In this document: in pieces, positions 1 to 62,127 of the stretch
How positions within the stretch are numbered: the stretch's first letter is position 1
Layout: each line of letters opens with the position of its first letter
Assembly (NCBI GenBank): GCA_964443855.1
Contig: CAYUEX010000001.1
Location: forward strand, 1 to 62,127
DNA from: an uncultured Halobacteria archaeon
GTDB lineage: Archaea > Halobacteriota > Syntropharchaeia > Alkanophagales > Methanospirareceae
Length of the DNA stretch: 62,127 nt
Reading direction: 5' to 3'
Program-made: the position numbers and the translations under genes
The notes under the pieces: model-generated
Seen by the model: only the letters and a program-made list of their open reading frames with translations
The model's database searches: none
What the model was told of the DNA's origin: nothing

Positions 1-1922
1 GCAATCGCCAGGTCATCACCAATAACGACGTCAGCAAGCGAATAGAGCGCTACTTCAGCCTTTCCAACAGTTAGTTTCACCACTTTCATAAAATCATCGC
101 TGCCTGCGGCTTCGGTACTTGCATCTAAAAGAACATCTTTTATCTGCTCTTGTGTCTTTGCTCCAAGCGTGCTGAGGTCTCCACCCAGATAGTTATCCGC
201 AATGCCAGTCAGCAAATCCACAGTCTCTATCTCATCATATATCTGGTTCTTTCCCGGTGTAAGCACGAACGCGAGATACATTCCGGTATCAGCATCCTCT
301 TGAACGTCAATATCAATTGACCACGTATTCGTGCTGCCGCTTACTGTTGCAGTTTCATAAATGACGCCACTGGGAAGACCGTTCTCCGCGGAATTCGTGG
401 GATTCATGCCGTTTCCACCCCCGTCTTTCGGTGCCACAATGAGAATGTCCACCACTTTCGGTCCCAGTGCCGTACCGCTGAGCGTAAATGAATCTCCAGG
501 CGAAACGAGCGAAACAGAGGAGTCTGCAGTCAAGCTACCGGTCACCAGCAACACCATAACTGAGCCGTCATCGTCGATTCCCGAAACATCCTCTCCCAGG
601 GAAAATGCTCCATCTATAAACGCCTTTATCTTTATGGCGTCTTCCGCACCCGTTCCCGGCGTATCGGGAGTGGCCAATTTCGCCTCAAACGCACCGTCAT
701 TATCTATCGCGGCATTCACTTTCACAATGACGTCGTCAATGGCAATATCAACTGTTTTTCCGGTGTTCGCCGTACCGTTAACCACGAGGTCCGCCCCGAT
801 TGCGCACGTCTCGGGCATCGAGAATGTCACTTTCTTCTTTGAAACCGCTAGATCAACGGAATACTCCGTTTCACTGTCCAAATCCCTTACTGTCACCGTG
901 TACGAGCCGATCTTGTCAAAATAGACCACGTATTCCATCTTGCCCTCGGCGCCTATTTTGTCGGTAAAGTTGCCGTTTGTGAGTGAGGAGGGGTTGTCGT
1001 TTATGCTAGCTGGAAACCAAGCATGTTCAGCACCCCTCTCTACGAAAATGGAAATGTTGTGATCTCGAATGCCGCCGTCCACCGTCAGTTTCACCTTTTC
1101 AGACACCACCACTTCCGTCTTCTTTGCCTCTATCTTAAGTTCTGGGCTCTTTATTTCCAATTCTACTTCGTTACTTTCTTTGTCCAACCCACGTGCATAA
1201 TCAGTTTCAGTGCAAACTTTGAATTTCCAAGTTCCGAGTTCCCATCCACTCGTTTCCATTTCCATATTCGCGACGTAATAAACATTGACGACCTGATTGG
1301 AATCAGAATCACCGAAGATAGTATTATCATCAGGATTTACTTTTATTGTATCTCCATTGGGGTCGATTACCTTCAAGATTACGCCGTCGTTATCGTCTAA
1401 GGATGAGGTAAACTTTACCGTGATTCGAGTGCCTTGCGTAACTTCGCCTATTGTTGTGGTACCGCTCTTCAATTTCAACTCCATTTTTGTTTCACCGAGG
1501 CTGACCACCGTCGCATTGCATCCTATAGCATCAGGTTCGGCCGTGACGTTATAATCGCCGGTTTTCATTCCCGATGTACGAAATCTTCCCTTAGTATCTG
1601 AGTATTTTATCTCACCTGCGTTATTTTCACTCAGCCCGGTCAACGTTACCTTTCCCGAAGCTTCACCCGTAGCATTGTAGAACTGTAGCTCCTGACCAAC
1701 AATTGCCGAGGACTTGGTTCCATCCAGCCAGATGGTAACATTGTCGTAGTTAACGTCAAAATCCTGGCCGTAGCTTGTAATCGTCTGCGGCGTTGGCTGG
1801 ACTGTTTTTGCCAATACGGATGGCATTACGGCCCCGAAGGCAAGGCCCATCACCACTGCGATTATAACAGCTCCTACCGTTACGCTTTTCGTTTTCACCC
1901 CTCCCTTTTTAACACTTTTCAT
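1..1922 (-). CDS. Secreted cell-surface (S-layer-like) protein, N-terminal ~640 aa; gene continues past the left edge
   Basis: Minus-strand ATG at 1922-1920 with AGGTGA about 9 nt upstream. The product starts MKSVKKGGVKTKSVTVGAVIIAVVMGLAFGAVMPSVLAKT (signal/anchor), followed by T/D/G/V-rich beta-type sequence. The frame stayed open to position 1 in my hand translation. The + strand track ORFs 361-1554 are its antisense shadows. It is absent from the track because it has no stop inside the window. Confidence 0.6.
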   Translation of the reverse strand, partial: MKSVKKGGVKTKSVTVGAVIIAVVMGLAFGAVMPSVLAKTVQPTPQTITSYGQDFDVNYDNVTIWLDGTKSSAIVGQELQFYNATGEASGKVTLTGLSENNAGEIKYSDTKGRFRTSGMKTGDYNVTAEPDAIGCNATVVSLGETKMELKLKSGTTTIGEVTQGTRITVKFTSSLDDNDGVILKVIDPNGDTIKVNPDDNTIFGDSDSNQVVNVYYVANMEMETSGWELGTWKFKVCTETDYARGLDKESNEVELEIKSPELKIEAKKTEVVVSEKVKLTVDGGIRDHNISIFVERGAEHAWFPASINDNPSSLTNGNFTDKIGAEGKMEYVVYFDKIGSYTVTVRDLDSETEYSVDLAVSKKKVTFSMPETCAIGADLVVNGTANTGKTVDIAIDDVIVKVNAAIDNDGAFEAKLATPDTPGTGAEDAIKIKAFIDGAFSLGEDVSGIDDDGSVMVLLVTGSLTADSSVSLVSPGDSFTLSGTALGPKVVDILIVAPKDGGGNGMNPTNSAENGLPSGVIYETATVSGSTNTWSIDIDVQEDADTGMYLAFVLTPGKNQIYDEIETVDLLTGIADNYLGGDLSTLGAKTQEQIKDVLLDASTEAAGSDDFMKVVKLTVGKAEVALYSLADVVIGDDLAI

Positions 1923-2052
1923 TTATTAGTTCACCTCTGAGTATTATATTTTGGTAATTAGGTATATTAAGTAATACTTAAAAGGCTTCCCATTTTATCA
2001 AAACCATGCATATTTAAATAAAGGAATACGAGAAACATAAATAATAGGTATT

Positions 2053-3246
2053 TTGTATGAAAAAAGGAGGGATAAAGAGTTGAAGAAAAAAAGCGGAAGG
2101 CGGGAGAAACTGATGCTATTGCCTTTTTTTGCGCTGTTAGTAACTGCTGCTTTACTTGCGGGAACGGTTACGACAGTGCAGGCCGCGGAAGTAGCGGGAG
2201 TAATGAGATATGCGCCAGCCGGGCCTGCGCCTCTGGCTGAGTTCGATGTCAGACTAGCAATAACCGGTGAACTTCCTCTGGTCGTTGGTATTGTTGAGAC
2301 GATTCCTGAGGGATTCAGCTTTGTGAGTACAAAGTATGACCATTATGATGTTTCAGGGCAGGAAGTTGCTTTCGCCGTGATTAATACAACGGAGATAACG
2401 TACAGAGTAAAGGCACCATCTTCTGGTGAGGGCACGTTTACCGGAACATGGACTGACCTGCTCAGTGAGAATAGCGGGAACATCGCGGATACCATCGTTA
2501 TCGTGGGCGGTGCCGGTGCCGGTGCGATAGGAGATGACACTACATCAACACCGACCCCAGCACCAGCGGCTCCTGCGGTGACAAAAACGTCTCGGCTCGT
2601 GCCTGTGCTGAAAGCAGGAGTAGAAGTAGCAATGGTATTCGAGGATATGGATGTGGCAATGATCGCACTTACAGCGGATACCGATGTGAGCGATGCAAAG
2701 GTCGAGGTCGAACGAGTAAAGAAGTCTGCAGGGATACCGGGGCCGTCAGGCATGGCATACGCGTTTCTCGAGATAGAAGTGGAAAATACTGAAGGGGCAC
2801 AGCTAGAAGGGCGAATTGAGTGCAAGGTACTGAAATCGTGGATTGCGGATAACAATATTGACGAGACAACGGTCACCCTGTGTAGATATGATGAAGCTGA
2901 AGGATGGCAAGTCCTCACTACGTCTAAAACAGGCGAAGACGCTGATTTCGTGTATTTTGAAGCAGTGACTCCAGGTTTTTCACTGTTTGCCATCACTGGT
3001 GAGAGGGCAGCAGCGGAAACGCCACCATCGGTTGCTACGCCAACCGCAACGCCGGGAACAATGCAAATGCCAAATCCTGCGGCAACACCACTGCCAGTGC
3101 CCACAGCACCACCACCACTGGCCACGACCACACCGGCCTCTGAGTTGCCGGGTTTCGAAGCGATTGTTACAGCGATATCACTGCTCATCGTGTGTCTGTT
3201 TGTGGTTGTATTGAGGAATAAAGAACGAGGAGGAAGTGAGGAATGA
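2053..3246 (+). CDS. Surface protein with PGF-pre-PGF-like domain and PGF-CTERM (archaeosortase) sorting signal
   Basis: Signal peptide ends ...LLAGTVTTVQA. There are Thr/Pro-rich linkers. The C-terminus ...PASELPGFEAIVTAISLLIVCLFVVVLRNKER has a PGF motif, a TM helix and a basic tail. The true start is more likely TTG 2080 (GGAGG 9 nt upstream) or ATG 2113. Confidence 0.75.
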   Translation: MYEKRRDKELKKKSGRREKLMLLPFFALLVTAALLAGTVTTVQAAEVAGVMRYAPAGPAPLAEFDVRLAITGELPLVVGIVETIPEGFSFVSTKYDHYDVSGQEVAFAVINTTEITYRVKAPSSGEGTFTGTWTDLLSENSGNIADTIVIVGGAGAGAIGDDTTSTPTPAPAAPAVTKTSRLVPVLKAGVEVAMVFEDMDVAMIALTADTDVSDAKVEVERVKKSAGIPGPSGMAYAFLEIEVENTEGAQLEGRIECKVLKSWIADNNIDETTVTLCRYDEAEGWQVLTTSKTGEDADFVYFEAVTPGFSLFAITGERAAAETPPSVATPTATPGTMQMPNPAATPLPVPTAPPPLATTTPASELPGFEAIVTAISLLIVCLFVVVLRNKERGGSEE

Positions 3247-4454
3247 GAAAATTGTTAACGTGTCTACTCGTAATGGCACTTTTAGCGGCTACAGTGCCGA
3301 TGACGGTTATGCCGGTCGCTGCAGCGGGGATACCGGGAGACCAGGATGGAGATAAGATCGTATCAGAAGATGAACTTGTTGATTCTATCATGGCATATAT
3401 GAAGGGCGAATATCTTGGAGAAAACGTAGAACACCTTGATTTAACCGAGCTGAGAGAGGTTGCGCACATCCATGTGTATTACCCGAGGCCAATCACTGAT
3501 TCTGCTGACCGAGAGGTAACGATATATAAACCGATTAAAAGGAGTGTCATATTTAATGGCGAGGCTATCGAAACGCTGGCATCAATTAAAGCAACGGATA
3601 GCATCGTCGGGGTGAATAAATATACTGCCGGGGACATACTCCAGAAGGATAGATTTGGTGATCTTCCCAGTGTGGGCTCAGTGTGGGGTCCGGACTACGA
3701 GGCTTTATTGAGCCTCGAACCAGATGTTGTCTTTCTTTACGCTAGCCTCTCGATATCTTCCTGCGATGCAATCCAGGACACGCTAGTAAATGACTATCAT
3801 ATTACCGTGATTCGTCTCGATTGTTATCTACCAGAAAGCTACGTGGAGGAGGTGCAAGAACTGGGGTATCTCTACGAAAAGGAAGAAGAAGCAGAAGAGT
3901 TCATCGATTTCTACGAGGGGTTCATGAGCACCATTGAGGCTGAAGTGGGCGATATCCCAGAAGAGGAGAAACCAAAAGTGTACTTTGAGTGTTACAAAGA
4001 CTATAAAACCGCGGGCGAAGGCTCGGGCTGGGCTCAAAAGCTCGAACTTGCCGGTGGTAACAACATCTTCAGTGATGTGGACTATTATACGGAGATAGAT
4101 CCAGAGACTATGATAGCGCGAAACCCGGAGGTCATCATTCGAGTTCCTGATTATTATGCAGGCGGCTATGACTGTCATGATATAACGGAGCTGAGCGATG
4201 TAAGAGAAGCGATCATGAACCGTGAGGAACTTGCTAATGTTACCGCAGTAACGAACGAGAGCGGACATGTTTACATCCTTGCCAACGATTTTGGAGGAGT
4301 TAGACACTTTGTTGGCATAGGGTACATAGCAAAGTGGCTGTATCCCAATAAATTCAAGGAGTTGAAACCACAGGAAATACACAAACAATATTTAACAGAA
4401 TTCCAGGGATTGAGTGGCAGCTTGGTGGACGACGGTGTATTCGCATATCCTTAA
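3243..4454 (+). CDS. ABC transporter substrate-binding protein, FecB/BtuF (iron-siderophore/cobalamin) type
   Basis: Signal peptide MRKLLTCLLVMALLAATVPMTVMPVAAAG. The body looks like a periplasmic binding protein (…DSIVGVN.Y…LEPDVVF…NPEVII…). It overlaps the upstream stop by 4 nt. FecCD permease and ATPase genes lie downstream. Confidence 0.75.
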   Translation: MRKLLTCLLVMALLAATVPMTVMPVAAAGIPGDQDGDKIVSEDELVDSIMAYMKGEYLGENVEHLDLTELREVAHIHVYYPRPITDSADREVTIYKPIKRSVIFNGEAIETLASIKATDSIVGVNKYTAGDILQKDRFGDLPSVGSVWGPDYEALLSLEPDVVFLYASLSISSCDAIQDTLVNDYHITVIRLDCYLPESYVEEVQELGYLYEKEEEAEEFIDFYEGFMSTIEAEVGDIPEEEKPKVYFECYKDYKTAGEGSGWAQKLELAGGNNIFSDVDYYTEIDPETMIARNPEVIIRVPDYYAGGYDCHDITELSDVREAIMNREELANVTAVTNESGHVYILANDFGGVRHFVGIGYIAKWLYPNKFKELKPQEIHKQYLTEFQGLSGSLVDDGVFAYP

Positions 4455-4578
4455 AATGGTGATGGAAAAGTGGTCGGGTAACAGGTGAGTATATCAGTTT
4501 AGCGGGGGGGGCTGTAGTGGCGTTAGGGGTAGCATCATTCTGCTACAACGCTCACGGTAAAGGATGCTTTGGCAATGC

Positions 4579-4600
4579 AAGAGGGCCAATTGGCCCTCTT
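4579..4600. repeat. Perfect 22-nt palindrome AAGAGGGCCAATTGGCCCTCTT downstream of the binding-protein gene
   Basis: Read directly from the sequence; the string is identical to its own reverse complement. It could be a hairpin/terminator or a dimeric protein-binding site. Confidence 0.5.
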
Positions 4601-4753
4601 AGCGATGTCAATCAATCAACAGATTGCGGAGCTATATATGTGTGCACGACGAGACCAGAGTGTGCGCCTAGAACCCCTTTATGAGGGGAGGTAAGGTTTT
4701 TCTCGGATTCCGATATAGAAAGAGAGGGATAAACGTAAGTTTAAGTAGGGCAC

Positions 4754-4837
4754 ATGAACGAATTCAACGAGTGCAGGTTAGATTATGCAAATGGAACTGC
4801 GGCGCGAATAGACGCGAGGGAGTATAAAGACTTATGA
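4754..4837 (+). pseudogene. Decayed duplicate of the 5' end of the radical SAM gene at 5923
   Basis: 4763-4777 equals 5938-5952 (15 nt). 4796-4822 equals 5966-5992 (27 nt). The spacer differs (18 vs 13 nt), so the second block is out of frame. What remains is a 27-codon ORF, MNEFNECRLDYANGTAARIDAREYKDL*. Confidence 0.55.
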
Positions 4838-5035
4838 GCGTTCGAAAGGAACTCAGGATTCCATGAGAGGCGAGTGTGATGATGCACTGCGATGGCACAG
4901 TACCGCCGGGGCTTCAATGCAGGAACGAAGAAGGGGCGCTCATAGGATTGTGGTTCTTCCGCAAAGCCTTTGGAGAGCAACGTAGCAACTCGCGAGGACG
5001 CGCACTGTTACCACGCGATGAAGGAGCGAAACTAA

Positions 5036-5857
5036 ATGTCAACAATCGGCACTAGATATGTCCCGTTTATCTCTCTGTCCCCATCGGGACCGAAATCGCA
5101 CGCTATTATCACACTTGCTGGCTGTAATTTTCGATGCCGTGGCTGTTTCAGTTCTGCACGTCAATTGATTGGTCAACCAATGAGCGTTGATGAATTAGTT
5201 AAGTTAATCGAAATGTCGTGCGATTGTTACCAGGTATCTCCCGAAAAGGCCAAAATAACGGGTGGCGAGCCCACATTGAACAAGGAATTTCTCATTGCTC
5301 TCGTGCAGAAGCTCAAAGAACACGGATACGGAGATCTGCTATTATCAACAAATGGCTCTTTATTAGATCGGGAATATGTAACGGATCTAAAGGATGCGGG
5401 TCTTACTGAAGTTGCGCTCGACATGAAGGCATATACCAATTCAATACATCAGTGGTATACCGGTAGGTCTAACCATGCCGTCTTGATGGCGGTGAAGAAT
5501 CTCTGGGAGTGCGGCCTGGATTTTCACGTTGAGACCGTGTTGATACCCGGCATTGTTGATTGTGAGGAGATAGAGCACATCGCTGCCTTTTTGGCGCGCA
5601 TTGACCGAGGAATCAGATACAAAATCACCAAGTTTGGCGCTGAATATGCAAAGGAGAAAATAGCAAGAAGGCCGACCGATAAAGAAGTACAACGCGCAGT
5701 TGAATGCGCTTTGCAGCATTTAAAAACAGTCACTGGGGGATTAGCATGCAGTGAGCAACATGACTCGTCTCAGAAAACGTTCAGTGCACTGATCCGCGTT
5801 TATCCAGCCATGGATGTCGTTGTTTACTATCCCCGACCCCGTACTCTGGAGGGTTAA
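5036..5857 (+). CDS. Radical SAM protein (small PflA/activase-like, COG1180-type)
   Basis: CX3CX2C motif in ITLAGCNFRCRGCF. A GGEPT-type SAM-binding motif (KITGGEPTLN). GGAG RBS upstream of the ATG. Confidence 0.7.
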   Translation: MSTIGTRYVPFISLSPSGPKSHAIITLAGCNFRCRGCFSSARQLIGQPMSVDELVKLIEMSCDCYQVSPEKAKITGGEPTLNKEFLIALVQKLKEHGYGDLLLSTNGSLLDREYVTDLKDAGLTEVALDMKAYTNSIHQWYTGRSNHAVLMAVKNLWECGLDFHVETVLIPGIVDCEEIEHIAAFLARIDRGIRYKITKFGAEYAKEKIARRPTDKEVQRAVECALQHLKTVTGGLACSEQHDSSQKTFSALIRVYPAMDVVVYYPRPRTLEG

Positions 5858-5922
5858 TATGTGATCGGTGCAGTAGTAAAAAGAAAGGAAAAAAATTACA
5901 AGAAGGAGCGGAATCGATAATC

Positions 5923-6900
5923 ATGAGCATGAAGGAGTTCAACGAGTGCAGGCTATGTGAGTGGGACTGCGGCGCGAATAGACGCGAGGGAGAGACGGGC
6001 GTGTGCAATGTAAAAATGCCCGAGATTGCCTATACCTGCCTGGCGGAATCCCTTGAAAGTTACTCAATCACCTTACTCGGCTGCAATTTCCGCTGCCTTT
6101 ACTGTAACGCGTATCGCTTATCGCAGTATCCTGATACCAACTGGTTTTATCGCGGCTATGTTGATCCACGCGAGTTGGCACACGAGGCAGTAGAGAAGCT
6201 AAACGCAGCAGGTATCGAGAAGCTGGGTTTTACCGGCGGAGAGCCAACCATACATCTCCCGTATATCGAAGAAGTGGTAAAAGAGGCGAGAAAATTGATG
6301 CCCAAACTCAAAGTAACCTTTACCACCAACGGATTTGCAACGGAAGCGACTATGAAACGGATTGTTGCCATGAGTTCTTTCATCACGCTGGAAATCAACG
6401 CATTTCATGATGATACGCATCTGGCGTTAAGTGGTGCTCCGGTTGCGCCGGTCTTACGAAACGTAGAATATCTTATCAAACATAAGGACAAAGTACGGGC
6501 GTTTAAGACCGTTGTGGTGCCGCAGATAAATGATTCAGAGATAAAGGAAATTGCGCAATTTATCGCCTCGTTTGATCCTTCGATACCGTATCACTTAATC
6601 GGATTTCGACCGAGTTTTATGTTGTATTACCATCCGGGACCGTCATCGAGCGAGCTGGAATCGATAGCGAGAAGATGCGAAAACTATTTGGAAACGGTTA
6701 AGTGGGGCGGCTTGTTCCCTCAGGAAAGCGTGTTCGATGACTCGGGAGCGCAACTGGCATTACGTTACGCGACATTAGCGGGATGCGTGAGAAAAGACAG
6801 GAACTGTGGGCTTTGTAGCAAGAATAAACACTGCCCTGCAATTTTACGAGAGCCGTGGCTGTGTAGGCCAAAGGAGCAAAGGGATAACGAGGGAATCTGA
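5923..6900 (+). CDS. Radical SAM protein (PflA-like, with N-terminal Cys-rich CxxCxxC...GxC motif)
   Basis: N-terminal ECRLCEWDCGANRREGETGVC. Radical SAM motif LLGCNFRCLYCNA. FTGGEPT motif. The stop lies 5 nt before the permease gene. Confidence 0.7.
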   Translation: MSMKEFNECRLCEWDCGANRREGETGVCNVKMPEIAYTCLAESLESYSITLLGCNFRCLYCNAYRLSQYPDTNWFYRGYVDPRELAHEAVEKLNAAGIEKLGFTGGEPTIHLPYIEEVVKEARKLMPKLKVTFTTNGFATEATMKRIVAMSSFITLEINAFHDDTHLALSGAPVAPVLRNVEYLIKHKDKVRAFKTVVVPQINDSEIKEIAQFIASFDPSIPYHLIGFRPSFMLYYHPGPSSSELESIARRCENYLETVKWGGLFPQESVFDDSGAQLALRYATLAGCVRKDRNCGLCSKNKHCPAILREPWLCRPKEQRDNEGI

Positions 6901-6905
6901 ATATA

Positions 6906-7985
6906 ATGAAACCAAGCGAAGCAGCAAGCGGTAAGGAAAGAAAGAATGAAGAGATAAGAGCGGATTACAAGAAGTTTATAGGACGGAAAGTGCTCTTTAT
7001 CTCGTTATCACTCGTCTTGATTGTTGTTATTGCGGGCATAGCGGCTACGCTTGGCTCGTATCAGATCGCGGTTGCCGAGGTATATGCCATCATATGGCAC
7101 GGGCTCTTTCACAACCCGGAAACGACCAAAGAACTGGTCATTTGGAACCTGAGACTCCCCCGCATCGTCATGGGTATTTTAGCGGGCATTGGACTCGCAA
7201 TTGCCGGGACAACAATGCAGGGAGTGGTACGAAACCCGTTGGCCAGTCCGTACACCTTAGGAATTGCGTCTGCCGCAGGATTTGGCGCTGCACTGGCCAT
7301 CATTCTCGGTGCGGGTTTTGTTACCGGTAAATATCTCATAATAGCCAATGCATTCGTTTTCGCTTTGTGCTCCTCGTTTATCATATACGGGTTATCGCGC
7401 TACAAAGGATCAACACCGGAAACGATGATTTTAGCGGGTATCGCATTGATGTATTTATTCTCCGCAATGACCGGGGTTTTACAATATCTTGGAAAGGAAG
7501 AGGCTGTGGCAGAAGTAGTATACTGGATGTTCGGCAGTCTTGGAAGAGCGTCATGGGATAATCTTCCCATCGTGTTCGCGGTTCTTGCCGTCTGCGTGCC
7601 ACTGCTCATGCTGAAATCATGGGACTTGAACACACTGAGTGCTGGTGACGATAGTGCAAAGAGCCTCGGTGTAAACGTTGATCAGACCCGCGTTATGTGT
7701 TTTATGCTCGCATCGTTCGTCACTGCAGGCATTATTTGCTTCACGGGTACTATCGGATTCATCGGCTTGGTCGCGCCACACATCTGCCGCATGGTGATCG
7801 GCGGCGATAATCGCTATTTAATTCCTGCGTCGGGGCTGTTCGGTGCCGTTATTTTACTGAGCGCCGATACCGTTGCCCGAAGAATCATCGCACCTACTAT
7901 TCTACCCGTAGGCTTAGTTACCGCCTTCATGGGCGTTCCGTTGTTCCTGTACTTAATTTTGAGAAGACGGAGGGAATATTGGTAA
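6906..7985 (+). CDS. ABC transporter permease, FecCD/BtuC family
   Basis: Polytopic membrane protein with typical FecCD strings (RLPRI, GxxLAxAG..MQG..RNPLASPY.LG, IGFIGLVAPH..R). Confidence 0.85.
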   Translation: MKPSEAASGKERKNEEIRADYKKFIGRKVLFISLSLVLIVVIAGIAATLGSYQIAVAEVYAIIWHGLFHNPETTKELVIWNLRLPRIVMGILAGIGLAIAGTTMQGVVRNPLASPYTLGIASAAGFGAALAIILGAGFVTGKYLIIANAFVFALCSSFIIYGLSRYKGSTPETMILAGIALMYLFSAMTGVLQYLGKEEAVAEVVYWMFGSLGRASWDNLPIVFAVLAVCVPLLMLKSWDLNTLSAGDDSAKSLGVNVDQTRVMCFMLASFVTAGIICFTGTIGFIGLVAPHICRMVIGGDNRYLIPASGLFGAVILLSADTVARRIIAPTILPVGLVTAFMGVPLFLYLILRRRREYW

Positions 7986-8014
7986 GGTAGGCAAGGTAAG
8001 GCAAGCACAACGAG

Positions 8015-8809
8015 ATGGTGAAACTAAAGGTAACGGATGTCGCATTCAACTATGCAAACGTGCCGGTACTCAAAGACGTGAGCATAGCGGTGGAGACAAC
8101 GGAGTTTTTAGGCGTGTTAGGTCCCAACGGTGCGGGTAAGTCAACACTCCTGAAATGTATCGATCGAATCATCAGTCCACAGAAAGGGAGTATTGTGCTT
8201 GATGGTCAGGATATAAAGGAGATGAGTCGGATAGAACTTGCTAAAAAGATCGGTTACATCCCGCAAAGTCTCTCGCACGCGTTCTCCGCTACTGTCTTTG
8301 ATGCTGTTCTTATGGGTAGACGCCCGCATCTCAGCTGGCGAACGAGCGAAAAGGATACCGAAGCGGTCTTGGATACGCTGCACATGCTGCATATCGAGGA
8401 TCTTGCCATGCGTGACATTAATGAGCTGAGCGGCGGTCAGATGCAGAAAGTGTTCATTGCACGAGCGCTTACTCAAGACCCTGATGTGCTCTTGCTGGAC
8501 GAGCCCACGTCTAACCTTGATGTTCGACACCAGCTTGAAGTAATGCACACAATAAAAAGCATCGTGCGGAAGAAAGGGATTTCTGCGATCATGGCGATTC
8601 ACGACCTTAATTTGGCTGCACGATACGCAGATAGAATCGTAATGATGCACAACGGCACTATTTTCTCTGCTGGCGAGCCCGCGGCGGTCCTTACGGAGGA
8701 GAATATACAGCGTGTTTACGGTGTGGAGGCTGAGGTGTACCATAACAACGGGAAACTGTATATCGTGCCAACACGCGCGATAAAGCACAGTGACGGTAAA
8801 AGTGGATAA
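8015..8809 (+). CDS. ABC transporter ATP-binding protein (FepC/BtuD-like)
   Basis: Walker A GPNGAGKST, signature LSGGQMQ, Walker B LLLDEPTSNLD. Confidence 0.9.
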   Translation: MVKLKVTDVAFNYANVPVLKDVSIAVETTEFLGVLGPNGAGKSTLLKCIDRIISPQKGSIVLDGQDIKEMSRIELAKKIGYIPQSLSHAFSATVFDAVLMGRRPHLSWRTSEKDTEAVLDTLHMLHIEDLAMRDINELSGGQMQKVFIARALTQDPDVLLLDEPTSNLDVRHQLEVMHTIKSIVRKKGISAIMAIHDLNLAARYADRIVMMHNGTIFSAGEPAAVLTEENIQRVYGVEAEVYHNNGKLYIVPTRAIKHSDGKSG

Positions 8810-8938
8810 TTTTGTTTGAGCCGGAACAAAACGAGAACGCAGTTACTATCGCTACTAGTAAGAGAATAACCTGCAAACCACTCTTCGTGCTTCTTTTTCC
8901 CGTGACTGACGACTTTTACGAAGCAAACGGCGTTTTGA

Positions 8939-10285
8939 TTATTGGAAGAGGAACTCTTTTGAGAGTTTTCTGTGCGTGAATTCCTTTGCATCCGCGCCGA
9001 CATACGTGGCTACTTTCTGGCCCGCGCCGACCATGAGATATTTATAAATGACGAGCCCTTCTAAGCCGACGGGACCGCGTGCATGCACCTTGTACGTGCT
9101 TATACCCACTTCTGCGCCCTTACCGTACCTGAAACCATCGCTGAACCGCGTTGATGCGTTCTGCATTACCGAAGAGGAATCAACAAACCGCATGAACTTC
9201 AGCGCGGTTTCTTTATTCTCCGTGACGATTGCATCGGTATGCCCCGATCCGTAGGTATTGATATGCTCGATGGCGTCGTCAACGCCGTCAACCACTTTGA
9301 TAGAGATGATTAAGTCGTTGTATTCGGTATGCCAATCCTCTTCTGATGCGGGCTTTAGCTCAGTGTTACTTTCTAAGAGTTTCATTGTTCGTGGGCATCC
9401 GCGAACCTCGACACCTGCTTGGAGATACCGGTCGACCATTTTTGGTAGGAACTCAGGTGCTATTGTAGTATCCACGAGTAATGTTTCCGCAGCGTTACAA
9501 ACCGCAGGATATTGCACCTTCGCATCGTAAGCAACCTCGAGCGCCATATTTGTATTGGCATCCCGATCAACGTACACGTGGCAAATCCCCTCTGAATGCC
9601 CTAAGACCATGATGCTGGAGTTGTCCTGTATGTACCGCACAAACTGGTCGCTCCCCCGCGGTATGATGAGGTCTATGTACGCGTTCATTTTCAACATTGC
9701 ATTGACGTCTTCGCGCGTCTCGAGCAATTGCAGCCAGCCATCAGGGATTCCGTCGCCCTCCGATGACGCTTTTGCCACGATCTGAAAGAGCGCTTCATTT
9801 GAATAGCGTGCTTCAGACCCGCCCTTGAGCAGTACGGCATTGCCGGTTTTCAGACAGAGCGCGGAGATTTGAACGAGCACGTCGGGTCGCGATTCGAAGA
9901 TCGCGCCGATGACACCAATCGGGCAGGCTACCTGGAAGAGCTCTAAATCCTTATCTAACTCGATTGCAGACAGTGTTTTCCCTACGGGGTCCGCTAACTT
10001 CGCAACGTCCTTCACGCTCAGTATCATCTCGTCGATCTTCGAATCGTCCAGGATTAAGCGATGGAGCAGTGCTTTAGACATCTGTCCGTCATTTACTAAG
10101 CCTCGAGCGAGTTCGATATCCTTGTTATTCGCTGCCAGTATCTCTTTTCGATTTTTATCAAGGGCATCTGCGATGCGGAGCAATGCTGCATTCTTCTCCC
10201 CAGTTGTCGCGTTGGCCAAGGGAATTGATGCCGCTCGCGCACTCTTCGCTTTCTCTACGATGCTTGCACCTACATTTAATGTCAT
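8939..10285 (-). CDS. proA: Gamma-glutamyl phosphate reductase
   Basis: Full-length aldehyde-dehydrogenase-fold ProA pattern (…IFESRPD…, …GHSEGICHVYVD…, …CNAAETLLV…, …HTDAIVT…). GGAGG RBS 10 nt upstream of the ATG. Confidence 0.9.
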   Translation of the reverse strand: MTLNVGASIVEKAKSARAASIPLANATTGEKNAALLRIADALDKNRKEILAANNKDIELARGLVNDGQMSKALLHRLILDDSKIDEMILSVKDVAKLADPVGKTLSAIELDKDLELFQVACPIGVIGAIFESRPDVLVQISALCLKTGNAVLLKGGSEARYSNEALFQIVAKASSEGDGIPDGWLQLLETREDVNAMLKMNAYIDLIIPRGSDQFVRYIQDNSSIMVLGHSEGICHVYVDRDANTNMALEVAYDAKVQYPAVCNAAETLLVDTTIAPEFLPKMVDRYLQAGVEVRGCPRTMKLLESNTELKPASEEDWHTEYNDLIISIKVVDGVDDAIEHINTYGSGHTDAIVTENKETALKFMRFVDSSSVMQNASTRFSDGFRYGKGAEVGISTYKVHARGPVGLEGLVIYKYLMVGAGQKVATYVGADAKEFTHRKLSKEFLFQ

Positions 10286-10293
10286 TTTTACAG
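10285..10293. repeat. Direct repeat copy TTTTTACAG at the proA start (pairs with 12451-12459)
   Basis: Exact 9-nt match read from the sequence. Followed by AAC here and by CAAC in the other copy. Confidence 0.5.
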
Positions 10294-10434
10294 AACCTCC
10301 AAAAAGACCATCCGATTTTAGGTGGATGAATGAGATATAAATAGTGATGGTTTAAATAAAGGGACCCTATCCATGCCTTCCAGCAATAAATTGCGTGGTA
10401 TCCATTAAAGGCATAAATAATCAGAATGATATTT

Positions 10435-11262
10435 TCAATCTTCATAATCTCCCATCTCATCTTCAGTGTTTTCGTCGATATCATCGGAATCTCTAAATTC
10501 TGGAAACTGATATAATGTGGTGGTATTCAACCAAGAATTAATGCTCCGTGAAAATTTAGCCCTACTTTGCGGATTAGACGCATCAACAGAAATTTGTATT
10601 GATTTGTTTTTATGATTATATGTTGCATATTCCCTAAAAGTTTTCTCAGTAACTTGTTTAAAAATGTTTTCCACTTTTTTTCTCAGAATGGACCTGGAGG
10701 ATTGTGAAAATGATTCATATAAATCACCGAGTAGTAATTGTATCACTCCTTCTGAAGTCATTTCATCATCATCTGTTGCAATCTTCTTAAAAATCCCTGC
10801 AAGTTTTGGCTTTAGTTCTTCTTCGGTAGATTCTGGAACTGCTAATATACCATAGCTAGGTACGGGAAAAACAAAACCGGTCCAATTGTTAAGTGAATCT
10901 AATAAACGCTCATCATCTATACGTTCAATTGCTGCTTGCCCTGGTTGGTAAACCTGAACCAGATTATAACCTCTGTATCTTGTAGTAGGTATAAGGTCGG
11001 TAACTAAAAAGGGGGCGCTTCCATTTTTACGAGCAGAATCGTTTGGAAATAGAGTTTTCAAATATTCGGTTAATGTGACTTTTTTATATTTTTTCATCTC
11101 ATGGCCTTTCTGGTTAGACATTGAAATATCCACTACACAAAAAAACTCATCAGAAAAACCAATAATATCTGGTGTCAATTCTTCAGCGGTTTTTGGTTCA
11201 CAAAAAAAAATCTTTATAACCTGCCTCAAAGAATGGCCCAACTTCACGTTGACTTTTATCAA
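10435..11262 (-). CDS. Hypothetical protein, no recognisable family; acidic C-terminal tail; may extend to ATG 11308 through a T9 frameshift
   Basis: Long ORF in an A/T-rich segment, co-directional with and downstream of the 345-aa ORF. The track start is TTG. An alternative ATG lies 13 nt after the upstream stop in another frame. Confidence 0.5.
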   Translation of the reverse strand: MIKVNVKLGHSLRQVIKIFFCEPKTAEELTPDIIGFSDEFFCVVDISMSNQKGHEMKKYKKVTLTEYLKTLFPNDSARKNGSAPFLVTDLIPTTRYRGYNLVQVYQPGQAAIERIDDERLLDSLNNWTGFVFPVPSYGILAVPESTEEELKPKLAGIFKKIATDDDEMTSEGVIQLLLGDLYESFSQSSRSILRKKVENIFKQVTEKTFREYATYNHKNKSIQISVDASNPQSRAKFSRSINSWLNTTTLYQFPEFRDSDDIDENTEDEMGDYED

Positions 11263-11321
11263 ATAAAAAAATAGACCTGCGCCATAATTCTACACGCCTC
11301 TCACCCATATTTTCGTATGGA

Positions 11322-12359
11322 CTAGTCAAATAACGGCACCCCCTCATAATACATTTTTACATCAGAAGAAAGGTGACGTGCAGACAAGGTTCCAAATCGA
11401 GGTGCAACATTCATACAAGCATTTGGTTGTGGAGTAATATATGCATAATCTTCACCAAGATCCAAGGTTAAAAAGTCCCCTGTATGAAGGTCAACACCGG
11501 AGTATCTTATAAAATCTTCTTGTGATTCATACGGTTCGAGCCACAGCATCATTCTGCCAACTCCTGAAAATGATATACGACTAAAATCACTATTGTTAAT
11601 TTTTTCTGAAAAAATTGTCTCAACAAATGAAGATCTTTTAGAGCGCTCTTTCTCCATTACCTCTAATTCTTTTAGATACGCAGTTTTTACGTAACTTATC
11701 AATTCTACAAAATTCTCAAAATCATCACACGTATTTACAGTCATATGTCCATTATAGAACAATTCATATAATTCTCCAGATATGTTCCTACCATCTGTTG
11801 ACCAGTTTTTCCCAAATCGGATAGAAGATTTTGAAAAATTATCCTTCGCGGCATTTAACAGTTGCTCTTGCCTCTCTGAAAGATTTCGTCCGATCCAAAG
11901 TTTGGCAGAAAAATTTGATTTTGGTTCTTCCATAGTAAAGGTGTCTTCAAATCGTATCCCAAATCCACGGTTTGTATACCTAAACTCGTTTTGGACTTTA
12001 AACATAAATGATTCTGGTGCCCATAGGTTATCCACCCCTCTTTTTTCAAGAAATACTGATCTTAGCATCTTGAGGGCTGTGTTCGTTTGTGAAAGGCAAA
12101 ATATCTGCCATATTCTCTTATTGCTCGTATCGATCCAATAAGTTTCACCCTCATGGTTAAGTGAATAAAGACTTTTGTCTATACATTTAGCCTCGGATAA
12201 TTCGAGAATATTTCTTACATGGCTTTCATTTACTTCTATCCAAAACACCTTGATTTGAGGGCGCTTCCACTGCCCAAAACGGGAATAGTATTCCCTGTTT
12301 TCTTCACAAATAGCTTGAAGTAAGGTGAATAATTCCTTTCTACTCTTGATGGTGCTCAT
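11322..12359 (-). CDS. Hypothetical protein, no recognisable family (first gene of the inserted cassette)
   Basis: 345-aa ORF with an ATG start and a TATA-like TATTATAAGA about 25 nt upstream. Asn/Lys/Phe/Tyr-rich composition unlike the flanking genes. Confidence 0.55.
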   Translation of the reverse strand: MSTIKSRKELFTLLQAICEENREYYSRFGQWKRPQIKVFWIEVNESHVRNILELSEAKCIDKSLYSLNHEGETYWIDTSNKRIWQIFCLSQTNTALKMLRSVFLEKRGVDNLWAPESFMFKVQNEFRYTNRGFGIRFEDTFTMEEPKSNFSAKLWIGRNLSERQEQLLNAAKDNFSKSSIRFGKNWSTDGRNISGELYELFYNGHMTVNTCDDFENFVELISYVKTAYLKELEVMEKERSKRSSFVETIFSEKINNSDFSRISFSGVGRMMLWLEPYESQEDFIRYSGVDLHTGDFLTLDLGEDYAYITPQPNACMNVAPRFGTLSARHLSSDVKMYYEGVPLFD

Positions 12360-12450
12360 TTATTGTCACTTCATCTACTTCTTATAATACGGAGCCTGTT
12401 AAACCCCTCATAGGTATTCGCAAGACAATAAAGCTTTCGATCTTTAAATT

Positions 12451-12459
12451 TTTTTACAG
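12451..12459. repeat. Direct repeat copy TTTTTACAG containing the proB stop codon (pairs with 10285-10293)
   Basis: Exact 9-nt match read from the sequence. Confidence 0.5.
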
Positions 12460-13605
12460 CAACACCAAATTCCCTCGGTACACCACTTCATTGTACGCTT
12501 TCCGACCCAGAATCCGTTCGATTTCGCGTGATTGCACCCCTTTAATCTTTTCGATATCGCTGCTCGAGTAATTTGAGATGCCCTTTGCAAATTCAATCCC
12601 GTCGGCGTCGACGATGCTAATCGGATCGCCGCTCTTAAACTCCTTTTCCACACCGAGGATGCCCGAGGGGAGCAAGCTCCCACTATTTTCAAGCAGTGCG
12701 GTTTTTGCACCGGCATCAACCTTTATGCTACCTTTTGGCGATGCGGCGAAGCGAATCCAGTGCGTTCGGCCGTTCAGCTTATCCGTCTTCGGCAAGAAGA
12801 GCGTGCCGAGCGGTTCACCATTGATGAGCCGAACGAGGATGTTCTCTGCGCTGCTGTTTGCGATGACCATGGGAATGCCTGCGTTCGTAACGACCTTAGC
12901 AGCTTCCAGTTTCGTCTGCATACCGCCCACACCGGTTCTCCCGCCCTTGTCCGCAATTCGCTCAAGCTCAGGGGTTATTTCGTCCACCACGGCGATGAGT
13001 TCCGCTTTTTCACTTCGTTTCGGGTTATACGTGTACAAACCGTCGACATCAGACAGGATAATAAGCAAATCCGCATCGAGATTGCTTGCGACCAGCGCCG
13101 ATAAATTATCGTTATCGCCCAATTTAATCTCGTCTACGGCCACCGTGTCGTTCTCATTGGTGATAGGGATCACATTGGACTTGAGTAAGGTATCTAGGGT
13201 ATTGCGCAGGTTGAGGTAGCGCTGCCGGTTATGGAATGCCGCATAGGTTACCAAGACCTGAGCTACGATCTGATCATAATGGGAAAAATATTTGTCATAC
13301 GTGCTCATCAGGATGTTCTGGCCGACGGCAGCCGTGGCTTGTAATACCTTTATGTCACGTGGTCGTCGTTTGAGGTCAAGTTTACCAATACCCGCACCGA
13401 TAGCGCCTGACGATACCAAAATGACTTCTTTACCTTGATTTCTCAACGCAACGATCTTTTGAACGAGCTTTTCTACCTTTTCCGGGTTCATTCGGTAATC
13501 TGCATCGGTGATGCTGCTCGTACCGACCTTAATGACGATTCGTTTCGCTTCCGATAGGTCGATACCTTCTCGTTCCGTGGATTTCATCGTTGTTTCTCCA
13601 GCCAT
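12454..13605 (-). CDS. proB: Glutamate 5-kinase with C-terminal PUA domain
   Basis: Amino-acid kinase fold strings (IVIKVGTSS…, VILVSSGAIGAG, GDNDNLSA) and a PUA-like C-terminus. Confidence 0.9.
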   Translation of the reverse strand: MAGETTMKSTEREGIDLSEAKRIVIKVGTSSITDADYRMNPEKVEKLVQKIVALRNQGKEVILVSSGAIGAGIGKLDLKRRPRDIKVLQATAAVGQNILMSTYDKYFSHYDQIVAQVLVTYAAFHNRQRYLNLRNTLDTLLKSNVIPITNENDTVAVDEIKLGDNDNLSALVASNLDADLLIILSDVDGLYTYNPKRSEKAELIAVVDEITPELERIADKGGRTGVGGMQTKLEAAKVVTNAGIPMVIANSSAENILVRLINGEPLGTLFLPKTDKLNGRTHWIRFAASPKGSIKVDAGAKTALLENSGSLLPSGILGVEKEFKSGDPISIVDADGIEFAKGISNYSSSDIEKIKGVQSREIERILGRKAYNEVVYRGNLVLL

Positions 13606-13666
13606 ATCTTTGCCCGTCTTTGATTCGTTAACACTACATTAGCTTTGTGTAAAGTAAAAGAAAAGT

Positions 13667-14176
13667 TTATAAAAATGGTTTTATCTCCCATGGCGCTTCC
13701 TCAAGCCCTTTGAGCTCCACACCGCCGTCAACGCCCAGAATCTCCGCACCGTCGAATTCTGCCATGCCGCAGAGCAACTGTTGCTCGGGATGCGTGCCCG
13801 GTGTAATCTTACAGCTCAACACGACGCGTTTACCTGCAGAAACGACGATTTTCAGCCGGGCGGACGCGGGATGGTTCTTGGGTAGCACAATCAGTGGCGA
13901 GTTCACTTCTCGAATCATGTAAAGCACGCAACGCAGTCCATTTCTGATCAGGTCATCAGTGCCAAACCCTGAAGCGACCAGTAACGCTTCTGGACCCAAC
14001 CCCAAAACAAACTCGCGGTCAGGCGTGTCAACGAAGAACGGACGTTGGGTTCCTACTTTTACTATCGCTAAGGTGCCGGTCTGTCCGTGCACCAGCAGCA
14101 TTTCGTGGTTTTCTAAGGGGATCATGGTGTGTATAATACTTAACGTAATCCCGGTTATTACATTTTCCCGGAACAA
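13667..14176 (-). CDS. Conserved hypothetical protein
   Basis: ORF with host-like composition; no motif recognised. Confidence 0.45.
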   Translation of the reverse strand: MFRENVITGITLSIIHTMIPLENHEMLLVHGQTGTLAIVKVGTQRPFFVDTPDREFVLGLGPEALLVASGFGTDDLIRNGLRCVLYMIREVNSPLIVLPKNHPASARLKIVVSAGKRVVLSCKITPGTHPEQQLLCGMAEFDGAEILGVDGGVELKGLEEAPWEIKPFL

Positions 14177-14198
14177 TCACTTGAAGGCTTCTAAGAAC

Positions 14199-14687
14199 TC
14201 AAACCACCGGCTCGAGATATTCCCGATATTCCTTGACCTCCACCGGCCTGCCAGACCAGTATTTTAGCACCTCGCCGTTCTGGACGATCGCAGTCAACGG
14301 CAGGAGCTTCTCGCCCTCGCTGCTCCGGTTGATAATATGATAAAGCGCTCCTTCCGGCGAACTGTCGTAAAAATCAATAAAAGCGATTTGATCACCGTAG
14401 AGCTGCTGCAGCTCATCGATATTGGGCATGTCTCGCTCGCAGATTATGCACACGTCCTCACTACACGGATCGCGTCGTATGCTCATCACAACCGGTCGTT
14501 TGAACTCTAAAATCTTTGAAACCGCTCGCTCTATACCTTGGTACTTTCCCTGGACATACCGCATGATTACCTCGTCATACCGCTTCAGAACGTTTTCAAC
14601 GCTCAGCCCGTGCTTCGCGGCGAGCATCTGCACCACTTTCTGCTTGAATATTTGCTGATGTTCTGAGACGAGATCTCTAAGCTGCAT
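14199..14687 (-). CDS. Thioredoxin-fold-like hypothetical protein (CIIC motif)
   Basis: A CxxC (VCIICERD) is followed by a beta-alpha pattern typical of glutaredoxin/thioredoxin-like proteins. Weak call. Confidence 0.4.
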   Translation of the reverse strand: MQLRDLVSEHQQIFKQKVVQMLAAKHGLSVENVLKRYDEVIMRYVQGKYQGIERAVSKILEFKRPVVMSIRRDPCSEDVCIICERDMPNIDELQQLYGDQIAFIDFYDSSPEGALYHIINRSSEGEKLLPLTAIVQNGEVLKYWSGRPVEVKEYREYLEPVV

Positions 14688-14747
14688 CGTTTACCTTACT
14701 CCTAATTACGATTCTTTAAATAATTAGGTTGACGGATCGAATCGCTC

Positions 14748-15459
14748 TCAACCCCATGCTTCTTTCGCCGCGGCATAGGTCTGTTCCATCTCAGACTCCG
14801 AAGTGATGCCAACGCTTATCGAATCCGCATAGGTATAAATGAAACTGAACAATGACTGTGTGGGTTTCAAACGACCCGCAGCTAACGGCTTTATTGCGAT
14901 CACCGTTTTGTCAGTAGTTTCCAACGCCTTCAGTGTGCTTTCTTTATCCGGCTCCATTGCATAGCCCACCGGATTTACCGGAGCGAGATACGCATCGAAA
15001 TCAAAACCCGCAGTGTCCAGTTCCTCTATCGTGGCACCGGGATAATGCGTAGCGGCAGCCGGTGACGCCCCTACAGCTTTGATCTTCTTTATCCGGCCGG
15101 CTATGCGCGAGTTAAGGGCATCGCAGGAAAGCGCATGTAGTGCTATAATTTCCGGCTTCAACGGTCTTACCAAATCCAAATCACGCTCGAAGTTCCTTCC
15201 GCTCGGTAGCGTTGCAGCGATAAAGAATTCCTCACCTAGTTCCTTCACCGCCTCTTTCAACGCGTTCACGAGAGGTTCATAAACAATGAGCTGCACTGCT
15301 TTTACCTCAAGCTGTGCTGATTCGATGAACAAACAGCCGGGTCATATTGGATTCGTTATGATAAAATCGCTGCCGATACTCGTAGGCCTTTGCGCCAAAC
15401 TGCCCCGCTCCGATGAACGGAGAAGTTCCAAGCATAAGCTTTGGGATTTCTAAGTGCAT
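14748..15459 (-). pseudogene. Hypothetical protein gene split by a 1-nt frameshift near 15331-15333
   Basis: ATG 15459 opens MHLEIPKLMLGTSPFIGAGQFGAKAYEYRQRFYHNESNMTRLF…, which stops at 15307. The 194-aa track ORF (14748-15332) continues in another frame from the same point. Removing one T of a TTT run joins them into about 237 aa. Confidence 0.5.
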
Positions 15460-15542
15460 TATACTTTGATATAAATCAAAACGAGAAATAGTATAGCTAA
15501 AATAGCAAAAGACAAGAGTGGCATAGTAAGGAGAACAAAAGT

Positions 15543-17522
15543 ATGGTCAGTAAAGCCCCATCGTATTCTTCGATTCCGCAGTTCCTGCAACCGTATGTGA
15601 AGGACGCCGTTGCGTTTCCTGCGTTAAATACGTTATCCTCGCTGCTGGATTTGAAAGAGCGAGACGCAGAGAAGGTGGTGCTCAAAACGAACGAGCAATT
15701 AATGGGCTATAAAGTGCGGAACGTCTTCTGCACCACAGAGACGAGGGAATTAGAGCGAGATATCTTGAAGCTGCTCGCAGGCTATGCGACGACGAAAAAC
15801 GGACGTGAGTTGGTTCGTACACGCACGCCTACCCTTGACCGAGCAGAACTGCAAAAGCGGTTTGAGGATGTGCGTGAGACTAAACGATTGACTGAGCTAC
15901 TGGGCACGGAGAAGATAGCGGAGGTGCAGAAACTACTCCTCAACGTTGAGATCGAGTCCATGAACTTCGGCACATCGCCGCTTATCGCTACTCGCAGCCG
16001 AAGCCTCGAAGCACAGCTAAAGGAGCACTACGGCGATTTCGTCCGTATCGCTATTGTTGATTCCGTGGAGAAAGCGCAAGAACTTGTACAAAAAGAAAAC
16101 ATCATTCTGTTGCTCGGCGAAGAGGAGGGCGTGTTTGACGAGCCGGGCATTATAACGCTGCCTGGTGATGATTCGTCGGATATCAGCGCGATCTATCCCA
16201 CGTTCGTGGTTAAATCGTTCACGGCAAAGAAAAAAGCACTAGAAGCGGTTATACGACTCTTAACTGAGTTTGAGGAACTTAAAGATTCACAACTGTTTAA
16301 CGGCATCTCAATAGCGGATTTAGATTCGGTTTTGGAGCTTATAGAAGGACTAGAAGCGGGAAAGGGCACCGGGGAAATCAACTTTGATGATGTACTCTAC
16401 CGCTGGGAGGAGGCGCTCAACAGGGAAATAGACAGGATTATGCGAAGCGGTGGTGGTGCAGACGATTTTAAAGGTTACCTGGATGAAGTCGTGGTGAACA
16501 TGGCTGATGAGCTGATGCTTACCGGTGAGGACCGAGAAGTGCTGCGAGAAAGCGCGTACGAGAACTTAGAGCGTGGCCCACCGTTCGAATTCTCACGTAG
16601 CAAGACAGAGCTCTTGCGACAACGGTATGCGAGGAAGATGGCAGAGCGGCAGTATTTCCAGTTGCGAGACGGTGCAAAGCACCTGGAGCGGTGGAGCAAA
16701 CCGATAAACAAAGCGATTAAACAGCTTTTCTATTTCGATTTTATGCTTGCCGTGTTGCAATTTAGCCAGGACTTCGGGTTAACGGTGCCAGAACTCATCG
16801 ACGGTGGCTTGGGCGTGATTAAGGGTAGGAATATCTTCCTAGTCGATGAAGCGCTCAGCGGGGGTGAGAACGTGGTTCCGGTTTCATATTCGATAGGGAA
16901 GGCGAATGTAGGCATCTTCGGCGCGACGCCACACCCGGTAGCGACCCTAACGGGGGCGAATAGCGGCGGGAAAACCTGTCTGCTCATCATGCTCGCAAGT
17001 TCGATCATTCTCACGGAGCTTGGGCTGCCCGTGCCTGCGGAACGTGCGGAAATACCCGTGCTACCGCTCTACCTGTACCGAAGGAAGATGATCAAGAAAA
17101 CGGGATCGTTCGAATATTCCATGCGAGCGTTGAGCCGGATATTCATGCGCGAAGGTGCGAAGGTCGTGTTAATAGACGAGTTGGAGGCGCTTACCGAGCC
17201 TGGTGCTATGGGTCGGATAATGGCGTCCGTACTGAACAATCTGCCGAACGATACGCTGGCAGTAATGATCACGCATTTGATCCACGAGTTGCTGCCGCAT
17301 ATCAGCATGAAGAAGGTACGGGTGGATGGTATTGAGTCCGAGGGCTTGGATGCTGCGGGGAATATCATCGTTGACCGACAGCCGATGTTCAACCATATCG
17401 GGTCGAGCACACCCGAGTTGGTCATAACGAAGCTTCTGGGTCGCGTGCGGAAAGCGGAGTTGAAGGCCGTTTACGAGGAGATCCTTAAGGTGCTGGGGAA
17501 GGAGAGAGAGGAGTGGAGTTGA
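15543..17522 (+). CDS. MutS-family (MutS2-like) ATPase
   Basis: C-terminal MutS domain-V pattern: Walker A GANSGGKTCLL, and VLIDELEALTEPG as the Walker B/DE region. Confidence 0.7.
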   Translation: MVSKAPSYSSIPQFLQPYVKDAVAFPALNTLSSLLDLKERDAEKVVLKTNEQLMGYKVRNVFCTTETRELERDILKLLAGYATTKNGRELVRTRTPTLDRAELQKRFEDVRETKRLTELLGTEKIAEVQKLLLNVEIESMNFGTSPLIATRSRSLEAQLKEHYGDFVRIAIVDSVEKAQELVQKENIILLLGEEEGVFDEPGIITLPGDDSSDISAIYPTFVVKSFTAKKKALEAVIRLLTEFEELKDSQLFNGISIADLDSVLELIEGLEAGKGTGEINFDDVLYRWEEALNREIDRIMRSGGGADDFKGYLDEVVVNMADELMLTGEDREVLRESAYENLERGPPFEFSRSKTELLRQRYARKMAERQYFQLRDGAKHLERWSKPINKAIKQLFYFDFMLAVLQFSQDFGLTVPELIDGGLGVIKGRNIFLVDEALSGGENVVPVSYSIGKANVGIFGATPHPVATLTGANSGGKTCLLIMLASSIILTELGLPVPAERAEIPVLPLYLYRRKMIKKTGSFEYSMRALSRIFMREGAKVVLIDELEALTEPGAMGRIMASVLNNLPNDTLAVMITHLIHELLPHISMKKVRVDGIESEGLDAAGNIIVDRQPMFNHIGSSTPELVITKLLGRVRKAELKAVYEEILKVLGKEREEWS

Positions 17523-17816
17523 GTTGAGATAGACCCTCCTGTATTCTGCTGGAAAAGCAATCAAAATCAACTAATCTCAAAATCGTCGGTCGCCCCTCGC
17601 TGAAGATTGGGGCGAGCCGGGATTTGCTACGTTGGTTTAAACAAACGGAAAATCGAGCTCGACCCGTATTACTGTTTTTTCCTTGGTTGAATACCGGGAA
17701 AATGTTAAACGGGGAAATCCGCGAGGATTTAGAGCGAAATTGCCTTAGCCCGTGCATACTCAAAATCAGAGGGAGCCCCTCGGTCTCCCTTTGACTATTG
17801 CAGCAAAAGGTTTATA

Positions 17817-18662
17817 ATGTTCAAGAAGGAATCATCACGTATAAGGGAAGTACCTATCAATGGTAATATGCTTAAAGATATTTATGAGAGATTAGGTATT
17901 GGAACAGATTTAGAAGAAGAACAGAGAAAATTTTTTAACCGCCTTTATTTAACTTTGCAGGTAGTTTCTAACACGTACCCCTATAATAGGACTCATAGAG
18001 GGTTATATAATGCTGTAGCTTATGAATTAGGAGTTGATGTAAGATATAGTTTTGAGTCGTATTTTGATAGCGATTATTCTGATGGTTTTTATTATAATTT
18101 AGCTGTAGCTGAAACTATACTTATAGTTTTCAGACGTTATGCATCTATGAAGACTGCTTGTGAAGTTTTTAAGGAAAGTTTACAAGGTGCTTTTGAGAGA
18201 TCAGCGGTTGATTTAGGAATTACTTTTGAGAACGATATTATAATTAAAACAGGAGTTAGTGAACTGGATAATGTTGCAGTTCTTGAGCCATTAGATTGGT
18301 TAAGCAAGTACCCAACTACGAGAGGATATTTTGAAAGTGCTTTAAAATATTATTTGGCCAAACAGTATCCTGATGCAATGACTAATGCTTATAGTGCTCT
18401 CGAAAGTCTTGCTAAAACCGTTTTAGGGCGTGAAAGAACTTTAGATAATCTAATTGGTGAGCTCTTAAGTTATCTGACTTTACCGACGCAATGGAGTAGT
18501 ATTTTGGGACATTTTTGCCATATTGCACACGAAGATTCGAGTAGGCATGGGGAATCAGAAGGAAACAACGGAAATGACATAGACCCCAAATACGCAGAAG
18601 CATACATCTACTTTACTGGGTTGATGATACGATTAATTATTCGGACAAAAGAGGATGTCTGA
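17817..18662 (+). CDS. Orphan A/T-rich gene; C-terminal helical domain reminiscent of HEPN/Abi_C-type abortive-infection proteins
   Basis: Clean 281-aa ORF in an A/T-rich patch. C-terminal pattern YFESALKYY…AYSALESLAKTVLG…(about 40 aa)…HIAHEDSSRHGE…. The functional call is tentative. Confidence 0.45.
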   Translation: MFKKESSRIREVPINGNMLKDIYERLGIGTDLEEEQRKFFNRLYLTLQVVSNTYPYNRTHRGLYNAVAYELGVDVRYSFESYFDSDYSDGFYYNLAVAETILIVFRRYASMKTACEVFKESLQGAFERSAVDLGITFENDIIIKTGVSELDNVAVLEPLDWLSKYPTTRGYFESALKYYLAKQYPDAMTNAYSALESLAKTVLGRERTLDNLIGELLSYLTLPTQWSSILGHFCHIAHEDSSRHGESEGNNGNDIDPKYAEAYIYFTGLMIRLIIRTKEDV

Positions 18663-18783
18663 AGAAAGAACTTATACTTAATCACTTTTTGTAAAGTTGG
18701 CTTGTGATCAATCAAAATTTTCTAAAAAGGTCTGAGCTAACTGCAAAAAACTTCTTGGGCTCAATATACCCGCGTTAAAAATA

Positions 18784-18818
18784 TAAAAATAAAGAAAAAA
18801 GGAAACCCAATGGTTTCC
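18784..18818 (-). terminator. Hairpin plus T-run terminator after hdrA
   Basis: GGAAACC-CAAT-GGTTTCC (18801-18818), followed on the minus strand by TTTTTTCTTTATTTTTAT. Confidence 0.45.
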
Positions 18819-18845
18819 GTTCCGTTTTCTACTCTACTTATGAGA

Positions 18846-21560
18846 CTACGCAAAATCCAACTGCGCATACAACTGCTTGTCTTTGAAATTCTTCAGCGAC
18901 ATCGCGTCTGACGGGCAGAAGGAAGCGCAACTGCCACAGCCTATGCAACCCTCGGTCACGTGTGCGATCTTCTTATTCCCGCTTACCACCGTCATGATAC
19001 CGTACGTTACTGCCGCTACTGGCTCCTCCACCAACTCGATCGCCTCGACGGGACATAACTCGACACATACGCCGCAGCCGGCACAGATCTCCTCATTCAC
19101 CACGGAAACGATTCCTGGCGTTTCGAGGAAGTTCTTCGCCAATAACACGCATGCCCGCGCCGCAGCTCCACTGCCCATTGCGATGCTCTCGTCGATCATT
19201 GCAGGATAAACAGCCGAACCACAGATGAACACGCCTTCGTTCACTGTATCAACCGGTGTTAACACCAGCTTTGGTCGCTCCTGAGCCTCTAAGAAGAACC
19301 CGTTTCTCAGTGGAATCATGAACATCGTGCTCAATTGCTCGTTCTCTTCCGCAGGCTGCACCAGTGGGCTGACCACGACCAGATCCGGCTTTATCTGGAT
19401 CTCATCGTTGAAGATCACATCGAAGATCGAAACAACACCGTCCGCAAAGGTTGGTGAGCGTTCCGCATCGTATCTAAGGAAGACTACGCCTTTCTGCCGT
19501 GCCTCCTTGTATGCCATCTCCCACTTGCCGTACGTCTTGATGTCCTGATAAAGCACGAATACGTTCAGTTCAGGCTTAAGCTCCTTCGCTTTTAACGCAT
19601 TGGTGACCACTTCGATGCTGTTGTATTTTGCATAGACTCCGTTGCCTGATGCACCGTCTTGAATCATAACGACGGTATTTGCATCCACAGTGCCCTCCAG
19701 CATCTTGGCAAAGTCGGTTAGCGTCACGACGCTATTATTTTGACCGTAGCCGAAGAACCCTTCAGGAACAAACTCGCACGCGCCTGTTGCAAGCACTGCG
19801 GCACCGAAATCGATCTCTTCATCTACGCCTGCTCCGGTTACCTGCGCTCTAAACGCGCCTGCTCGTCCCCTAACGTTCTCGACTGCGGCACCCGTGTACA
19901 CCGTGATCTTATCGTTACTCGTTATCTTGCCCACGTAATCATTCAGCACGTCAGCAGCTTTTGCACCGTCCTGTAGCTCAGTGGTTTCTCTCAAACCGCC
20001 GCCTAACTCCGATCCTTTCTCCACCAAGGAAACTTCATAGCCGGCATTCGCGATATCGAGTGCTGCAGTCATCCCGGCTGCACCACCGCCAACCACAAGT
20101 GCTTTTGGCGTCACCGGATACTGCTCTATCGGAACCGGTTCGAGATACCGCGCACGTTCTACCGCCATGGTCATCTGGCTCATTGCGGCGACCGTTGCCT
20201 CATTTGCATCGTGTACCCACGCACATTGCTCTCGTAGGTTCACCATTTCGAGCAAATAGGGGTTTAAGCCGGCCTTCGCGCACGCATCCCTGAATATCGC
20301 TTCGTAAGCTCGCGGCGAATAGCCTGCAACAACTACTCTATTCAGTCCTTCATCTACTATGCCGTCCTCGATGGCGTCCAGGGTCTCTTTCAAGGTGTTC
20401 GTCTCGCTGTTCACCACGGCAACATCCCTCAGCTGGCCCACATGCTCTGCCACCGCAGGCATGTCCATTGCACCGGCAACGTCGCCTTCGCGAGCACTAA
20501 TGAAAACGCCGATCTTCGCCTCTTCACCCACCTCGATATATTTCCGCTCGTCCTGACCGGGAATCATCTCGGTCCTTTCGGATAACTGAGCAGCTTTTAA
20601 TGCTGCCGCATTGGCCTGTATGACACTTTCCCGAACCTTCATCGGTGCGGTTGCCGTGCCACCAGCGAAAATACCCGGCACACTCGTTTCCAACGGGCTC
20701 GTCAGGCTCGTCTCAACAAAGCCATAAGGATCAAGGTTTACGCCTGTTACTTCAGCAAGTTTCACCATTGTCTTTGACGGCAGAAGACCAACCGCAAGAA
20801 CTACCATGTCAAGGCCTAACTGCTCGATCTCACCGTTCGTTAAATTCTCGTACTTCACGGTGAGCTCCCCGCCGTCCGCAAGCACTTCGGGAACTCGCGA
20901 CCTGACGTACTTCACGCCGTATTTGTTCTTCAAGTCAGCCACCAGTTCCTCATCCTTGCCAAATACGCGAATGTCCATATAGAAGACGTACACGTCCGTG
21001 TCGGGGTAACGCTCTTTTAATTCCCACACCTCTTTCGCCGTGTAGCCACAGCAGGCAGTTGAACAAATTTCATTCTCCTTACAGCGCGACCCGATACATT
21101 TGATAAATCCGATCTTTTTCACCGGCTTGCCATCTGAAGGTCGCACCAGCGCTCCGTTCTCACTCGTCGTACACGCTCGGAGCATACCTTCAAAATCCAA
21201 TGACGCAACGACATCTGGATTGTCAATTGCATAGCCTTTCGCTATGTCATCATAAACGTCATAGCCCGGTGTCAGCACCACGCTCTCCACGCCTATGTCC
21301 TTCCCTGCTACCTTCAACGTGAAATTACCGGCTGAGCCTGATAAGCTCTCAACTTCGCTTGACAGCATCAGTTCTATGTTTGGATGGTTCTCTATCTCCG
21401 CGATCTTCGGCGATATCCCTGTTTCACATTCCGCAAGCTCAGAAACCTTACCACCGAGTTTGTCATTCTTCTCGATTAAATAGACTTTGTAACCCGCATC
21501 GGCAAGGTCAAGAGCTGCCGTTATACCGGAAACGCCGCCTCCTATAACTGCTATTCCCAT
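18846..21560 (-). CDS. hdrA: Heterodisulfide reductase subunit A-like flavoprotein, enlarged (two dinucleotide-binding motifs, C-terminal 2x[4Fe-4S])
   Basis: GGGVSGITAALDLADAGYKVYLIEK and VVGGGAAGMTAALDIANAGYEVSLVEK. HdrA Cys motif CIGSRC…CSTACCGY. C-terminal CAGCGVCVELCP and CIGCGSCASFCP. Confidence 0.85.
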   Translation of the reverse strand: MGIAVIGGGVSGITAALDLADAGYKVYLIEKNDKLGGKVSELAECETGISPKIAEIENHPNIELMLSSEVESLSGSAGNFTLKVAGKDIGVESVVLTPGYDVYDDIAKGYAIDNPDVVASLDFEGMLRACTTSENGALVRPSDGKPVKKIGFIKCIGSRCKENEICSTACCGYTAKEVWELKERYPDTDVYVFYMDIRVFGKDEELVADLKNKYGVKYVRSRVPEVLADGGELTVKYENLTNGEIEQLGLDMVVLAVGLLPSKTMVKLAEVTGVNLDPYGFVETSLTSPLETSVPGIFAGGTATAPMKVRESVIQANAAALKAAQLSERTEMIPGQDERKYIEVGEEAKIGVFISAREGDVAGAMDMPAVAEHVGQLRDVAVVNSETNTLKETLDAIEDGIVDEGLNRVVVAGYSPRAYEAIFRDACAKAGLNPYLLEMVNLREQCAWVHDANEATVAAMSQMTMAVERARYLEPVPIEQYPVTPKALVVGGGAAGMTAALDIANAGYEVSLVEKGSELGGGLRETTELQDGAKAADVLNDYVGKITSNDKITVYTGAAVENVRGRAGAFRAQVTGAGVDEEIDFGAAVLATGACEFVPEGFFGYGQNNSVVTLTDFAKMLEGTVDANTVVMIQDGASGNGVYAKYNSIEVVTNALKAKELKPELNVFVLYQDIKTYGKWEMAYKEARQKGVVFLRYDAERSPTFADGVVSIFDVIFNDEIQIKPDLVVVSPLVQPAEENEQLSTMFMIPLRNGFFLEAQERPKLVLTPVDTVNEGVFICGSAVYPAMIDESIAMGSGAAARACVLLAKNFLETPGIVSVVNEEICAGCGVCVELCPVEAIELVEEPVAAVTYGIMTVVSGNKKIAHVTEGCIGCGSCASFCPSDAMSLKNFKDKQLYAQLDFA

Positions 21561-21562
21561 TT

Positions 21563-22429
21563 TTACACCACCTTCTCCAGTAGTTTCTTTGTGTCTACGG
21601 CATTCTTCTGAAGACCAAGCTTATTCGCGTCTATTCCAAGCGCGAGCCCCATCAACTGCGTGATATACACCACCGGCATATCGAACTTGACGTTCAACGC
21701 CTTCTCTACATCCGGCTGCTTCGCATCCAGCATCATGCCGCACAGCGGACAGGCAAGTGCTACACAGTCCGCACCGGCGTCCTTCGCGGTCTGCAGGATC
21801 TTCCTCGCCATCTCAAACGCGAGATCACTTCTCGTCATCATCAACGGTCCGCCACAGCACTTCGTTTTCATAGAGCTGAACGGGACATTCTCGCCTCCGA
21901 TTAACTCGATCAACTGATCCATCAAGACCGGATCGTCGGGATCGTCAAATGCCGTCTCTGGCGGTCGACCCAAATAACAACCATAATACGGTGCCACCTT
22001 GAGTTCCACCTTCTTCACTAACTTACTCTTTATCGCGTCCAGACCTATGTCGTTAACGAGGACATCGAGCACGTGCTTCGGCGTTATCGTGCCGTTGTAC
22101 TCAAGCGAAGGATCAATCGCTTTTATTTCCGCACGCAACTCCTCATTTTCCTTCAGTGCATTGTTCGTCCTTGCTAAATTGTAATAACAGATGCTGCAGG
22201 GTGTGACGATATCCAAATGCTCCCTCTCTGCAATGGCGAGATTTCGCGCATTTAACGCGTATACTAATCTCGGATCCTCTGCTTCCGCCGCACCACAGCA
22301 GTTCCAGTCCTCGACTTCTTCCAGCTCAACCCCCAACGCTTTAAACATCTCTTTCGTTGACAGGTCTTGCTCCAACGCCGTCGCCTCTGATGGACACCCT
22401 GGATAATATGCAATCTTCTCTATGCTCAT
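21563..22429 (-). CDS. hdrB: Heterodisulfide reductase subunit B
   Basis: Two CCG domains (…NCCGA…PCSICY… and …KCCGG…CPLCG…). Confidence 0.85.
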   Translation of the reverse strand: MSIEKIAYYPGCPSEATALEQDLSTKEMFKALGVELEEVEDWNCCGAAEAEDPRLVYALNARNLAIAEREHLDIVTPCSICYYNLARTNNALKENEELRAEIKAIDPSLEYNGTITPKHVLDVLVNDIGLDAIKSKLVKKVELKVAPYYGCYLGRPPETAFDDPDDPVLMDQLIELIGGENVPFSSMKTKCCGGPLMMTRSDLAFEMARKILQTAKDAGADCVALACPLCGMMLDAKQPDVEKALNVKFDMPVVYITQLMGLALGIDANKLGLQKNAVDTKKLLEKVV

Positions 22430-23052
22430 TTCTCTTTCTCCTCAGCCCACTCGAAGATCTTCTTCATCACTTCTCGCTGCTTTATCTTCGATGGTAAAAC
22501 CCCTTTTGTCAGACCGTGACCACCAAGTGGCCCCATTTTACCTTTAAAGAACATCCGCATACCGAAACCCATGTAATCCTTCATCATTGCTTTTTGTCCC
22601 GCAACGAAAGAGCCTTCTCTCTTGGGGTAATATTCCATTGCCAGTCCTATATCATAGAGCCGCCCATACTTCTCCAACGTATGTAAGAACGCCGTTTCAA
22701 AGAGTGGTCTCGGGCTCTCTATTTTTATCTCGCCTGCTGCCTCTGCCTTCTCTGCTAACCGTCGTAGTACAGCGAGCACATCGCCAACCACCACATCTTG
22801 CGGGCATCGCGCTGTGCACGTCTGACAGATAGCACAGATCCACAAATCCGGATTGGACAGCACTTCTTTGCGCATTCCCAACAGGCTCATCTGGATTAAC
22901 TTCCTCGGGTTGTAACTTGGCACGAGTTCTGTAAGTGGGCAGCCGATGGTACAAGTGCTACACTGGTAACATGCGGTAAGGTGCTCTCCTCCCGGCTCCT
23001 TCATAATCTCGTTCTTAAAGTCCGGGTCCAGTTCCCAGGTCTTTATTGGCAT
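22426..23052 (-). CDS. hdrC: Heterodisulfide reductase subunit C
   Basis: CYQCSTCTIGCP and CAICQTCTARCP motifs. 4-nt overlap with hdrB. Confidence 0.85.
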   Translation of the reverse strand: MPIKTWELDPDFKNEIMKEPGGEHLTACYQCSTCTIGCPLTELVPSYNPRKLIQMSLLGMRKEVLSNPDLWICAICQTCTARCPQDVVVGDVLAVLRRLAEKAEAAGEIKIESPRPLFETAFLHTLEKYGRLYDIGLAMEYYPKREGSFVAGQKAMMKDYMGFGMRMFFKGKMGPLGGHGLTKGVLPSKIKQREVMKKIFEWAEEKEK

Positions 23053-23053
23053 T

Positions 23054-24118
23054 TTATCGTAGACACTCTTCTAGTTCGTCATCCTCATAGGTCGTGAACG
23101 GTAGAGGCTCCTTTACATCCTTTCCAGGCACGTACTCGAAGATCTCCTGTACCTTCTTCGTAAGGACCGGATAGAATCTCGTCAGTGGTATGTCTTTTGG
23201 ACATGCATCTTCACACGCACCACAGGCAACGCAGGTCGTGCTGACGTGGTACACCCTCGTGAGATGGTACATGAGTTGATTGGCTGGTACGGCTATCGCG
23301 CCACGCGCCTCTGCTAAGTTCAGCAAGTCGCCGCCCACAGGGTTCCCGATTGGTTGGTCAAAGAAGCATTCTTTACAGTAACACACCGGGCAAACATCTC
23401 TGCAGTTCTTGCATACGATACAGTCTCGGAGGAACTCTTCCAATGCCGCTTCACTGTCTACCTTCGGCAACGCATCCAAACTCGCTTTTGCCTCTGCTGC
23501 GATCTTCTCATTTTCCGCTGACCGGTCTAACTCCTTGTCTTCCAGTTCGAGCCCGGCGGCAGTCAATGCTGCATCGCCCTTTTCCGTCAGCCCTACAACG
23601 GTCACTTTCTCGCCATTCGCTTGCGCGAGAGCAATATCACCAACGTCTGCAAGTCGATTATCACAGATTGCACAGGCATCCCGTATCGAAACGCCCTTTC
23701 CCGAAAGTTCCTTTATCTTTCCACTGTCCACTTGATCGCCAATATCCGCATAATTCGCTGCATAAACCTCGTTCGCGTAAGCGCCCGCGCAATCCACGGT
23801 TATAAGAAGCACACTCTCTTCATTCAGCTGCTTAAGCTTGACCAATTCTATTGCTGCTCGTGTTTCACAGGGTTTGGCTACAACGCCAATCTTCTCATCG
23901 ATCATCCAGCCCTTAACGATGTTCGCGGCGTTTACACCGAACGAAGGCGCGAAAATGACTGATTCTGGCGCTGTTATCTTGTCCTTGTTCCGTACAAGCA
24001 TGTAGGATACACCGTTCCCGACTCTACGCGGTATGACCAGTGCATCCACGACCTTGTTCTCCAGCAATCCCTTAAAAAACCCTTCTAAATCCCCATAATT
24101 GAGCTCTGTTCCTTTCAT
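23054..24118 (-). CDS. Iron-sulfur protein, FrhB/FdhB-like N-terminal region plus 4Fe-4S motifs
   Basis: CIVCKNCRDVCPVCYC and CVACGACEDACP motifs. The N-terminal part resembles F420-hydrogenase/dehydrogenase beta N-domains. Embedded in the hdr operon. Confidence 0.5.
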   Translation of the reverse strand: MKGTELNYGDLEGFFKGLLENKVVDALVIPRRVGNGVSYMLVRNKDKITAPESVIFAPSFGVNAANIVKGWMIDEKIGVVAKPCETRAAIELVKLKQLNEESVLLITVDCAGAYANEVYAANYADIGDQVDSGKIKELSGKGVSIRDACAICDNRLADVGDIALAQANGEKVTVVGLTEKGDAALTAAGLELEDKELDRSAENEKIAAEAKASLDALPKVDSEAALEEFLRDCIVCKNCRDVCPVCYCKECFFDQPIGNPVGGDLLNLAEARGAIAVPANQLMYHLTRVYHVSTTCVACGACEDACPKDIPLTRFYPVLTKKVQEIFEYVPGKDVKEPLPFTTYEDDELEECLR

Positions 24119-24543
24119 AGTATCTCATCCTTCATGGGATTCGGTCCCACTTCTTTAATGTGCGCTGCCAGGCTCTTCATGGTATCTGCGAATTTGACAC
24201 CCTCAGACGCGCTAATCCAGTGTAATTGGACACGATTATCCAATCCCAACTGCTTTAGAATCGTTCTCATTGCTGCTATTCTACGTCGGGAATAGAAGTT
24301 CCCTTTGATGTAGTGGCACTCCCCTGGATGGCAGCCTCCTATGAACACTCCGTCTGCTCCATTTAATAACGCCTTGAGCACAAACATCGGATCTATCCGC
24401 GCCGTGCACATAAGCCTTATTATCCGAATGTTTGGTGGGTATTTTTTCCGCGACGTCCCTGCTAAGTCTGCACCCGCATAAGTACACCAATTACAGGTAA
24501 ATCCAACGATCTTTGGCTCAAAATCCTCTTTCTCTTCTCCCAT
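24115..24543 (-). CDS. mvhD: MvhD-like (methyl-viologen-reducing hydrogenase delta subunit) protein
   Basis: Typical PKIVGFTCNWCTYAGADLAG…RLMCTARIDP…GADGVFIGGCHPGECHY. Confidence 0.85.
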   Translation of the reverse strand: MGEEKEDFEPKIVGFTCNWCTYAGADLAGTSRKKYPPNIRIIRLMCTARIDPMFVLKALLNGADGVFIGGCHPGECHYIKGNFYSRRRIAAMRTILKQLGLDNRVQLHWISASEGVKFADTMKSLAAHIKEVGPNPMKDEIL

Positions 24544-24884
24544 TTTTTATCACCTAGGTCTATGCTTACTTTCCTCGATTACTTTTGGCTAATCTTCCTA
24601 TTAGGTATAACATATATAAGTTTTTCGATATTTCTCAAATCACCACCGCGTTCGAGGTCAGCTACTCTAGTCGGATTCCTTAATAACAGTTTAATAAGAA
24701 AACGCTTCATAAGATACGAGGTAACGTGTAATCCGTGAATATACATAATTCTATTTCGGGGGACTCAGAGTCAAGAGATGCGGGAATCGGCTGCTATGCC
24801 CATCAGAACGTGGCAACCGTGAGACGAGGTGATTACGAGGGTTGCAATGAAGACGTTGAAAGAGGGGCGCTGAGATATAACTAA

Positions 24885-26648
24885 ATGAAGATGCCGTCGT
24901 TCAATCCGCATCTGATACTCCTGCACGCACCAACTGTGTACGATTTCCGCAAGTATCCACTCATGTTCGGCCCGATCGCGGATGGCGTACCCTCAACGCC
25001 CTTGTTCGAGATGTACCCGATTGGCTTCTTCTCTTTGATGGAACATCTGGCGCGAAACGGGATCGGGGTGCGAATAATCAATTTGGCTGTGCGAATGCTG
25101 AGTAGTGACGATTTCGATGCGGAAAAGATGATACAGAAGCTGAAGCCAAAGGCGTTCGGTATCGATCTCCATTGGCTGCCTCATGCGCAGGGGAGTCTTG
25201 AAGTCGCGAAGATCTGCAAAAAATACCACCCTGACATACCCGTTATCTTCGGTGGCTATTCCGCAACGTACTTCTACGACGAGTTAATTCGCTATCCAGA
25301 GGTAGATTTCATTTTAAGAGGTGATTCCACCGAAGAACCGCTGCTGCAGCTTATGAACGCGATTATTAAACAGCCCTCATCCACCGTAAGCGCCATCCCA
25401 AACCTTGTCTGGAAGGATAGCAGCGGTAAGGCTCACGCGAACCCGTTTACTTACGTTCCGAACGATCTGAATAAATCCGCGAATAATTACGTTGCTGCGT
25501 TCAAATCAGCATTGAAATACCGCGATGTTCGAAGTATGAGCCCCTGGAAAGGCTGGACCTCTCACGAATGGCTTGACTATCCTATCACGCCCGTGATTAC
25601 CTGCCGTGGATGCATCCACAATTGCACCTTTTGCGGTGGTTCTCGGAACGCACTGGCGCTGTATTGCAATCGAAAGAAACCGGCATTTCGCGATCCTCAA
25701 TTGATCGTGAAGGACATTATTAAGACCGCACGATATACTCGAGCACCCATATTTATTATCGGCGATCTCTTCCAGCCGGGCAAAAAATATGCGTACACCA
25801 TCTTAGAAGGCTTGAAAAAAGCCAAAATCACCAACCATCTCGTGTTTGAGTTGTTCAAACCGGCACCGAAGGAATTCTTTGATCGCGTGGCGGAATCGGT
25901 GACGAACTTCAATTTCGAGATATCGCCCGATAGCCATGACGAACGGGTACGAGCGGCAGAAGGGAAGCAGTACAAAAATGCGGAAATCGAGAAGAATTTG
26001 AAGTGGGCCTTGGATGCGGGCTGCAACAAATTTGATCTGTTCTTCATGATTGGACTCCCGCTACAGACCTGCGAATCGGCGATGGAGACGGTAGAGTGGT
26101 GTGGGTATCTCATGGAGAAGTTCGGCACGCGCGTTGTACCGTTTATTCTTCCGTATTCGCCCTTTATCGATCCCGGCTGCATAGCCTACGAGCAGTCGGA
26201 GAAGATGGGCTATACGATCCTTCTCAAGACGCTCGAAGAGTATCGGAAAGCGCTGTTAGCACCCAGTTGGAAATACGCCTTAAATTACGAGACAAAATGG
26301 ATGACGCGGGACGAAATTGCCGACTGCGCGTACCAAGCTGGGCTGCGCATGAACGAACTGAAGCTGAAATGCGGCTTGATCGACGAGGAGCTATTCAAGA
26401 AGACGAAAGGGCGGATAAAGCTCGCAATTGACCTTACAACAGCCGTAGATAAGATTCTAGAGACAAATGACGAAACCGCCCAGCAAGAGCGTTTGATGCA
26501 GTTGAAACCCGAGTTCGACACGCTCTTCAACTCGGTCATCAACGAGAAGGTACAACTGGATTGGCCTGCTGCGAAGCGTGGTTTGCGGATTTTACCGCTC
26601 TTAAAATTAGCACTACTCGATTCCTTAGCGATGCGACGGGGTAAATAA
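24885..26648 (+). CDS. B12-binding-domain radical SAM protein
   Basis: N-terminal Rossmann-like B12-binding region, and radical SAM motif TCRGCIHNCTFCGG. Confidence 0.75.
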   Translation: MKMPSFNPHLILLHAPTVYDFRKYPLMFGPIADGVPSTPLFEMYPIGFFSLMEHLARNGIGVRIINLAVRMLSSDDFDAEKMIQKLKPKAFGIDLHWLPHAQGSLEVAKICKKYHPDIPVIFGGYSATYFYDELIRYPEVDFILRGDSTEEPLLQLMNAIIKQPSSTVSAIPNLVWKDSSGKAHANPFTYVPNDLNKSANNYVAAFKSALKYRDVRSMSPWKGWTSHEWLDYPITPVITCRGCIHNCTFCGGSRNALALYCNRKKPAFRDPQLIVKDIIKTARYTRAPIFIIGDLFQPGKKYAYTILEGLKKAKITNHLVFELFKPAPKEFFDRVAESVTNFNFEISPDSHDERVRAAEGKQYKNAEIEKNLKWALDAGCNKFDLFFMIGLPLQTCESAMETVEWCGYLMEKFGTRVVPFILPYSPFIDPGCIAYEQSEKMGYTILLKTLEEYRKALLAPSWKYALNYETKWMTRDEIADCAYQAGLRMNELKLKCGLIDEELFKKTKGRIKLAIDLTTAVDKILETNDETAQQERLMQLKPEFDTLFNSVINEKVQLDWPAAKRGLRILPLLKLALLDSLAMRRGK

Positions 26649-26659
26649 GCCGCTTTACT

Positions 26660-27409
26660 CTACGAAGCGGGACGTGGCGCGGGACGATTAGGATCGAAAA
26701 CCCCCGCAACTTGGATTCCTATCTCGTAGAAGATAACAAGTGGGATTGCGACTATGAGCTGACTCACGACGTCGGGCGGCGTAAAGAACGCGGCGAGGAC
26801 GAACATGATCACATAGATGTATCGTCGGTATTCCTTCAGTGTCTCGAGCGGGACGAGTCCGACACGAACAAGAAAGACGAGAAAGAGCGGGACTTCAAAC
26901 GCGACGCCCATTACGAGCGTTATTATGATGACGAACGATATGAATTCATATATCGAGTACGTGGCGGTAACTCCACTCGCTGCTGACATAATGTGAAGAT
27001 ACGTGAGGACTATCGGCAGCATGAGGAAGTACGAGTAGCTTATTCCCAAAACGAAGAGAGAAAAGGCGGTAGTCACCAATATAATGAAGTGCGATTTCTT
27101 CATCGGATTCTTTATGCCAAACCGCACCTTCAACATCTTGTACACGTAGTGGAACACAAGCGGAATGACCAGTATGACGCCGATGACCAGCGCCATCTTC
27201 AATTTCAGCATGATTACTTCCACGGGCGATATATAGATGAGCGTTGCACCTTCGGGGAGGAGATCTTGCTTTATTCGCTCTAATACGGGATCCAAGAATT
27301 GAAAAGAGACCATGAACCCACCGAGAAAAACGGCGGCAATGGGTATGAGCTTTTTCTTTATCGCTACCGTTATATATCCTAACTCCTCGCTAATACTTGC
27401 CATCTTCAC
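26660..27409 (-). CDS. tatC: Sec-independent translocase TatC
   Basis: Six-TM TatC pattern (…YISPVE…, FFTPPDVVSQ). Confidence 0.85.
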   Translation of the reverse strand: MKMASISEELGYITVAIKKKLIPIAAVFLGGFMVSFQFLDPVLERIKQDLLPEGATLIYISPVEVIMLKLKMALVIGVILVIPLVFHYVYKMLKVRFGIKNPMKKSHFIILVTTAFSLFVLGISYSYFLMLPIVLTYLHIMSAASGVTATYSIYEFISFVIIITLVMGVAFEVPLFLVFLVRVGLVPLETLKEYRRYIYVIMFVLAAFFTPPDVVSQLIVAIPLVIFYEIGIQVAGVFDPNRPAPRPAS

Positions 27410-27435
27410 GTGCTCCTATTACTATGACTGGATAA

Positions 27436-28239
27436 ATGATAAAAGCTAACGCCGAAGCTAGGACGAAGACGAAAGAGAAAATGCGGATGACTGACGACGC
27501 TGCTTTCGAGTTAGATGGCCCAATAGGGGATGATGAGATACCGATACTCGAGCATGTCGAGGAACTACGAGAGAGGCTCATCGTCTTTTTGATCCCGTTC
27601 TGCATCGCCACGATCGCTGCGTATCCGTTTTCAAACATCTTACTCCGCCGCATATTATTCCATAACCTCTTCCCTGAAGAAATGGCCATGTTTGTTTACA
27701 GCCCGATGGAATGGATGAGCGTACGGCTCCTGTTCTCCTTCTTACTCGCCTTTTCTGTTACGATGCCCTTGCTCTTATTTGAGCTTTTCGCTTTTATACG
27801 ATCTGGTTTGTATCCCTCAGAGCGGAAATTCTTCCTGATGGTTGCCATCCCTTCGCTCTGCTGTTACGTTGTCGGAGCGATCTTCGCCTATTACTTCGTC
27901 CTGCCACTCATCTTCGGCTATCTCATCAACTACTCCGGCGATGTCGCACAGGTTGCGCTTTCTGCGAAGCGGATCTTCTCTCTTATTCTTTACACCGCGG
28001 TGAGCTTCGGGCTGATTTTTCAAATCCCGCTCGTAATGATCTTGGCGGTAAAAATGCAAATAGTCACGTATTCGTGGCTCAGGAATAAACGAGTGATATT
28101 CTACGGGCTAATCATCGGCATCGCGTTCTTTGTCATCGCGGACCCGACGGGAATCTCGATGATCATGGCAGTGGTCTCAATCGCGCTCTTCGAGTTCGGA
28201 TTGCTACTCTCACGCTACATCGGACGCAGACGTAAGTAG
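27436..28239 (+). CDS. tatC: Sec-independent translocase TatC (second, divergent copy)
   Basis: HVEELRERL…, six TM helices, …ADPTG…. Divergent from the first tatC. Confidence 0.85.
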   Translation: MIKANAEARTKTKEKMRMTDDAAFELDGPIGDDEIPILEHVEELRERLIVFLIPFCIATIAAYPFSNILLRRILFHNLFPEEMAMFVYSPMEWMSVRLLFSFLLAFSVTMPLLLFELFAFIRSGLYPSERKFFLMVAIPSLCCYVVGAIFAYYFVLPLIFGYLINYSGDVAQVALSAKRIFSLILYTAVSFGLIFQIPLVMILAVKMQIVTYSWLRNKRVIFYGLIIGIAFFVIADPTGISMIMAVVSIALFEFGLLLSRYIGRRRK

Positions 28240-28455
28240 AAATAACTCATAGACGCGAGTGCTTGAGTTCGTCCATCTGCTTGCTGTTCTTGACGTAATC
28301 ATGAGTAACCCCTCTCTTGCCGAGGGGATCGCAATGATCGCTGTCCTCTCGAAAGACCGTAGCAAAACTTCTCGATGCTTTTTATATCTTTTTATATATG
28401 CTCGACCAATAGTATAGGTAGAGAGAATAAGCCAAATTGTGAGGTGCAAAAAGCC

Positions 28456-28791
28456 ATGTTAGGTCCAACTGAGATGATGGTAATTGCAGTAGTAGCAATC
28501 GTTTTGTTATTCGGTGCAGCGAAGGTGCCGCAGCTTGCCAGGTCGTTTGGGCAGGCGATGGGAGAGTTCAAAAAAGCGAAAAAGGAATCCGAATTGACCC
28601 TCAAGAATTTCGAAGACTCTATAGTGGGCGACGAAAAAGTAATACCGGAAACGACCGCAAAAGCAGAGAAAAAGGATGACGAGGTCAATATACGAGAAGT
28701 AGCAGGGTATATGGGCATAGAAACTGAAGGGAAGACCGATGAGCAGTTAAAAGAGGAAGTTCAGGCAAAGATGAAAGCTGACTCCAAGTAA
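28456..28791 (+). CDS. tatA: Sec-independent translocase TatA/E
   Basis: MLGPTEMMVIAVVAIVLLFGAAKVPQLARSFGQAMGEFKKAKKE is the TatA TM helix plus amphipathic helix. ATG 28456 is preferred over the track start 28375. Confidence 0.85.
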   Translation: MLGPTEMMVIAVVAIVLLFGAAKVPQLARSFGQAMGEFKKAKKESELTLKNFEDSIVGDEKVIPETTAKAEKKDDEVNIREVAGYMGIETEGKTDEQLKEEVQAKMKADSK

Positions 28792-29214
28792 TAAGACCAC
28801 CATTCTATCCTGTAAAAGAGGAACGTGAATTTTAATAATCTGCATGCTTCGAGTGCGCTTGCAGATATCCCGTTTCACCCATTTTTTCACCAGTCATACC
28901 TAGTGGTATACAGGGCATACGATCAGTCAAATCAAAAGCATTCAGTGTAGTCCTACATGCTCGATCGGTTTAACAACAGCTGCCACTTTAACAAGAGATT
29001 CTCACGGTAAGTTTGAGTTGCATGGAAGACAGATGTTTGAAAGGTAGGACATGCCACTTTACTGCTGCCACAACACAGTACAGCTTCACCACCACCAAAC
29101 AGCTTTAGTACTTTATCATAACTCTTAATTCGTCAAACGATGAGTGGAACTGGATTTAAAAATCCTCGTTCCTTCTGAGTAGATTTCGTAGTGATTAAAT
29201 TAAGTTAAATCCAA

Positions 29215-29266
29215 AAAAGAAAAAAAGAAATAGTTGGTTGTGGAAATATTCCACAACCTTTTTTTT
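29215..29266. terminator. Bidirectional terminator: 10-bp perfect hairpin flanked by A-run and T-run
   Basis: GGTTGTGGAA-ATA-TTCCACAACC (29236-29258), followed by T8. Preceded by an A-rich run, which is a T-run for the convergent minus-strand gene. Confidence 0.55.
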
Positions 29267-29271
29267 GTCTC

Positions 29272-30264
29272 TTATAGCCCGATTGAGGTATAGAACGCTC
29301 CTATATTGGGCAACACTTCACCAAGGGGAACGTTCGTACCGAAAAGTACTACTCGTCCCATGATCTCACCGATGAGGACCACTACAAACAGAACGATTGC
29401 TATCATCGAAGCCATCGCCATGTTCTTCTTCGTTAGTGGCAATGCAAGTGCTATGGCGCATATGAGAGCCAAGCCTACACCTACAACCCATCGTGCCATA
29501 TAAAGTGTGGAGTATTCACCCGATAACATGCTCGTGAGCGTCTCACCCTGTGCTACTTGTGCGTATTCGGTCTCTGCAACTTCTAACATGCCAGTATGTG
29601 CGAAGAGCCCTACTGCCAGCACAATGACCATTACCAGCGAGATCCCCATCGTAATCCAGAGCATACGTGCTAAAGGCTCGTCTCCCTCTTTCTTCAACGT
29701 GTACTTCAGCGAAAGCACTGCTGCTACTGCCGTTACACCGCCCAGCAGGGCAGTAACGTAGAAGAACAGTATGATCGTCGAATGATTCAAAGAGGGCAGA
29801 GTGTATATCATGTATGCCGCCGCACTTATATAGGGAAACGTAAGTCCCACCAATGCAGCTAAGACTCCAACAGGTTTCCTGAGTGGCATGAGCTTCCCGA
29901 CTATCGGCGGTATCACTGGGAGCCATTTGAGGCTGCCGTATTCCGGCTCTAAGAGCCACATCGCGGTATATGCCACTGCTAAGATGACAAAAATCGTAAG
30001 CACCAGTACTTCTTGACTCAGTAATGATGAACTCACGTTTTTCGTCATTGTAAACATCGCTTGTATCGGTCGTGCCTCGTGAGAAAGTATACCCATCAGG
30101 CCAATAAAGGCAACTGGAACAGAGACCCATGCTCCTGTCTCAAAGAACTTCGCCTCATCCTTGCCCTTCGCGAGGAAATCTGCGATGACCATTGCTATCA
30201 GCGCACCCACTGCCATCTGACTGAACACCGTGAAGGTCACGTATGCGGTAACTGCACTACTCAT
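29272..30264 (-). CDS. DmsC/NrfD-type integral membrane anchor subunit
   Basis: About 8 TM helices. Alignable by eye to E. coli DmsC landmarks (TFTVFSQMAVGA; LSHEARPIQAMF…SSLLSQEV; LIGEIMGRVVLFG). Confidence 0.65.
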   Translation of the reverse strand: MSSAVTAYVTFTVFSQMAVGALIAMVIADFLAKGKDEAKFFETGAWVSVPVAFIGLMGILSHEARPIQAMFTMTKNVSSSLLSQEVLVLTIFVILAVAYTAMWLLEPEYGSLKWLPVIPPIVGKLMPLRKPVGVLAALVGLTFPYISAAAYMIYTLPSLNHSTIILFFYVTALLGGVTAVAAVLSLKYTLKKEGDEPLARMLWITMGISLVMVIVLAVGLFAHTGMLEVAETEYAQVAQGETLTSMLSGEYSTLYMARWVVGVGLALICAIALALPLTKKNMAMASMIAIVLFVVVLIGEIMGRVVLFGTNVPLGEVLPNIGAFYTSIGL

Positions 30265-30282
30265 TGTTATCCATTACCTCCT

Positions 30283-30822
30283 TTACACTCGCTCTTGCCA
30301 GGCAATTGTGTTCCGAGACTTTGCATCTCTATACTGTGGTAAGATTTCGTTTATGTCGCCTCCAAGACGGGCCTTGGTCGAGCAGAACAGTGCACACCTC
30401 GGGCTGGGTTCTCTATTGTTGGCTACCGGCACAAAAGGCTGCACGCATAAGGTGCACTTGTCCATTATCCCTTCATACTCTTCAGCCGCACCCTCCAGCT
30501 CATGAGGATATTGTGGTGCGCCAAATGGGCATGCCCACCCGCAATAGCCACAGCCGATGCACTTATCCTTATCCATCAGAACGATACCGTCTTCAGCTCG
30601 CTTCTCTATCGCCTTCACTGGGCATGCAGCCTCACAGGGAGGCTCCGTGCAGTGCATACAGGAAACAGGTATGTTCTTCTCTCCAGGTCGCCCCTCGTTA
30701 ATGGTCACAATTTTCACTCTGGCTGTTCCGTGAGGAACTTTGTTCTGGTCCTTGCAAATAGCAAAGCACGCTCCGCAGTTGATGCATTTCTCAATCACGT
30801 TCAGGAATTTATAGGTTACCAT
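30283..30822 (-). CDS. 4Fe-4S ferredoxin-type electron-transfer subunit (DmsB/FdnH-like, short, no TM helix)
   Basis: Four Cys clusters: CINCGACFAIC, CMHCTEPPCEAACP, CIGCGYCGWACP, CTLC…C..FC. Confidence 0.8.
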   Translation of the reverse strand: MVTYKFLNVIEKCINCGACFAICKDQNKVPHGTARVKIVTINEGRPGEKNIPVSCMHCTEPPCEAACPVKAIEKRAEDGIVLMDKDKCIGCGYCGWACPFGAPQYPHELEGAAEEYEGIMDKCTLCVQPFVPVANNREPSPRCALFCSTKARLGGDINEILPQYRDAKSRNTIAWQERV

Positions 30823-30837
30823 TTTTTACATTGCCTC

Positions 30838-33657
30838 CTAAGCCTTGTACACCTTGCACAGGCACGCTTTCGTCTCTTGCATGTTCGTCGACCTGTCGTA
30901 TGCGTCCACACAGATGATGTTAACTGAATCCCCAAGTGCGAGTTCCGCGGTTCCAGGTGGGTATCGGTCCTCATATGACTCACCTTCAAACCAGCCGGCC
31001 CAGTGATACGGACAGAATATGGTCTGCTCGTTCACACGCTCCGTCACGTTTGCTCTCACTTTGATCTTTCCTCTCAGTGTCTCGACCCAGACGAAATCCC
31101 AATGGGTGATACCGAGTTCCATTGCCGTGTTCGGATTAATCTCCGCGTACATTTCAGGTTGTAACTCCACCAAGTATTCACACGATCTCGTCTCAGCGCC
31201 GCCGCCCATGTGCTCGACCTGTCGTCCTGTGGTGAGTATATAGGGATAGCCCTCGTTCACCAGGTTCTTCCGCTGCTGTTGGATCGTCTTATACAAGCAC
31301 GGGATACGGTAGTTGTCTGCAACGTCATCGTAGGTTGGATATTTATCAATCAGGTCAGGTCGTGGACTCTCGATCGGTTCTCGGTGTATAGGAACTGGAT
31401 CAGGCAGGTCCCACGCTCTGAATCGTGCTCTTCCTGCTCCTGACGGGCAGATGTTCTTGTCAAGCAGCTCCTTGAAGTCTGAGTCGATTTCCAACTTCCA
31501 GCCGGTACCATCAGTGCCATCGGAGTTCTTCTCGTCATAGCCTTCTGGGTAACCGTATGCCGCGCCTAACATGCTCTCGCCATCGTCCGACAATGGATTT
31601 CCGGGTGTTGAGTCAGCACCTCTGAATCGGGGTCGATATTCGTTGCCGCCTTCCCAGACGGGTATATCATTTCGGTACAAGATCGGTGTTCCTGGGTGCT
31701 CATCATTCCAGCACGGCCATGGCAGTCCCCAGTATTCTCCTTTCACCGGGCCACTCTTTGCCTGGCAATCTTCGCAATCGAAGACGCTGCAATCGGTACG
31801 ACACTGCAGTTGCTGTCGCTTGAGCCGCTCTGGAGACTGGCGCATCATGATGACATTCGCGCCGAGATTAATCTCACGGAGCACATCCTCTGGATACTCG
31901 TTATAAGTGAAGTGTTCACCGAAGCCGAGTCTATCTGCCAGCTCCTTGATCATCCACCAGTCAGGCTTACTGTCGTATAAAGGCTCCACTAACTTGTTTC
32001 GCCACTGTACCTGCCGTGCACTGTTCGAAACGCTTCCGCTTTCCTCGAATTGCGTTGCCGCAGGCAGTACGATGATCCCGTCAGGTCGGTCCGCAAGTGA
32101 AGAAGCAATCGTCGCATGCGGGTCAACGCCCACAAGTAGTTCGACCTTCTCCATCGCCTTCTTCATCCGCTTCATTTCGGTGATCGAGTTCAGCGAATGA
32201 CCCCAGACGAACGCCATCTTGATCGGGTTTGGCTGATTGATCGGGAATTCCTCATTGAGCACACCTTCGTACCATCGTGAGACCGTTATTCCCGGCTTGT
32301 GCATCAGCGATCCACCATTGTGCTCCGCGAACTTGGCATGCATCTCCTCGTAGGTTATTGGTGCATGTCTGTTCCAGACGCCAATCCAATGCTTCCACGA
32401 GCCTTCGGTAAGGCCGTAGTATGCAGGCAGCCAGTGCGAAAGCACGCACATATCGGTTGCACCCTGCACGTTGTCGTGACCTCTGAATGCGTTGGTTCCT
32501 CCGCCAGGTCTGCCCGAATACCCCATAAGCATCTCAAGGCAAGCGAACGACCTGATGTTATTCGTTCCCACGGTGTGTTGTGTTGCGCCCATTGCCCAGC
32601 ATACACAATTAGCATAGTCCTCACCACGTGGTGGGAATGCCCAGTCACGTGCGACTTGCCGTATGGTATCTGCCGGAACCCAGGTAATGTCCTCCACAAC
32701 CTCAGGTGTGTACTCCTTTACGACGTCCCACCATTTAGCAAACCCGTAGGTTCTCTTTTCGATGAAGTCCTTGTTGTGCCAGTTGTTATTCACGATTACA
32801 TTGCAGATCCCCCAAATCAAGGGGATATCCGTTCCTGATCTGAATCGCACGTACATATCCGCCGCTGCGGCAGACTTTGTAAATCGCGGATCCATCACGA
32901 TGAACTTTGCGCCTCGCTTCTTTGCCTCGAGGATGTGCAGCATCGCAACAGGATGCGAGTTGGCTGCGTTCTCACCGCAGAACAGAATAACGCCGGAATT
33001 GCGCATGTCGTTCCACGGATTGGTCATCGCACCATAGCTCCAACTGTTCGCCAAACCGGCGACCGTCGTGGAGTGGCATATCCGTGCCTGATGGTCTACG
33101 TTGTTCGTACCGTTAAATGCCGCAAATTTCCTGAATAAGTAGCACTCTTCATTGCTCGTCTTGGCAGATCCCATGTAAAAGATCGAATCGGGCCCGTAAT
33201 TCGCCTTGATCTCCTTCATCTTGTTGGCGATCTTATCCAGGGCTTCAGTCCACGAGATTGCCTTCCACTGGCCCCCGACTTTCTCCATCGGAGTTTTTAG
33301 TCTGGTCTTTGAGTTGAGTATCTCTGCTATCGATGTTCCCTTAGAGCACATCGAGCCGCGATTTATCGGGTTCTCCAACCACGGTTCAAGACCGATGCAT
33401 ACACCGTCCTTTATTTTACCATGGAATCCACATCCCACTGCACAGTGCGAACAGGTAGATTTCACGAGCGTTACACCGGCTTCCTCAGGAGCCGCACTTG
33501 CAGTTTCAATCAAATCGCCAAGTTTGGAAGGATACGCACTGACGCCGCTGATACCACTCAGAGCCGCTGCAGTCCCTAAGGCACTCAGTTTAGTGAACAT
33601 CCGCCTTGACATTCTGATACCACTATTTTTACCTATAGATTTTGTTCTTGCCGCCAT
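30838..33657 (-). CDS. Tat-exported molybdopterin (bis-PGD) oxidoreductase catalytic subunit with FdnG-type (formate dehydrogenase-N-like) active-site motif, Cys variant
   Basis: Twin-arginine signal MSRRMFTKLSALGTAAALSG. FS0 motif CSHCAVGCG. HQARICHSTTVAGLANSWSYGAMTN matches the E. coli FdnG …ARV-U-HGPTVA…GAMTN with Cys in place of Sec. Confidence 0.8.
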   Translation of the reverse strand: MAARTKSIGKNSGIRMSRRMFTKLSALGTAAALSGISGVSAYPSKLGDLIETASAAPEEAGVTLVKSTCSHCAVGCGFHGKIKDGVCIGLEPWLENPINRGSMCSKGTSIAEILNSKTRLKTPMEKVGGQWKAISWTEALDKIANKMKEIKANYGPDSIFYMGSAKTSNEECYLFRKFAAFNGTNNVDHQARICHSTTVAGLANSWSYGAMTNPWNDMRNSGVILFCGENAANSHPVAMLHILEAKKRGAKFIVMDPRFTKSAAAADMYVRFRSGTDIPLIWGICNVIVNNNWHNKDFIEKRTYGFAKWWDVVKEYTPEVVEDITWVPADTIRQVARDWAFPPRGEDYANCVCWAMGATQHTVGTNNIRSFACLEMLMGYSGRPGGGTNAFRGHDNVQGATDMCVLSHWLPAYYGLTEGSWKHWIGVWNRHAPITYEEMHAKFAEHNGGSLMHKPGITVSRWYEGVLNEEFPINQPNPIKMAFVWGHSLNSITEMKRMKKAMEKVELLVGVDPHATIASSLADRPDGIIVLPAATQFEESGSVSNSARQVQWRNKLVEPLYDSKPDWWMIKELADRLGFGEHFTYNEYPEDVLREINLGANVIMMRQSPERLKRQQLQCRTDCSVFDCEDCQAKSGPVKGEYWGLPWPCWNDEHPGTPILYRNDIPVWEGGNEYRPRFRGADSTPGNPLSDDGESMLGAAYGYPEGYDEKNSDGTDGTGWKLEIDSDFKELLDKNICPSGAGRARFRAWDLPDPVPIHREPIESPRPDLIDKYPTYDDVADNYRIPCLYKTIQQQRKNLVNEGYPYILTTGRQVEHMGGGAETRSCEYLVELQPEMYAEINPNTAMELGITHWDFVWVETLRGKIKVRANVTERVNEQTIFCPYHWAGWFEGESYEDRYPPGTAELALGDSVNIICVDAYDRSTNMQETKACLCKVYKA

Positions 33658-33717
33658 TATTTCACCTCTTTCTCCTACTATTTTACCTCCAATTGTAATA
33701 ACTCGATACCTTCACTA

Positions 33718-33725
33718 TATATAAA
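33718..33725 (-). promoter_or_regulatory. TATA box (TTTATATA on the coding strand) about 60 nt upstream of the ATG
   Basis: Exact archaeal TATA-like octamer. The same octamer sits at the same distance upstream of the second Mo-enzyme gene. Confidence 0.3.
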
Positions 33726-34068
33726 AGCTTTTCGGTTTTGATAGCCCCATTCAAAAATAAGAACGTGCAGCGATCTAAGATTGTTCACCACACATGCTAC
33801 AGAGGGTTATTGTTGAGTTCGCTTACGAGACAAAGTTGTATGCACTACCTAAAAACCCTGCAGTGTTCCTCATGCAGTAGCTTTGTCTTTATTGGAATGC
33901 GGAGAACAACAATCGTCTCGTCAAAAGCTATGAATGATAGATGCTGGAACACAAGCCAATATCAGACAGGAAAATGAAGCGCCATAAACAGAATAAGAGC
34001 TGAAGGCGGCTTATACGTAAACGTTCTTAACCTGCTTAAAAAGAGGAAAAGAAGAGAGATATTCGTTT

Positions 34069-34719
34069 CTATCTCGTTCTTCTCAACAACAGATAAGTCA
34101 CCGCTAATACGCCGCCAACTGCGAAGAGGGCCTCATAACCGGGGGCTTTAGGTGTCGGTGTGGGACTCGTGGTTGGGGTTTTACTACTTCTCAGTGTTTG
34201 TACTGCCTGCTCTAAATCTCCCTGCAGCCTGCTAAGCGCTGCAATGGGTGTTGGTGGTACCAGCCCCAACGCATCAATTTCCTCAAGATGGCCTAGAGAA
34301 CTGCTGATATAACCAGCTGCTGTTTCTAACTCATCAGGATCGTACTGCAGTGCTCCTGACTCGATATACTGACAGCCCGATTTGAAATTCTCTAATGCTA
34401 ACGTCAAATGATTTTTCACTGGCTGCATCTCTGATGATACCTCATAACCTCCTAATTCGTCCAATGCCGCCGTAGCATCTTCATAGCCAGTACGTGCCCA
34501 TACCTCACAGGTCGTACAGTCGAAATTTTCTATAGCCTCCGCCGTATTTATCGTGTCGGTTTCTATTTTATTCATCGTCTTGTCATACCATTCCTCGAAT
34601 TCACTGTCTTCAAGGGGTTGCGCCTGTGCCACATCTGAAGCGCTTGCAAGGGCTAGTACGATGGTTAAACTTACAAGTAAAACCGTAGCAAGACATCCAA
34701 AAAATTTTGCTTTTCTCAT
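34069..34719 (-). CDS. Secreted helical protein with CxxC and a PGF-CTERM-like anchor (PGYEALF…LLLRR)
   Basis: Signal peptide …LALASASDVAQA. CTTC motif. Thr/Pro linker. C-terminal APGYEALFAVGGVLAVTYLLLRRTR. Confidence 0.55.
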   Translation of the reverse strand: MRKAKFFGCLATVLLVSLTIVLALASASDVAQAQPLEDSEFEEWYDKTMNKIETDTINTAEAIENFDCTTCEVWARTGYEDATAALDELGGYEVSSEMQPVKNHLTLALENFKSGCQYIESGALQYDPDELETAAGYISSSLGHLEEIDALGLVPPTPIAALSRLQGDLEQAVQTLRSSKTPTTSPTPTPKAPGYEALFAVGGVLAVTYLLLRRTR

Positions 34720-34925
34720 TTTTCACCTCCTTAAAGCTAAATGATTACGTATCGCATATAAAAAGTAATGAATATTTGATAAATTGAGCGGTAAACGTGT
34801 TTTATCATTGCAATTAAGAGATGGCAGCAGTTTTCATTTTGGATAGAACAAAAGTATGCTGTGGAAGAATAAGCTATATTCGAGATAGATTTATATATCC
34901 GTAATAGCATCCCCTTCATTAAGAA

Positions 34926-35318
34926 ATGAAAGATCCAGAGTGGAAGGAAAAGAAGAAAGAACTAACAGTGCTTCTTGAAAGAGAGGCGCTATTTCTTGAA
35001 ATTACCCGGCAGTTGTCCGGACGTGTACAGAATGTATTTGCTCGGCCGGAATCTCTTGAGAAATTAGCTGAGGAGCTAAAAGCATGTGAAACTGACATTG
35101 TCAAGCGCTATTTCTTTCCAGTCGACAAAACAATAGATACGTTTACCGATAAACCCTCAATTGCTCGTGAGGAACTGATTAAAGCAAGTACGGAAGATAA
35201 AGAGAAGCTCCTTCGGTTTATCGGTGTCCTCGACAAAGAGATTATAAATAAGGAGGAGGAGATCACCGAATTAAAGAAGGAGACTGAAAAAATGCGTGAA
35301 ATGCTTACGAACGTGTAA
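34926..35318 (+). CDS. Small coiled-coil hypothetical protein
   Basis: Glu/Lys-rich heptad-like sequence; no motif recognised. Confidence 0.4.
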   Translation: MKDPEWKEKKKELTVLLEREALFLEITRQLSGRVQNVFARPESLEKLAEELKACETDIVKRYFFPVDKTIDTFTDKPSIAREELIKASTEDKEKLLRFIGVLDKEIINKEEEITELKKETEKMREMLTNV

Positions 35319-35474
35319 GGCTTCTAATAGATACTGAAGAACTCGTCCCAAATCCCTTAGAAGCAAATTGGCACTCGTTGCAAAGAGCGTCTGGATAAAA
35401 TCCGCAACTCTTCATAGCTTGTTTGATAGGGCTATAAATAAATATGATGGAAGGGGTTTTCCCTGTATAGAACG

Positions 35475-36773
35475 ATGAAAAATCCCTACGAGCTGAGAGT
35501 TAGACTCATGTGCGACAAAGCGGGAGATAGAAGAACGTTTACGCCCCCTAAATTACCGCGGGGAACTGCTCTCTTTATTCTGTCACTTATCCTTATTTCA
35601 GGTATTGGAACAGTCACAATTCCTCCTGTAGCGCAAGCTGCTGGTAATGAAGCGCCACCGTTTAACCTTACAAGCATCGACGGAACGACTTTCAGTCTCA
35701 GTGACTACAGAGGAACGGTTGTGGTATTAGATTTAATGGCCACATGGTGCTCGCTCTGCGATAAGGAAATGAATGAGCTCTCGCGGTTGAGAGAAGCGTA
35801 CCCCGACGTGGTGATAATGACAATATCTGTTGACCCCACAGAGACTGACGAAATGTTGAGAGACTACAAAGAGAAACATAACGCAGACTGGCTATTTGCA
35901 CGCGATACCGATAATGTCTGGGATGATAAGTACCGGGACCTTGGTTTACCAACCATTGTTCTTATTGACCCTCAGGGGCACCGAAGCTTTCAAAAGGCGG
36001 ACTTTCTGCCGGTAGAAACACTGAGTTTGGAGGTTGAAAGGGCGTATTCAGGAGGTGATGAGGAACCGGAAGAACCGGAAGAACCAACGGAACCGAAATA
36101 CGCCGTTACGGGCTTATATGTTGGAGCTTTGTTATTGGGGCTTGCGAGTTTTTTTGCTCCCTGCGCGTTTCCGCTATTGCCGGGCTACATAAGCTACTAC
36201 CTAGGGAGATACGAAGGCGGACCAACGTTGAGCGACTCAGTGAAAGCGGGAATGGCTGCAGCGACAGGAATCAATGGCATGTTTGCGTTAATAGGTATTG
36301 CGGTGGCTGTTGGAGCAACAGCAGTTAGATCGTACCTTGAGCAGCTCACACCCGGAGTTGGCTTTATTATCGTCCTTTTAGGGCTTGCAATGGTTTTTGG
36401 CAAGACCGAAATCTTCGACAAATTCGGAGGAAAACTGTCATCGTATTCATCGAAATTCGGCGGAGGGACTGGGCTCTTTGGACTCTTTATGTACGGTGTT
36501 GGCTATGGGGTGGCGTCCATGGGATGCCAGGCTCCAGTATTCATTGCACTTCTATTTCAGGGCTTAGCTGCTGGCGGATTATTGGAAGCGTTCATGCTCT
36601 TTCTGTCATTTTCTATTGGGATGGGAAGCATGATGCTTGCCGTCAGTGTAATCGTGGGAACGGCGAAGACGACAATTTTGGAACGTGTGAGAAATATGAC
36701 TCCCTACATAAACAGAGCGTGTGGAGTCATACTCATCATTGTCGGCGTATACTTCCTATTAGAATCTTTTTGA
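35475..36773 (+). CDS. Fusion protein: N-terminal anchor + extracytoplasmic TlpA/ResA-like thioredoxin domain (WCSLC) + CcdA/DsbD-type transmembrane electron-transfer domain
   Basis: VVVLDLMATWCSLCDKEM. Acidic PEEPEEP linker. CcdA TM Cys motifs FFAPCAFPLLPGY and MGCQAPVF. Confidence 0.75.
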   Translation: MKNPYELRVRLMCDKAGDRRTFTPPKLPRGTALFILSLILISGIGTVTIPPVAQAAGNEAPPFNLTSIDGTTFSLSDYRGTVVVLDLMATWCSLCDKEMNELSRLREAYPDVVIMTISVDPTETDEMLRDYKEKHNADWLFARDTDNVWDDKYRDLGLPTIVLIDPQGHRSFQKADFLPVETLSLEVERAYSGGDEEPEEPEEPTEPKYAVTGLYVGALLLGLASFFAPCAFPLLPGYISYYLGRYEGGPTLSDSVKAGMAAATGINGMFALIGIAVAVGATAVRSYLEQLTPGVGFIIVLLGLAMVFGKTEIFDKFGGKLSSYSSKFGGGTGLFGLFMYGVGYGVASMGCQAPVFIALLFQGLAAGGLLEAFMLFLSFSIGMGSMMLAVSVIVGTAKTTILERVRNMTPYINRACGVILIIVGVYFLLESF

Positions 36774-36916
36774 CGCTGACACGATGGAGGCAGGGATTGA
36801 TCTTAGTTCGACTTACAAACTGCCTGTATTCTACACTACAGAATCAACAAGTTTACTACAATAGGTAAATTTATATAGCATAAACGTTCAATAGTCTAGC
36901 GAGGTGAACACTAAAA

Positions 36917-37927
36917 ATGGACAAAAAGAAAGTTGCCTCGGTGATTTTGATAGGTTCGATTCTGGTTGTCCCACTCATGGTTTCTAGTGTAGTATCGGCA
37001 GAGCGTATTGACATATCGGTGGACGAAGCGTATAAAATGCTACAGAAAAACCCTGACGACATTATTCTGCTGGATACCAGACCCGAGCAGATATACACTT
37101 CTGAGCACATAACGGGGCCAAATTATCATGTAGTGAACATACCCCTGAGTGTCGATACTACTGCTTTTGAAAGCGATATCGAGGAATTGGACAAGTCGAA
37201 AATTATTATCGCGTACTGTCAGGCGGGTCGTGCGAGTCAAGTAGCAGGCGATTTACTCCTCCAACACGGTTTCGAGCGCGTTTATACTATGGTTGGGGGG
37301 ATCAATGCATGGAAAGAGAAATATCCGACGACGCTCACATCGACTCAGCCCACGAAAGCACCAATAGGTGCTATTAGGGCACCCTCGTTTACGCTTACAC
37401 GCATAGATGGAACGCCGTTCAGTCTCAGTGATTACCAAGGAAAGGTCGTGGTATTGACTCTGATTCTAACAACCTGTCATCTGTGCCAAGAAGAGATGGG
37501 AGAACTCGCACAGTTACGACAAGCGTATCCCGACGTCGCTATTCTAACCGTGTCTATAGATCCGTTGGAGACAGACGAAAATCTGAGAAGTTTCAAAGAG
37601 AAATATAACGCAGACTGGACATTTGCACGGGATACCAGCAAGGTTGCTTCGCGGTATCAAGGCTACGTTTTGGCCACACCAACCATTGTTGTTATCACTC
37701 CTGAGGGGTACATAAGTTTCCGGAAAGTAGATGTTGTCCCATTAGAAGAGCTTAAGTCAGCAATTGAGAGAGCTTACCAGGAAGAGGGAGAACTGATACC
37801 GAAAGCAACACCGACTCCCGAGGAAGGGCAGATTCCCGGATTCGAAGCGACGGCGACGGTAGCGATATTCTGCATTCTTGTCGTATCGCAGTGGCTGGAG
37901 AGAAAAAAAAGAGAAAGAGGTAAGTAG
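36917..37927 (+). CDS. Fusion protein: signal peptide + rhodanese domain (active-site CQAGRAS) + TlpA-like thioredoxin domain (TCHLC) + PGF-CTERM anchor
   Basis: IIAYCQAGRASQ…GGINAW (rhodanese). VVVLTLILTTCHLCQEEM (thioredoxin). C-terminal IPGFEATATVAIFCILVVSQWLERKKRERGK. Confidence 0.75.
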   Translation: MDKKKVASVILIGSILVVPLMVSSVVSAERIDISVDEAYKMLQKNPDDIILLDTRPEQIYTSEHITGPNYHVVNIPLSVDTTAFESDIEELDKSKIIIAYCQAGRASQVAGDLLLQHGFERVYTMVGGINAWKEKYPTTLTSTQPTKAPIGAIRAPSFTLTRIDGTPFSLSDYQGKVVVLTLILTTCHLCQEEMGELAQLRQAYPDVAILTVSIDPLETDENLRSFKEKYNADWTFARDTSKVASRYQGYVLATPTIVVITPEGYISFRKVDVVPLEELKSAIERAYQEEGELIPKATPTPEEGQIPGFEATATVAIFCILVVSQWLERKKRERGK

Positions 37928-37981
37928 GAGAGTAGCCTAGAAGTTTTGGGATCGCCTGCCGGGTAGTCAAATTTACGCGGT

Positions 37982-38474
37982 CTATGGGGATACGGAAAGT
38001 TGGTTCGCCGATCTTTCCTGTTTTATCTTTGCAATCTCTTCTGGCGTACCGAAAGCTAACGCACCGGTCAAGCACGTGTGAACACATGCAGGGTCTAAGC
38101 CTTTATCGATCCTGGGGTAGCACGATATACATTTTTGCATCAACCCATCGCTTCCGATTTGAGGTACTGCAAAGGGGCATGCCATTACGCAATATCCGCA
38201 ACCGATACACTTGTCCTTGTCGTTCAGAACGATACCATCTGCTCGTTGATATATCGCACCCATCGGACATGCTGCCATGCAATAGGGACGTGAGCAATGG
38301 AAGCATGCGATCGAGACAAAATCTCTGGACGGGTTAGGATAGTTTCCTCCCTCCAGTTCAAGTCACTCTCCTCCATCTTACTCCAGTCTCAACGTCGTTT
38401 TGCTGTTTACAGGCGACTTCACAGGCCCGGCAATTAATGCACCGGGCTCCATCAAACAGAAATTGTTGTACCAT
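37982..38474 (-). pseudogene. PsrB/DmsB-like 4Fe-4S subunit interrupted by a 1-nt frameshift at about 38358-38363
   Basis: An ATG 2 nt after the upstream stop gives MVQQFLFDGARCINCRACEVACKQQNDVETGVRWRRVT*. The next frame continues LELEGGNYPNPSRDFVSIACFHCSRPYCMAACPMGA… into track ORF 37982-38278. Joined, this reads as a canonical 4-cluster ferredoxin of about 163 aa. Confidence 0.65.
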
Positions 38475-38476
38475 CT

Positions 38477-40711
38477 TTATCCCTCCTTATATATCCTTAC
38501 AAATGTCTCATCCATTGGGCATACCCCGCCTATTGGATCTGCACCGGCTTTGATGAAATCGCCGTCGTTGAGGCCTTTTCCGTAGGCTAACGTGAGATCA
38601 GGTGATGTATGCCCGAATCCATGCAGCATGAAAACGGTATCAGGTCTTATTTGTTCGGTTACCTTAGCTTTTATCTTGCCCTTACTGAGTTCGTTTTCAA
38701 CCCAGATGTATTCCACATTCATGATCCCTAAATCCATAGCGGTTTCTCTATTTATCCAGAGTTCATTTTCTGAGCAGATTTCGTTCAGGTACGCATTGTC
38801 AAACGTTGCGGGATTTGCATGGGTATGCACTGCGATATGTCCGTGCAGTAGTCTAAACATGCCATTGGGAGCTTCTGTTGGTGGCAAAAATGTTGGTAAT
38901 GGGTCAAATCCATTTGCCTCAAGTTTCTTCGAATAAAGCTCTATTTTACCGGTAGGCGTGTTTATTTTTACCCCTTCAAGCCCTTTCAGCTCAGGACTTA
39001 TACCAGAAGACCAAATCGAATTCTCTTTGAAATACTCTTTGTTAATTCCAAGTGGCTTGAGTTGAGCATTGATGTAGTCGTCTAACTCGAAGTCGAAATA
39101 ATTACCGATCCCTACTTTCTCAGCTAACTCTTTAAGTATCCAGAACCCCGGCTTTGACTCGTACATCGGCTCTACACAAGGCTGGCGTAAAGCGACCTTC
39201 GGCGATTTCCCTGTAATGACCATCGGTGGCTCATATCTCTCTAAATAGGTACACTCCGGTAGGATAACGTCAGCATACCAGGCTGTATCGCTTGGTAATA
39301 TATCAATAGCTACGAGCAAATCGAGTTTCTTGAACGCTTCGATAACTCTATTTCTATCTGGCATCGCAAGCAACGGGTTAGAACGATACACAATCAAGCC
39401 CTTTACCGGATAGGGGTCTTCATTTATGATTGCATCGGGCAATAACTGCCAGAGCCCGTGGCTTGCGGGAACCAATGGGTATTTGTCTGGGATACCATCC
39501 ACCCGCTTAGCGGTGATCTCAGGATATGCTGGTGGTTTTATGTCACCCAGTGCTACTCCTCTTAAATAAAATAGCCCTCCTGGCTTATTTATGTTTCCAA
39601 CCAGCGCATTCAGAATTAATATTCCTCTACTTGTCTGTGCCTCGTTCGCGTATCCCTTTGGGTGCCAGTTTGGATGTGCTACCGCAGGCTTTGTAGTAGC
39701 GAACTCCACGGCAATCCTCTCAATCTGCGCTGCAGGAACACCAGTAACTCCTTCTGCCCATTCTGGTGTATAATCACCGATAAACCCTTTTAGCTCTTCA
39801 AAGCCATACGTGTATTTAGTCAAGAAGTCCTCGTCATAGAGTCCTTCTCTAATAATAACATTCATCATCGCCAGGACGAACGCCAGGTCCGTTCCAGGTT
39901 TTATTGGTATCCACTCGTCCGCCTTTGAAGCAGTAACCGTAAACCGGGGGTCTAAATATACCAATTTCGCTCCTTTCGTAATAGCAGCGGATAAAGCTTG
40001 AACGGACGAATTTGCCGGAGTTTCAAAGCTGTTTCTGCCAAAGAGCATGATATACTTTGCGTTTGTGTAATCAACGGCATTACCAATATGCGCACCTAAT
40101 GTTGTAGCATCCGCTACGATCCTCGAGATTTTGCAAGTCCCAAGAATAGAGAAGAAATTAGGAGAGCCTAAGGCTTTCTGGAACCTCGATAATAAAGGCG
40201 TCATTAAGCTGCACATTTGTACCATTGCGATGCTCTCTGGGCCGTATTTCGCCTCAATATCTTTAAGCTTCCCCGCCGTGTAATCTAATGCTTCACCCCA
40301 GGTTGCGCGCTTCCAGCCACCCGCACCTCTCTCACCGGTCCGTATAAGTGGGTATTTAACCCTGTTTGGATTATATATCACCTGTTCTGCCGAGTTTCCG
40401 CGTGCGCAGAGTTTCCCTTTTGAGTGTGGCTCCTGTGGATTTCCTTCTATCGATTTTACTACTCCTCCATCACATGTTACTTTTATTCCACATCTGAATG
40501 GGCACATCTCGCATATACTATACACAACACTTTCTGTTTCTAAGGGAGCCGCAATTGCTGGTTCAATCAACGTACCGAACTGCTTCATCGGATAAGCGCC
40601 GACATTGCCGATTCCGCTCAGCGCAGCTGCTGTTCCTAAAGCTGTTAGTTTGGTAAAAGTTCGCCTTGATACTCTTGCGCCACAACAATCAACATTTGTT
40701 CGTACATCCAT
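38477..40711 (-). CDS. Tat-exported molybdopterin oxidoreductase, polysulfide/thiosulfate/tetrathionate reductase (PsrA/PhsA)-like
   Basis: Signal VSRRTFTKLTALGTAAALSG. CEMCPFRCG FS0 motif. …KGKLCARGNS…, …GSPNFFSILGTCKIS… resemble Wolinella PsrA landmarks. Confidence 0.75.
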   Translation of the reverse strand: MDVRTNVDCCGARVSRRTFTKLTALGTAAALSGIGNVGAYPMKQFGTLIEPAIAAPLETESVVYSICEMCPFRCGIKVTCDGGVVKSIEGNPQEPHSKGKLCARGNSAEQVIYNPNRVKYPLIRTGERGAGGWKRATWGEALDYTAGKLKDIEAKYGPESIAMVQMCSLMTPLLSRFQKALGSPNFFSILGTCKISRIVADATTLGAHIGNAVDYTNAKYIMLFGRNSFETPANSSVQALSAAITKGAKLVYLDPRFTVTASKADEWIPIKPGTDLAFVLAMMNVIIREGLYDEDFLTKYTYGFEELKGFIGDYTPEWAEGVTGVPAAQIERIAVEFATTKPAVAHPNWHPKGYANEAQTSRGILILNALVGNINKPGGLFYLRGVALGDIKPPAYPEITAKRVDGIPDKYPLVPASHGLWQLLPDAIINEDPYPVKGLIVYRSNPLLAMPDRNRVIEAFKKLDLLVAIDILPSDTAWYADVILPECTYLERYEPPMVITGKSPKVALRQPCVEPMYESKPGFWILKELAEKVGIGNYFDFELDDYINAQLKPLGINKEYFKENSIWSSGISPELKGLEGVKINTPTGKIELYSKKLEANGFDPLPTFLPPTEAPNGMFRLLHGHIAVHTHANPATFDNAYLNEICSENELWINRETAMDLGIMNVEYIWVENELSKGKIKAKVTEQIRPDTVFMLHGFGHTSPDLTLAYGKGLNDGDFIKAGADPIGGVCPMDETFVRIYKEG

Positions 40712-40771
40712 TTTTTTGCCTCCGTTCTACCTACAAAATTTACATGTACGTATACTAAAAGGTGGGATGAG

Positions 40772-40779
40772 TATATAAA
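40772..40779 (-). promoter_or_regulatory. TATA box (TTTATATA on the coding strand) about 60 nt upstream of the ATG
   Basis: Exact octamer read from the sequence. Confidence 0.3.
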
Positions 40780-40812
40780 CCTAGAGGGTTTTTACTTAAT
40801 AGTGGATATACG

Positions 40813-40882
40813 TGAACAAAATTCTATTTTTTTAAAACGAATAAATACAAAAATGAACAAAATCCAATTTTATTGAACAAAT
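40813..40882. promoter_or_regulatory. Three direct copies of TGAACAAA(A)T upstream of the TATA box, next to the Lrp gene
   Basis: TGAACAAAAT at 40813-40822 and 40854-40863; TGAACAAAT at 40874-40882. Start-to-start spacing is 41 and 20 nt. A partial TGAACA lies at 40967-40972. Confidence 0.35.
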
Positions 40883-40975
40883 GTAGACAAATAAAGGTGT
40901 CTGGTAGATACTTTAGCCTGAAGTAGCTATAAATAAACTAAAACATCAAAAAAAACTATCGAGAAATGAACACGC

Positions 40976-41416
40976 TCACAACTTGACCTTAAGCTCTTCT
41001 TTCAGTATCTTGAGCACGACTTCTGAATTCACACTTTCCACACCTTCGATTTCTTTTATCTTCTCAATAAAAGCCCCACATCTCCCCCGTTCAGGGCACT
41101 TAGTGATAGCCATGAGGTCAAAATCACCGGTTATGTGGTAAATGCTACAACTTCCTTCCAGTTCCGCTATCTCTTTCCCCACCTTTTCGATACCACATCC
41201 CGACTTGGTTTTTATCCTCGTGATCAAGGTGGCCATACCGATCTCAGCTGTATTGAGGATCGTAGTATATTCACAGATAATCCCTTCTTCACCCAGCCTT
41301 TTTACTCTATCGCTCACCGTAGCAGTACTGATTTTTATCTTCTGCGCAATCTTCGTGAAAGATTGACGTGCATCCAACTGGAGTTCTCCCAATATTTTCT
41401 TATCTAATTCATCCAT
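40976..41416 (-). CDS. Lrp/AsnC-family transcriptional regulator
   Basis: N-terminal HTH (LDELDKKILGELQLDARQSFTKIAQKIKISTATVSDRVKRL) plus a RAM/ACT-like C-domain. Confidence 0.85.
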   Translation of the reverse strand: MDELDKKILGELQLDARQSFTKIAQKIKISTATVSDRVKRLGEEGIICEYTTILNTAEIGMATLITRIKTKSGCGIEKVGKEIAELEGSCSIYHITGDFDLMAITKCPERGRCGAFIEKIKEIEGVESVNSEVVLKILKEELKVKL

Positions 41417-41503
41417 TTATCTTCGAGTAATTTTTAGTCTCTTCCCTTGCTATCTCCGCCAATGCTAACAATTCTTCTTCTCATTGTTATAAAAAACATA
41501 TTT

Positions 41504-42166
41504 CTACACAGTCTCTAATAAATCGCTGATCACCGTATCGTCCAATAGAATGAAGCCTTTTGTGAGCTTTGCAATGCCTTTAAAGAAATCAGCTATCTCA
41601 TACGTGTAGATCGCATCGCAGTAATTCGGCACCCATTTCAACATATGGTCATCGAGAAATTCTCTCTGTAGTTTGAGACATTCTCCCAATCGTTTTTGAG
41701 TGGCCGCAGATAATTCCTCCTCGCAGAGATAATGCATAAACTTGAGTTCAAATCCGATGTGGTCTTCGGGCTCTTTATACTCTCGTGATTTCACGATACC
41801 TGCTTTCCTGTACGCTTGCTTCACCGCCACCAGCGACTCACCCATCCGCCTTCCGCTCACCCAAGACGCCTCGTAAGGCTCCACCGGGGGTCTAAAGGGT
41901 CCGATGAACAAAAGGGTATATTCTCCTACCAGATCGTCATACAAAGCATCAATATCCTTGCCTTTGCTCTTCTCCATAAACTCGTTTAATAAACGGAAAC
42001 CCTCGAAAAGCTCTGTATTTGTGTCTAACGATTTCAGCTCCTGAAACTGGAACTTTCCGTTCACTAAATCCGCTGCAAGTTCTCGTGCCGGCTCTTCCAC
42101 ATACATCCGAAACAAAAAGGCATAAAAGTTTCTTCTTGTCTCCAAAATTGCTTCTATTTCGCTCAT
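41504..42166 (-). CDS. TorD/DmsD/NarJ-family redox-enzyme maturation chaperone
   Basis: Size and pattern (R.NFYAFLFRMY.EEP…, …L..EYT.LFIGP…PYES.W…, DHI..EL.FM) fit this family. Located within a Mo-enzyme island. Confidence 0.65.
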   Translation of the reverse strand: MSEIEAILETRRNFYAFLFRMYVEEPARELAADLVNGKFQFQELKSLDTNTELFEGFRLLNEFMEKSKGKDIDALYDDLVGEYTLLFIGPFRPPVEPYEASWVSGRRMGESLVAVKQAYRKAGIVKSREYKEPEDHIGFELKFMHYLCEEELSAATQKRLGECLKLQREFLDDHMLKWVPNYCDAIYTYEIADFFKGIAKLTKGFILLDDTVISDLLETV

Positions 42167-44221
42167 TTACTCATTCTCCAATTTTTCTAATGACATCTCA
42201 ACGGCTTTTGCCGGTCTGCACTTTTTACAATATCTGAGCAGGTCTAACCGCTCCCCTATGTTAAGCTCTCCCTCGCCTTCGCCTTCTTTCAATATCTGCC
42301 CCATTCGTTCAAATGCGGATTTCGGCATAAATAGTTCTCCACATCCCGCGCATGCGATAAACTCGACTTCAACCAGTTTTTTGCTTCCTTCTTCAGCCAG
42401 TTGAGAAAAGTCAAGCACCGGCTTTAACGCAATCGCTTCTTCCGGGCAGGCTTGCTTACACATACCACAAGCAATGCAGTGCCCGTATACAAAATCAATC
42501 TTAGTATCGTCCTTACTCAGCGCGTTTGTCGGGCACATGGTCACACACGCATTGCAGAGTGTGCACTGCGAATTGATAGAGAGATCCGCGAACGGATAAG
42601 ACGTATTTTCCTCTATTAACGTTGGACGTACGCCAGTCTTCAGACGAAGGGTCTGTATTAAGCTCAGCAGAATATCCCGTTTCGGTTTGGTAAAATCGAT
42701 CTCCATTGGCTTCTTCTTTCTGATAGACGAAGGACTGAGCTGGGTAACGAAATTAGTAACTTTCTTAGCGAAATCCTCCACGTCGAACTGGGCATCACCC
42801 AGCAATAGTACCCGGTCTCCCAAATAGAAGGCGGATAACGTCTTCTGCGCAAATGTTACCGCAGATTCGATCTGTTCATGGTGGCTGTTCTCGCATTCCC
42901 AGAGAATAACCCCATCAGCTCCGCGTTCAAACGCACTGAGTATATGGGCCTCTGAAACCATACCAACGGACGGTACGAAGAGCGGTACTACTGCGGGATA
43001 ATGAATCTTCTTTCTGCCAGTGGCATTTAGCTTTTCGACGTTCTCTTGATCTGTGAATAAGAGAACTTTTGGGCGTAAATCCTCGGATAATAAGCTTTCT
43101 ATTTGTGAGTACAGCAATTGATTGGGATAGTCACGCAGTTGCGGAACTGATAATGGACATAAAGAAGCGCAGAGTCCGCAGCCAAGACATCGCACATCGC
43201 TGAACACCATTTTGACACCATCTCTCATGATGGCCTCGTGAGGGCAGGGTAAACAATACTCACACCCAATTAATTTGCTCCTACCACTTGCGCACCGTTT
43301 CAACTCTAATTCTAAATACTTTTCCTTCCCTATTTCGCCCAAATTAGAAACTAACTCCGGTGCTTTCCGTAATGCATCTTCGTAATCGTCAGCTTTATAG
43401 ATACCAAAGTAGTTAGGTCCATGCCAGTCCTTATCAATCACAAGAATCTGCCCTACGTGTAACACCTCCTGGTTGTGGAATTCAATAGCACCTGTTGGAC
43501 ATACTTTAACGCAATCGCCACATTCGTCACAAGCCTCGTCAATCGTGTATACCGCATCGTAGTGTACCGCATTTTTCGGGCACGCGTCAACGCAAAGGCC
43601 GCAGGAGATACACTTCTCTAAATCTATGTCGCGCTCGATCTCGACGTCAAAGTCACCAATCTCTCCCGTTATGCCTTTAAGCGAGCCAATATGGAGTTCC
43701 GGCTCAGCACACCACTCGTGCGCATTCTCCGTCAGCAGATGGACGTAAGCCCCGGTGGAAAGACCTTTCGCAACTTCTAACGCTCCGTTTTCCTCGGACC
43801 CTATCACTAACACATCATAACCCACCTTCAAATCGATCTTTTCAGGCCTCGGAAGTGTTTCTTCCATTTCACCATAGCTGATAGCGGCTTTAATCAGGCT
43901 CTTCGTTTTTTCCGTACCTTCTTTCTTTCCGTGTACCCAACCGCAGTGTTCCCTGAGGTTGATAAGGTAAGTATCACAGCCAAATCCAGATGCTACCCGT
44001 TCAAAGATGCGCCTCTTCTCTGTACACGCCGCTATGACTATGGCATCAAGATTCAATCGCCTGACGTCGTCTACAATATAGTCCAAGTCTCTCTGGCAGA
44101 GCTGATCAACCGTCTCAACGATCTCAACTTCCTTCTTTATGCTCTTTCTAACGTTTCTAAAATCTATGTCCATAGTGCTGTTGCACGTGCAGAGAAAAAC
44201 ACCCAGTTTCATGTATTTCAC
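42167..44221 (-). CDS. Cytoplasmic polyferredoxin with HdrA-insert-like N-terminus and MvhD-like domain
   Basis: LGVFLCTCNSTMD start. At least six CxxCxxCxxxCP-type motifs. An MvhD-like stretch (VLLFTDQEN…GADGVILWEC). No signal peptide. The stop abuts the TorD-like gene. Confidence 0.65.
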   Translation of the reverse strand: MKYMKLGVFLCTCNSTMDIDFRNVRKSIKKEVEIVETVDQLCQRDLDYIVDDVRRLNLDAIVIAACTEKRRIFERVASGFGCDTYLINLREHCGWVHGKKEGTEKTKSLIKAAISYGEMEETLPRPEKIDLKVGYDVLVIGSEENGALEVAKGLSTGAYVHLLTENAHEWCAEPELHIGSLKGITGEIGDFDVEIERDIDLEKCISCGLCVDACPKNAVHYDAVYTIDEACDECGDCVKVCPTGAIEFHNQEVLHVGQILVIDKDWHGPNYFGIYKADDYEDALRKAPELVSNLGEIGKEKYLELELKRCASGRSKLIGCEYCLPCPHEAIMRDGVKMVFSDVRCLGCGLCASLCPLSVPQLRDYPNQLLYSQIESLLSEDLRPKVLLFTDQENVEKLNATGRKKIHYPAVVPLFVPSVGMVSEAHILSAFERGADGVILWECENSHHEQIESAVTFAQKTLSAFYLGDRVLLLGDAQFDVEDFAKKVTNFVTQLSPSSIRKKKPMEIDFTKPKRDILLSLIQTLRLKTGVRPTLIEENTSYPFADLSINSQCTLCNACVTMCPTNALSKDDTKIDFVYGHCIACGMCKQACPEEAIALKPVLDFSQLAEEGSKKLVEVEFIACAGCGELFMPKSAFERMGQILKEGEGEGELNIGERLDLLRYCKKCRPAKAVEMSLEKLENE

Positions 44222-44419
44222 CTTTCTTCTTGCTTTGATCCCCTTATACCATCATAAACTACTTTCAAACTACTTACTAGCTTTTAATTATGTAACATTG
44301 AAAGACGGCTATTTATTTCTCCAACGTTGTAGTACCCCTCTCACAGTCTAGTAACTTATCTCTCCTCAAGCCACACAATCGGGGATGAGCGGGGGGGTGA
44401 CGATTAGAGAGTTCCGTAA

Positions 44420-46522
44420 TCACACGAACTTAATCACACCGCTTCCCGGCGAATACAGTATCCCGTCACGTTTCATCGCTTCGATTATCTCTTCCACCTT
44501 GTCCCTTTCCATCCCATCCTCTTCCGCAAGGTTGAGTACCTCATCCAATGGCACTTCCTCGCCGTAGTCCTTCTCTAACTCCTTTATTATCTCCCGTATC
44601 GATCGTGCACGGTCCCTTCTGGTTTTCGTCGTGCCAACGGTTACCCAATCGGCGTCCAGTTTGCCCGTTTCGGGATCCACTGAAACCTGTCTCAAACAGA
44701 AGTTAACGACGTTTGTTACAATCTCAGCATCCTCAGGGGTGACTTTATCGCTCATTCGAGTTCTTGCCCGCGCTTCACCTAAGCGGATCAGCGCTTCTAA
44801 CTGCCGTGCCGTTGCAGGAACGGGAGCATCTTCTTCTTCATAGCCCTCACTTCGAAGTGAGATGTAGAAATCCAAAAACGTTTTCTTCGCTTCTTTGGTC
44901 ATCACGGGGAATACGTTTCGCTTACTCCATGCGACGTATTTCCTCAGTAAGTCACCAGATATCGCGGGCTCCATTGCTTGAACCTGCTCGCTGAAATGCT
45001 CCTTACCCTCTTCTTCCATTTTACCTTTGTTCTTATGCTGTGCAAGCAATTCTCCGGCATAATGGGACTCTAATATATGTGTTGCAGTCTTCGTGTCCTC
45101 TACCCGATCAGGTCTGTCTATCATGGTAAAGATGAGGTCAAATCGCGACAAGAGCGTAGGTGGCATGTTTATCTGCTCAGATATCGGCGTATACTTATCA
45201 AAACGACCCTGTTTCGGGTTTGCCGCTGCTAACAGCGCGCATCGCGAATTCAAACGTGCCATTATGCCTGCTTTCGCTATAGAAACCGTTTGCTGTTCCA
45301 TAGCCTCGTGGAGCGCATCTCGGTCCTCCTTCCGCATCTTATCAATCTCATCCACCGCCGCGATGCCCTTATCCGCAAGAACCAGAGCACCTGCTTCTAA
45401 CGTCCACCGTCCTTCGCCAAACTCGTCTCGAACTGCAGCTGCGGTGAGTCCAGCGGCACTGCTGCTCTTCCCGCCGGTGTACAACCCACGAGGTGCTAAA
45501 TTCACCAAGTAAGTGAGCAATTGACTCTTGGCCACGCCAGGATCGCCAACGAGAAGCAAATGTATGTCTCCCCGCACTCGTGTCCCATCCGGCAGCTCCT
45601 TTGGGACACCGGAGAACAACTGGAGAACCATAGCCTCTTTTATCTCTTTGTAGCCGGATATAGAAGGAGAAATGCTCTTTATGAAGTCTTCATACAAATT
45701 TGGCCGCGCTTTCAACTCCATTATCTCGCGTTCGTCCTCTTCCGATATTTCGATCTCTTCAAACTCCTCCTGCTTGAGTTCCAGTGAATTACCGTCGAGA
45801 TAAATATCGAAGAAGAGCTTCTTCCCAAATTGGGTTATCCGCTGATATGATCGGAGAATGCCGGTAACGAGTATCCTATCGCCGGGTGCCACCACGCCGG
45901 AAATGTCGTCCTCAAGGTTAAGGTCCAGCGCTTGCGGCAGTTCACCGCCTCGCAACTCTTCCGGTGACTCCTGCAACCGTATCTTCTGCGCGTTTGCGAA
46001 TTTAGACTTGTCCACCAATAACGTGAACCGCTGTACTTTCCTCCCACAGCCGCCGTCCTCTTGAGGGCATTCGTACGGTTCTTTGAATTGGGTCCCGGTC
46101 TGCACCAGCGAAAAGATGTGATGGCAGAAAGGGCATTCAAACGCCGCCTCGACTATTCTCGGTCTCACTTCTGTCGCCTTCGTCACTAACCCTTCTATGC
46201 TCACCAGCTTGCCGATATCGTTGCTTCGAATATCCCGTATCTTCACCTTCCGTGGAAGCTTTATTACCCGCAGATTCGCCTCGTCGAGTGTCACCCCAGT
46301 AGGGATGTCCATCTCACGTAAGGCCCGTGTTGCGGATTCGAGTGTTACATCCGGATCATCTAAAAGCATATCTGCGATAGTAGGATCGTAGATATCCATC
46401 TCCGAGAATTTAACGAGCAAACTACGCTTCTCAGGATAAGAATTAGAGAGATCTATGAGTTCGTCCCAATAATACCGCTTGAGAAAGTCTTCCCACTTCT
46501 CCGTCACCAAGTCCTGCATCAT
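44420..46522 (-). CDS. mcm: Replicative helicase MCM
   Basis: Zn finger CPFCHH…CP…CG. Walker A GDPGVAKSQ. Walker B AAVDEIDKM. Arginine finger SRFDL. C-terminal winged helix. Confidence 0.92.
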   Translation of the reverse strand: MMQDLVTEKWEDFLKRYYWDELIDLSNSYPEKRSLLVKFSEMDIYDPTIADMLLDDPDVTLESATRALREMDIPTGVTLDEANLRVIKLPRKVKIRDIRSNDIGKLVSIEGLVTKATEVRPRIVEAAFECPFCHHIFSLVQTGTQFKEPYECPQEDGGCGRKVQRFTLLVDKSKFANAQKIRLQESPEELRGGELPQALDLNLEDDISGVVAPGDRILVTGILRSYQRITQFGKKLFFDIYLDGNSLELKQEEFEEIEISEEDEREIMELKARPNLYEDFIKSISPSISGYKEIKEAMVLQLFSGVPKELPDGTRVRGDIHLLLVGDPGVAKSQLLTYLVNLAPRGLYTGGKSSSAAGLTAAAVRDEFGEGRWTLEAGALVLADKGIAAVDEIDKMRKEDRDALHEAMEQQTVSIAKAGIMARLNSRCALLAAANPKQGRFDKYTPISEQINMPPTLLSRFDLIFTMIDRPDRVEDTKTATHILESHYAGELLAQHKNKGKMEEEGKEHFSEQVQAMEPAISGDLLRKYVAWSKRNVFPVMTKEAKKTFLDFYISLRSEGYEEEDAPVPATARQLEALIRLGEARARTRMSDKVTPEDAEIVTNVVNFCLRQVSVDPETGKLDADWVTVGTTKTRRDRARSIREIIKELEKDYGEEVPLDEVLNLAEEDGMERDKVEEIIEAMKRDGILYSPGSGVIKFV

Positions 46523-46653
46523 TTTATCTCTGTATCCCTGTTATTCATATCATGTATTTATAGCAGCATGGCATTAGCTCTTGTATCTATAACAAGTTGT
46601 TATGCCTTGGGTAAAAGTCGGCGATAAAAGGTAAATAGGGGTGAAGAGAGCGA

Positions 46654-47457
46654 ATGTTAAGCTTAGCGGTCGTTTTTGACGGTTCTGGCGTCATATACGC
46701 GCCCTTCAGGATTATAAAGGATATGGAGCGAGGGGTGATTAAGCGTAGCAGGGTCTCTGGTTTAACGTGCACGGACCGGCTAGAGTGTGGTGCACTGGTG
46801 ATATTGAAGACGCGATACGAAGAGACGATGGAAGAAGAAAACGCTTCGAAACTTTTAGCTGACTTGTTGCGGGAGAAAAAAATAGAAAATAAAGTCGTAT
46901 ATAAAAGAGAAGGATTGAGCGATGAGGAAGTGCAGAGCGCAATTTTAAGTAACACGAGTGTTAGGCTGGGGGACGTCCATGAGGCAATAGCTCTGCTGCG
47001 GCGGTGCGACATTCTTCCGGTACTTGGCGTGGGTTTGATCATGGATATGGTGCACAAGACGATCCGATATGTGATTGCGGGTGGCATAAATCTCTTCCCA
47101 GGGACGCTCAAAGTGCTTGAAGCCTTACGTGAACGGGGCGTTCCGACGTTTATTGCTTCGGGTGATAGGATAGAGCAGGGAGAGATGGCAACGTATTTAC
47201 CTGACGTTCTGCCCGAGCATATTTTCGGCACGATGAAGCCCGAGGACAAGCGAGATTTGGTGCGGAAGTTGAAGGACGAGCATGAAGTGGTAATGGTTGG
47301 CGACGACAGGAACGATTATCTCGCAATGCTCGAGGCGGATGTTGCGGTATTATCATTGCAAGAAGCTGCGGATAGACCAAAAGAGGTCTTTGATGTTGCT
47401 GATTTTAGGATAAATGATATCAGAGAGATAAAAGAAATAGTGGGGGAAATGCGGTGA
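46654..47457 (+). CDS. HAD-superfamily (soluble P-type-ATPase-like) hydrolase
   Basis: VVFDGSGV motif I region; C-terminal VMVGDDRNDYLAMLEADV (GDxxND). Confidence 0.55.
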   Translation: MLSLAVVFDGSGVIYAPFRIIKDMERGVIKRSRVSGLTCTDRLECGALVILKTRYEETMEEENASKLLADLLREKKIENKVVYKREGLSDEEVQSAILSNTSVRLGDVHEAIALLRRCDILPVLGVGLIMDMVHKTIRYVIAGGINLFPGTLKVLEALRERGVPTFIASGDRIEQGEMATYLPDVLPEHIFGTMKPEDKRDLVRKLKDEHEVVMVGDDRNDYLAMLEADVAVLSLQEAADRPKEVFDVADFRINDIREIKEIVGEMR

Positions 47458-47461
47458 TACC

Positions 47462-48478
47462 ATGAGCAGTTTGAAAGGAAAAATAGATCTGGAATCGCTA
47501 GCAGAAGAATTGAGGAATTTCGAAGGGGTAACACGCAAGAAAGCGATAAGCAGTCTCATAACACGGCTGGGTAATTCGGATAAGGTAGGAAGCCGAACGA
47601 TCTCAGGGTTTGGCGAGGATGCTGCCGTGCTCAGAGTTGACGGCGACAATCTCATCTTACTTGCTATGGATGGTATCTGGGGTAAGTTGTTGAGTGCAAA
47701 CCCCTGGTGGGCAGGCTATTGCGCGGTGCTGGTAAATGTAAATGACATAGCGGCGATGGGCGGGACTCCGTTAGCGATGGTGAATCTGACCGCAACGCAT
47801 AATATAGATGTATGCCTGGAACTGGGAAGAGGCATGGAAGCGGGCGTAAAAAAATTTGGCGTGCCTATGGTTGGGGGGCATATTCACCCTGACACGGTTT
47901 ATGATGCACTTGATGTGGGGATAGTCGGAACGGTAAAACGAGATAGTGCTATTTTATCAAGCGGTGCGAAACCCGGAGATAAGGTATTGGTTGCTATTGA
48001 CCTCGATGGTCGCGTATCGCCGTTTTACCATCTCGCCTGGGATACGACAACGGAAAAGTCTCCCGCAGAGCTAAAGAAGCAGTTGGAGACCATGGTGCAG
48101 ATTGGTGAGAATCAGTTAGCAACCGCAGGGAAGGATCTTAGCAATCCGGGCACTTTAGGCACACTTGGCATGTTACTTGAGTGTTCGGGAGTAGGGGCAC
48201 TTGTAGAGCCGGCTAAGATTCCCGTACCGGATATGGGCGGAATATCATTTACGCAATGGTTAAAGATGTATCCGGGAACCGGTTTTGTGCTTACGGTTGA
48301 GGATGACGAAAAAGGGGCGGAATGCATAAAGATCTTTGAAGACGCTGGTATTGCGGCGGCCATGGTTGGTGAGGTGGATGCAAGCAAGAAATTAGACATA
48401 ACCGATGGTCACGAGACGGTAACGGTATTTGACTTAAATAGAGAGATAATAACCGGAATAGTAAGTGTCGAGAAATAA
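47462..48478 (+). CDS. AIR-synthase-related (PurM/ThiL/HypE-fold) protein, methanogenesis-marker-2-like
   Basis: GFGEDAAVLRVDG…DGIWG…NDIAAMGG.P is a PurM-type N-domain. Size is about 338 aa. Confidence 0.6.
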   Translation: MSSLKGKIDLESLAEELRNFEGVTRKKAISSLITRLGNSDKVGSRTISGFGEDAAVLRVDGDNLILLAMDGIWGKLLSANPWWAGYCAVLVNVNDIAAMGGTPLAMVNLTATHNIDVCLELGRGMEAGVKKFGVPMVGGHIHPDTVYDALDVGIVGTVKRDSAILSSGAKPGDKVLVAIDLDGRVSPFYHLAWDTTTEKSPAELKKQLETMVQIGENQLATAGKDLSNPGTLGTLGMLLECSGVGALVEPAKIPVPDMGGISFTQWLKMYPGTGFVLTVEDDEKGAECIKIFEDAGIAAAMVGEVDASKKLDITDGHETVTVFDLNREIITGIVSVEK

Positions 48479-49556
48479 CCCCCACTGGCAACCCATGAAA
48501 GCGGATTTTGACGAACTCTACGAGAACATAAGAGCGGGCAATATTGAGCGAGAGGATGCACTCGTTTTAGCAGATAACCCTGCCTCACTGTTCTGCATTG
48601 CAGACGAGTTGCGAAAGGAGGAGAACGGAGATGTGGTCAGTTATCTCGTGAACAGGAATATTAATTTTACCAATATCTGTGTGGGTGCGTGTAAGTTCTG
48701 TGCGTTCAGAGAAGAGAAGGAAAAGGGCTACATGTTGAGCATGGCTACGGTTTTGAGTCGCGTGGAGGAAGCGGTGAATAACGAGGCAACGGAGATATGC
48801 ATCCAGGGCGGCTTACACCCCAATCTCGTTACGGATTCCTATTGTGAGATTATAGAGACGATAAAATCTCATTTTGATGTGCATATCCACGCCTTTTCGC
48901 CGATGGAAATCCACCATGCAGCAAGGAATTCTAATATGAGCGAAGAGGACGTGCTGAAAGCGTTAAAAAAATCTGGTTTGGGTTCCATGCCAGGAACGGC
49001 AGCAGAGATACTCGATGATTCAATAAGGGCGATAATTTGTCCCACCAAGATAAAAACGGCGAAATGGGTGGAGATAATTAAGACTGCGCATCGATTGGGG
49101 ATTCCATCAACGGCAACGCTCATGTACGGGCATATAGAATCCTTGGAGAATAGAATCGACCATTTATTCAGGATAAGGGAGATCCAGAAGGAGACCGGTG
49201 GCTTTACGGAATTTGTACCGTTGAAGTTCATGCGGAAGAACAACGAATTGGGGCGAATGGTAGGGCGGGACGTGACATTTGCAGAAGATGCCATTACGCA
49301 TGCACTCGCCAGGGTAATTTTACATCCCTACTGTACGAATCTTCAGGTGTCCTGGGTAAAGTTAGGCACACGTAATGCGCAGCGAATGTTGCAATTCGGT
49401 GTAAATGACATGGGTGGGACGTTGATGGAAGAGAATATCTCGCGATTATCAGGGGCGCCCTCTGGCGAATATATGAGCCCTGAAGAATTCGAACGACTCA
49501 TAAAGGATGCGCGAAGAACACCGAAGCGAAGAACCACCTTATATAAACTAAATTGA
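48465..49556 (+). CDS. cofH: FO (F420 chromophore) synthase subunit CofH-type radical SAM enzyme
   Basis: NINFTNICVGACKFCAF radical SAM motif and a CofH/MqnE-like C-terminal barrel. The likely true start is ATG 48495. cofC lies nearby. Confidence 0.7.
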   Translation: MSRNNPHWQPMKADFDELYENIRAGNIEREDALVLADNPASLFCIADELRKEENGDVVSYLVNRNINFTNICVGACKFCAFREEKEKGYMLSMATVLSRVEEAVNNEATEICIQGGLHPNLVTDSYCEIIETIKSHFDVHIHAFSPMEIHHAARNSNMSEEDVLKALKKSGLGSMPGTAAEILDDSIRAIICPTKIKTAKWVEIIKTAHRLGIPSTATLMYGHIESLENRIDHLFRIREIQKETGGFTEFVPLKFMRKNNELGRMVGRDVTFAEDAITHALARVILHPYCTNLQVSWVKLGTRNAQRMLQFGVNDMGGTLMEENISRLSGAPSGEYMSPEEFERLIKDARRTPKRRTTLYKLN

Positions 49557-49572
49557 TCCGTGCCATGCGGTT

Positions 49573-50598
49573 ATGGATGGAGGCCACGAATGGATGATGA
49601 TTAAACCCGATAAGCCGTTAGAAAGATGCAAATTGGAAAAGGCTCCCGCTCTAACGGATCCGCGATACGGTTGTGCACCGGAAGCTCGCACAATCCGAGA
49701 ACATATTGAAAGAGGCGTGATGAATATCGATAAGCCTGCAGGTCCAACCTCGCATGAAGTAGTTGCGTGGGTGAAAGATATCCTCGAGATCACCAAGACG
49801 GCGCATACGGGAACGCTCGACCCAAAGGTAACGGGCGTGCTGCCTGTTCTGCTTGGCGCGGCAACGAAGGTGGCCGATACGTTTGTCGGCGATAAAGAAT
49901 ACGTGTGCGTGATGCGATTGCACCGGGAGGTTAACGAGGACAAACTGAGGATGGTGTGCGGCGAATTCGTGGGCGAGATATATCAAAGACCGCCGCTGAA
50001 GTCCGCAGTTAAGCGGCAGATAAGGACGAGAACCGTGCATTACATCGACGTAAAGGAAATAGAGGGCAAGGACGTACTGATGCAAGTAGGGTGCGAGGCG
50101 GGCACGTATATACGAATGCTCTGCCATCATATAGGACTCGCAATAGGAATTGGCGCGCATATGGCACAGTTAAGAAGGACGAAAGCGTTTCCCTTCGGTG
50201 AGGATACACTTTCGACGTTGCATGACGTGAAAGATGCGTATGTTTTTTATGAGGAGGGGGATGAGCGTCTTCTGCGAAACCTTGTCATGCCTATGGAATA
50301 CACACTCGGGCACCTCCACAGTGTAATAGTGAAGGATAGCGCGGTGGATGCGATCTGTCATGGCGCTGACCTCATGGCACCGGGGATTTCGCGGATAGAA
50401 GAAGGAATAAATAGAGGAGATTCTGTGGTAGTATATACCGTGAAGGGAGAAGCAGTGAGCCGAGGCGAAGCAACGCTGAACTCGGAAGAGATGTATCGGG
50501 CAGAAAAAGGTATATGTGTAAAGACACAGAAAGTACTTATGAAGCCCGGAACATATCCGAAGGGCTGGAAGAGCAAAGCCGAGGTGGCTGAGCGGTAA
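49573..50598 (+). CDS. cbf5: tRNA/rRNA pseudouridine synthase Cbf5 (TruB family) with PUA domain
   Basis: NIDKPAGPTSHEVV…HTGTLDPKVTG.LPV… catalytic Asp motif, and a PUA C-terminus. Confidence 0.88.
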   Translation: MDGGHEWMMIKPDKPLERCKLEKAPALTDPRYGCAPEARTIREHIERGVMNIDKPAGPTSHEVVAWVKDILEITKTAHTGTLDPKVTGVLPVLLGAATKVADTFVGDKEYVCVMRLHREVNEDKLRMVCGEFVGEIYQRPPLKSAVKRQIRTRTVHYIDVKEIEGKDVLMQVGCEAGTYIRMLCHHIGLAIGIGAHMAQLRRTKAFPFGEDTLSTLHDVKDAYVFYEEGDERLLRNLVMPMEYTLGHLHSVIVKDSAVDAICHGADLMAPGISRIEEGINRGDSVVVYTVKGEAVSRGEATLNSEEMYRAEKGICVKTQKVLMKPGTYPKGWKSKAEVAER

Positions 50599-50676
50599 GG
50601 CGCAGGCCTGGAGCTCGTGAGACTAGATAGCCTGTGTTCCGAAAGGAACTCAAGGGTTCAAATCCCTTCCTCGGCG
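50578..50676 (+). tRNA. tRNA-Ser(GGA) with a 15-nt intron (50614-50628) at the canonical 37/38 position
   Basis: Hand-folded. Acceptor GCCGAGG/CCTCGGC. Anticodon stem CAGGC/GCCTG. Loop CT-GGA-G[intron]A. Long variable arm GTTCC-GAAA-GGAAC. T arm AAGGG-TTCAAAT-CCCTT. Discriminator G. Confidence 0.8.
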
Positions 50677-50710
50677 AAATATTTTCGTGAGTGAGAGAGA
50701 ATAGGAAAAG

Positions 50711-51244
50711 ATGACTGAAGAAGCAGAAGAGAGAGAAGAAGGGCAAGAAGAAAAAGAAGAGGAAAAAGAGGAATTCAAGCATATTGTCCGGATCTTGGAT
50801 ACTGACTTAGATGGTAAAAAGAGCGTAGTGCATTCACTATGCGGTATAAACGGAATAGGAATGAGAGTAGCGAAGGTACTTGTCACTTCCACGGGGATAG
50901 ACCCGGGGTTAAAGATGGGAAATCTCCCAGATAATGAAATAGAGCAGTTAAAGGCTGCTATTAATGGCGTCGATAAGCGATTGCCGCAGTGGATGCTGAA
51001 CAGGAGGAAGGACATACTGAGCGGCGTGGATAAGCATATCATGGGCGCTGACCAGATGTTGCAGTTACGAGAGGACATAAATCTGCTGCGTAAGATACGG
51101 TCCTACCGTGGCATAAGACATGAGCGGGGACTGAAAGTGCGTGGTCAACGGACAAAATCCAACGGACGAAAAGGCTTGGTGGTGGGCGTCATAAGGAAGA
51201 AGCAATTAGCGGCAACGGGCGGAGCAAGAGAAAGAGGTAAATAA
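50711..51244 (+). CDS. rps13: 30S ribosomal protein uS13 with acidic N-terminal extension
   Basis: EFKHIVRILDTDLDG.K…IRSYRGIRH..GL.VRGQRT. Confidence 0.9.
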   Translation: MTEEAEEREEGQEEKEEEKEEFKHIVRILDTDLDGKKSVVHSLCGINGIGMRVAKVLVTSTGIDPGLKMGNLPDNEIEQLKAAINGVDKRLPQWMLNRRKDILSGVDKHIMGADQMLQLREDINLLRKIRSYRGIRHERGLKVRGQRTKSNGRKGLVVGVIRKKQLAATGGARERGK

Positions 51245-51245
51245 A

Positions 51246-51794
51246 ATGGGACATCCAAAGAAAAGCAAGAAGCGATACGAGAAGCCACGAAGGCCGTGGG
51301 AGATAACGAGGATAAAGGAAGAGCGAGAGTTAGCAGAGATGTACGGGTTAAAGAACAAGCGAGAGATCTGGAAGGCCGCAAGTCATATTAAAAAATACCA
51401 AAGGCAAATACGAGCGATCTTAGCGGAGATAGCAGGAATGAAACCCACGGAGCATACATTACAGAAGAAAGAAGCAATAGTGGCAGCCTTACGCAGAAGA
51501 GGGATCTTGAAAGCGAGCGAAGGTGCGAGCGGTAAAGTAGAAGACGTCTTGGCACTGACCGTGGAGGACATTTTGGAGCGGAGGCTGCAAACGCGAGTGT
51601 TTAAAAAAGGGCTGTCTAATTCGGTGAAACACGCTCGACAACTCATTGTTCACGGTCATATTGCGGTTGATGGTAGGCGGATTACCATACCTTCATATGT
51701 TGTGGACGTGGAAGAGGACAAGAAGATTGGCTATTACGGAGAGGCGCCTGTTACAGTTGAGGCGAAAGTAGCTGCAGCGGAGGTAGCGGAATAA
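51246..51794 (+). CDS. rps4: 30S ribosomal protein uS4
   Basis: [19 protein letters not shown]…, and an S4 RNA-binding domain (RRLQT.VFK.GLS.S…[14 protein letters not shown]). Confidence 0.9.
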
Positions 51795-51795
51795 A

Positions 51796-52182
51796 ATGGG
51801 GGAACGATGGGCGATAGCGCATATATTTTCTTCGTTTAATAACACGATTATCACGATCACTGACATGACTGGCGCAGAGACGATAGCACGAGCTTCTGGC
51901 GGTATGGTCGCGAAAGCGGACCGTGATGAGAGCTCGCCGTATACCGCGATGCAAATGGCAACGCAACTTGCGGAGAAGCTGAGAGAGAGGGAAATAACCG
52001 GTCTTCGGGTGAAAGTAAAGGCTGCGGCGGGGCGTAAATCACGATCGACTGCTCCCGGTGCACAGGCGGCAATAAGAGCTTTTGCTCGTGCAGGGCTGCG
52101 AATAGGGAAGATAGAGGACGTAACACCGATACCGCATGATGGCACGAAGCGCCCTGGTGGCAAGCGAGGGAGAAGAGTTTAA
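51796..52182 (+). CDS. rps11: 30S ribosomal protein uS11
   Basis: [19 protein letters not shown]…ITGLRVKV…[26 protein letters not shown]. Confidence 0.9.
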
Positions 52183-52253
52183 TTTAAGCATCAAGCGTAA
52201 GAAACGTTTGATCAAAAAGCTTCGTAAAAGCTGTTCTTTTTAAAAAGTTTGAA

Positions 52254-52898
52254 ATGGACGTAAAAATATTAGAACGAGGGGAAAATGAAGTGCAATTCAT
52301 GCTCTCAGGTGTGAACGTGCGTTTCGCAAATGCACTAAGAAGAGCGATGATCTCTGAAGTGCCGAAGCTCGCTATCGAGGACGTGAACATCCACGAGAAC
52401 ACTTCGTTATTGTACGATGAGCAATTAGCGCTGCGTTTAGCGTTAATACCGCTGAAAACGGATCTCAGTGATTACGGTCCTGATGACAGAATTTCGCTGA
52501 CGTTACAGGCGATCAGCCCTGAGCGAGAGGGGTATACGATAGTCTATTCAAAAGAACTTATCTCCACAGACCCCAAAGTGGTGGCTGCATTTGAAAATAT
52601 ACCGATTGTGAAGCTGATTTCCGCGGAGCGGGAAGTTGGGGGTATAAAATCGGTTGCACGGCAGAAAGTTGTGCTCGAAGCGATAGCGGAACTGGGTAGT
52701 GGTAAAGAGCATGCGAAATGGCAGCCGGTGACTGTCTGTAGCTATAAGGACATGCCTGACGAAGAACATGAGGGCGCGTTACACTTCACTGTTGAGAGTG
52801 ACGGTGCTTTATCCGTGGATGCGATATTAGGGGAAGCAGCACGGATAATGCGCGAAAAGTGCGAGACGGTGCTTAACGGACTGAAAGAGTTCTCCTAA
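52254..52898 (+). CDS. rpoD: DNA-directed RNA polymerase subunit D (Rpo3)
   Basis: VQFMLSGVNVRFANALRRAMISEVP.LAIEDV.I.ENTS.L.DE.LA.RL.LIPL. Sits in the standard position after uS11. Confidence 0.85.
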   Translation: MDVKILERGENEVQFMLSGVNVRFANALRRAMISEVPKLAIEDVNIHENTSLLYDEQLALRLALIPLKTDLSDYGPDDRISLTLQAISPEREGYTIVYSKELISTDPKVVAAFENIPIVKLISAEREVGGIKSVARQKVVLEAIAELGSGKEHAKWQPVTVCSYKDMPDEEHEGALHFTVESDGALSVDAILGEAARIMREKCETVLNGLKEFS

Positions 52899-53114
52899 CC
52901 ACTTGAGTCGTGAGTCCAGCATTAGACAAAAATAGACAAAAGAGGATTTTGAAAAACCTCCAAAAACATCGGAAAACTACCCAAAAGTATATAAAGGATT
53001 GAACCGAAATGGAAGTAAATCAAAATCCTCAAAAACTAAAGAACCCCCAAGACTCTTTTTTAAATTTTTGACGTAGCGTACGGTTAATTTCCGAAAAGAT
53101 TTTTTTACTCCTAT

Positions 53115-53819
53115 GTGGACGGTATGGACGTGAAAGCGATTATCCCGTTTAAGAAGGATGGTGCAAAATCGAGATTGGGGCATTTTTTAAGCGAAAGCGA
53201 GCGAGAAGAGCTTGCGCTAACTATGCTGAAGGATGTTTTAGTTGCGTTATCAAAGTCAAAAATCGCTGTAGTGGAAATAATTTCGACAGGCTCCGGGAAC
53301 GAAATAGCAGAGGAAGTAAAAGTTGAAGAGATGCTAGTGAATGCCACTAAGGCGACGTTAACCGTAAGTTTTAGACAGGACGATCGAGAGCTGAATGAAG
53401 CGCTCAACTCGGTGCTAACAGAAGAAAAAGAGCCTGTATTGACACTCATGGCTGATGTCCCTCTCACAACGCCCGAAAGCATAAATGAGCTTATCGCACA
53501 TAAGGAGGACGTGGTGATCGTACCTGGGCGAAAAGGAGGCACAAACGCTTTGTTCCTGCGAAAGCCGTATGAGTTTCTGGTCTCTTACTACGGTACGAGC
53601 TATTTGGCGCATCGGGAAACCGCGAAGCAGAGGAATTTGAGCCATGCCGTTTACGATTCTTTTTTTATCAGCACGGATATAGACGAGGTGGAAGACTTGA
53701 TTGAGCTATTGATTCATGGGGATGGTTTCGCAGCGGACTATCTGCGGAGTCTTGGTGTTTTTCTTCAGGTGAATAAAAATTTGAAGACCCGGGCGGTGTT
53801 AGACAGAAACGAAAAATAG
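53115..53819 (+). CDS. cofC: 2-phospho-L-lactate guanylyltransferase (F420 biosynthesis)
   Basis: AIIPFKKDGAKSRLG..LSESEREELALTMLKDVL and …GGTNAL are typical of CofC. The likely start is ATG 53124. Confidence 0.7.
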   Translation: MDGMDVKAIIPFKKDGAKSRLGHFLSESEREELALTMLKDVLVALSKSKIAVVEIISTGSGNEIAEEVKVEEMLVNATKATLTVSFRQDDRELNEALNSVLTEEKEPVLTLMADVPLTTPESINELIAHKEDVVIVPGRKGGTNALFLRKPYEFLVSYYGTSYLAHRETAKQRNLSHAVYDSFFISTDIDEVEDLIELLIHGDGFAADYLRSLGVFLQVNKNLKTRAVLDRNEK

Positions 53820-53869
53820 AAAACTTTTAGTAGTTCGCCACCTTCTTCCCTCATCAAGGTGAAATAAAG

Positions 53870-54757
53870 ATGGAATTGGAAGGAGTAGAGATAGAAGATA
53901 CATTTGCTGAAGCGTTTCCAATAAAGGTCGCACGTGTGTTAATAACGGCAGTGAACGAGAAATGGGCGATGGAAGCAGCGAAAGAGACAACGGGATTCGG
54001 GACGTCGGTTATTGGATGCCCCGCTGAGGCAGGAATAGATAAGATATTAACCTCGGAGGAGACACCGGACGGAAGGCCAGGAGTGGCAATAATGATCTGC
54101 AACTTTAAAAAGGACGGCATAAAGGATCAACTGCTGGGACGATTGGGGCAGTGTGTATTCACCGCACCTACAACAGCCATGTTTAATGGTCTCGAAGCAG
54201 ACGAAAAACTCCCCATAAAACTCCACTTCTTTGGTGATGGGTTTGAATATGAGAAAGAAGTTGGTGGACGTAAAGTCTGGGGCATTCCGATGATGGAAGG
54301 GGACTTTATTTGTGAAGAGGAATACGGCGTTCAGGCCGGGGTTGCCGGCGGGAATTTCTTCATCCTCGCGAAGGACCAGATGTCTGCATTAACCGCGGCT
54401 GAAAATGCCGTTGCCGCCATCAGACAGGTAGAAGGCACGATAACCCCGTTTACCGGTGGTGTTGTTGCATCAGGCTCGAAAGTGGGTTCAAAATACAAGT
54501 TCATGCATGCCAGTACCAATGAGAAGTTCTGTCCTACACTGAGAGATAAAGTGGAGGGCTCTGAAATACCCGAAGGTGTGAATGGGGTGTATGAAATAGT
54601 GATCGACGGCGTTAGCGAGGAAGCGGTTAAGGAAGCAATGCGTGTAGGAATAAAGGCTGCAGTGAAGGTTCCGGGCGTGGTGAAAATAAGCGCAGGGAAC
54701 TTCGGCGGTACACTGGGAAAATACCACTTCAAGCTTAAGGATGTGTTAGGACTCTAA
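53870..54757 (+). CDS. ftr: Formylmethanofuran--tetrahydromethanopterin N-formyltransferase
   Basis: Size is about 295 aa. N-terminus [27 protein letters not shown]…, and further Ftr-like strings throughout. Confidence 0.88.
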
Positions 54758-54853
54758 GCAGTCCAAAGGCAATCTTAAAGCAAATAACTGCAGTACAGAA
54801 AGAGGACTGAAACACGTCCTCTTCCTTTATTTTTATAGCACTCTTGAATTTTG

Positions 54854-55630
54854 ATGAACGAACCATCGAGAACCGAAAATACCGCGGTTAACCTCAGGGA
54901 ATTAGAAGACCTAATAGGGTACCACTTTAAGAACAAAGCATTTTTGAAAGAAGCGATAACGGCGAGTTCGTATTCTAAAGAGCATCCAGATTCCACCGAT
55001 TATCAACGACTCGAACTTCTCGGCGACCGTGTTATTAGTCTGATATTGACAGAGAACCTCATGGCGGAGGGATCGCTCGATGAAGGAAAAATGACCTTTC
55101 TGAAGGCAGAACTGGAGAATAACCAGCAATTGGCTGAATATGGAGAGGAAATAGGACTCAGGAATTACATTAGAGCACTCGAAGAAAGAGAAGAGATAAG
55201 TTCGAAAGTGATTGCGGACGTTTTCGAGGCTATTTGCGGTGCGATCTATTTAGATAGCGGAGGTTCACAAGGGATAAAGGTGGTGGAGCAGTTCCTACGG
55301 AATTTTAGCATCTTCGAGCGGCTGAGAGAGAAACTCTCAACGGTGGAAGACTTCCTTCCGGTTAGAAACCGGTTTGAGAACAAGTTCAGGGATATTTACC
55401 ACGACAATCCCGATATAAAATTCGCGTATCAGTCACAAGGAGCGGCACACCAGAAACAATGGAGAATCGATGCATGCGCGATTAAAGATGTTCAAACCGG
55501 AGACTATGTCGAACTGCATGGCGTGAAAAGCGATGACTGGTTCACGAGCAAAAAGGAAGCCGAAACAGACGTCATTGAGCAGGCATATCGCTACATGGAA
55601 AAGAATGGATGGAGATTGAAACGTTCGTAG
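54854..55630 (+). CDS. rnc: Bacterial-type (class 1) ribonuclease III with C-terminal dsRBD
   Basis: Signature YQRLELLGDRVISL and ADVFEAICGAIYLDSG, with the catalytic Glu/Asp retained. C-terminal dsRBD-like …SKKEAETDVIEQAY. Confidence 0.75.
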   Translation: MNEPSRTENTAVNLRELEDLIGYHFKNKAFLKEAITASSYSKEHPDSTDYQRLELLGDRVISLILTENLMAEGSLDEGKMTFLKAELENNQQLAEYGEEIGLRNYIRALEEREEISSKVIADVFEAICGAIYLDSGGSQGIKVVEQFLRNFSIFERLREKLSTVEDFLPVRNRFENKFRDIYHDNPDIKFAYQSQGAAHQKQWRIDACAIKDVQTGDYVELHGVKSDDWFTSKKEAETDVIEQAYRYMEKNGWRLKRS

Positions 55631-55683
55631 AATGCGTAGGTATCGAAGTTATTCCTGCTATCTCACATTTATGCCTTAGCAAC

Positions 55684-56277
55684 TTACCACATTGAACCGA
55701 AACTCATGAGCACGCCTGAAAGCAGGGGTATCGTGAGATTATCGTCTATTGGCACGTTATAAACTCGTAACGGCACGCAATCTGCTATCGTAGCGCCAAA
55801 AGCTCCCAAAACAGCCACCGGTAACGAATGGAGCACCAGCCATCCTAATATCAACGAGGTAACGAACATAACCAGCATTACTTCAGGTGACTTCATTCTT
55901 CGTTCGTACAGTTCTGACTTATCTTCGTGTATCACTGCTCCTGTCAGACCGGAAGCGGCATCGCCGATCGCCAGCATCAGGATTGCTGCTATAGCGATAC
56001 GCTTCTCGAAGATGAGAATGCTGAGAAACGCACCGATCATGAAAAACACGTACGCACCAAGTTTCTTTTCCTCCTTATTCCTGAGAAACGGTAATGAAAC
56101 GATACCATGAAGTCGTAACCACTCGATGGCAAAAATAATAATAAAGGCAAGACCAAGGGCGAAAAGGATACTCTCCCGTGATAAGAAGAGATAAAGCACC
56201 GGAATTGCAACACCGCAGATATGTATCGTTTTCCGTTTCGCTTCTTCTTTAAAACTACTCGATTTGAAGGGTGGCAT
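55684..56277 (-). CDS. Polytopic membrane protein, dolichol/polyprenol kinase (CTP-transferase-1)-like
   Basis: Six hydrophobic helices and a KRKTIHICGVAIPVLY start. Family assignment is tentative. Confidence 0.45.
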   Translation of the reverse strand: MPPFKSSSFKEEAKRKTIHICGVAIPVLYLFLSRESILFALGLAFIIIFAIEWLRLHGIVSLPFLRNKEEKKLGAYVFFMIGAFLSILIFEKRIAIAAILMLAIGDAASGLTGAVIHEDKSELYERRMKSPEVMLVMFVTSLILGWLVLHSLPVAVLGAFGATIADCVPLRVYNVPIDDNLTIPLLSGVLMSFGSMW

Positions 56278-56430
56278 TTTAATAAACCCTCTCTAATTGC
56301 AGGAATAAAAATCCCTTAATCCTATTTTTCGGTCAAACTCTATTTTGTAGCTTATTCTCACTGCAAAAACAATCTGTAGCAAGAAAGGCTGACAATTCCT
56401 TCAGCAACATTTACCCTCGCAAGGAAATTT

Positions 56431-57663
56431 TTAGGCGAACATCACGCCAGCCTCTTTCTCCGTGAGGTAATCCCACTGCTTGCTTTCCTTTACCTTCTTG
56501 ATGGCGCGTTCAAATTCTTCCATTCCTATTGCTTTCTTCTTATTCCGCGCGGCAAACATGCCCGCTTCGATGGAGATTGCTTTTATATCAGCGCCCGTAG
56601 CATTCTCAGTAAGTTTCGCTAAGTTATCTAACTTAACATCTTGCTTCAGCTTCATCGAGGCGGCATGGATCTTCAATATTTCCTTCCGACCGTTCTCATC
56701 AGGTACCGGCACTTCTATGATGCGGTCAAATCGACCAGGTCGGAGCAAAGCAGGGTCAAGAATATCAGGTCTATTTGTCGCTCCTATTATCCGCACTTCA
56801 CCTCGTTGTTCAAACCCGTCTATTTCTGCTAATAGCTGCATCATTGTTCGCTGCACTTCTCGCTCACCTGAAGTTCCATCTTCAATTCTCCGTGCTGCGA
56901 TTGCATCGATCTCGTCAATGAACAAGATAGACGGGGCTTTCTCCTTCGCCAATTTGAACAGTTCTCGCACCATCCGCGCACCTTCACCAATATACTTCTG
57001 CACTAATTCAGAGCCGACAACGCGTATAAACGTGGCTGATGTGCGGTTTGCAACGGCCTTTGCAAGCAAAGTCTTCCCTGTACCCGGCTCGCCTACCAGC
57101 AGGACGCCTTTCGGTGGTATTACGCCGATACGTTCAAACCGCTCAGGCTCGGTCAGTGGAAGCTCAACGATCTCCGTTATCTCCTCTATCTGCTCGTCTA
57201 ACCCCCCGATCATTCCGTAGGTCGCTTCAGGCGATTCTATTACTTCCATGCCGTATACTGAGGGGTCTTTCGCAGCTGAAAGCACACTTACCACAGCCAG
57301 CGATTGCTGATTCAAGCCAACTTGCGCACCGGGGAAGACCTCTTTTTGGTCGATAAAATGCGAGTAATTAACAACGAATCGGGGTCCCGTACTGCTCCGC
57401 ACGACCATTTGTTTATCGTCTATTATCTCGACGACCGTGCCTATTATCAGCGGTGGTGCTCGCAACTTTTCCAGTTCTGACCGTAACTTCCGGATCTCAC
57501 TCTCGTAGCGGGTACGCATATCCTCGTAATACTGCCCTTCTCGCTCTATCCGCTCCAGTCTTTCTTTCAATTGATTATTTGCGTCCTCTAACTTCTTTAT
57601 TCTGTCCAGCAGGTACCGTGAGTATTCATCGTCTGAAGATGCACCACTATTGTTCGCTTTCAT
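56431..57663 (-). CDS. pan: Proteasome-activating nucleotidase (AAA+ ATPase)
   Basis: N-terminal coiled coil, OB domain, Walker A GEPGTGKT, Walker [10 protein letters not shown], second region of homology, and a C-terminal hydrophobic-Tyr-X-like tail. Confidence 0.92.
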
Positions 57664-57729
57664 TTTGCCCCCTCTATTTATTTCTCCACTGCTTCATATA
57701 TAAATAGGGCGCGCACGATTTGAAATAAA

Positions 57730-58149
57730 ATGACTGAGTGTGAAATATGTGGTACGAAAATAGAAGGCAAGGCGCAATACGTACAAATAGGCAGTTCAAA
57801 GTTACGAGTTTGTAAAACGTGTGCACGATATGGGTCTGTTGTAGCGGAAGGTGCACAAGCACACGTCAAAACGCATATACCTCTAGGTGGTGAACACGCA
57901 CAGTTCGCTCAGGCCAGAAAGAAATTGTATGAGCGGATGGACCGAGAGATAGAAGAGGGTATGGAGATAGGAGAGGATTACGGGCGAAGGATAAAAGAGG
58001 CGAGGGAGAAAGCAGGGCTCAAACAAGCAGAACTCGCACAGAGGATAAATGAGAAGCAATCGTTGTTGCGGAAGATAGAGCACGAGGAGATACTACCCTC
58101 CGATGGAGTGCGGGTAAAAATAGAGCGTGTTTTGAACATCACACTGTAA
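57730..58149 (+). CDS. mbf1: Archaeal multiprotein-bridging-factor-1-like regulator (Zn ribbon + HTH)
   Basis: CEICG…CKTC zinc ribbon, and an XRE-type HTH IKEAREKAGLKQAELAQRINEKQSLLRKIE. Confidence 0.8.
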   Translation: MTECEICGTKIEGKAQYVQIGSSKLRVCKTCARYGSVVAEGAQAHVKTHIPLGGEHAQFAQARKKLYERMDREIEEGMEIGEDYGRRIKEAREKAGLKQAELAQRINEKQSLLRKIEHEEILPSDGVRVKIERVLNITL

Positions 58150-58611
58150 TTAAGACGGGCGTAACAGGCTGAGAAACACCATGTTTACAATCATACAGAT
58201 CGCTAGCGCAGAGACGAACGATCCGAACCCACCGATTTTATCAAACCCATAATCTATTGTCAGGTGTACACCACCGATAACCGCAACGAATGCGAACGTT
58301 GCGCAGGTACCGAAGAATAAGCCTTTAATAAGCGGTTTCAAGCTTTCTTTATTTTCTACTTTCGACTTATCTTTGCCCTTACTCTTGCTTTTGCTTTTAC
58401 TTTTCGATTCGTAAAACACGGTGAAAATGATGAAGAAGACGGCAAAGGTGAGCAAAATGAACCATTCAGGAACGGTATTGCCTTCCATTACAAAGAACAT
58501 CAAGCCAAACGCGATGTAAAGTGTGAGAAATGCGATTGCCGTTGATAAAACCAGCATTCGCAGGTATTTCTTGTAGTCTACCATCCCCTTTATCTTTGCG
58601 AGTGACTCCAT
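58150..58611 (-). CDS. Small membrane protein with a (SK)n low-complexity loop
   Basis: Four hydrophobic segments and a SKSKSKSKSKGKDKSK loop. Start trimmed to ATG 58611 to avoid overlap with the upstream gene. Confidence 0.45.
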   Translation of the reverse strand: MESLAKIKGMVDYKKYLRMLVLSTAIAFLTLYIAFGLMFFVMEGNTVPEWFILLTFAVFFIIFTVFYESKSKSKSKSKGKDKSKVENKESLKPLIKGLFFGTCATFAFVAVIGGVHLTIDYGFDKIGGFGSFVSALAICMIVNMVFLSLLRPS

Positions 58612-58624
58612 AGACGTCCACCAC

Positions 58625-59644
58625 CTAAAACTTGGCCCTTTCTTTTGATAACCTTTTTCCTTCCAAGACCGGGTTCGAATCGAATAAGAAGGCATCATAG
58701 TCCATCAGTGCCTGCCATACGGCCTTGCAATCGCACTCTATCTCGTCGAGGCGTTCTAATACGTGCAGGTCTTGCGTTACATTGAAGCGCTTTATCGCAT
58801 TGGTTATCTCACGATCGCACAAACCGCAATTATGCGGGCCTCGTTTATACCCTGCGCCGACGGGGTCGGACATCACCACGAAATTCCGCTGTTTTATCGC
58901 TTTTATCGCTTCAACGGCGCTCCAGAGCCACGGTGGCCGATAATATCCGCGTTTCCACCAATTTTCTACCGGGGTGTATTTTTGTATATTACAGAGGTTC
59001 AACGAGATGGTAGACGAATAGTTAGCGACAAGCTCGGCAGATTCAATCACGTCTTCTATCGCCTTTCTTTCTGACACAAAGGGCGGTTTGAGCAGCAGAT
59101 ACGTTTTTACCGTTGCACCACAGTCCAGCACGATTTTCGCCGCGTTTTTATAATCGTCGAACGAGAAGCCCTTTTTGATGTAGTTCGCTCTGATAAAATC
59201 ATCTGCAGTTTCTAACCCCATAGCGAGTTCAAGGTGCGCAACGCCTTGTAAATCCTCGATTTTCGCGGCATCTACAAATTCCGGTCTCGTTTCGACGATG
59301 AGTTTCCGTAAATCAGTTTGCTCGTTCAGCATTGCTGCTATCTCTTTTCTTGTTTCGTTCGCTATTTCGCGTTCGTCAAGGAAGCTGCCGGAAGTGAAGA
59401 TCTTGAGCATAAACTCTTCATCTGGACTCGTTCTTAATGCAGATTCCAGTTGGGCCAGAACGTCTGCCTGCGTGACGTCTGCGGATTCTTGCCAGAAGCT
59501 GCACATGGTGCATTTTCGCCACTGGCAGCCGACCGTGCGCAATATGATAGTCACGCTTTTTATTGCTCGCTGCTCTTCGTGAAAAAAATCGTGGTCTACC
59601 CAGGTGGCCACGGGCTTTTGCATCGAATGCTTTGGTGCGGTCAT
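58625..59644 (-). CDS. Radical SAM protein, TIGR01210/RaSEA-like (archaeosine-pathway type)
   Basis: KPVATWVDHD…SVTIILRTVGCQWRKCTMCSF resembles the N-terminal Cys region of this family as I remember it. Confidence 0.55.
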   Translation of the reverse strand: MTAPKHSMQKPVATWVDHDFFHEEQRAIKSVTIILRTVGCQWRKCTMCSFWQESADVTQADVLAQLESALRTSPDEEFMLKIFTSGSFLDEREIANETRKEIAAMLNEQTDLRKLIVETRPEFVDAAKIEDLQGVAHLELAMGLETADDFIRANYIKKGFSFDDYKNAAKIVLDCGATVKTYLLLKPPFVSERKAIEDVIESAELVANYSSTISLNLCNIQKYTPVENWWKRGYYRPPWLWSAVEAIKAIKQRNFVVMSDPVGAGYKRGPHNCGLCDREITNAIKRFNVTQDLHVLERLDEIECDCKAVWQALMDYDAFLFDSNPVLEGKRLSKERAKF

Positions 59645-59788
59645 GCTTCTATTGTACTATCTTCTAAGAGGCTAAAATAAGAAGGTCCGTCATTCTCTCT
59701 CTGCCTGCTCCAGCGAGAAAAATCGAATTGGCGTGTGAAAAGCATAAATTGGTTTGGTAGCATTCGAGGCTGTAACTTTTTGTTCCCG

Positions 59789-60304
59789 TCAGCAATCTCC
59801 CTCCACCTTTCGCTCGTAGGTCTGAACGAGCATTCCCTCACTTTGCTCCCAGGGCTCGCCCGTTTTGTAAAAGTTATACGTCTTCATCGCGCGTTCGCAG
59901 GGCTCGTTACCGATCAGTATATTCACGTAATTCACCGTACACTTGTTCACTTTGGCGAACTTCAAAAACTGCTCGTACATTGCATACGCCACGCCCTGAT
60001 TTTGATATTTTTGTAGAACTGCCTGCTGCTCGCCGTAACATCCCCGTTCTGTTATGGACGCTTTATAAACACCGACCAATTTGCCTTTTACATAAACGCC
60101 GAAGAAGAAGTAGCCGGCGTCCATCTCCCTCTTTATCTCATCATCGCTCATTGCGCGCTTCTCGCGCCATTCCTCAGGATAATCGTGCGCTTCCAGCCAC
60201 ACCGTCTTGTAAAGGGCTGAGATAGCTTTCGCATCAGCTTTGCTCAATTGCAGTACAGGATATTTCCTGCCTCGACGCGCCCCGTCTCTATCACATGATG
60301 CCAT
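59789..60304 (-). CDS. GNAT-family N-acetyltransferase
   Basis: Acetyl-CoA motif …VLQKYQNQGVAYAMYEQF…. Confidence 0.7.
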   Translation of the reverse strand: MASCDRDGARRGRKYPVLQLSKADAKAISALYKTVWLEAHDYPEEWREKRAMSDDEIKREMDAGYFFFGVYVKGKLVGVYKASITERGCYGEQQAVLQKYQNQGVAYAMYEQFLKFAKVNKCTVNYVNILIGNEPCERAMKTYNFYKTGEPWEQSEGMLVQTYERKVEGDC

Positions 60305-60352
60305 CTTTTCAAGTATGGATAATACCTTGAATGAACTACTAAGACAAAAATC

Positions 60353-60928
60353 TTAGGATTTTCGCTTCCCCGCCTCCATGAACCCTTTCTGCATTGCTAC
60401 TACTTCAGTACTGTCCTTTGCCGTCGAATACGCGAGCAGCATCTCCTCATTTAAACGCAGAAATTCGGCTCCCCAGTTGAACTTCTCCAAGAGCGATTGT
60501 GCCTGCTCTTGCTCACCGAGGATGAGCAACGCAGCGGCAAAAGCTTCTGCAGAGCTCAGAATAAACGGTTTACCGTAATTCACGGGATTCGCCGCTATCA
60601 GAAACGGTAACGCCCGCTTCTTCCGTTTCAAACGCATTAACATCTCCTCAAAAGGTGCTATCTGCTTCCAAGAGCAGTCGAAAACGGTTATGCTGCTCGT
60701 TAATGCGCGATCTGCAGGGGAGAGCGCCTGTTCCGCTATTGGCGCTAACACGATCGTTTTATACGGTATTTTCCGCATTACGGTGACTGAAGTAATCAAG
60801 CCCAACCGTGCTAATTTCCTTGCGGTGCATTTCTTCGGATCGCACTGCCCCGCATCGTACGCGTACAATCGCATTTCGCTCTTACTAATAATACCAGACG
60901 CCGTCTGAAAAGGTTTGGATGTTTTCAA
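60353..60928 (-). CDS. tsr3: 16S rRNA aminocarboxypropyltransferase Tsr3
   Basis: RLYAYDAGQCDPKKCTARKLARLGL, …TVFDCSW…, …AANPVNYGKP..LSSAEA.AAAL. Confidence 0.8.
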   Translation of the reverse strand: MKTSKPFQTASGIISKSEMRLYAYDAGQCDPKKCTARKLARLGLITSVTVMRKIPYKTIVLAPIAEQALSPADRALTSSITVFDCSWKQIAPFEEMLMRLKRKKRALPFLIAANPVNYGKPFILSSAEAFAAALLILGEQEQAQSLLEKFNWGAEFLRLNEEMLLAYSTAKDSTEVVAMQKGFMEAGKRKS

Positions 60929-61121
60929 CTCGAAACAGTGTGTGGTGTCTAAGTGTTTATAGCCCTCAAGGTTTTTGAAAAATCGGCACTAAAAAGACAC
61001 CCCCAAAATTCATCAAATCGAAAAATTTTTATGCTTTAACTATAATTTTGTTTGATAGCAAGCCTCTATCGCCTCATCCATCGAGGAGGTGAAAAGAAGG
61101 GAAGGTGAAAGAAGGAAGGTG

Positions 61122-62127
61122 ATGAAAATGAACCCTAAACCCTGGGTTTTATTGATTAGCATTATTCTGTTGGTATTCTGTGCTTTTGCTGGCATCGCTT
61201 CCGCTGCGGATATTTACGTGCCTGACCACCACGAAAGGATTCAGTGGGCGGTGGATAATGCATCCGCTGGTGATACTATTATTGTTCGGGATGGTACCTA
61301 TACCGAAAACATAAATGTGAACAAGCGTTTAACGATTCAATCAGAGAAAGGTTCAGATTCAACGATTGTTCAGGCTGCAAATCCTGATGATCATATCTTT
61401 GAGGTGACGGCGGATTATGTGAATATAAACGGGTTTACGGAGAGCGGGACAGGTTACATGAATGCTGGAATCTATCTTGACAATGCACATCACTGCAACA
61501 TCTCTGATAACATCGCGTCAAACAACTGGGTCGGCATCTACTTGTGGGATGGTTCGAGCGATAATACGCTCACAAACAATAACGCGTCGAACAACTGGGT
61601 CGGCATCAGCCTGCGTTATTCGAACAATAACACGCTGCAGAGTAACACCGCTAACTCGAACAACTACGACGGCATTTACTTGGCGTATTCGATCTACAAC
61701 ACGCTCACGAGCAACACTGCATCGCACAGCCAATACGGCATCTACTTGGTGCATTCGAGCTATAACACGCTGCAGAGCAACACCGCTAACTCAAACGACA
61801 ACCCTGGCATCGGGCTGGATTCTTCGATCTACAACACGCTCACGAACAACACCGCGTCGCACAGCCAATACGGCATCTTGTTCTACTATTCGAGTAACAA
61901 TGTAATCTACCTCAACAACTTCGTAGATAACAGCAAGAATGCATATTCTGAGAGTTCAACTAATATTTGGAACTCTCCAGAGGAGATAATCTACACCTAC
62001 AACGGCAACACTTACACAAACTACATGGGCAACTATTGGAGCGATTATAAAGGAAGCGATGCAGATGACGATGGATATGTCCCTGAATACGGATGGGTAT
62101 CTGGGCAGTTTTTCAAAATGTTTTTCT
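61122..62127 (+). CDS. Secreted right-handed beta-helix (PbH1/NosD-like) repeat protein; runs off the right edge
   Basis: Signal MKMNPKPWVLLISIILLVFCAFAGIASA. AGDTIIVRDGTYTENI. At least five tandem 22-23-aa repeats NTL.(S/N)NTAS...YGIYL..S.Y. Absent from the track because it has no stop in the window. Confidence 0.75.
   Translation, partial: MKMNPKPWVLLISIILLVFCAFAGIASAADIYVPDHHERIQWAVDNASAGDTIIVRDGTYTENINVNKRLTIQSEKGSDSTIVQAANPDDHIFEVTADYVNINGFTESGTGYMNAGIYLDNAHHCNISDNIASNNWVGIYLWDGSSDNTLTNNNASNNWVGISLRYSNNNTLQSNTANSNNYDGIYLAYSIYNTLTSNTASHSQYGIYLVHSSYNTLQSNTANSNDNPGIGLDSSIYNTLTNNTASHSQYGILFYYSSNNVIYLNNFVDNSKNAYSESSTNIWNSPEEIIYTYNGNTYTNYMGNYWSDYKGSDADDDGYVPEYGWVSGQFFKMFF

Follow-up and report, generated by a model that had tools for sequence, protein, structure and literature searches.

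MJECL33, a protein of the M. jannaschii plasmid pDSM2661_1, represents an uncharacterised family, PF25924, and a literature search for either name found no paper. The plasmid ORF at 40122–41339 (L176), which we take to be MJECL33 from the gene order and the numbering, encodes 405 aa and overlaps a downstream ORF of 438 aa; its neighbours include VapBC/OLD/EVE/PIN/HsdR. Two adjacent or overlapping genes also make up type II toxin–antitoxin (TA) modules, to which the anti-T4 systems RnlA–RnlB and LsoA–LsoB belong, and rnlA and rnlB overlap by 8 nt. RnlA, of 357 aa, combines repeated N-terminal TBP-like domains with a C-terminal HEPN ribonuclease domain, which binds Dmd; the RnlB-type antitoxin has 123 aa. 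A further comparison is offered by free-standing homing endonucleases such as those of the seg/mob genes, whose decay-prone genes are inserted between conserved phage genes without a recombinase or a target-site duplication. Finally, the variable hotspots of ANME-1 genomes are enriched in restriction–modification (R-M) and TA genes, hicAB included (Zhou et al., Nat Commun 2026, PMC13385816). Here we compare with these a two-gene module situated between proB and proA.

The window, by which we mean the whole 62,127-nt stretch of DNA analysed, comes from an ANME-1 (Methanophagales) archaeon, judged by sequence comparison; its ProB is 70–81% identical to Methanophagales/ANME-1 ProB and its ProA 74–83% identical to ANME-1-type ProA. 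The features of the locus, from proB to proA, are as follows, L numbers denoting loci used for comparison.

12454..13605, minus strand: proB, glutamate 5-kinase, native host gene (Pfam AA_kinase, E = 6.5e-45, and PUA, E = 1.3e-17)
12451..12459, minus strand: left copy of CTGTAAAAA, made up of the last Leu codon of proB, its TAA stop and AAA
12388..12453, minus strand: 66-nt segment separating the proB stop from the first position of cassette homology, absent from L003, L004, L184 and L006 and without an Rfam match
12380..12389, minus strand: TATA-like element TATTATAAGA, candidate cassette promoter, its centre some 26 nt ahead of the gene 1 ATG
10371..12387, minus strand: cassette-derived DNA, 2,017 nt, GC about 0.36, the unit common to copies at other loci
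11322..12359, minus strand: gene 1 (ORF345), 345 aa, intact; PF25924 (MJECL33) and phrog_22469, with predicted repeated TBP-like alpha/beta domains
10435..11347, minus strand: gene 2, frameshifted, 303 aa with one T removed; predicted PD-(D/E)xK-like N-half, helical/winged-helix C-half and acidic tail
11202..11210, minus strand: T9 homopolymer with a +1 frameshift; five intact copies have T8 here, and the pseudogene of L006 has T7
10371..10420, minus strand: hairpin, at which the cassette ends sharply on its 3' side, MFE −19.6 kcal/mol, z = −3.0
10286..10358, minus strand: native proA promoter and leader, aligning collinearly with the L097, L010 and L012 spacers
10350..10358, minus strand: proA TATA box, TATTTAAAC, within this promoter and leader
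10296..10300, minus strand: GGAGG of the proA leader, within the same segment
10285..10293, minus strand: right copy of CTGTAAAAA, between the GGAGG of proA and its ATG
8939..10285, minus strand: proA, glutamate-5-semialdehyde dehydrogenase, native host gene (Pfam Aldedh, E = 2.2e-21)

The initial annotation had described proB and proA as lying apart in the same direction with an A/T-rich gap between them. The gap measures 2,168 nt, and windowed GC confirms its composition (0.33–0.39, versus 0.48–0.55 in the flanks). The cassette has a GC of 0.357 versus 0.477 for the remainder of the window, and GC3 is 0.32 in gene 1 versus 0.58 in proA and proB. Analysis by blastn revealed 93.6% identity to L003/L004 over 12386–10397 and 91.4% identity to L184/L185 over 12387–10371, the flanks being unrelated in each case. 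DNA copies at 91–94% identity are present at unrelated loci (L003/4/5 and L184/5), more distant copies lie at still other sites, and the flanks all differ among the window, L003/4, L184/5, L006, L001 and L002. The module occurs in ANME-1, in Methanoperedens and on Thermoplasmata-labelled contigs, where the cassette GC is 0.33–0.41 across hosts of GC 0.38–0.55; the family is very rare, with 46 clusters in 5.8 billion, and its distribution is patchy. The proposal that a two-gene module lies between proB and proA, foreign in composition and moving horizontally, is upheld by these near-identical copies elsewhere and by an AT-richness that is independent of host GC. As for a vehicle, tblastn with ORF345 gave no match in PLSDB plasmids or INPHARED phages, and IMG/VR scans with MJECL33 and partner profiles gave no relatives. 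No close relatives thus turned up in these three collections, which give no sign that this clade is carried on a mobile element.

The sequence CTGTAAAAA had been reported at both gene boundaries, and these are its only two occurrences in the 62-kb window. The repeat continues imperfectly to 16/19 nt, and a common 9-mer between two 43-nt zones is expected by chance at only about 0.6–1.6%. Confinement to the two boundaries, the extended match and this low chance speak for the model of the initial annotation, according to which 10286–12453, proA promoter included, transposed into a tight ...CTG TAA AA ATG... junction with duplication of a 9-nt target. Comparison with relatives tells against it. 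Empty proB–proA spacers of 111 nt (L097) and 139 nt (L012) have their own TATA box and GGAGG-bearing leader, which are collinear with, and orthologous to, window positions 10286–10358; the predicted empty site ...CTGTAAAAATG... is not what relatives possess, since actual empty sites keep a spacer of 111–139 nt. At the position orthologous to the left 9-mer, L009 reads CTGCTGTAAAAC; because this 9-mer is simply the Leu codon, stop and following AAA of proB, it is native sequence and no insertion scar. At the position orthologous to the right 9-mer, L010 and L097 read GGAGGTTTTATAAAAAATGAC / TTTTATAAAAAATG and L012 reads TCTGATAAAATG; this copy occupies the GGAGG–ATG spacing of proA and is therefore native leader. 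Moreover, homology to four other copies stops at 12386/7 and at 10371–10397, 66 nt and 77–103 nt inside the two 9-mers, no terminal repeats, inverted ones included, were found at 12387 and 10371, and the unit consists of two genes only, with neither a transposase nor an integrase. In our view, these sequence comparisons already refute a target-site duplication, and we give the model next to no chance. The lesson is that even a striking 9-nt (16/19) repeat may prove native on both sides, and that an empty-site comparison is needed before target-site duplications are called.

The cassette had also been credited with two TATA elements of its own. Of these, TATTATAAGA before gene 1 stands as a candidate promoter, while CTATTTATATC before proA belongs to the native leader and is conserved in cassette-free loci. 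A TATA-rich stretch is found at the equivalent place in L003, L006 and L184, and the location of TATTATAAGA so close to the ATG would make the mRNA near-leaderless, if we infer its promoter role correctly from sequence. The 66-nt segment upstream could be the proB 3' region or a remnant of the donor context. At the other end, the L184 and L003 copies have equivalent hairpins that end precisely at the homology boundary, and distant copies are not alignable here; the hairpin is probably a terminator or stability element. As a clue to the mechanism, namely as an attC-like or IS200/IS605-like end, it was rejected: its conservation does not extend to distant copies, there is no integrase or TnpA, and no conserved core site was seen. 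An Rfam scan of the cassette region matched no family, and no tRNA gene that might serve as an integration target was found within the window.

Comparison of proB–proA among relatives, which the initial annotation had proposed, finds the site empty or otherwise filled. The best empty-site reference is L097, at about 80% identity; exact-protein look-up with the ProB of the window gave no record and hence yielded no same-strain empty site. The spacer holds HicB in L016, HicAB and a hydrolase in L017, a hydrolase and a secreted protein in L009/L096, and remnants with a membrane protein in L020. In L010, it holds 861 nt of different AT-rich DNA, which was ruled out as a decayed cassette copy, the common part being the proA leader only. 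The ANME-1 proB–proA spacer therefore has at least six occupancy states, HicAB included. Like the published ANME-1 hotspots (PMC13385816), it is a variable locus of the insertion/deletion type, with HicB or HicAB in this very spacer in L016 and L017; in contrast to the R-M and TA genes of those hotspots, the occupant in the window is no recognised TA or R-M system, and that paper mentions neither proB/proA nor the gene pair. Overall, we conclude with high confidence that proB and proA do not form a tight operon in ANME-1, that the spacer carrying the TATA box and leader of proA is a hotspot of gene gain and loss, and that an AT-rich module of about 2.0 kb, gained by horizontal transfer, lies downstream of the proB stop and ahead of the TATA box of proA, without a target-site duplication, terminal repeats or a recombinase gene of its own.

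The module had been seen as two co-directional orphan ORFs of 345 and 275 aa without a known family. The 345-aa ORF is as described, but it does have a family: PF25924 is the precomputed match in 30/30 ORF345 homologues, one of them 93% identical. (A direct Pfam scan, whose models did not include PF25924, gave 0 matches.) ORF345 also matches phrog_22469 (E = 1.8e-7), as do 23/25 members of the gene 1 family, and distant relatives are thus present in virus genomes. Alignment of the gene 1 profile with MJECL33 by hhalign gave a probability of 97.8% and E = 8.6e-13 over 323 aligned columns; the two are homologous, MJECL33 being the longer through insertions. The ORF downstream of MJECL33 is marginally similar to the C-half of the gene 2 product (probability 23.5%), and a 292-aa ORF upstream was rejected as a partner homologue (probability 0.1%).

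The AF2 model of the gene 1 protein has a pLDDT of 87.5 and a pTM of 0.88. Foldseek matches it to RnlA and to phage RdgC-type proteins, RnlA/LsoA being the best fold match in the PDB (probability 0.97–1.0 to 6y2s/6y2r/4i8o). This likeness is confined to the level of fold and of single domains: the match to 7aex covers 91 columns with an rmsd of 4.6, and the global TM is only about 0.2. RnlA and ORF345 are similar in length and share N-terminal TBP-like repeated domains, but the predicted C-terminal third of ORF345 is beta-rich (beta-alpha-beta4-alpha-beta), with no helical bundle and no counterpart of the HEPN domain. Pfam models of RnlA, LsoA and HEPN do not match ORF345, and membership of the RnlA family was rejected by sequence (hhalign probability 0.3% against E. 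coli RnlA). Profile searches of the PDB by sequence gave nothing significant for the family of either gene. On the evidence of sequence and model, gene 1 encodes an MJECL33-family protein built of TBP-like domains.

The 275-aa ORF at 10435–11262 turned out to be the downstream part of a 303-aa gene broken by one extra T, so that its description as a separate ORF falls; its lack of a Pfam family stands, and no PDDEXK-type Pfam model matched it either. The overlap of this partner gene with gene 1 measures 26 nt in the window and 8–46 nt in most intact copies examined, and a gene of about 284–309 aa abuts or overlaps gene 1 downstream in relatives down to 35% identity. The gene pair is conserved and translationally coupled. 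Overlap is shared with MJECL33, with rnlA/rnlB and with type II TA modules; the partner, of about 300 aa and nuclease-like, is unlike the much smaller RnlB-type antitoxin. Comparison of intact copies shows purifying selection on each of the two genes (dN/dS 0.07–0.17). The dN/dS values of gene 1 are 0.08–0.20.

For an intact partner homologue, P0031, the AF2 model has a pLDDT of 85.4. Foldseek places many PD-(D/E)xK folds, a restriction-endonuclease-like class with an alpha-beta-beta-beta-alpha-beta core, among the top matches of the N-half, with a best E of 6e-3 at a probability of 0.96 and a TM of about 0.2. The fold matches are consistent, comprising the R2 retrotransposon RLE domain, R.BspD6I, AF1548, McrC and Hjc, and the R2 protein ranked first by Foldseek is also a sub-threshold sequence match of the partner profile. 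Asp60, Glu172 and Trp272 are invariant and Pro59, which precedes the Asp, is nearly so; an acidic residue follows on the next strand at position 73, and Glu16 lies on helix 1. These resemble PD-(D/E)xK nucleases, from which the partner differs in that residue 73 is followed by Ser/Thr rather than Lys, a Lys lying 5–7 residues downstream, to give PD...(D/E)x(S/T)...K in place of (D/E)xK. The partner has in addition a VPES motif, conserved without exception, and an acidic tail that is disordered. From model and sequence, the N-half looks like a PD-(D/E)xK-type nuclease domain. Neither protein has a significant match in PADLOC-DB v2, NCBIfam or the Pfam set scanned; the sole PADLOC match of the window proteins is to PDC-S05 (0.026), and 54 diverse partners gave weak, scattered single-member matches (E >= 3e-4).

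Homologues read on through ...AGYKDFFCEPK... across the T-run at which gene 2 is broken in the window, upstream of the PD motif. Three of 11 lineages have a degraded partner, namely the window, L006 (a nonsense codon and two frameshifts) and L181–183 (truncation after about 48 aa), a count that is biased because loci were mostly found via intact gene 1 proteins. The cassette of the window might nevertheless be fully functional, the T9 being either an error made in sequencing or assembling the homopolymer or a phase-variable switch that can revert: it is the sole lesion, placed exactly in a run that is T8 in five other copies, the remainder of gene 2 is open and gene 1 is intact. Between the window and its closest relative, L003, however, the dN/dS of gene 2 is 0.49, against 0.20 for gene 1 and 0.07–0.15 for intact copies compared with each other, and partner decay is unambiguous in the two other lineages, at the same T-run in L006. 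We regard a functional cassette as possible but not favoured, and the frameshift as probably genuine decay rather than an assembly error.

The surroundings of the module vary. Its neighbours include a TA island in L181–183 and a type I R-M locus with an IS in L177; many copies lie among ordinary housekeeping genes, outside defence islands. Hints of genetic conflict are the decay of the partner in three of 11 lineages, the gene 2 dN/dS of 0.49, the TA and R-M neighbours and the viral relatives. Counted on the other side are the weak Foldseek E (best 6e-3), the missing lysine at its canonical (D/E)xK position and the frequency of housekeeping neighbours.

What might such a pair do? It could be an ordinary accessory DNA-metabolism module, an RdgC-like protein with a structure-specific nuclease acting in recombination, repair or plasmid/virus replication, that entered a permissive spacer by passive transfer. 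Among viral structures, phage RdgC-type 'exonuclease'/recombination proteins indeed give the best TM for ORF345 (0.26–0.36), viral RnlA/LsoA-N-domain proteins appearing too; the partner matches include PD-(D/E)xK folds of the repair type, such as Hjc, the plasmid of the family founder also encodes NurA, MCM and helicases, and the housekeeping neighbours would fit. But Foldseek of ORF345 against the PDB gave no RdgC match, and a very rare, patchy family that is AT-rich in all hosts, differs in locus from lineage to lineage and has repeatedly lost its nuclease is less suggestive of repair than of conflict or selfish genes. We consider this explanation rather unlikely.

A selfish element of the free-standing homing-endonuclease type is also conceivable, in which the nuclease would cut cassette-free alleles, repair would copy the cassette in, and the nuclease would decay after fixation. 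The module shares with seg/mob genes its intergenic position, flanked by conserved genes, the absence of a recombinase and of a target-site duplication, and its recurrently decaying nuclease-like gene; it has a sharp 3' end, and the partner N-domain is similar in fold to restriction-like enzymes and to the R2 RLE endonuclease, which is site-specific. Set against this, its 5' boundary is ragged, and the sites of its 91–94% identical copies are unrelated and have no motif in common in their flanks, so that there is no site specificity. It also comprises two genes, and homing leaves unexplained why the large, non-nuclease member should be so strongly conserved and why purifying selection on it persists next to a broken nuclease gene (dN/dS 0.11, window versus L006). 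Such an element is improbable.

The best explanation of the whole, to which we assign a probability of about 0.5, is that the foreign pair is a nuclease-based defence or addiction module that is decaying in the genome of the window. As to the division of labour, we tentatively infer a conflict module, for anti-mobile-element defence or of an addiction (TA-like) kind, in which the gene 2 protein would be the DNA-cutting effector and the MJECL33-family protein its nucleic-acid-binding sensor or regulator. A fuller scheme, which we hold to be doubtful, would make the pair a system of immunity or addiction with two components, mainly archaeal and so far undescribed. The triple TBP-like-domain protein would sense foreign nucleic acid or an invader protein and then license the PD-(D/E)xK/winged-helix nuclease, whose acidic tail would hold it auto-inhibited, and mutation at the T8 tract of the nuclease gene would offer a way to switch the system off whenever its cost is high.

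Outside CRISPR, R-M and classic TA systems, little of archaeal immunity has been charted, and the ANME-1 virome is large and mostly unexplored; to our knowledge, ANME-1 has no genetic system. Should the pair function in defence or addiction by means of a nuclease, it would constitute a new system type. If true, this would also provide the first functional handle on PF25924 and on those TBP-like domains that RnlA-type toxins carry at their N-terminus. Whatever the function, the proB–proA spacer is a convenient marker locus for the entry and decay of accessory genes in the genomes of uncultured methanotrophs.

As the initial annotation proposed, proB and proA are co-directional and split by about 2.2 kb: the minus-strand reading and ORF table of the window place them 2,168 nt apart, with the following features.

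13667-14176 and 14199-14687, minus strand: 169-aa and 162-aa ORFs directly upstream of proB, of host-like GC and without a Pfam family match
12454-13605, minus strand: proB, with AA_kinase and PUA domains
11322-12359, minus strand: ORF345 (gene 1), 345 aa
11347 to 10435, minus strand: gene 2, the partner gene, frameshifted
8939-10285, minus strand: proA, with an Aldedh domain

The nearest relatives of ProB and ProA are from Methanophagales (ANME-1), at 70-83% identity, which assigns the window to an ANME-1 archaeon. The A/T-richness ascribed to the insert is equally evident. Windowed GC is 0.33-0.39 in the gap versus 0.48-0.55 in its flanks, the lowest trough of the whole 62-kb window; the cassette has a GC content of 0.357 against 0.477 for the remaining window, and GC3 is 0.32 in ORF345 against 0.58 in proA and proB.

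The 9-nt string CTGTAAAAA is indeed present at both boundaries, with exactly two occurrences in the window (10285-10293 and 12451-12459). The repeat can be extended imperfectly to 16/19 nt, and in random or shuffled trials a 9-mer is common to two 43-nt zones in ~0.6-1.6% of cases. Its interpretation as a target-site duplication of an ancestral tight junction does not survive comparison with ANME-1 relatives. Effectively empty proB-proA sites are found at the comparison loci L012 (139 nt) and L097 (~111 nt), and neither contains the ...CTGTAAAAATG... reading expected of an empty site. In both spacers a TATA-like TATTTAAAC is accompanied by a further TATA-like stretch and by a GGAGG leader, and these align collinearly with window 10286-10358; the TATA-like element before proA, earlier assigned to the cassette, is thus host-derived, being present in cassette-free relatives. 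At the right 9-mer position L097 and locus L010 have GGAGGTTTTATAAAAAATGAC and L012 has TCTGATAAAATG; since the leader there is collinear in relatives, the right copy represents the native RBS-to-ATG spacer of proA. The left copy is the Leu-stop context of proB, where locus L009 has CTGCTGTAAAAC. DNA homology of the cassette to L003/L004 spans window 12386-10397 only (93.6%) and that to L184/L185 window 12387-10371 only (91.4%), with unrelated flanks in each case. Homology therefore stops short of both 9-mers, which lie beyond the shared unit by 66 nt on the left and 77-103 nt on the right. No terminal repeats, direct or inverted, were found at the true cassette ends, and no tRNA gene or Rfam element near the cassette. 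In these alignments the insertion falls downstream of the proB stop and upstream of the TATA box that belongs to proA, and the view of a duplicated junction as the mark of precise insertion into the operon is wrong. Overall, the comparisons show that a coupled two-gene unit was acquired horizontally, without target-site duplication, and that it entered a variable spacer at a position upstream of the native proA promoter.

The proB-proA distance is highly variable among ANME-1 relatives, and the spacer is a gene-gain hotspot in this group. Its states are as follows.

L012 and L097: empty, 139 and ~111 nt
L016, 6280-6498: HicB
L017, 7280-7698 and 7802-8629: HicB, HicA and an alpha/beta-hydrolase
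L009 (1951-4119) and L096: hydrolase and a 376-aa secreted protein
L020, 907-2512: decayed remnants of the genes above, and a membrane protein
L010, 5118-5978: unrelated AT-rich DNA, 861 nt
Window: MJECL33 cassette

A 2026 report describes ANME-1 genomes as varying at hotspots enriched in restriction-modification (R-M) and toxin-antitoxin (TA) genes, hicAB included (PMC13385816); the observed spacer states fit these variable hotspots, and the report makes no mention of the proB-proA locus or of the MJECL33-partner pair. Two of the loci, L009 (DATKXZ010000013.1, binned as 'Desulfobacteria bacterium') and L010 (DYFG01000026.1, binned as 'Nitrosotalea sp.'), carry ANME-1-type proB and proA genes, 74-82% identical to those of the window, and are probably misbinned ANME-1 DNA.

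The window holds another AT-rich island, at ~17600-18800, its second-deepest GC trough (0.37), where one ORF lies between genes of 659 and 904 aa.

17817-18662, plus strand: 281-aa ORF

This ORF has no Pfam family match and matches PDC-S32, a candidate defence family in PADLOC (E=1.9e-8). It has the look of a further AT-rich insertion in this genome, made up of a single defence-like gene.

In every lineage examined, an MJECL33-family gene is followed by a gene of ~284-309 aa or its remnant. The two overlap by 8-46 nt in most copies and the pairing is kept down to 35-37% identity; they form a conserved unit. This unit is AT-rich (GC 0.33-0.41) in hosts with a GC of 0.38-0.55. The insertion site differs from lineage to lineage.

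Methanophagales contig: after genes for cell-surface proteins
L002: between two TGT-family genes
L001: adjoining PheRS
L181-183: inside a TA island
L177: beside a type I R-M locus with an IS
L092-95 and L178-180: among metabolic genes

A homing-endonuclease-like selfish element is disfavoured by this lack of site specificity. The unit is rare: gene 1 forms 46 clusters at 90% identity among 5.8 billion and the partner 96 clusters at 50% identity among 1.84 billion, the latter almost all of 280-300 aa and in no case part of a fusion with a further domain. Between intact copies dN/dS is 0.07-0.17 for both genes, indicating purifying selection. Close copies have a ragged 5' end and a sharp 3' end, and three of them stop exactly after a hairpin (window 10371-10420, L184 ~6325-6369, L003 ~2215-2257). 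The window hairpin has z = -3.0, and hairpin differences between close copies are partly compensatory; in distant copies the hairpin is not alignable.

On the M. jannaschii plasmid pDSM2661_1 (L176), the stretch 37148-52524 contains MJECL33 with an overlapping downstream 438-aa ORF, flanked by VapBC on one side and by OLD-family ATP-dependent endonuclease, EVE, PIN and HsdR genes on the other, and is defence-island-like. In the 438-aa ORF, ILPEN aligns with the partner's invariant VPES, at only 23.5% probability.

ORF345 had been thought to lack any known family. Pfam PF25924 ('MJECL33') is, however, assigned to all its homologues, the family profile matches M. jannaschii plasmid ORF 40122-41339 (hhalign probability 97.8%), and 23 of 25 family members match phrog_22469, a family of viral proteins without known function. 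From gene order and numbering, the plasmid ORF is probably MJECL33. By these matches gene 1 is a member of an existing, uncharacterised Pfam family. Its structural model is confident (pLDDT 87.5, pTM 0.88) and consists of repeated beta-alpha-beta4-alpha units. The top Foldseek match in the PDB is the E. coli RnlA toxin (probability 0.97-1.0, TM only ~0.2), followed by TBP, AdoMetDC-type and Iml3/CENP-N folds; viral models matched are phage 'exonuclease' and RdgC-type proteins (TM 0.26-0.36), RNase-LS-like proteins and RnlA/LsoA-N-domain proteins. The likeness to RnlA is confined to its TBP-like N-terminal domains; its helical HEPN domain is not present in ORF345, and there is no sequence homology between the two (hhalign probability 0.3%).

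The second gene is disrupted in this genome. Its homologues are of 290-303 aa and contain a continuous ...MGERRVELWRRSIFLFDKSQREVGPFFEAGYKDFFCEPKTAEK..., which in the window is broken by a change of reading frame at a T9 run (11202-11210); the run is T8 in five other copies and T7 in one pseudogenised copy. Removal of one T restores a 303-aa gene whose 26-nt overlap with the end of ORF345 matches the arrangement in intact copies, and the 275-aa ORF first annotated as a separate gene is part of it. For the partner family there is no model in Pfam or PADLOC. In the model of P0031, an intact homologue (pLDDT 85.4), an alpha/beta domain forms the N-terminal part, the C-terminal half is helical and the acidic tail is disordered. 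Foldseek returns a consistent run of PD-(D/E)xK nucleases, led by the R2 RLE domain (probability 0.96; best E 6e-3, which is weak) and including, at weak E-values, R.BspD6I, AF1548, bunyavirus cap-snatching endonucleases, McrC and Hjc; the C-terminal half matches winged-helix-type folds. The broader partner profile gives sub-threshold sequence matches to R2 retrotransposon proteins, the family ranked top by Foldseek. Across 54 diverse partners only D60, E172 (in the VPES motif) and W272 are invariant and P59 is nearly so, with the consensus PDI...ELT.....K.

Partner decay recurs. In L006, an 81%-identical cassette copy, the partner (2084-2974) is a clear pseudogene beside an intact gene 1, whose first ~75 codons contain a nonsense codon and two frameshifts in homopolymers: T8 to T7 at the homopolymer hit in the window and T7 to T6 in a second T-run. 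At L181-183, within a dense TA island of PIN, HepT/MNT, MazE-PIN and ParE genes, an intact MJECL33-family gene precedes a partner cut to ~48 N-terminal residues (L181 9032-10100). The L177 partner (9058-9930), downstream of its MJECL33-family gene, is intact and missing from the public called genes, so partner absence in gene tables can be an annotation gap. Broken partners number 3 in 11 lineages, a count biased because most loci were found via intact gene-1 proteins. All gene-2 lesions lie before or around the PD motif, and gene 1 is intact and constrained where gene 2 is broken (dN/dS 0.11, window versus L006). Between the window and L003, dN/dS is 0.49 for gene 2 and 0.20 for gene 1; the window copy is probably decaying. 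Decay biased towards gene 2 is expected if its product is an effector that is costly or toxic.

The cassette is real and foreign, and as a system it is undescribed. We suggest, with a probability of roughly 0.4, that it is a nuclease-based conflict module, in which the effector role would fall to the predicted PD-(D/E)xK/winged-helix protein and the TBP-like-repeat MJECL33 protein would act as a nucleic-acid-binding sensor or regulator. Hints in favour of this are the location of some copies near TA and R-M genes, the plasmid context in M. jannaschii (VapBC, OLD-family endonuclease, EVE, PIN and HsdR nearby) and the existence of viral relatives; the rivals are the homing-endonuclease-like element disfavoured above and an ordinary accessory pair for recombination or repair. 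The cassette represents a candidate new two-gene nuclease module, and the locus clearly illustrates an ANME-1 hotspot.

Follow-up and report, generated by a model that had tools for sequence, protein, structure and literature searches.

A putative ANME-1 locus for an outward-facing formate dehydrogenase, with a cassette of surface thioredoxin and rhodanese fusion proteins

Results

The window, the whole stretch of 62,127 nucleotides analyzed here, comes from an ANME-1 (Methanophagales) host, one of the methane-oxidising archaea, and the homologues of its proteins carry the names Methanophagales, ANME-1-THS, GoMg4, and Methanospirareceae. Its central island encodes two Tat-exported bis-PGD enzymes, one of the formate dehydrogenase type and one of the Psr/Phs type, as a preliminary description had read them. 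Each open reading frame listed there was recovered at its position with its domains, and all of the genes are present, although the iron-sulfur subunit gene of the second enzyme is interrupted by a frameshift. One conserved frame of 130 residues, cc130, had been overlooked and belongs to the thiol cassette (Table 1). The tatC-tatC-tatA block is also located upstream of fdhC in L085, L087, L092, L173, and L174; it was not found upstream of fdhC in L090 and L175.

Table 1. Genes of the island and the adjoining tat block, with positions in the window
Gene	Coordinates	Strand	Product	Evidence
tatC	26660-27409	-	TatC	Pfam TatC (149 and 145 bits for the two tatC)
tatC	27436-28239	+	TatC	Pfam TatC (149 and 145 bits for the two tatC)
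tatA	28375-28791	+	TatA	Pfam TatA_B_E, 51 bits
fdhC	29272-30264	-	NrfD/DmsC-type membrane anchor without haem	Pfam DmsC 55 bits, NrfD 35 bits
fdhB	30283-30822	-	FeS subunit, four cysteine motifs	Pfam Fer4_11
fdhA	30838-33657	-	Predicted Tat-exported Cys-type W/Mo bis-PGD catalytic subunit, 939 aa	RRxFxK Tat leader
PGF216	34069-34719	-	Accessory protein, 216 aa	Signal peptide, PGY/TM/RR tail
cc130	34926-35318	+	First cassette gene; small cytoplasmic helical orphan-family protein	Conserved motif, context
Trx-CcdA	35475-36773	+	Thioredoxin-CcdA fusion	Pfam AhpC-TSA/Redoxin; DsbD_TM 37 bits (cut-off 27)
Rhodanese-Trx	36917-37927	+	Rhodanese-thioredoxin-PGF-CTERM fusion	Pfam Rhodanese 54 bits, AhpC-TSA 67 bits
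psrB-like	37982-38474	-	FeS subunit, frameshifted	Direct read; L085 alignment
psrA-like	38477-40711	-	PsrA/PhsA-like Tat-exported bis-PGD subunit, 744 aa, ORF intact	Structure and NCBIfam matches
lrp	40976-41416	-	Lrp/AsnC regulator	Pfam HTH_AsnC, AsnC_trans_reg
torD-like	41504-42166	-	TorD/DmsD-family chaperone, Tat-leader binding by family	Pfam Nitrate_red_del, 116 bits
Polyferredoxin	42167-44221	-	Cytoplasmic polyferredoxin, adjoins chaperone gene	Pfam Fer4 families; FlpD at residues 390-495

The first enzyme is identified from its sequence as a Tat-exported Cys-type formate dehydrogenase. FdhA matches the Shewanella oneidensis FdhA of the solved SoFdhAB complex (9VAP) over its full length (E = 1e-247), and the motifs ARICHSTTVAG and FRGHDNVQGA match the Cys-His and RGHDNVQG motifs of that enzyme. 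The FS0 cysteines are C69, C72, C76, and C104, and 10 ANME-1 orthologues all keep the active-site pair Cys194-His195. A four-cysteine insert (C619, C623, C628, and C631) varies between lineages. The best NCBIfam match of FdhB is FDH3_beta at 166 bits, under the cut-off of 240. FdhB lacks a signal peptide and is therefore probably co-exported with FdhA; the TM scan found no hydrophobic segment in it. FdhC, the sole anchor gene product of the island, has eight hydrophobic segments in the same type of scan and is 56-88% identical across 9 related loci. The assembled enzyme would consist of FdhA, FdhB, and FdhC as a quinone-facing anchor, with FdhA presumably acquiring its fold and its cofactor in the cytoplasm; its conserved twin-arginine leader fits the adjacent TorD-family chaperone. 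That chaperone is kept in all 11 related loci at 60-75% identity. FdhA and PsrA have a leader in common: within the first 60 amino acids they agree at 37 of 57 residues, whereas identity elsewhere is 31%.

The polyferredoxin lies beside the TorD-like gene in all related loci. It combines an HdrA-type N-terminal domain, ferredoxin domains, and an MvhD/FlpD domain, lacks the FAD domain, and has no TM segment in the TM scan. NCBIfam matches to HdrA2, HdrA, and NapF are partial and under cut-off, and PDB matches are to HdrA (residues 4-155 and 567-651), MvhB, and FwdF.

Divergently oriented from fdhCBA is a cassette of three genes encoding cc130, Trx-CcdA, and rhodanese-Trx-PGF. The cc130 family is rare, with 5 representatives among 1.84 billion proteins, and its motif ELKACExxIVKRYFFPIDKTI is conserved across 8 loci; neither a signal peptide nor a TM segment was found in the TM scan, and in L178 a gap of 1 nt separates cc130 from Trx-CcdA. 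The TM scan of Trx-CcdA gives an N-terminal anchor, an outward ResA/TlpA-like thioredoxin with the motif WCSLC, and a six-helix CcdA/DsbD core with the motifs APCAFP and GCQAPV. NCBIfam matches to ResA, TsoB, and DsbD all fall under their cut-offs. The preliminary description had proposed that this fusion could export reductant, which is consistent with retention of both of the transmembrane cysteines needed.

The third cassette protein carries a signal peptide, a single-cysteine rhodanese (YCQAGRAS), a flexible linker, a TlpA/ResA-like thioredoxin (TCHLC), and an archaeosortase-type tail; both fusion proteins face outward, as had been read previously. Seventeen homologues all retain rhodanese Cys101, C187xxC190, and P307-G308-F309. 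The rhodanese domain matches 6MXV, Sud (1QXN), and GlpE in the PDB, while the thioredoxin domain matches ResA, Etrx, and TlpA. The AF2 model shows two folded domains joined by a disordered linker (residues 144-156; pTM 0.43). The thioredoxin domains of the two fusions are 52-61% identical and are paralogues.

PGF216 is identified from its homologues as an ANME-1-specific surface protein: all of its 39 homologue clusters have names of ANME-1 type. It comprises a signal peptide, a five-helix bundle, a Thr/Pro linker, and a PGF-CTERM-like tail. No Pfam match was obtained for PGF216 itself; two relatives match PF18204 (PGF-CTERM). The core is predicted by AF2 at pLDDT ~98, and the predicted fold has no PDB match below E = 0.1. 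The earlier reading of a secreted CxxC protein with a PGF-CTERM-like tail holds for secretion and tail but not for the CxxC, as the invariant cysteines are C68 and C116 and the second cysteine of the CxxC is not invariant. Among the compared loci, the window, L085, L087, and L090 alone have PGF216 at this place.

The second enzyme resembles Thermus PsrA (2VPW; E = 8e-153), with the Mo-ligand cysteine aligned, and matches NCBIfam PhsA at 589 bits, under the cut-off of 694. Among the matches listed, its close relatives form six clusters above 72% identity, all ANME-1-named; beyond these, identity is at most 50% and the named matches are bacterial. No anchor gene of its own is present in the island. 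In psrB, a 1-nt insertion near 38360-38361 creates a premature in-frame TGA at 38360-38358. Removal of one base yields a 163-residue four-cluster protein like the intact 163-residue L085 orthologue, and four independent assemblies share the same bases throughout the insertion region. The frameshift thus inactivates the Psr-like enzyme in the window genome. In L085 and L086, psrA carries a 2-nt insertion. The psrAB genes with lrp occur in 4 lineages and are frameshifted in two, each in a different gene (psrB in the window, psrA in its closest relative). Lrp, listed previously among the genes of the island, is found only where psrAB occurs (window, L085, L175, and L176) and goes with that insert rather than with the island as a whole.

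We compared the island across 12 related lineages, with sampling that began from cassette-bearing contigs. The conserved unit is fdhCBA, cc130, Trx-CcdA, and rhodanese-Trx-PGF, followed by the TorD-like chaperone and polyferredoxin. This order, with PGF216 optional after fdhCBA and a variable slot before torD, is shared by the window, L085, L087, L090, L092, L173, L175, and L178; the L174 contig stops after Trx-CcdA, and the upstream sides of L091 and L005 are cut. The core is intact despite different flanks in L090, L175, and L178. The clustering is judged from these sequences not to be chance, since 10 or more ANME-1 lineages, some with different flanks, have the core genes in this order with 55-90% amino acid identity. 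Adjacency within one archaeal order could nevertheless owe something to vertical inheritance.

The slot holds psrBA and lrp in the window, L085, and L175, a NiFe hydrogenase with hypothetical genes in L090, and a second rhodanese-Trx gene in L087; it is empty in L091, L092, L173, L178, and L005. On this comparison the slot has variable content, and psrAB with lrp is one accessory insert in it, which would use the Fdh leader and chaperone; the arrangement of two enzymes bracketing a thiol module, proposed previously, holds for some lineages only. The GoMg4 locus contains psrAB-fdhABC as one intact gene string with a divergent Fdh (57-60% identical), and the cassette was not found there. The loci with the cassette and no psr, cassette-less GoMg4, and the psr frameshifts together indicate that the cassette is inherited with Fdh and not with Psr. 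GoMg4, with Fdh and Psr and no cassette at the locus, also implies that Fdh is not strictly dependent on the cassette.

Discussion

We read the island as the place where ANME-1 archaea encode a membrane-bound formate dehydrogenase that faces outward, together with its support functions, a reading from gene content and order to which we give about an even chance. We hold with similarly balanced confidence that the surface rhodanese serves this exposed enzyme and is itself recycled by a relay from CcdA to thioredoxin. In this scheme, CcdA would use thiol-disulfide exchange to pass reducing equivalents over the membrane to the outward thioredoxin fused to it, which would then reduce the paralogous domain of the surface-tethered rhodanese-Trx. 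The reduced domain could recycle the single rhodanese cysteine, whether persulfide or oxidised, to give a thioredoxin-driven cell-surface sulfane-sulfur transferase or persulfide reductase. In a sulfidic habitat the likeliest client would be the formate dehydrogenase. The cassette could hold its cysteines reduced, the lineage-specific four-cysteine insert included, and could also add or remove sulfane sulfur at its W/Mo-sulfido/Cys site. Where psrAB is intact, the rhodanese could pass sulfur to Psr as well.

The formate-polysulfide chain of Wolinella consists of Fdh, Psr, and Sud, and the Fdh, Psr-like enzyme, and rhodanese of the island parallel it. A Sud-like surface rhodanese might accordingly carry polysulfide sulfur to the Psr-like reductase, with reductant from CcdA, as a surface module for sulfur respiration or electron exchange. 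The likeness of the rhodanese domain to Wolinella Sud (1QXN, E = 4e-9), the retained Mo-ligand cysteine of a Psr/Phs-type enzyme, and the intact psrBA immediately after rhodanese-Trx in L175 are consistent with this. However, psr is missing beside the cassette in L087, L092, L173, and L178, where the cassette adjoins fdhCBA, and in L091 and L005, whose upstream side is cut; a hydrogenase takes its place in L090, and GoMg4 has both enzymes and no cassette. Further, psr is frameshifted in the window and L085, an anchor gene dedicated to Psr is lacking, and Sud requires no thioredoxin. The similarity to Sud underlying the earlier analogy thus stands, but since the cassette co-varies with Fdh, a Sud-to-Psr relay cannot be its principal role here, and we consider this reading weak and unlikely.

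Alternatively, the cassette could be a general envelope thiol-reducing pathway of CcdA plus ResA/CcmG type, for cytochrome c maturation or protection of surface cysteines, that lies beside fdh by chance. Its thioredoxin domains are nearest to ResA, TlpA, and CcmG, several homologues are labelled 'cytochrome c-type biogenesis protein' by JGI, and the GoMg4 genus, whose locus lacks the cassette, is reported to have no cytochromes c or Ccm (PMC9012536). Unfused rhodanese and TlpA-like gene pairs also occur in bacteria away from Mo enzymes, and the pair may therefore be a general envelope module. The maturation role is nonetheless weak because ANME-1-THS, placed in the same 'Methanoalium' clade as GoMg4 (PMC9576274) and described as having no multihaem cytochromes (PMC10692758), has the cassette adjoining fdh. 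In 9 of 9 loci with a visible upstream side the cassette, through Trx-CcdA, adjoins fdhA and never ccm genes, and the 62-kb window encodes no CxxCH protein and no ccm genes; tracking of the Trx/CcdA genes with cytochrome c maturation, raised previously as a possible objection, is thus not what we see. CcmABCEF without CcmH is listed for most ANME (Chadwick 2022), and Fdh is sporadic in ANME-1 where cytochromes are nearly universal (PMC9012536). We regard the general pathway as improbable.

Quite improbable is a cassette that acts chiefly as physiological reductase of an FdhA disulfide, regulatory or structural, with the four-cysteine insert as candidate and the rhodanese secondary. The counterpart would be the C845-C872 switch, reversible by DTT, in the W-formate dehydrogenase of Desulfovibrio vulgaris Hildenborough (DvH-FDH), such a periplasmic switch being documented by Oliveira 2024, as cited in PMC13066108. 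The insert is found in all 7 cassette-linked FdhA proteins of the main type and is absent from cassette-less GoMg4 FdhA. Yet L092 lacks the insert and L087 has 2 of the 4 cysteines, with the cassette kept in both, and the L092 case also counts against Fdh as client in the relay that we prefer. SoFdhAB, the closest solved relative, requires no thiol activation, which weighs on the preferred relay too, and is insensitive to DTT (PMC13066108), and a disulfide switch leaves the invariant rhodanese cysteine unexplained.

The preliminary description did not recognise the arrangement as a known system; our literature search likewise found no paper on the cassette and none joining 'ANME-1' and 'rhodanese'. 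A secreted, DmsC-anchored Fdh has been reported in 5 ANME-1 genomes (Chadwick 2022; PMC9012536). The Fdh part of the island is already known for ANME-1, and the conserved cassette beside it is, on this search, undescribed.

Gene content of the island and its host

The genes that the preliminary description had assigned to the island (29272-44221) were found again at the same coordinates in an ORF list and domain scans, with one qualification: the FeS subunit of the Psr-like enzyme is encoded not by a 98-aa ORF but by a frameshifted gene. The features are compiled below together with cc130, a cytoplasmic ORF absent from that list. An MCM helicase gene is the next gene after the island.

Features of the island and the adjacent tat genes, in window coordinates
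Feature	Position	Strand	Remarks
tatC	26660-27409	-	
tatC	27436-28239	+	
tatA	28375-28791	+	
NrfD/DmsC-type membrane protein (FdhC)	29272-30264	-	eight hydrophobic segments
FeS protein (FdhB), 179 aa	30283-30822	-	four cysteine motifs
bis-PGD protein (FdhA), 939 aa	30838-33657	-	SRRMFTKL leader
PGF216, secreted protein, 216 aa	34069-34719	-	PGY/TM/RRTR tail
cc130, cytoplasmic ORF, 130 aa	34926-35318	+	
Thioredoxin-CcdA fusion (Trx-CcdA)	35475-36773	+	
Rhodanese-thioredoxin fusion (Rhod-Trx)	36917-37927	+	PGF/TM/basic tail
Psr-like bis-PGD protein (PsrA), 744 aa	38477-40711	-	
Lrp/AsnC regulator	40976-41416	-	
TorD-family chaperone	41504-42166	-	
Polyferredoxin, 684 aa	42167-44221	-	FlpD/MvhD domain

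Named homologues of the fusion proteins, the Psr-like subunit and PGF216 all carry ANME-1 names (Methanophagales, ANME-1-THS, ANME-1 cluster archaeon GoMg4, Candidatus Methanophagaceae and Candidatus Methanospirareceae), and the window is an ANME-1 contig. It also holds an Hdr cluster at 18846-24543 on the minus strand, which encodes MvhD, an FrhB/FdhB-like protein, HdrC, HdrB and an HdrA of 904 aa that has two flavin-binding halves. The cluster is of the unusual ANME Hdr type discussed by Chadwick et al. and lies directly upstream of the B12-radical-SAM and tat genes. The B12-binding radical SAM gene (24885-26648, plus strand) immediately precedes tatC in the window and in three related loci (L092, L173 and L174) and has no evident link to the island. 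A block of low GC content at 10435-12359 (37% against ~47% elsewhere) contains two ORFs (275 and 345 aa) that match no Pfam family and may be foreign DNA.

An exported formate dehydrogenase

Over its full length, FdhA is homologous to the FdhA of Shewanella oneidensis, whose structure is known (9VAP, E = 1e-247). The motifs ARIC194H195STTVAG and FRGHDNVQGA are identical to those of the solved protein and are kept in 10 ANME-1 orthologues; the SRRMFTKL sequence is a Tat leader, and the FS0 cysteines C69, C72, C76 and C104 are invariant in 8 aligned orthologues. The Cys-His and Arg-motif residues are presumably catalytic, as in established FDH structures. The match to 9VAP, the invariant Cys194-His195 and the FS0 cysteines together identify enzyme 1, as far as its sequence can tell, as a Cys-type, outward-facing formate dehydrogenase. 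Its scores lie under the curated equivalog cut-offs (TIGR01591, 548 against 666 bits; TIGR01553, 387 against 814 bits), and the full-length match to 9VAP implies that the curated models are simply too narrow. A selenoprotein form in relatives was considered and rejected, as cysteine occupies the position in all ten orthologues and a short gene call in L173 is a start-codon artefact.

This part of the island is already known for ANME-1. Meyerdierks et al. (2010) are said to be one source for a secreted membrane-bound formate dehydrogenase in the group. Chadwick et al. (2022) reported such an enzyme, with DmsC-like genes, in five ANME-1 genomes with a sporadic distribution (PMC9012536).

FdhA residues 619-631 form a Cys-rich insert, QCRTDCSVFDCEDC, with the pattern C-x3-C-x4-C-x2-C (C619/C623/C628/C631). 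The insert is present in seven ANME-1 FdhA orthologues, half lost in L087, and absent from L092, GoMg4 and the Shewanella protein. Its four cysteines might form two surface disulfides or a metal site.

Organization of related loci

The loci compared with the window were stretches of DNA around homologues, picked solely by how much surrounding sequence existed. An alignment scan of genome and metagenome contigs with Rhod-Trx relied on automatically chosen patterns in the generic thioredoxin part; the matches listed were unrelated bacterial TlpA-like genes, with L005 as the sole useful locus among them. A recurring order was seen, in which fdhC-fdhB-fdhA occupy one strand and cc130, Trx-CcdA and Rhod-Trx (the cassette) the other, followed by a variable position, the slot, and then by the TorD-like and polyferredoxin genes.

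Contents of the slot between Rhod-Trx and the TorD-like gene
Locus	Slot	Remarks
Window	psrBA and Lrp	psrB frameshifted
L085/L086	psrBA and Lrp	psrA frameshifted
L175	psrBA and Lrp	psrA and psrB intact
L090	NiFe hydrogenase with hyp genes	
L087-L089	second Rhod-Trx copy	
L092, L173, L178 (ANME-1-THS)	empty	
L091, L005	empty	contig cut upstream of the cassette
L174		contig end follows Trx-CcdA
L176/L177 (GoMg4)		cassette absent

The tat genes lie upstream of this core (fdhCBA, cassette, TorD-like and polyferredoxin genes) in most loci, the exceptions being L090 and L175. The downstream flanks of the core differ in L175 and L178, from which it follows that the core moves as a unit. Among the loci compared, Lrp is present only where psrAB is present. 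The cassette occurs without psr in at least six lineages, and the converse is seen in GoMg4. In the GoMg4 co-assembly the genes for the polyferredoxin, TorD, Lrp, PsrA, PsrB, FdhA, FdhB and FdhC follow one another on one strand, with a gap of only 200 bp between psrB and fdhA. GoMg4 PsrA is 86% identical to that of the window, and its FdhA is divergent, at 57-60% identity to the others.

Slot contents, the distribution of Lrp, the psr frameshifts and the GoMg4 arrangement lead to three conclusions: it is the formate dehydrogenase, not the Psr-like enzyme, with which the cassette co-varies; psrAB with Lrp is an accessory insert that is being lost in the window lineage; and the chaperone and polyferredoxin belong to the Fdh core. 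The anatomy of the cassette and its co-inheritance with fdh are solid.

Several other features of these loci were recorded. A second GoMg4 PsrA (C5S30_05720), besides the 86% copy in L176, lies on a 7-kb contig and falls in the same 90%-identity cluster as the window PsrA; the bin may thus mix two related populations, which weakens whole-genome statements on GoMg4. A cysteinyl-tRNA synthetase gene sits between Trx-CcdA and Rhod-Trx in L085 (8457-9818) and L092 (8412-9509), two fairly distant lineages whose Rhod-Trx proteins are 80% and 58% identical, respectively, to that of the window. L090 encodes HycI (within 11143-18372), which is also found just upstream of the radical SAM-tat block in L173 and L174. 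Finally, adjacent unfused genes for a rhodanese and a TlpA-like thioredoxin occur in two metagenome contigs, L097 (1438-2535) and L099 (9836-10951); the latter is evidently bacterial, and its pair adjoins type IV pilus genes (pilMNOPQ). A rhodanese and a thioredoxin are also paired outside archaea, away from molybdoenzymes.

Decay of the Psr-like enzyme

PsrA has its nearest match in Thermus PsrA (2VPW, E = 8e-153), where the Mo-ligand cysteines align (LGTCKISR against SLCTAPR), and combines a Tat leader, FS0 and the Cys ligand as in characterised PsrA/PhsA proteins; it scores 589 bits against a curated PhsA cut-off of 694. Among the matches listed, only six clusters exceed 72% identity, and these bear ANME-1 names, after which identity falls to 50% and ~45% and the named matches are bacterial. 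The partner gene is broken. psrB starts at 38474, meets a TGA at 38360-38358 and continues in the +1 frame. A close relative has an intact orthologue of 163 aa, and comparison with it identified a single inserted base as the cause, and deletion of one base gives back a complete four-cluster protein. The region 34897-41158 is 100% or 99.98% identical in four assemblies (ENA, two from JGI, and Logan), which come from different sources but may represent one population, so an assembly error is unlikely as the cause of the frameshift. Selenocysteine insertion or programmed frameshifting was rejected, since a TAA follows 8 codons past the TGA and the intact L085 orthologue reveals a plain 1-nt insertion.

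The closest relative of the window, represented by L085 (GCA_964400255.1) and L086 (SRR8652715), retains an intact psrB; its psrA is interrupted by two extra nucleotides in a CCCCGGGGGG run (L085 12729-12750), which is an independent event in the same operon. No NrfD-type anchor of its own (PsrC) lies beside psrBA in the window, L085, L175 or L176, where fdhC is the sole NrfD-type gene. Within its clade the Psr-like enzyme is unremarkable, and in the window genome it is inactive. One assembly, L001, matches the window at 100% identity as far as position 41261, inside the neighbouring Lrp gene, and diverges from there (L001 6363-6441 against the window from 41262), a pattern that points to variation between strains or to a recombination breakpoint within this regulator.

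A shared Tat leader, chaperone and polyferredoxin

The first 60 residues of FdhA and PsrA (window 33480-33657 and 40535-40711) are 65% identical (37/57), and the remainder of the two proteins 31%. The common leader, SRRTFTKLTALGTAAALSGIS...AYP...LIEPASAAP, is kept in L175, in L085 and in the divergent FdhA of GoMg4, and a near-identical leader and linker are shared by the two enzymes in every lineage examined; the small subunit of the L090 hydrogenase has a different leader. At the DNA level the FdhA and PsrA leaders are only ~70% identical, which argues for selection on the peptide rather than recent gene conversion. A common leader would explain how one TorD-family chaperone serves both enzymes, and the pattern points to selection for a single leader-binding chaperone.

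The gene for that chaperone always adjoins the island in related loci. Its product matches Nitrate_red_del (PF02613) at 115.7 bits against a cut-off of 22.2 and falls below the cut-offs of the NCBIfam TorD and DmsD equivalogs. The polyferredoxin consists of an HdrA-type N-terminal domain, ferredoxin modules and an MvhD domain, with neither a flavin domain nor a membrane segment. Its fixed position beside the chaperone gene recalls napF-napD, and the two proteins would form a cytoplasmic maturation pair for FdhA.

The thiol cassette

Trx-CcdA has an N-terminal anchor, a ResA/TlpA-like domain with a WCSLC motif and a six-helix CcdA core (PF02683, 37.2 bits against a cut-off of 27.1) in which both membrane cysteines are present (FAPCAFP and MGCQAPV). 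Rhod-Trx has a signal peptide, a single-Cys rhodanese domain (Cys101 in YCQAGRAS), a disordered linker and a TlpA/ResA-like domain. Its tail of a PGF motif, a TM segment and KKRERGK fits the pattern of PGF-CTERM/archaeosortase A substrates, so that Rhod-Trx is probably held by an archaeosortase-type anchor. Cys101, the CxxC motif and P307-G308-F309 are invariant in 17 homologues. The thioredoxin domains of Trx-CcdA and Rhod-Trx are paralogues, 52-61% identical, as would be expected of a two-step relay. The best PDB relatives of the Rhod-Trx thioredoxin domain are ResA, the pneumococcal surface thioredoxins Etrx (2YP6 and 4HQZ) and TlpA. Its rhodanese domain is most similar among solved structures to 6MXV, then to Wolinella Sud (1QXN, E = 4e-9) and somewhat less to GlpE; unlike the single-domain Sud, it forms one protein with a thioredoxin and a membrane tail. 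Both domains fold in a model of Rhod-Trx, in which their packing against each other carries no confidence and is neutral on an intramolecular Cys relay.

The third member, cc130, has no membrane segment, invariant cysteine or family match, and only 5 representatives were found among 1.84 billion proteins; in L178 one base separates its stop from the Trx-CcdA start. PGF216 is restricted to ANME-1, has two invariant cysteines and occupies this position in only four lineages. Its PGY/TM/RRTR tail likewise agrees with the PGF-CTERM pattern, and two of its relatives match PF18204. It is modelled with confidence as a five-helix bundle with no PDB match below E = 0.1. The preliminary description did not recognise the arrangement as a described system. 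This does not hold for the formate dehydrogenase; for the cassette, a literature search found no paper that mentions 'ANME-1' together with 'rhodanese', nor any that connects ANME-1 to CcdA or DsbD.

A proposed role for the cassette

We propose that CcdA exports reducing equivalents to its own fused thioredoxin, which would in turn reduce the thioredoxin of the tethered Rhod-Trx; this second thioredoxin would then resolve a persulfide or other oxidised state on the rhodanese cysteine. GlpE-type rhodaneses use thioredoxin as a sulfur acceptor. The features observed for such a relay are the topology signals, the cysteine inventory, the paralogy of the thioredoxins and the co-inheritance with fdh. 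Co-inheritance with Fdh makes the exposed formate dehydrogenase the most likely client of the cassette, although a biochemical role in servicing that enzyme is only moderately likely. The service might be thiol maintenance, including that of the four-Cys insert of most cassette-linked FdhA proteins, or alternatively the handling of sulfane sulfur at the metal-sulfido/cysteine site. In its most specific form, a thioredoxin-recycled rhodanese would load or trim sulfane sulfur at this site and thereby re-activate desulfo or over-sulfurated exported W/Mo formate dehydrogenase, an extracytoplasmic maintenance system that we regard as improbable.

Other clients were weighed against the formate dehydrogenase. 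The preliminary description had pictured a surface sulfur module in which the rhodanese hands sulfur to the Psr-like enzyme, as Sud does in Wolinella. The rhodanese does resemble Sud, and psrBA is intact in L175, but the model is weak: it fails on co-occurrence, with at least six lineages carrying the cassette without psr and GoMg4 showing the reverse, and with psrB broken it is inapplicable in the window genome. A thiol pathway for cytochrome c maturation would account for the ResA/CcmG-like domains and for GoMg4, which lacks the cassette and belongs to a genus reported to be without cytochromes c and Ccm (PMC9012536). However, ANME-1-THS, of the same clade as GoMg4 (PMC9576274), has the complete fdh-cassette-TorD-polyferredoxin core and is reported, at second hand in PMC10692758, to lack multihaem cytochromes. 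Nor do the Trx/CcdA genes track cytochrome c maturation genes in the loci compared, a pattern that the preliminary description had named as telling against its reading: the window and all related loci contain no ccm or CxxCH genes, and the pathway is weakened as an explanation.

Reduction of a disulfide switch in the four-Cys insert of FdhA only partly fits the distribution of that insert, and the insert as sole client is not sustained because L092 keeps the cassette without it. The rhodanese and TlpA-like pair can also be a general envelope module, given that unfused pairs of such genes stand beside unrelated genes in bacteria.

The sporadic outward-facing formate dehydrogenase is part of the question of how ANME-1 dispose of the electrons from methane oxidation. 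A surface module for polysulfide respiration, a tempting but weak reading, is removed from this question, leaving the Psr-like genes as a decaying accessory insert. The enzyme, the reductant-export/rhodanese cassette, the shared-leader chaperone and the HdrA/MvhD-type polyferredoxin now make up a concrete gene set for transcriptomes and heterologous expression. If the cassette services the metal-sulfido site or cysteines, it would be a new kind of extracytoplasmic enzyme maintenance, relevant to oxygen- and sulfide-tolerant CO2-reducing catalysts. The sulfane-sulfur reading, if true, would provide the first dedicated route by which the sulfido ligand of a bis-PGD enzyme is repaired in vivo and would bear on formate as an extracellular electron carrier of ANME-1.

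Comparison with known systems

The formate dehydrogenase resembles FdhABC of Shewanella oneidensis in its Tat-exported Cys-type catalytic subunit, its FDH active-site motifs and its full-length homology to SoFdhA, of which 9VAP is the W-containing SoFdhAB form (PMC13066108). The Shewanella enzyme differs in having a cytochrome b anchor, compared with the NrfD/DmsC type here, and FdhT and FdhX as accessory proteins in place of a TorD-like chaperone and an HdrA/MvhD-derived polyferredoxin (PMC13066108). The DmsC-like anchor is shared with the ANME-1 formate dehydrogenase already reported (PMC9012536), and the four-cluster FdhB is among the common features.

Wolinella succinogenes, in its formate-polysulfide respiration, unites a periplasmic single-Cys rhodanese (Sud), a Psr-type reductase (PsrABC) and an outward-facing formate dehydrogenase (FdhABC) in one organism, a combination with a putative counterpart here. 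Sud itself is a free dimer that works without thioredoxin. The ANME-1 cassette, unlike Sud, does not co-vary with psr, and the Psr-like enzyme here has no PsrC of its own and is encoded by a pseudogene operon in the window. The bacterial selenoprotein TsoB, a rhodanese/DsbD fusion-like protein (NCBIfam NF045694; PMC13188914), also combines a rhodanese domain with a DsbD/CcdA membrane core, and a review lists no function for it (PMC13188914). Both window fusions match NF045694, but only at 56 and 34 bits against a cut-off of 805; they have no selenocysteine, and the domains are split over two proteins.

Parallels are also found among CcdA-type transporters. In Streptococcus pneumoniae, CcdA feeds the surface-anchored TlpA/ResA-like Etrx thioredoxins that recycle an external partner, MsrAB2 (PMC3914529); that partner is a methionine sulfoxide reductase acting in oxidative stress, compared with a rhodanese in a strictly anoxic, sulfidic organism here. 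In the Sox system, the CcdA orthologue SoxV acts with SoxW and SoxS, and thioredoxin keeps the active cysteine of a sulfur carrier functional (Appia-Ayme & Berks 2002, as cited in PMC10451225). As in SoxV/SoxW/SoxS, a dedicated CcdA-type transporter here would reduce an extracytoplasmic thioredoxin for a purpose other than cytochrome maturation. The two differ in that there are no sox genes here, the host is archaeal, one thioredoxin is fused to the rhodanese domain that holds the client cysteine and another to the transporter, and the anchor is of archaeosortase type. The cassette is thus a variant of known CcdA-thioredoxin export pathways; what is new in it is the rhodanese fusion, the anchoring by an archaeosortase-type tail and the constant association with a formate dehydrogenase that faces outward.

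Follow-up and report, generated by a model that had tools for sequence, protein, structure and literature searches.

The window (the whole stretch of 62,127 nucleotides that was analysed) carries two adjacent genes in which a thioredoxin domain is joined to two different partners (Table 1). Gene A encodes a thioredoxin-CcdA fusion (Trx-CcdA), and gene B encodes a protein in which a rhodanese domain is followed by a thioredoxin domain and a PGF-CTERM-like tail (Rhd-Trx). Both open reading frames exist exactly where an earlier, sequence-only reading of this DNA had placed them. They complete a gene string headed by p130 (p130, Trx-CcdA, Rhd-Trx), which lies between p216 and a formate dehydrogenase cluster on one side and, on the other, a variable insertion, a TorD-like chaperone gene and a polyferredoxin gene. 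Its named homologues place the window in ANME-1 (Methanophagales), methane-oxidising archaea that take up much of the methane formed in anoxic sediments.

Table 1. Features of the locus, in window coordinates.
Feature	Position	Strand	Basis or remark
Two divergent tatC and one tatA	26660..28791		In most, though not all, loci these lie upstream of the formate dehydrogenase genes
DmsC/NrfD-like membrane anchor of formate dehydrogenase	29272..30264	-	PF04976, 55 bits
FdhB-like four-cluster ferredoxin subunit	30283..30822	-	FDH3 beta model, 166 bits, under the cut-off of 240
FdhA-like molybdopterin subunit, 939 aa	30838..33657	-	828 bits to FdhA 9VAP_A
p216, secreted five-helix-bundle protein, 216 aa	34069..34719	-	Alignments, AF2, synteny
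p130, small charged protein, probably cytoplasmic	34926..35318	+	No family match; kept in most loci
Gene A, Trx-CcdA fusion, 432 aa	35475..36773	+	ORF list, Pfam/NCBIfam profiles, PDB matches, alignments, hydropathy
Gene A CxxC (WCSLC, C92 and C95)	35748..35759	+	Both Cys invariant, 29 to 51 family members
First CcdA membrane cysteine C230 (APCAFPLLPGY)	36162..36164	+	Invariant in 29 to 51 sequences
Second CcdA membrane cysteine C351 (MGCQAP)	36525..36527	+	Invariant in 29 to 51 sequences
Gene B, Rhd-Trx-PGF protein, 336 aa	36917..37927	+	ORF list, Pfam/NCBIfam profiles, alignments, AF2, PDB matches
Rhodanese catalytic cysteine C101, six-residue loop CQAGRAS	37217..37219	+	C101, G104 and S107 invariant, 28 to 42 sequences
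Gene B CxxC (TCHLC, C187 and C190)	37475..37486	+	Cysteines invariant in family alignments
PGF-CTERM-like sorting tail IPGFEATATVAIFCILVVSQWLERKKRERGK	37835..37927	+	P307, G308 and F309 invariant
Variable insertion (psrB, PsrA/PhsA-like reductase, AsnC-type regulator)	37982..41416	-	Profiles, synteny
psrB, FeS subunit	37982..38474	-	One extra base near 38360 shifts the reading frame
PsrA/PhsA-like reductase, 744 aa	38477..40711	-	514 bits to Thermus PsrA 2VPW; 589 bits, PhsA model
AsnC-type regulator	40976..41416	-	Part of the Psr insertion
TorD/NarJ-family Tat-proofreading chaperone	41504..42166	-	Profiles, synteny
Polyferredoxin with MvhD domain	42167..44221	-	Same orientation as the TorD-like gene; kept in every locus

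The product of gene A has a cytoplasmic N-terminus, a transmembrane anchor (aa 31–49) and an extracytoplasmic TlpA/ResA-like thioredoxin (aa 56–169), from which a Glu/Pro linker leads to a CcdA membrane domain (aa 214–432). It scores 57.7 bits against AhpC-TSA and 44.1 bits against Redoxin, both above threshold, and the top PDB matches of its thioredoxin are ResA and TlpA. The CcdA class features are a DsbD_TM score (PF02683, 37.2 bits) above the curated cut-off of 27.1 bits, over aa 216–428 (profile positions 6–215 of 219), and two conserved cysteines, C230 and C351, in membrane helices 1 and 4 and each beside a proline motif. Five clear helices and a weaker, Gly-rich one around C351 are seen by hydropathy in this part, which also aligns across the helices of the Thermus CcdA structure 5VKV (residues 7–199; a weak match, E = 4e-4). 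The N-terminal anchor and the paired CcdA cysteines of the earlier reading are borne out by hydropathy, the profile match and the invariance of both residues. Statements of invariance rest on alignments of 28–51 family members, in which the TPT cis-proline of the thioredoxin domains is invariant in both families.

Gene B begins with a Sec signal peptide (aa 1–28, VSA-E), followed by the rhodanese domain (aa 34–135), a low-confidence linker (aa 141–155), the thioredoxin domain (aa 154–277), a Thr/Pro/Glu linker and the PGF tail (aa 307–336). It scores 53.8 bits against Rhodanese (PF00581, cut-off 22.2), 66.6 bits against AhpC-TSA and 51.2 bits against Redoxin, again above threshold. The rhodanese loop is intact, as had been claimed, and its R105 varies, being R, G or S among the 28 to 42 homologues aligned. 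This domain matches 6MXV, Sud (1QXN, E = 4e-9) and GlpE (1GMX) in the PDB; gene B stays below the cut-off of 102 bits for both the GlpE model (50.5 bits) and the PspE model (29.4 bits). The thioredoxin domain again has ResA and TlpA as its top PDB matches. Its CxxC does differ from that of gene A, as first noted, which might mean different redox potentials, and the preceding tryptophan has been lost in most members of the family (TTCHLC in 21/42, TWCHLC in 5/42). In the AF2 model both domains are confidently folded, the linker is disordered (pLDDT about 30) and the pTM is 0.44.

The PGF-CTERM signal proposed for gene B has the motif and layout of such a signal, but no support from the profile. 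In all 40 full-length homologues (40/40), a Thr/Pro/Glu linker leads to the invariant PGF, after which come a hydrophobic helix and basic terminal residues. When isolated tails were searched, the Pfam PGF-CTERM model PF18204 had no match on the window's own gene B tail, scored 17.8 bits on the tail of one homologue (P0026), just below the cut-off of 18.8, and scored 15.7 bits on the p216 tail. Precomputed PF18204 matches exist for two homologues of p216 and for two rhodanese paralogues from ANME-1. Both thioredoxins and the rhodanese domain are predicted from hydropathy to lie outside the membrane.

The two thioredoxin domains align as the sequence-only reading described, with the strings it listed: BLASTP places residues 46–196 of A on residues 141–292 of B with 56% identity over 153 residues (E = 6e-52), a likeness far beyond chance. 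In a neighbour-joining tree, the gene B clade nests among the ANME-1 Trx-CcdA thioredoxin domains. The two domains are therefore true paralogues, and the Rhd-Trx thioredoxin is derived from the Trx-CcdA thioredoxin inside ANME-1. Both fusions form families restricted to ANME-1, with all catalytic cysteines invariant. Neither architecture is unique to the group. Fusions of the Trx-CcdA type occur widely among other archaea, the distant ones being long multi-domain proteins on high-GC contigs whose neighbours gave no hint of a partner. Rhodanese-thioredoxin fusions outside ANME-1 arose independently, in unrelated contexts, and lie on short contigs beside unrelated genes (thymidylate synthase, ThiS). 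The stretch was also sought in RNA runs, with no match.

The FdhA-like subunit of the neighbouring cluster has a twin-arginine signal, the Cys-His active-site motif ARICHSTT and a Cys-rich loop, QCRTDCSVFDCEDCQ. Next to it, p216 has two invariant cysteines (C68 and C116) and ends in a PGF-like tail (PGY); most members also contain a CxxC. Its AF2 model is a confident five-helix bundle (pLDDT 82), for which Foldseek gave no match in the PDB with E below 0.01. In three protein clusters p216 is fused to Rhd-Trx. The TorD-like gene lies directly downstream of Rhd-Trx, in convergent orientation, in lineages without the Psr insertion.

A block comprising the Tat-exported FdhABC-like formate dehydrogenase, p216, p130, Trx-CcdA, Rhd-Trx, the TorD-like chaperone and the polyferredoxin is conserved in 10 or more lineages. 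Rhd-Trx follows Trx-CcdA in 10/12 informative ANME-1 loci. Ten distinct lineages have loci of sufficient length, and all of them (10/10) have fdhCBA no more than about 4 kb away on one flank and the TorD-like chaperone on the opposite flank; the same is true where the genes further out are different (e.g., L006). Because the outer housekeeping genes (MCM, HAD, AIRS and CofH) are equally syntenic, part of this conservation reflects relatedness rather than selection. The conserved partner of the gene pair is the Tat-exported FdhABC-type cluster with its TorD-like chaperone, not the PsrA-like enzyme. The earlier link between a CcdA conduit and a surface rhodanese is consistent with domain logic, the invariant cysteines and the adjacency of the two genes.

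The Psr genes adjoin gene B in this strain, psrBA being convergent with it across a gap of about 55 bp. An anchored rhodanese might deliver polysulfide sulfur to this PsrA-type polysulfide/thiosulfate reductase in the manner of Sud, with the thioredoxins only keeping the rhodanese active. The closeness of the enzyme to Thermus PsrA and to the PhsA model, the rhodanese match to Sud and the recurrence of the insertion beside Rhd-Trx in four lineages would all suit such a role. It is nevertheless quite improbable, as the PsrAB and AsnC genes are confined to those four lineages and missing from at least six that retain the pair. Conversely, one ANME-1 lineage (L023) has deleted p216, p130, Trx-CcdA and Rhd-Trx, yet keeps intact FdhABC and PsrAB. 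Further points against it are that L004, L005 and L013 have a split psrA, that the window ORFs include no PsrC anchor, and that psrB carries a genuine frameshift in this strain. An assembly error was rejected as its cause: contigs from two independent runs of this strain both show the frameshift, and two related strains lack it. The distribution is also inconsistent with a Sud-Psr module of rhodanese and complete PsrABC. Psr was rejected as the conserved partner, being a variable insertion that is decaying in two lineages, and by its distribution it cannot be the ancestral one.

Source annotations label homologues of the pair as “cytochrome c biogenesis protein” or CcmG. Standard cytochrome c maturation would make Trx-CcdA an archaeal CcdA plus ResA/CcmG, and Rhd-Trx a second apocytochrome-directed reductase. 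The pair would then keep the CxxCH cysteines of ANME-1 multihaem cytochromes reduced, and the rhodanese might strip persulfides from them in sulfidic water. We regard this as unlikely, while giving it some weight. Besides these labels, both thioredoxin domains match the ResA, TlpA and CcmG families best, and in some genomes Trx-CcdA lies apart from Rhd-Trx and the formate dehydrogenase cluster, beside ammonium transporters, as a general factor might. ANME genomes have CcmABCEF without CcmH, and the excerpted account describes no dedicated thiol reductase (PMC9012536). Against this, a ccm gene or an ORF with at least two CxxCH motifs is absent from the 62-kb window and from 14 related loci, and no Ccm/Res family occurs among the annotated window ORFs. 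The subfamily scores are far under their cut-offs for ResA (A, 64.9 bits; B, 50.3; cut-off 170), TlpA (A, 47.1; B, 33.0; cut-off 230) and DsbE (A, 20; cut-off 359). In every informative lineage, moreover, the pair has fdhCBA to one side and the TorD-like gene to the other, related Trx-CcdA fusions on other archaeal contigs have no cytochrome genes near them, and Rhd-Trx was found in seven of the species genomes scanned, a count limited by the search patterns used. As ANME-1 archaea are rich in c-type cytochromes, Trx-CcdA itself could still act in their maturation in trans. The sequence-only reading would have been contradicted by standard cytochrome c maturation components with no link to Mo enzymes or sulfur; what the loci contain is a linkage to a molybdo/tungsto-enzyme and no ccm gene or CxxCH-rich ORF nearby. 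The automatic labels are probably misleading for this family, a case that illustrates the recruitment of archaeal CcdA-type conduits for tasks beyond cytochrome c maturation.

The pair could also be a general disulfide reductase or isomerase of the cell envelope, acting on surface structures such as sheath hoops, S-layer proteins and giant surface proteins, and not connected to formate dehydrogenase in particular. ANME-1 carries sheath proteins, and disulfides join the sheath hoops of related archaea (PMC11576556). Further surface rhodanese paralogues of ANME-1 occur among giant CARDB and dockerin proteins, and the commonness of Trx-CcdA fusions across archaea would also fit. A general role of this kind would not account for the pair keeping its place between fdhCBA and the TorD-like gene, for p216 being fused to Rhd-Trx, or for a rhodanese being needed whose catalytic cysteine never varies, and its likelihood appears slight.

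CcdA and DsbD hand reductant to TlpA/ResA-type thioredoxins, and in E. coli thioredoxin is the sulfur acceptor of GlpE, resolving its persulfide. Genes A and B probably form a relay by which cysteines loaded with sulfur are reduced on the outside of the cell. As part of the gene cluster of the Tat-exported, membrane-bound formate dehydrogenase, they may constitute a reductant relay to a surface rhodanese persulfide, the likeliest reading, though a tentative one to which we give slightly less than an even chance. Each electron-transfer step is inferred from domain families and conserved cysteines. A cytoplasmic thioredoxin would reduce the CcdA membrane cysteines C230 and C351, which would in turn reduce C92/C95 of the fused TlpA-like thioredoxin outside the membrane. 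This domain would then reduce its paralogue in gene B (C187/C190), a protein presumed to be secreted and held at the surface by its PGF-type C-terminal anchor. There the thioredoxin would act on C101 of its own chain and resolve the persulfide that it bears (alternatively, a sulfenate or a mixed disulfide), so that sulfide is released or sulfur passed on and the C101 thiolate is regenerated. The AF2 model gives no fixed rhodanese/thioredoxin geometry with C101 facing the CxxC, and therefore lends this intramolecular transfer no structural support. The loss of the pair from L023 with FdhABC left intact, the separate location of Trx-CcdA in some genomes and the variable R105 also count against the relay. 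The net activity would be that of a thioredoxin-dependent sulfurtransferase or persulfide reductase in a sulfidic pseudo-periplasm. Position and gene fusion point to p216, with its invariant cysteines, and the exported FdhABC complex as likely clients; where a Psr-type reductase has been inserted alongside, the rhodanese may serve it too, as Sud would. For Pelobacter carbinolicus, a pathway has been proposed that leads from CcdA via periplasmic thioredoxins to polysulfide (PMC3543383).

A more specific role for p216, Trx-CcdA and Rhd-Trx would be the extracytoplasmic maintenance of the Tat-exported Mo/W formate dehydrogenase. The labile sulfido ligand of the cofactor would be put back by the rhodanese, and the thioredoxin chain would provide the reducing conditions required for this or else reduce an inhibitory FdhA disulfide (e.g., in the Cys-rich surface loop); in both cases the enzyme would be reactivated in place, outside the cell. 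This is rather improbable. The literature consulted describes no enzyme that repairs the sulfido ligand of a molybdoenzyme outside the cytoplasm, and a 2026 review gives only a chemical route, in which sulfide restores the ligand in a reducing environment (PMC13653126).

Chadwick et al. (2022; PMC9012536) have described the same gene cluster as the membrane-bound formate dehydrogenase of ANME-1. It is sporadic in the group and encodes an FdhA with a Tat signal, an FeS subunit and a DmsC-like anchor. As far as that account extends in excerpt, it makes no mention of Trx-CcdA, Rhd-Trx, p216 or p130 between fdhA and the TorD-like gene, and it places the exported enzyme among the few candidates for a diffusible-carrier electron route to ANME-1 partners. 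A full-text literature search found no paper on ANME-1 together with rhodanese; for ANME-1 together with CcdA it found a sheath paper with CcdA merely in a reference. The cluster gains three or four uncharacterised genes, for a thioredoxin-fed anchored rhodanese and a helical protein. Such a surface module would raise two testable ideas: the upkeep outside the cell of a sulfido-dependent enzyme sensitive to oxygen and sulfide, or the handling of sulfane sulfur at the ANME surface.

Several known systems share parts of this arrangement. As with CcdA and its partners ResA, CcmG and TlpA, a CcdA with two membrane cysteines appears to feed a tethered outer-face TlpA-like thioredoxin with WCxxC and cis-proline; here, a single polypeptide contains both and has an additional N-terminal anchor, there are no adjoining ccm or res genes, and the proposed acceptor is a rhodanese-linked paralogue. 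In the Sox system, the CcdA paralogue SoxV and the thioredoxins SoxW and SoxS service the sulfane-sulfur carrier SoxYZ outside the cytoplasm. The likeness lies in a dedicated CcdA-type conduit with extracytoplasmic thioredoxins, but the carrier here is a rhodanese, not SoxYZ, and Sox is bacterial and sulfur-oxidising, with unfused proteins and no link to formate dehydrogenase. Sud, with PsrABC of Wolinella (1QXN), is likewise a single-domain rhodanese with a six-residue loop, found outside the cytoplasm beside a Psr-type molybdoenzyme. Unlike Sud, GlpE and PspE, the ANME-1 rhodanese is covalently fused to a thioredoxin, a PGF-type tail probably anchors the protein, and Psr is only an occasional neighbour. 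DsbD and ScsB also fuse a membrane conduit to a periplasmic partner domain, and TsoB (“rhodanese/DsbD fusion-like selenoprotein”, NCBIfam) joins a bacterial rhodanese to a DsbD-type core. Both window proteins are weak partial matches to TsoB (56.5 and 33.9 bits), far below its cut-off of 805. Domain order and content differ from those of TsoB and DsbD, since in ANME-1 the rhodanese sits apart from the conduit, on a presumably PGF-anchored protein that has a thioredoxin domain of its own.

Gene A, which encodes a thioredoxin-CcdA protein (Trx-CcdA), and gene B, which encodes a rhodanese-thioredoxin protein (Rhd-Trx), are both present in the ORF listing where the sequence-only reading had placed them. 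These genes contain the shared thioredoxin strings, both CxxC motifs, the CQAGRAS loop and both CcdA cysteines that it had described, and the end-to-end alignment of the two thioredoxin domains is recovered by BLASTP (56% identity over 153 residues, E 6e-52). Every Pfam match of gene A exceeds the Pfam threshold. By hydropathy, gene A has a positively charged N-terminus and a single anchor helix followed by the CcdA helices, while gene B has a signal peptide of cleavable appearance (VSA|E) and a hydrophobic C-terminal helix following the PGF motif. The predicted location of the rhodanese and of both thioredoxin domains is therefore beyond the cytoplasmic membrane, on its outer side. The Trx-CcdA family comprises about 55 clusters at 90% identity, with C92, C95, C230 and C351 invariant; in the Rhd-Trx family (about 41 clusters at 90% identity), C101, G104, S107, C187, C190, cis-Pro 255 and the PGF motif are invariant. 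How the two domains of Rhd-Trx are placed relative to each other is not fixed by its AF2 model.

Features of the gene A/gene B locus and of related loci
Feature	Position	Product	Details
Gene A, Trx-CcdA	35475-36773	432 aa	AhpC-TSA, Redoxin and Thioredoxin_8 at 56-169; DsbD_TM (PF02683) at 216-428
Gene B, Rhd-Trx	36917-37927	336 aa	Rhodanese at 34-135; AhpC-TSA and Redoxin at 154-277 (Pfam)
p216-Rhd-Trx fusion genes	L109 246-1721; L110 922-2361	P0021, P0036, P0039	
Cys-rich loop of FdhA, QCRTDCSVFDCEDCQ	FdhA residues ~617-632, gene 30838-33657 (-)		Absent from solved homologue 9VAP
psrB (FeS subunit gene), downstream of the PsrA-like gene	37982-38474 (-)		Frameshift near 38360 by one extra base

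In a neighbour-joining tree (without bootstrap), the thioredoxin domains of Rhd-Trx form one clade nested among those of ANME-1 Trx-CcdA proteins, and the domain therefore originated within the ANME-1 lineage, through duplication of that of its neighbour. The gene B rhodanese shares about 50% identity with stand-alone surface rhodaneses of ANME-1. Further secreted stand-alone rhodaneses at this level of identity (L107 6001-6765; L108 6001-6642; protein P0078) are encoded amid giant surface proteins (CARDB, DUF3344 and dockerin), and one ANME-1 paralogue combines cohesin, rhodanese and PGF-CTERM. One ANME-1 lineage (L001/L002/L003/L036) carries a tandem duplicate of Rhd-Trx, for example at L001 10001-10873 and 11320-12303, each copy being about 62% identical to the window's Rhd-Trx.

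The best-supported reading of genes A and B is a putative reductant relay, every step of which is drawn from what is known of the chemistry of these families. Reductant from a cytoplasmic thioredoxin would pass to C230/C351 of CcdA, from there to C92/C95 of thioredoxin A, then to C187/C190 of thioredoxin B, and lastly to a cysteine persulfide on rhodanese C101. Rhd-Trx would then be a sulfurtransferase or persulfide reductase that depends on thioredoxin, is self-contained and is anchored at the surface. CcdA and DsbD supply reductant to TlpA/ResA-type thioredoxins, thioredoxin serves as the acceptor for GlpE, and SoxV, SoxW and SoxS service the sulfur carrier SoxYZ. The pair is a variation on two known themes, CcdA-thioredoxin reducing pathways and rhodaneses that depend on thioredoxin. 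In Pelobacter, reductant has been proposed to travel from CcdA via periplasmic thioredoxins to polysulfide (PMC3543383). The relay logic of the earlier reading fits the domains and invariant cysteines, with function predicted from sequence, but neither fusion proved unique. A profile-free search, run exhaustively over 1.84 billion representatives, returned four other proteins with a single alignment across rhodanese and thioredoxin (P0158, P0172, P0186 and P0196; 30-37% identity), which have an N-terminal anchor and are encoded on short contigs among unrelated neighbours. Their thioredoxin domains lie far outside the ANME-1 clade in the neighbour-joining tree, and the fusions are independent ones. 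Many further archaeal metagenome contigs also encode Trx-CcdA fusions, some of which have additional domains (700-800 aa).

A neighbourhood set was assembled from nine encoding-contig look-ups, a species-genome scan and a metagenome scan, with the window's proteins as tblastn queries for its annotation; the picture is consistent across these sources. The conserved block begins on the minus strand with dmsC-like, fdhB-like and fdhA-like genes, the FdhA bearing a Tat signal, and the gene for p216, a 216-aa secreted helical protein. It continues on the plus strand with the gene for the 130-aa protein p130, then Trx-CcdA and then Rhd-Trx in one or two copies, and ends on the minus strand with genes for a TorD-like chaperone and an MvhD-domain polyferredoxin. 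The fdh genes are present in all sufficiently long loci, which represent 10 distinct lineages, and the block is retained despite an altered outer flank in locus L006, which carries RIO1 and other genes instead of tat genes. With 828 bits against the solved FdhA 9VAP_A and the Cys-His motif ARICHSTT, FdhA is evidently a genuine formate dehydrogenase relative. A formate dehydrogenase that is membrane-bound and has a DmsC-like anchor was noted in five ANME-1 genomes by Chadwick et al. (PMC9012536), and the window's fdh cluster is the enzyme described in that passage; the same account of the formate dehydrogenase cluster makes no mention of the Trx-CcdA, Rhd-Trx, p216 or p130 genes. In function, the TorD-like chaperone goes with a Tat-exported molybdoenzyme, and the pair therefore sits between the structural and maturation genes of one system. 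The link of the pair to a molybdoenzyme holds, with the formate dehydrogenase cluster of the conserved block, and not the Psr-like enzyme, as the partner.

A general role of the pair in cytochrome c maturation, the main rival, would accord with the family resemblance of genes A and B and with the cytochrome-rich biology of ANME-1. It is unlikely: the pair has no positional link to ccm or cytochrome genes in the window or in 14 related loci, its equivalog scores are under threshold, and it lies inside the formate dehydrogenase block and not, as the earlier reading had allowed for, among cytochrome c maturation parts without a link to a molybdenum enzyme. Housekeeping genes outside the block are likewise syntenic, and gene order alone therefore overstates functional coupling. 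In one MAG and two metagenome contigs, Trx-CcdA is located elsewhere, amid ammonium transporter and carbamoyl-phosphate synthase genes, and Rhd-Trx still adjoins the TorD-like gene. In two lineages, a cysteinyl-tRNA synthetase gene on the opposite strand separates Trx-CcdA from Rhd-Trx (L004 8457-9818; L008 8412-9509), so co-transcription of the two is not obligatory. The Cys-rich loop of FdhA varies across ANME-1 lineages, with four, two or one cysteines; the divergent FdhA of L008 is without it, and the L008 locus is also without p216 and p130. Directly upstream of the window's formate dehydrogenase cluster are two divergent tatC genes and tatA (26660-28791), preceded by a B12-binding radical SAM gene (24885-26648), an arrangement kept in several lineages but not all.

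In three protein clusters (479-491 aa), a p216 domain (56% identity to the window's p216, residues 1-193) leads straight into rhodanese, thioredoxin and PGF tail. The fusion is accompanied by inversion of the p216-p130 segment, with p130 inverted, Trx-CcdA not between them, and the TorD-like and polyferredoxin genes following. This fusion argues that p216 and Rhd-Trx may act jointly at the cell surface. The p216 family (39 clusters) is ANME-1-restricted, and no Pfam domain was found in it save a PGF-CTERM in two of its proteins. Its C68 and C116 are invariant, a CxxC is present in most members, and the AF2 model is a confident five-helix bundle for which Foldseek returned no PDB counterpart. 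Candidate clients of the relay, judged by gene position and the fusion, are p216 and the exported formate dehydrogenase. That the module reactivates the enzyme in place, by re-insertion of a labile sulfido ligand or reduction of a surface disulfide, is quite improbable; re-sulfuration described so far is chemical only (PMC13653126). In locus L023 (9505-10645), p216, p130 and Trx-CcdA were lost in a deletion of about 3 kb together with most of Rhd-Trx, of which 37 aa remain; the tail of p216 also survives as a remnant. FdhABC and PsrAB are intact there, so that the L023 population, at least, can dispense with the module. The relevance of the relay would lie chiefly in ANME physiology and the maintenance of exported molybdoenzymes.

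The 744-aa protein adjoining gene B is closely related to Thermus PsrA (514 bits against 2VPW) and to PhsA, for which its 589 bits fall short of the cut-off of 694. Its gene, psrB and an AsnC-type regulator gene occur in four lineages only (the window, L004/L013, L023 and L029/L030) and are missing from at least six others, among them L014/L041, a very close relative whose flanking proteins are 92-95% identical. The window's psrB product reads MVQQFLFDGARCINCRACEVACKQQNDVETGVRWRRVT up to a stop and then ELEGGNYPNPSRDF in another frame. The extra base is found in contigs from two independent runs of the window's strain and is lacking in two related strains, where the frame is intact. The psrA gene of one lineage (L004, L005 and L013) is broken into two ORFs (L004 11668-13910) in NCBI and Logan assemblies alike; it is intact in L023 and L029. 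There is no PsrC. The PsrAB module thus looks unstable across lineages, and the Psr-like enzyme is apparently a later arrival at the locus. Its absences, the psrB frameshift, the split psrA and the lack of PsrC rule it out as the ancestral partner. Sud-like service to Psr is possible in some strains but is excluded as the ancestral role.

In its gene content the window is archaeal and resembles a methanogen: its MCM has an archaeal winged helix, and it also carries Hdr-like genes, FrhB, MvhD, CofH and Ftr. Named homologues of genes A and B come from Methanophagales/ANME-1 MAGs, including ANME-1-THS, Methanophagaceae and Methanospirareceae, and metagenomes with the window's strain are from freshwater, lake, marsh and estuary. 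Three contigs with the ANME-1 block are labelled as a Desulfobacteria bacterium (L014), a Bathyarchaeia archaeon (L015) and a Methanosarcinales archaeon (L023); they carry an archaeal MCM and proteins 85-95% identical to those of the window. The filing of the block under sulfate-reducing bacterium or Bathyarchaeia MAG labels is probably a binning error. A low-GC stretch at 10001-12400 (0.37 versus about 0.47 elsewhere) may be foreign DNA, and its two minus-strand ORFs (10435-11262 and 11322-12359) have no Pfam match. The minus strand at 18846-24543 carries genes for a 904-aa double HdrA-like flavoprotein, HdrB-like (CCG domains), HdrC-like and FrhB-like proteins, and mvhD, a cluster of the unusual ANME Hdr type treated in PMC9012536.
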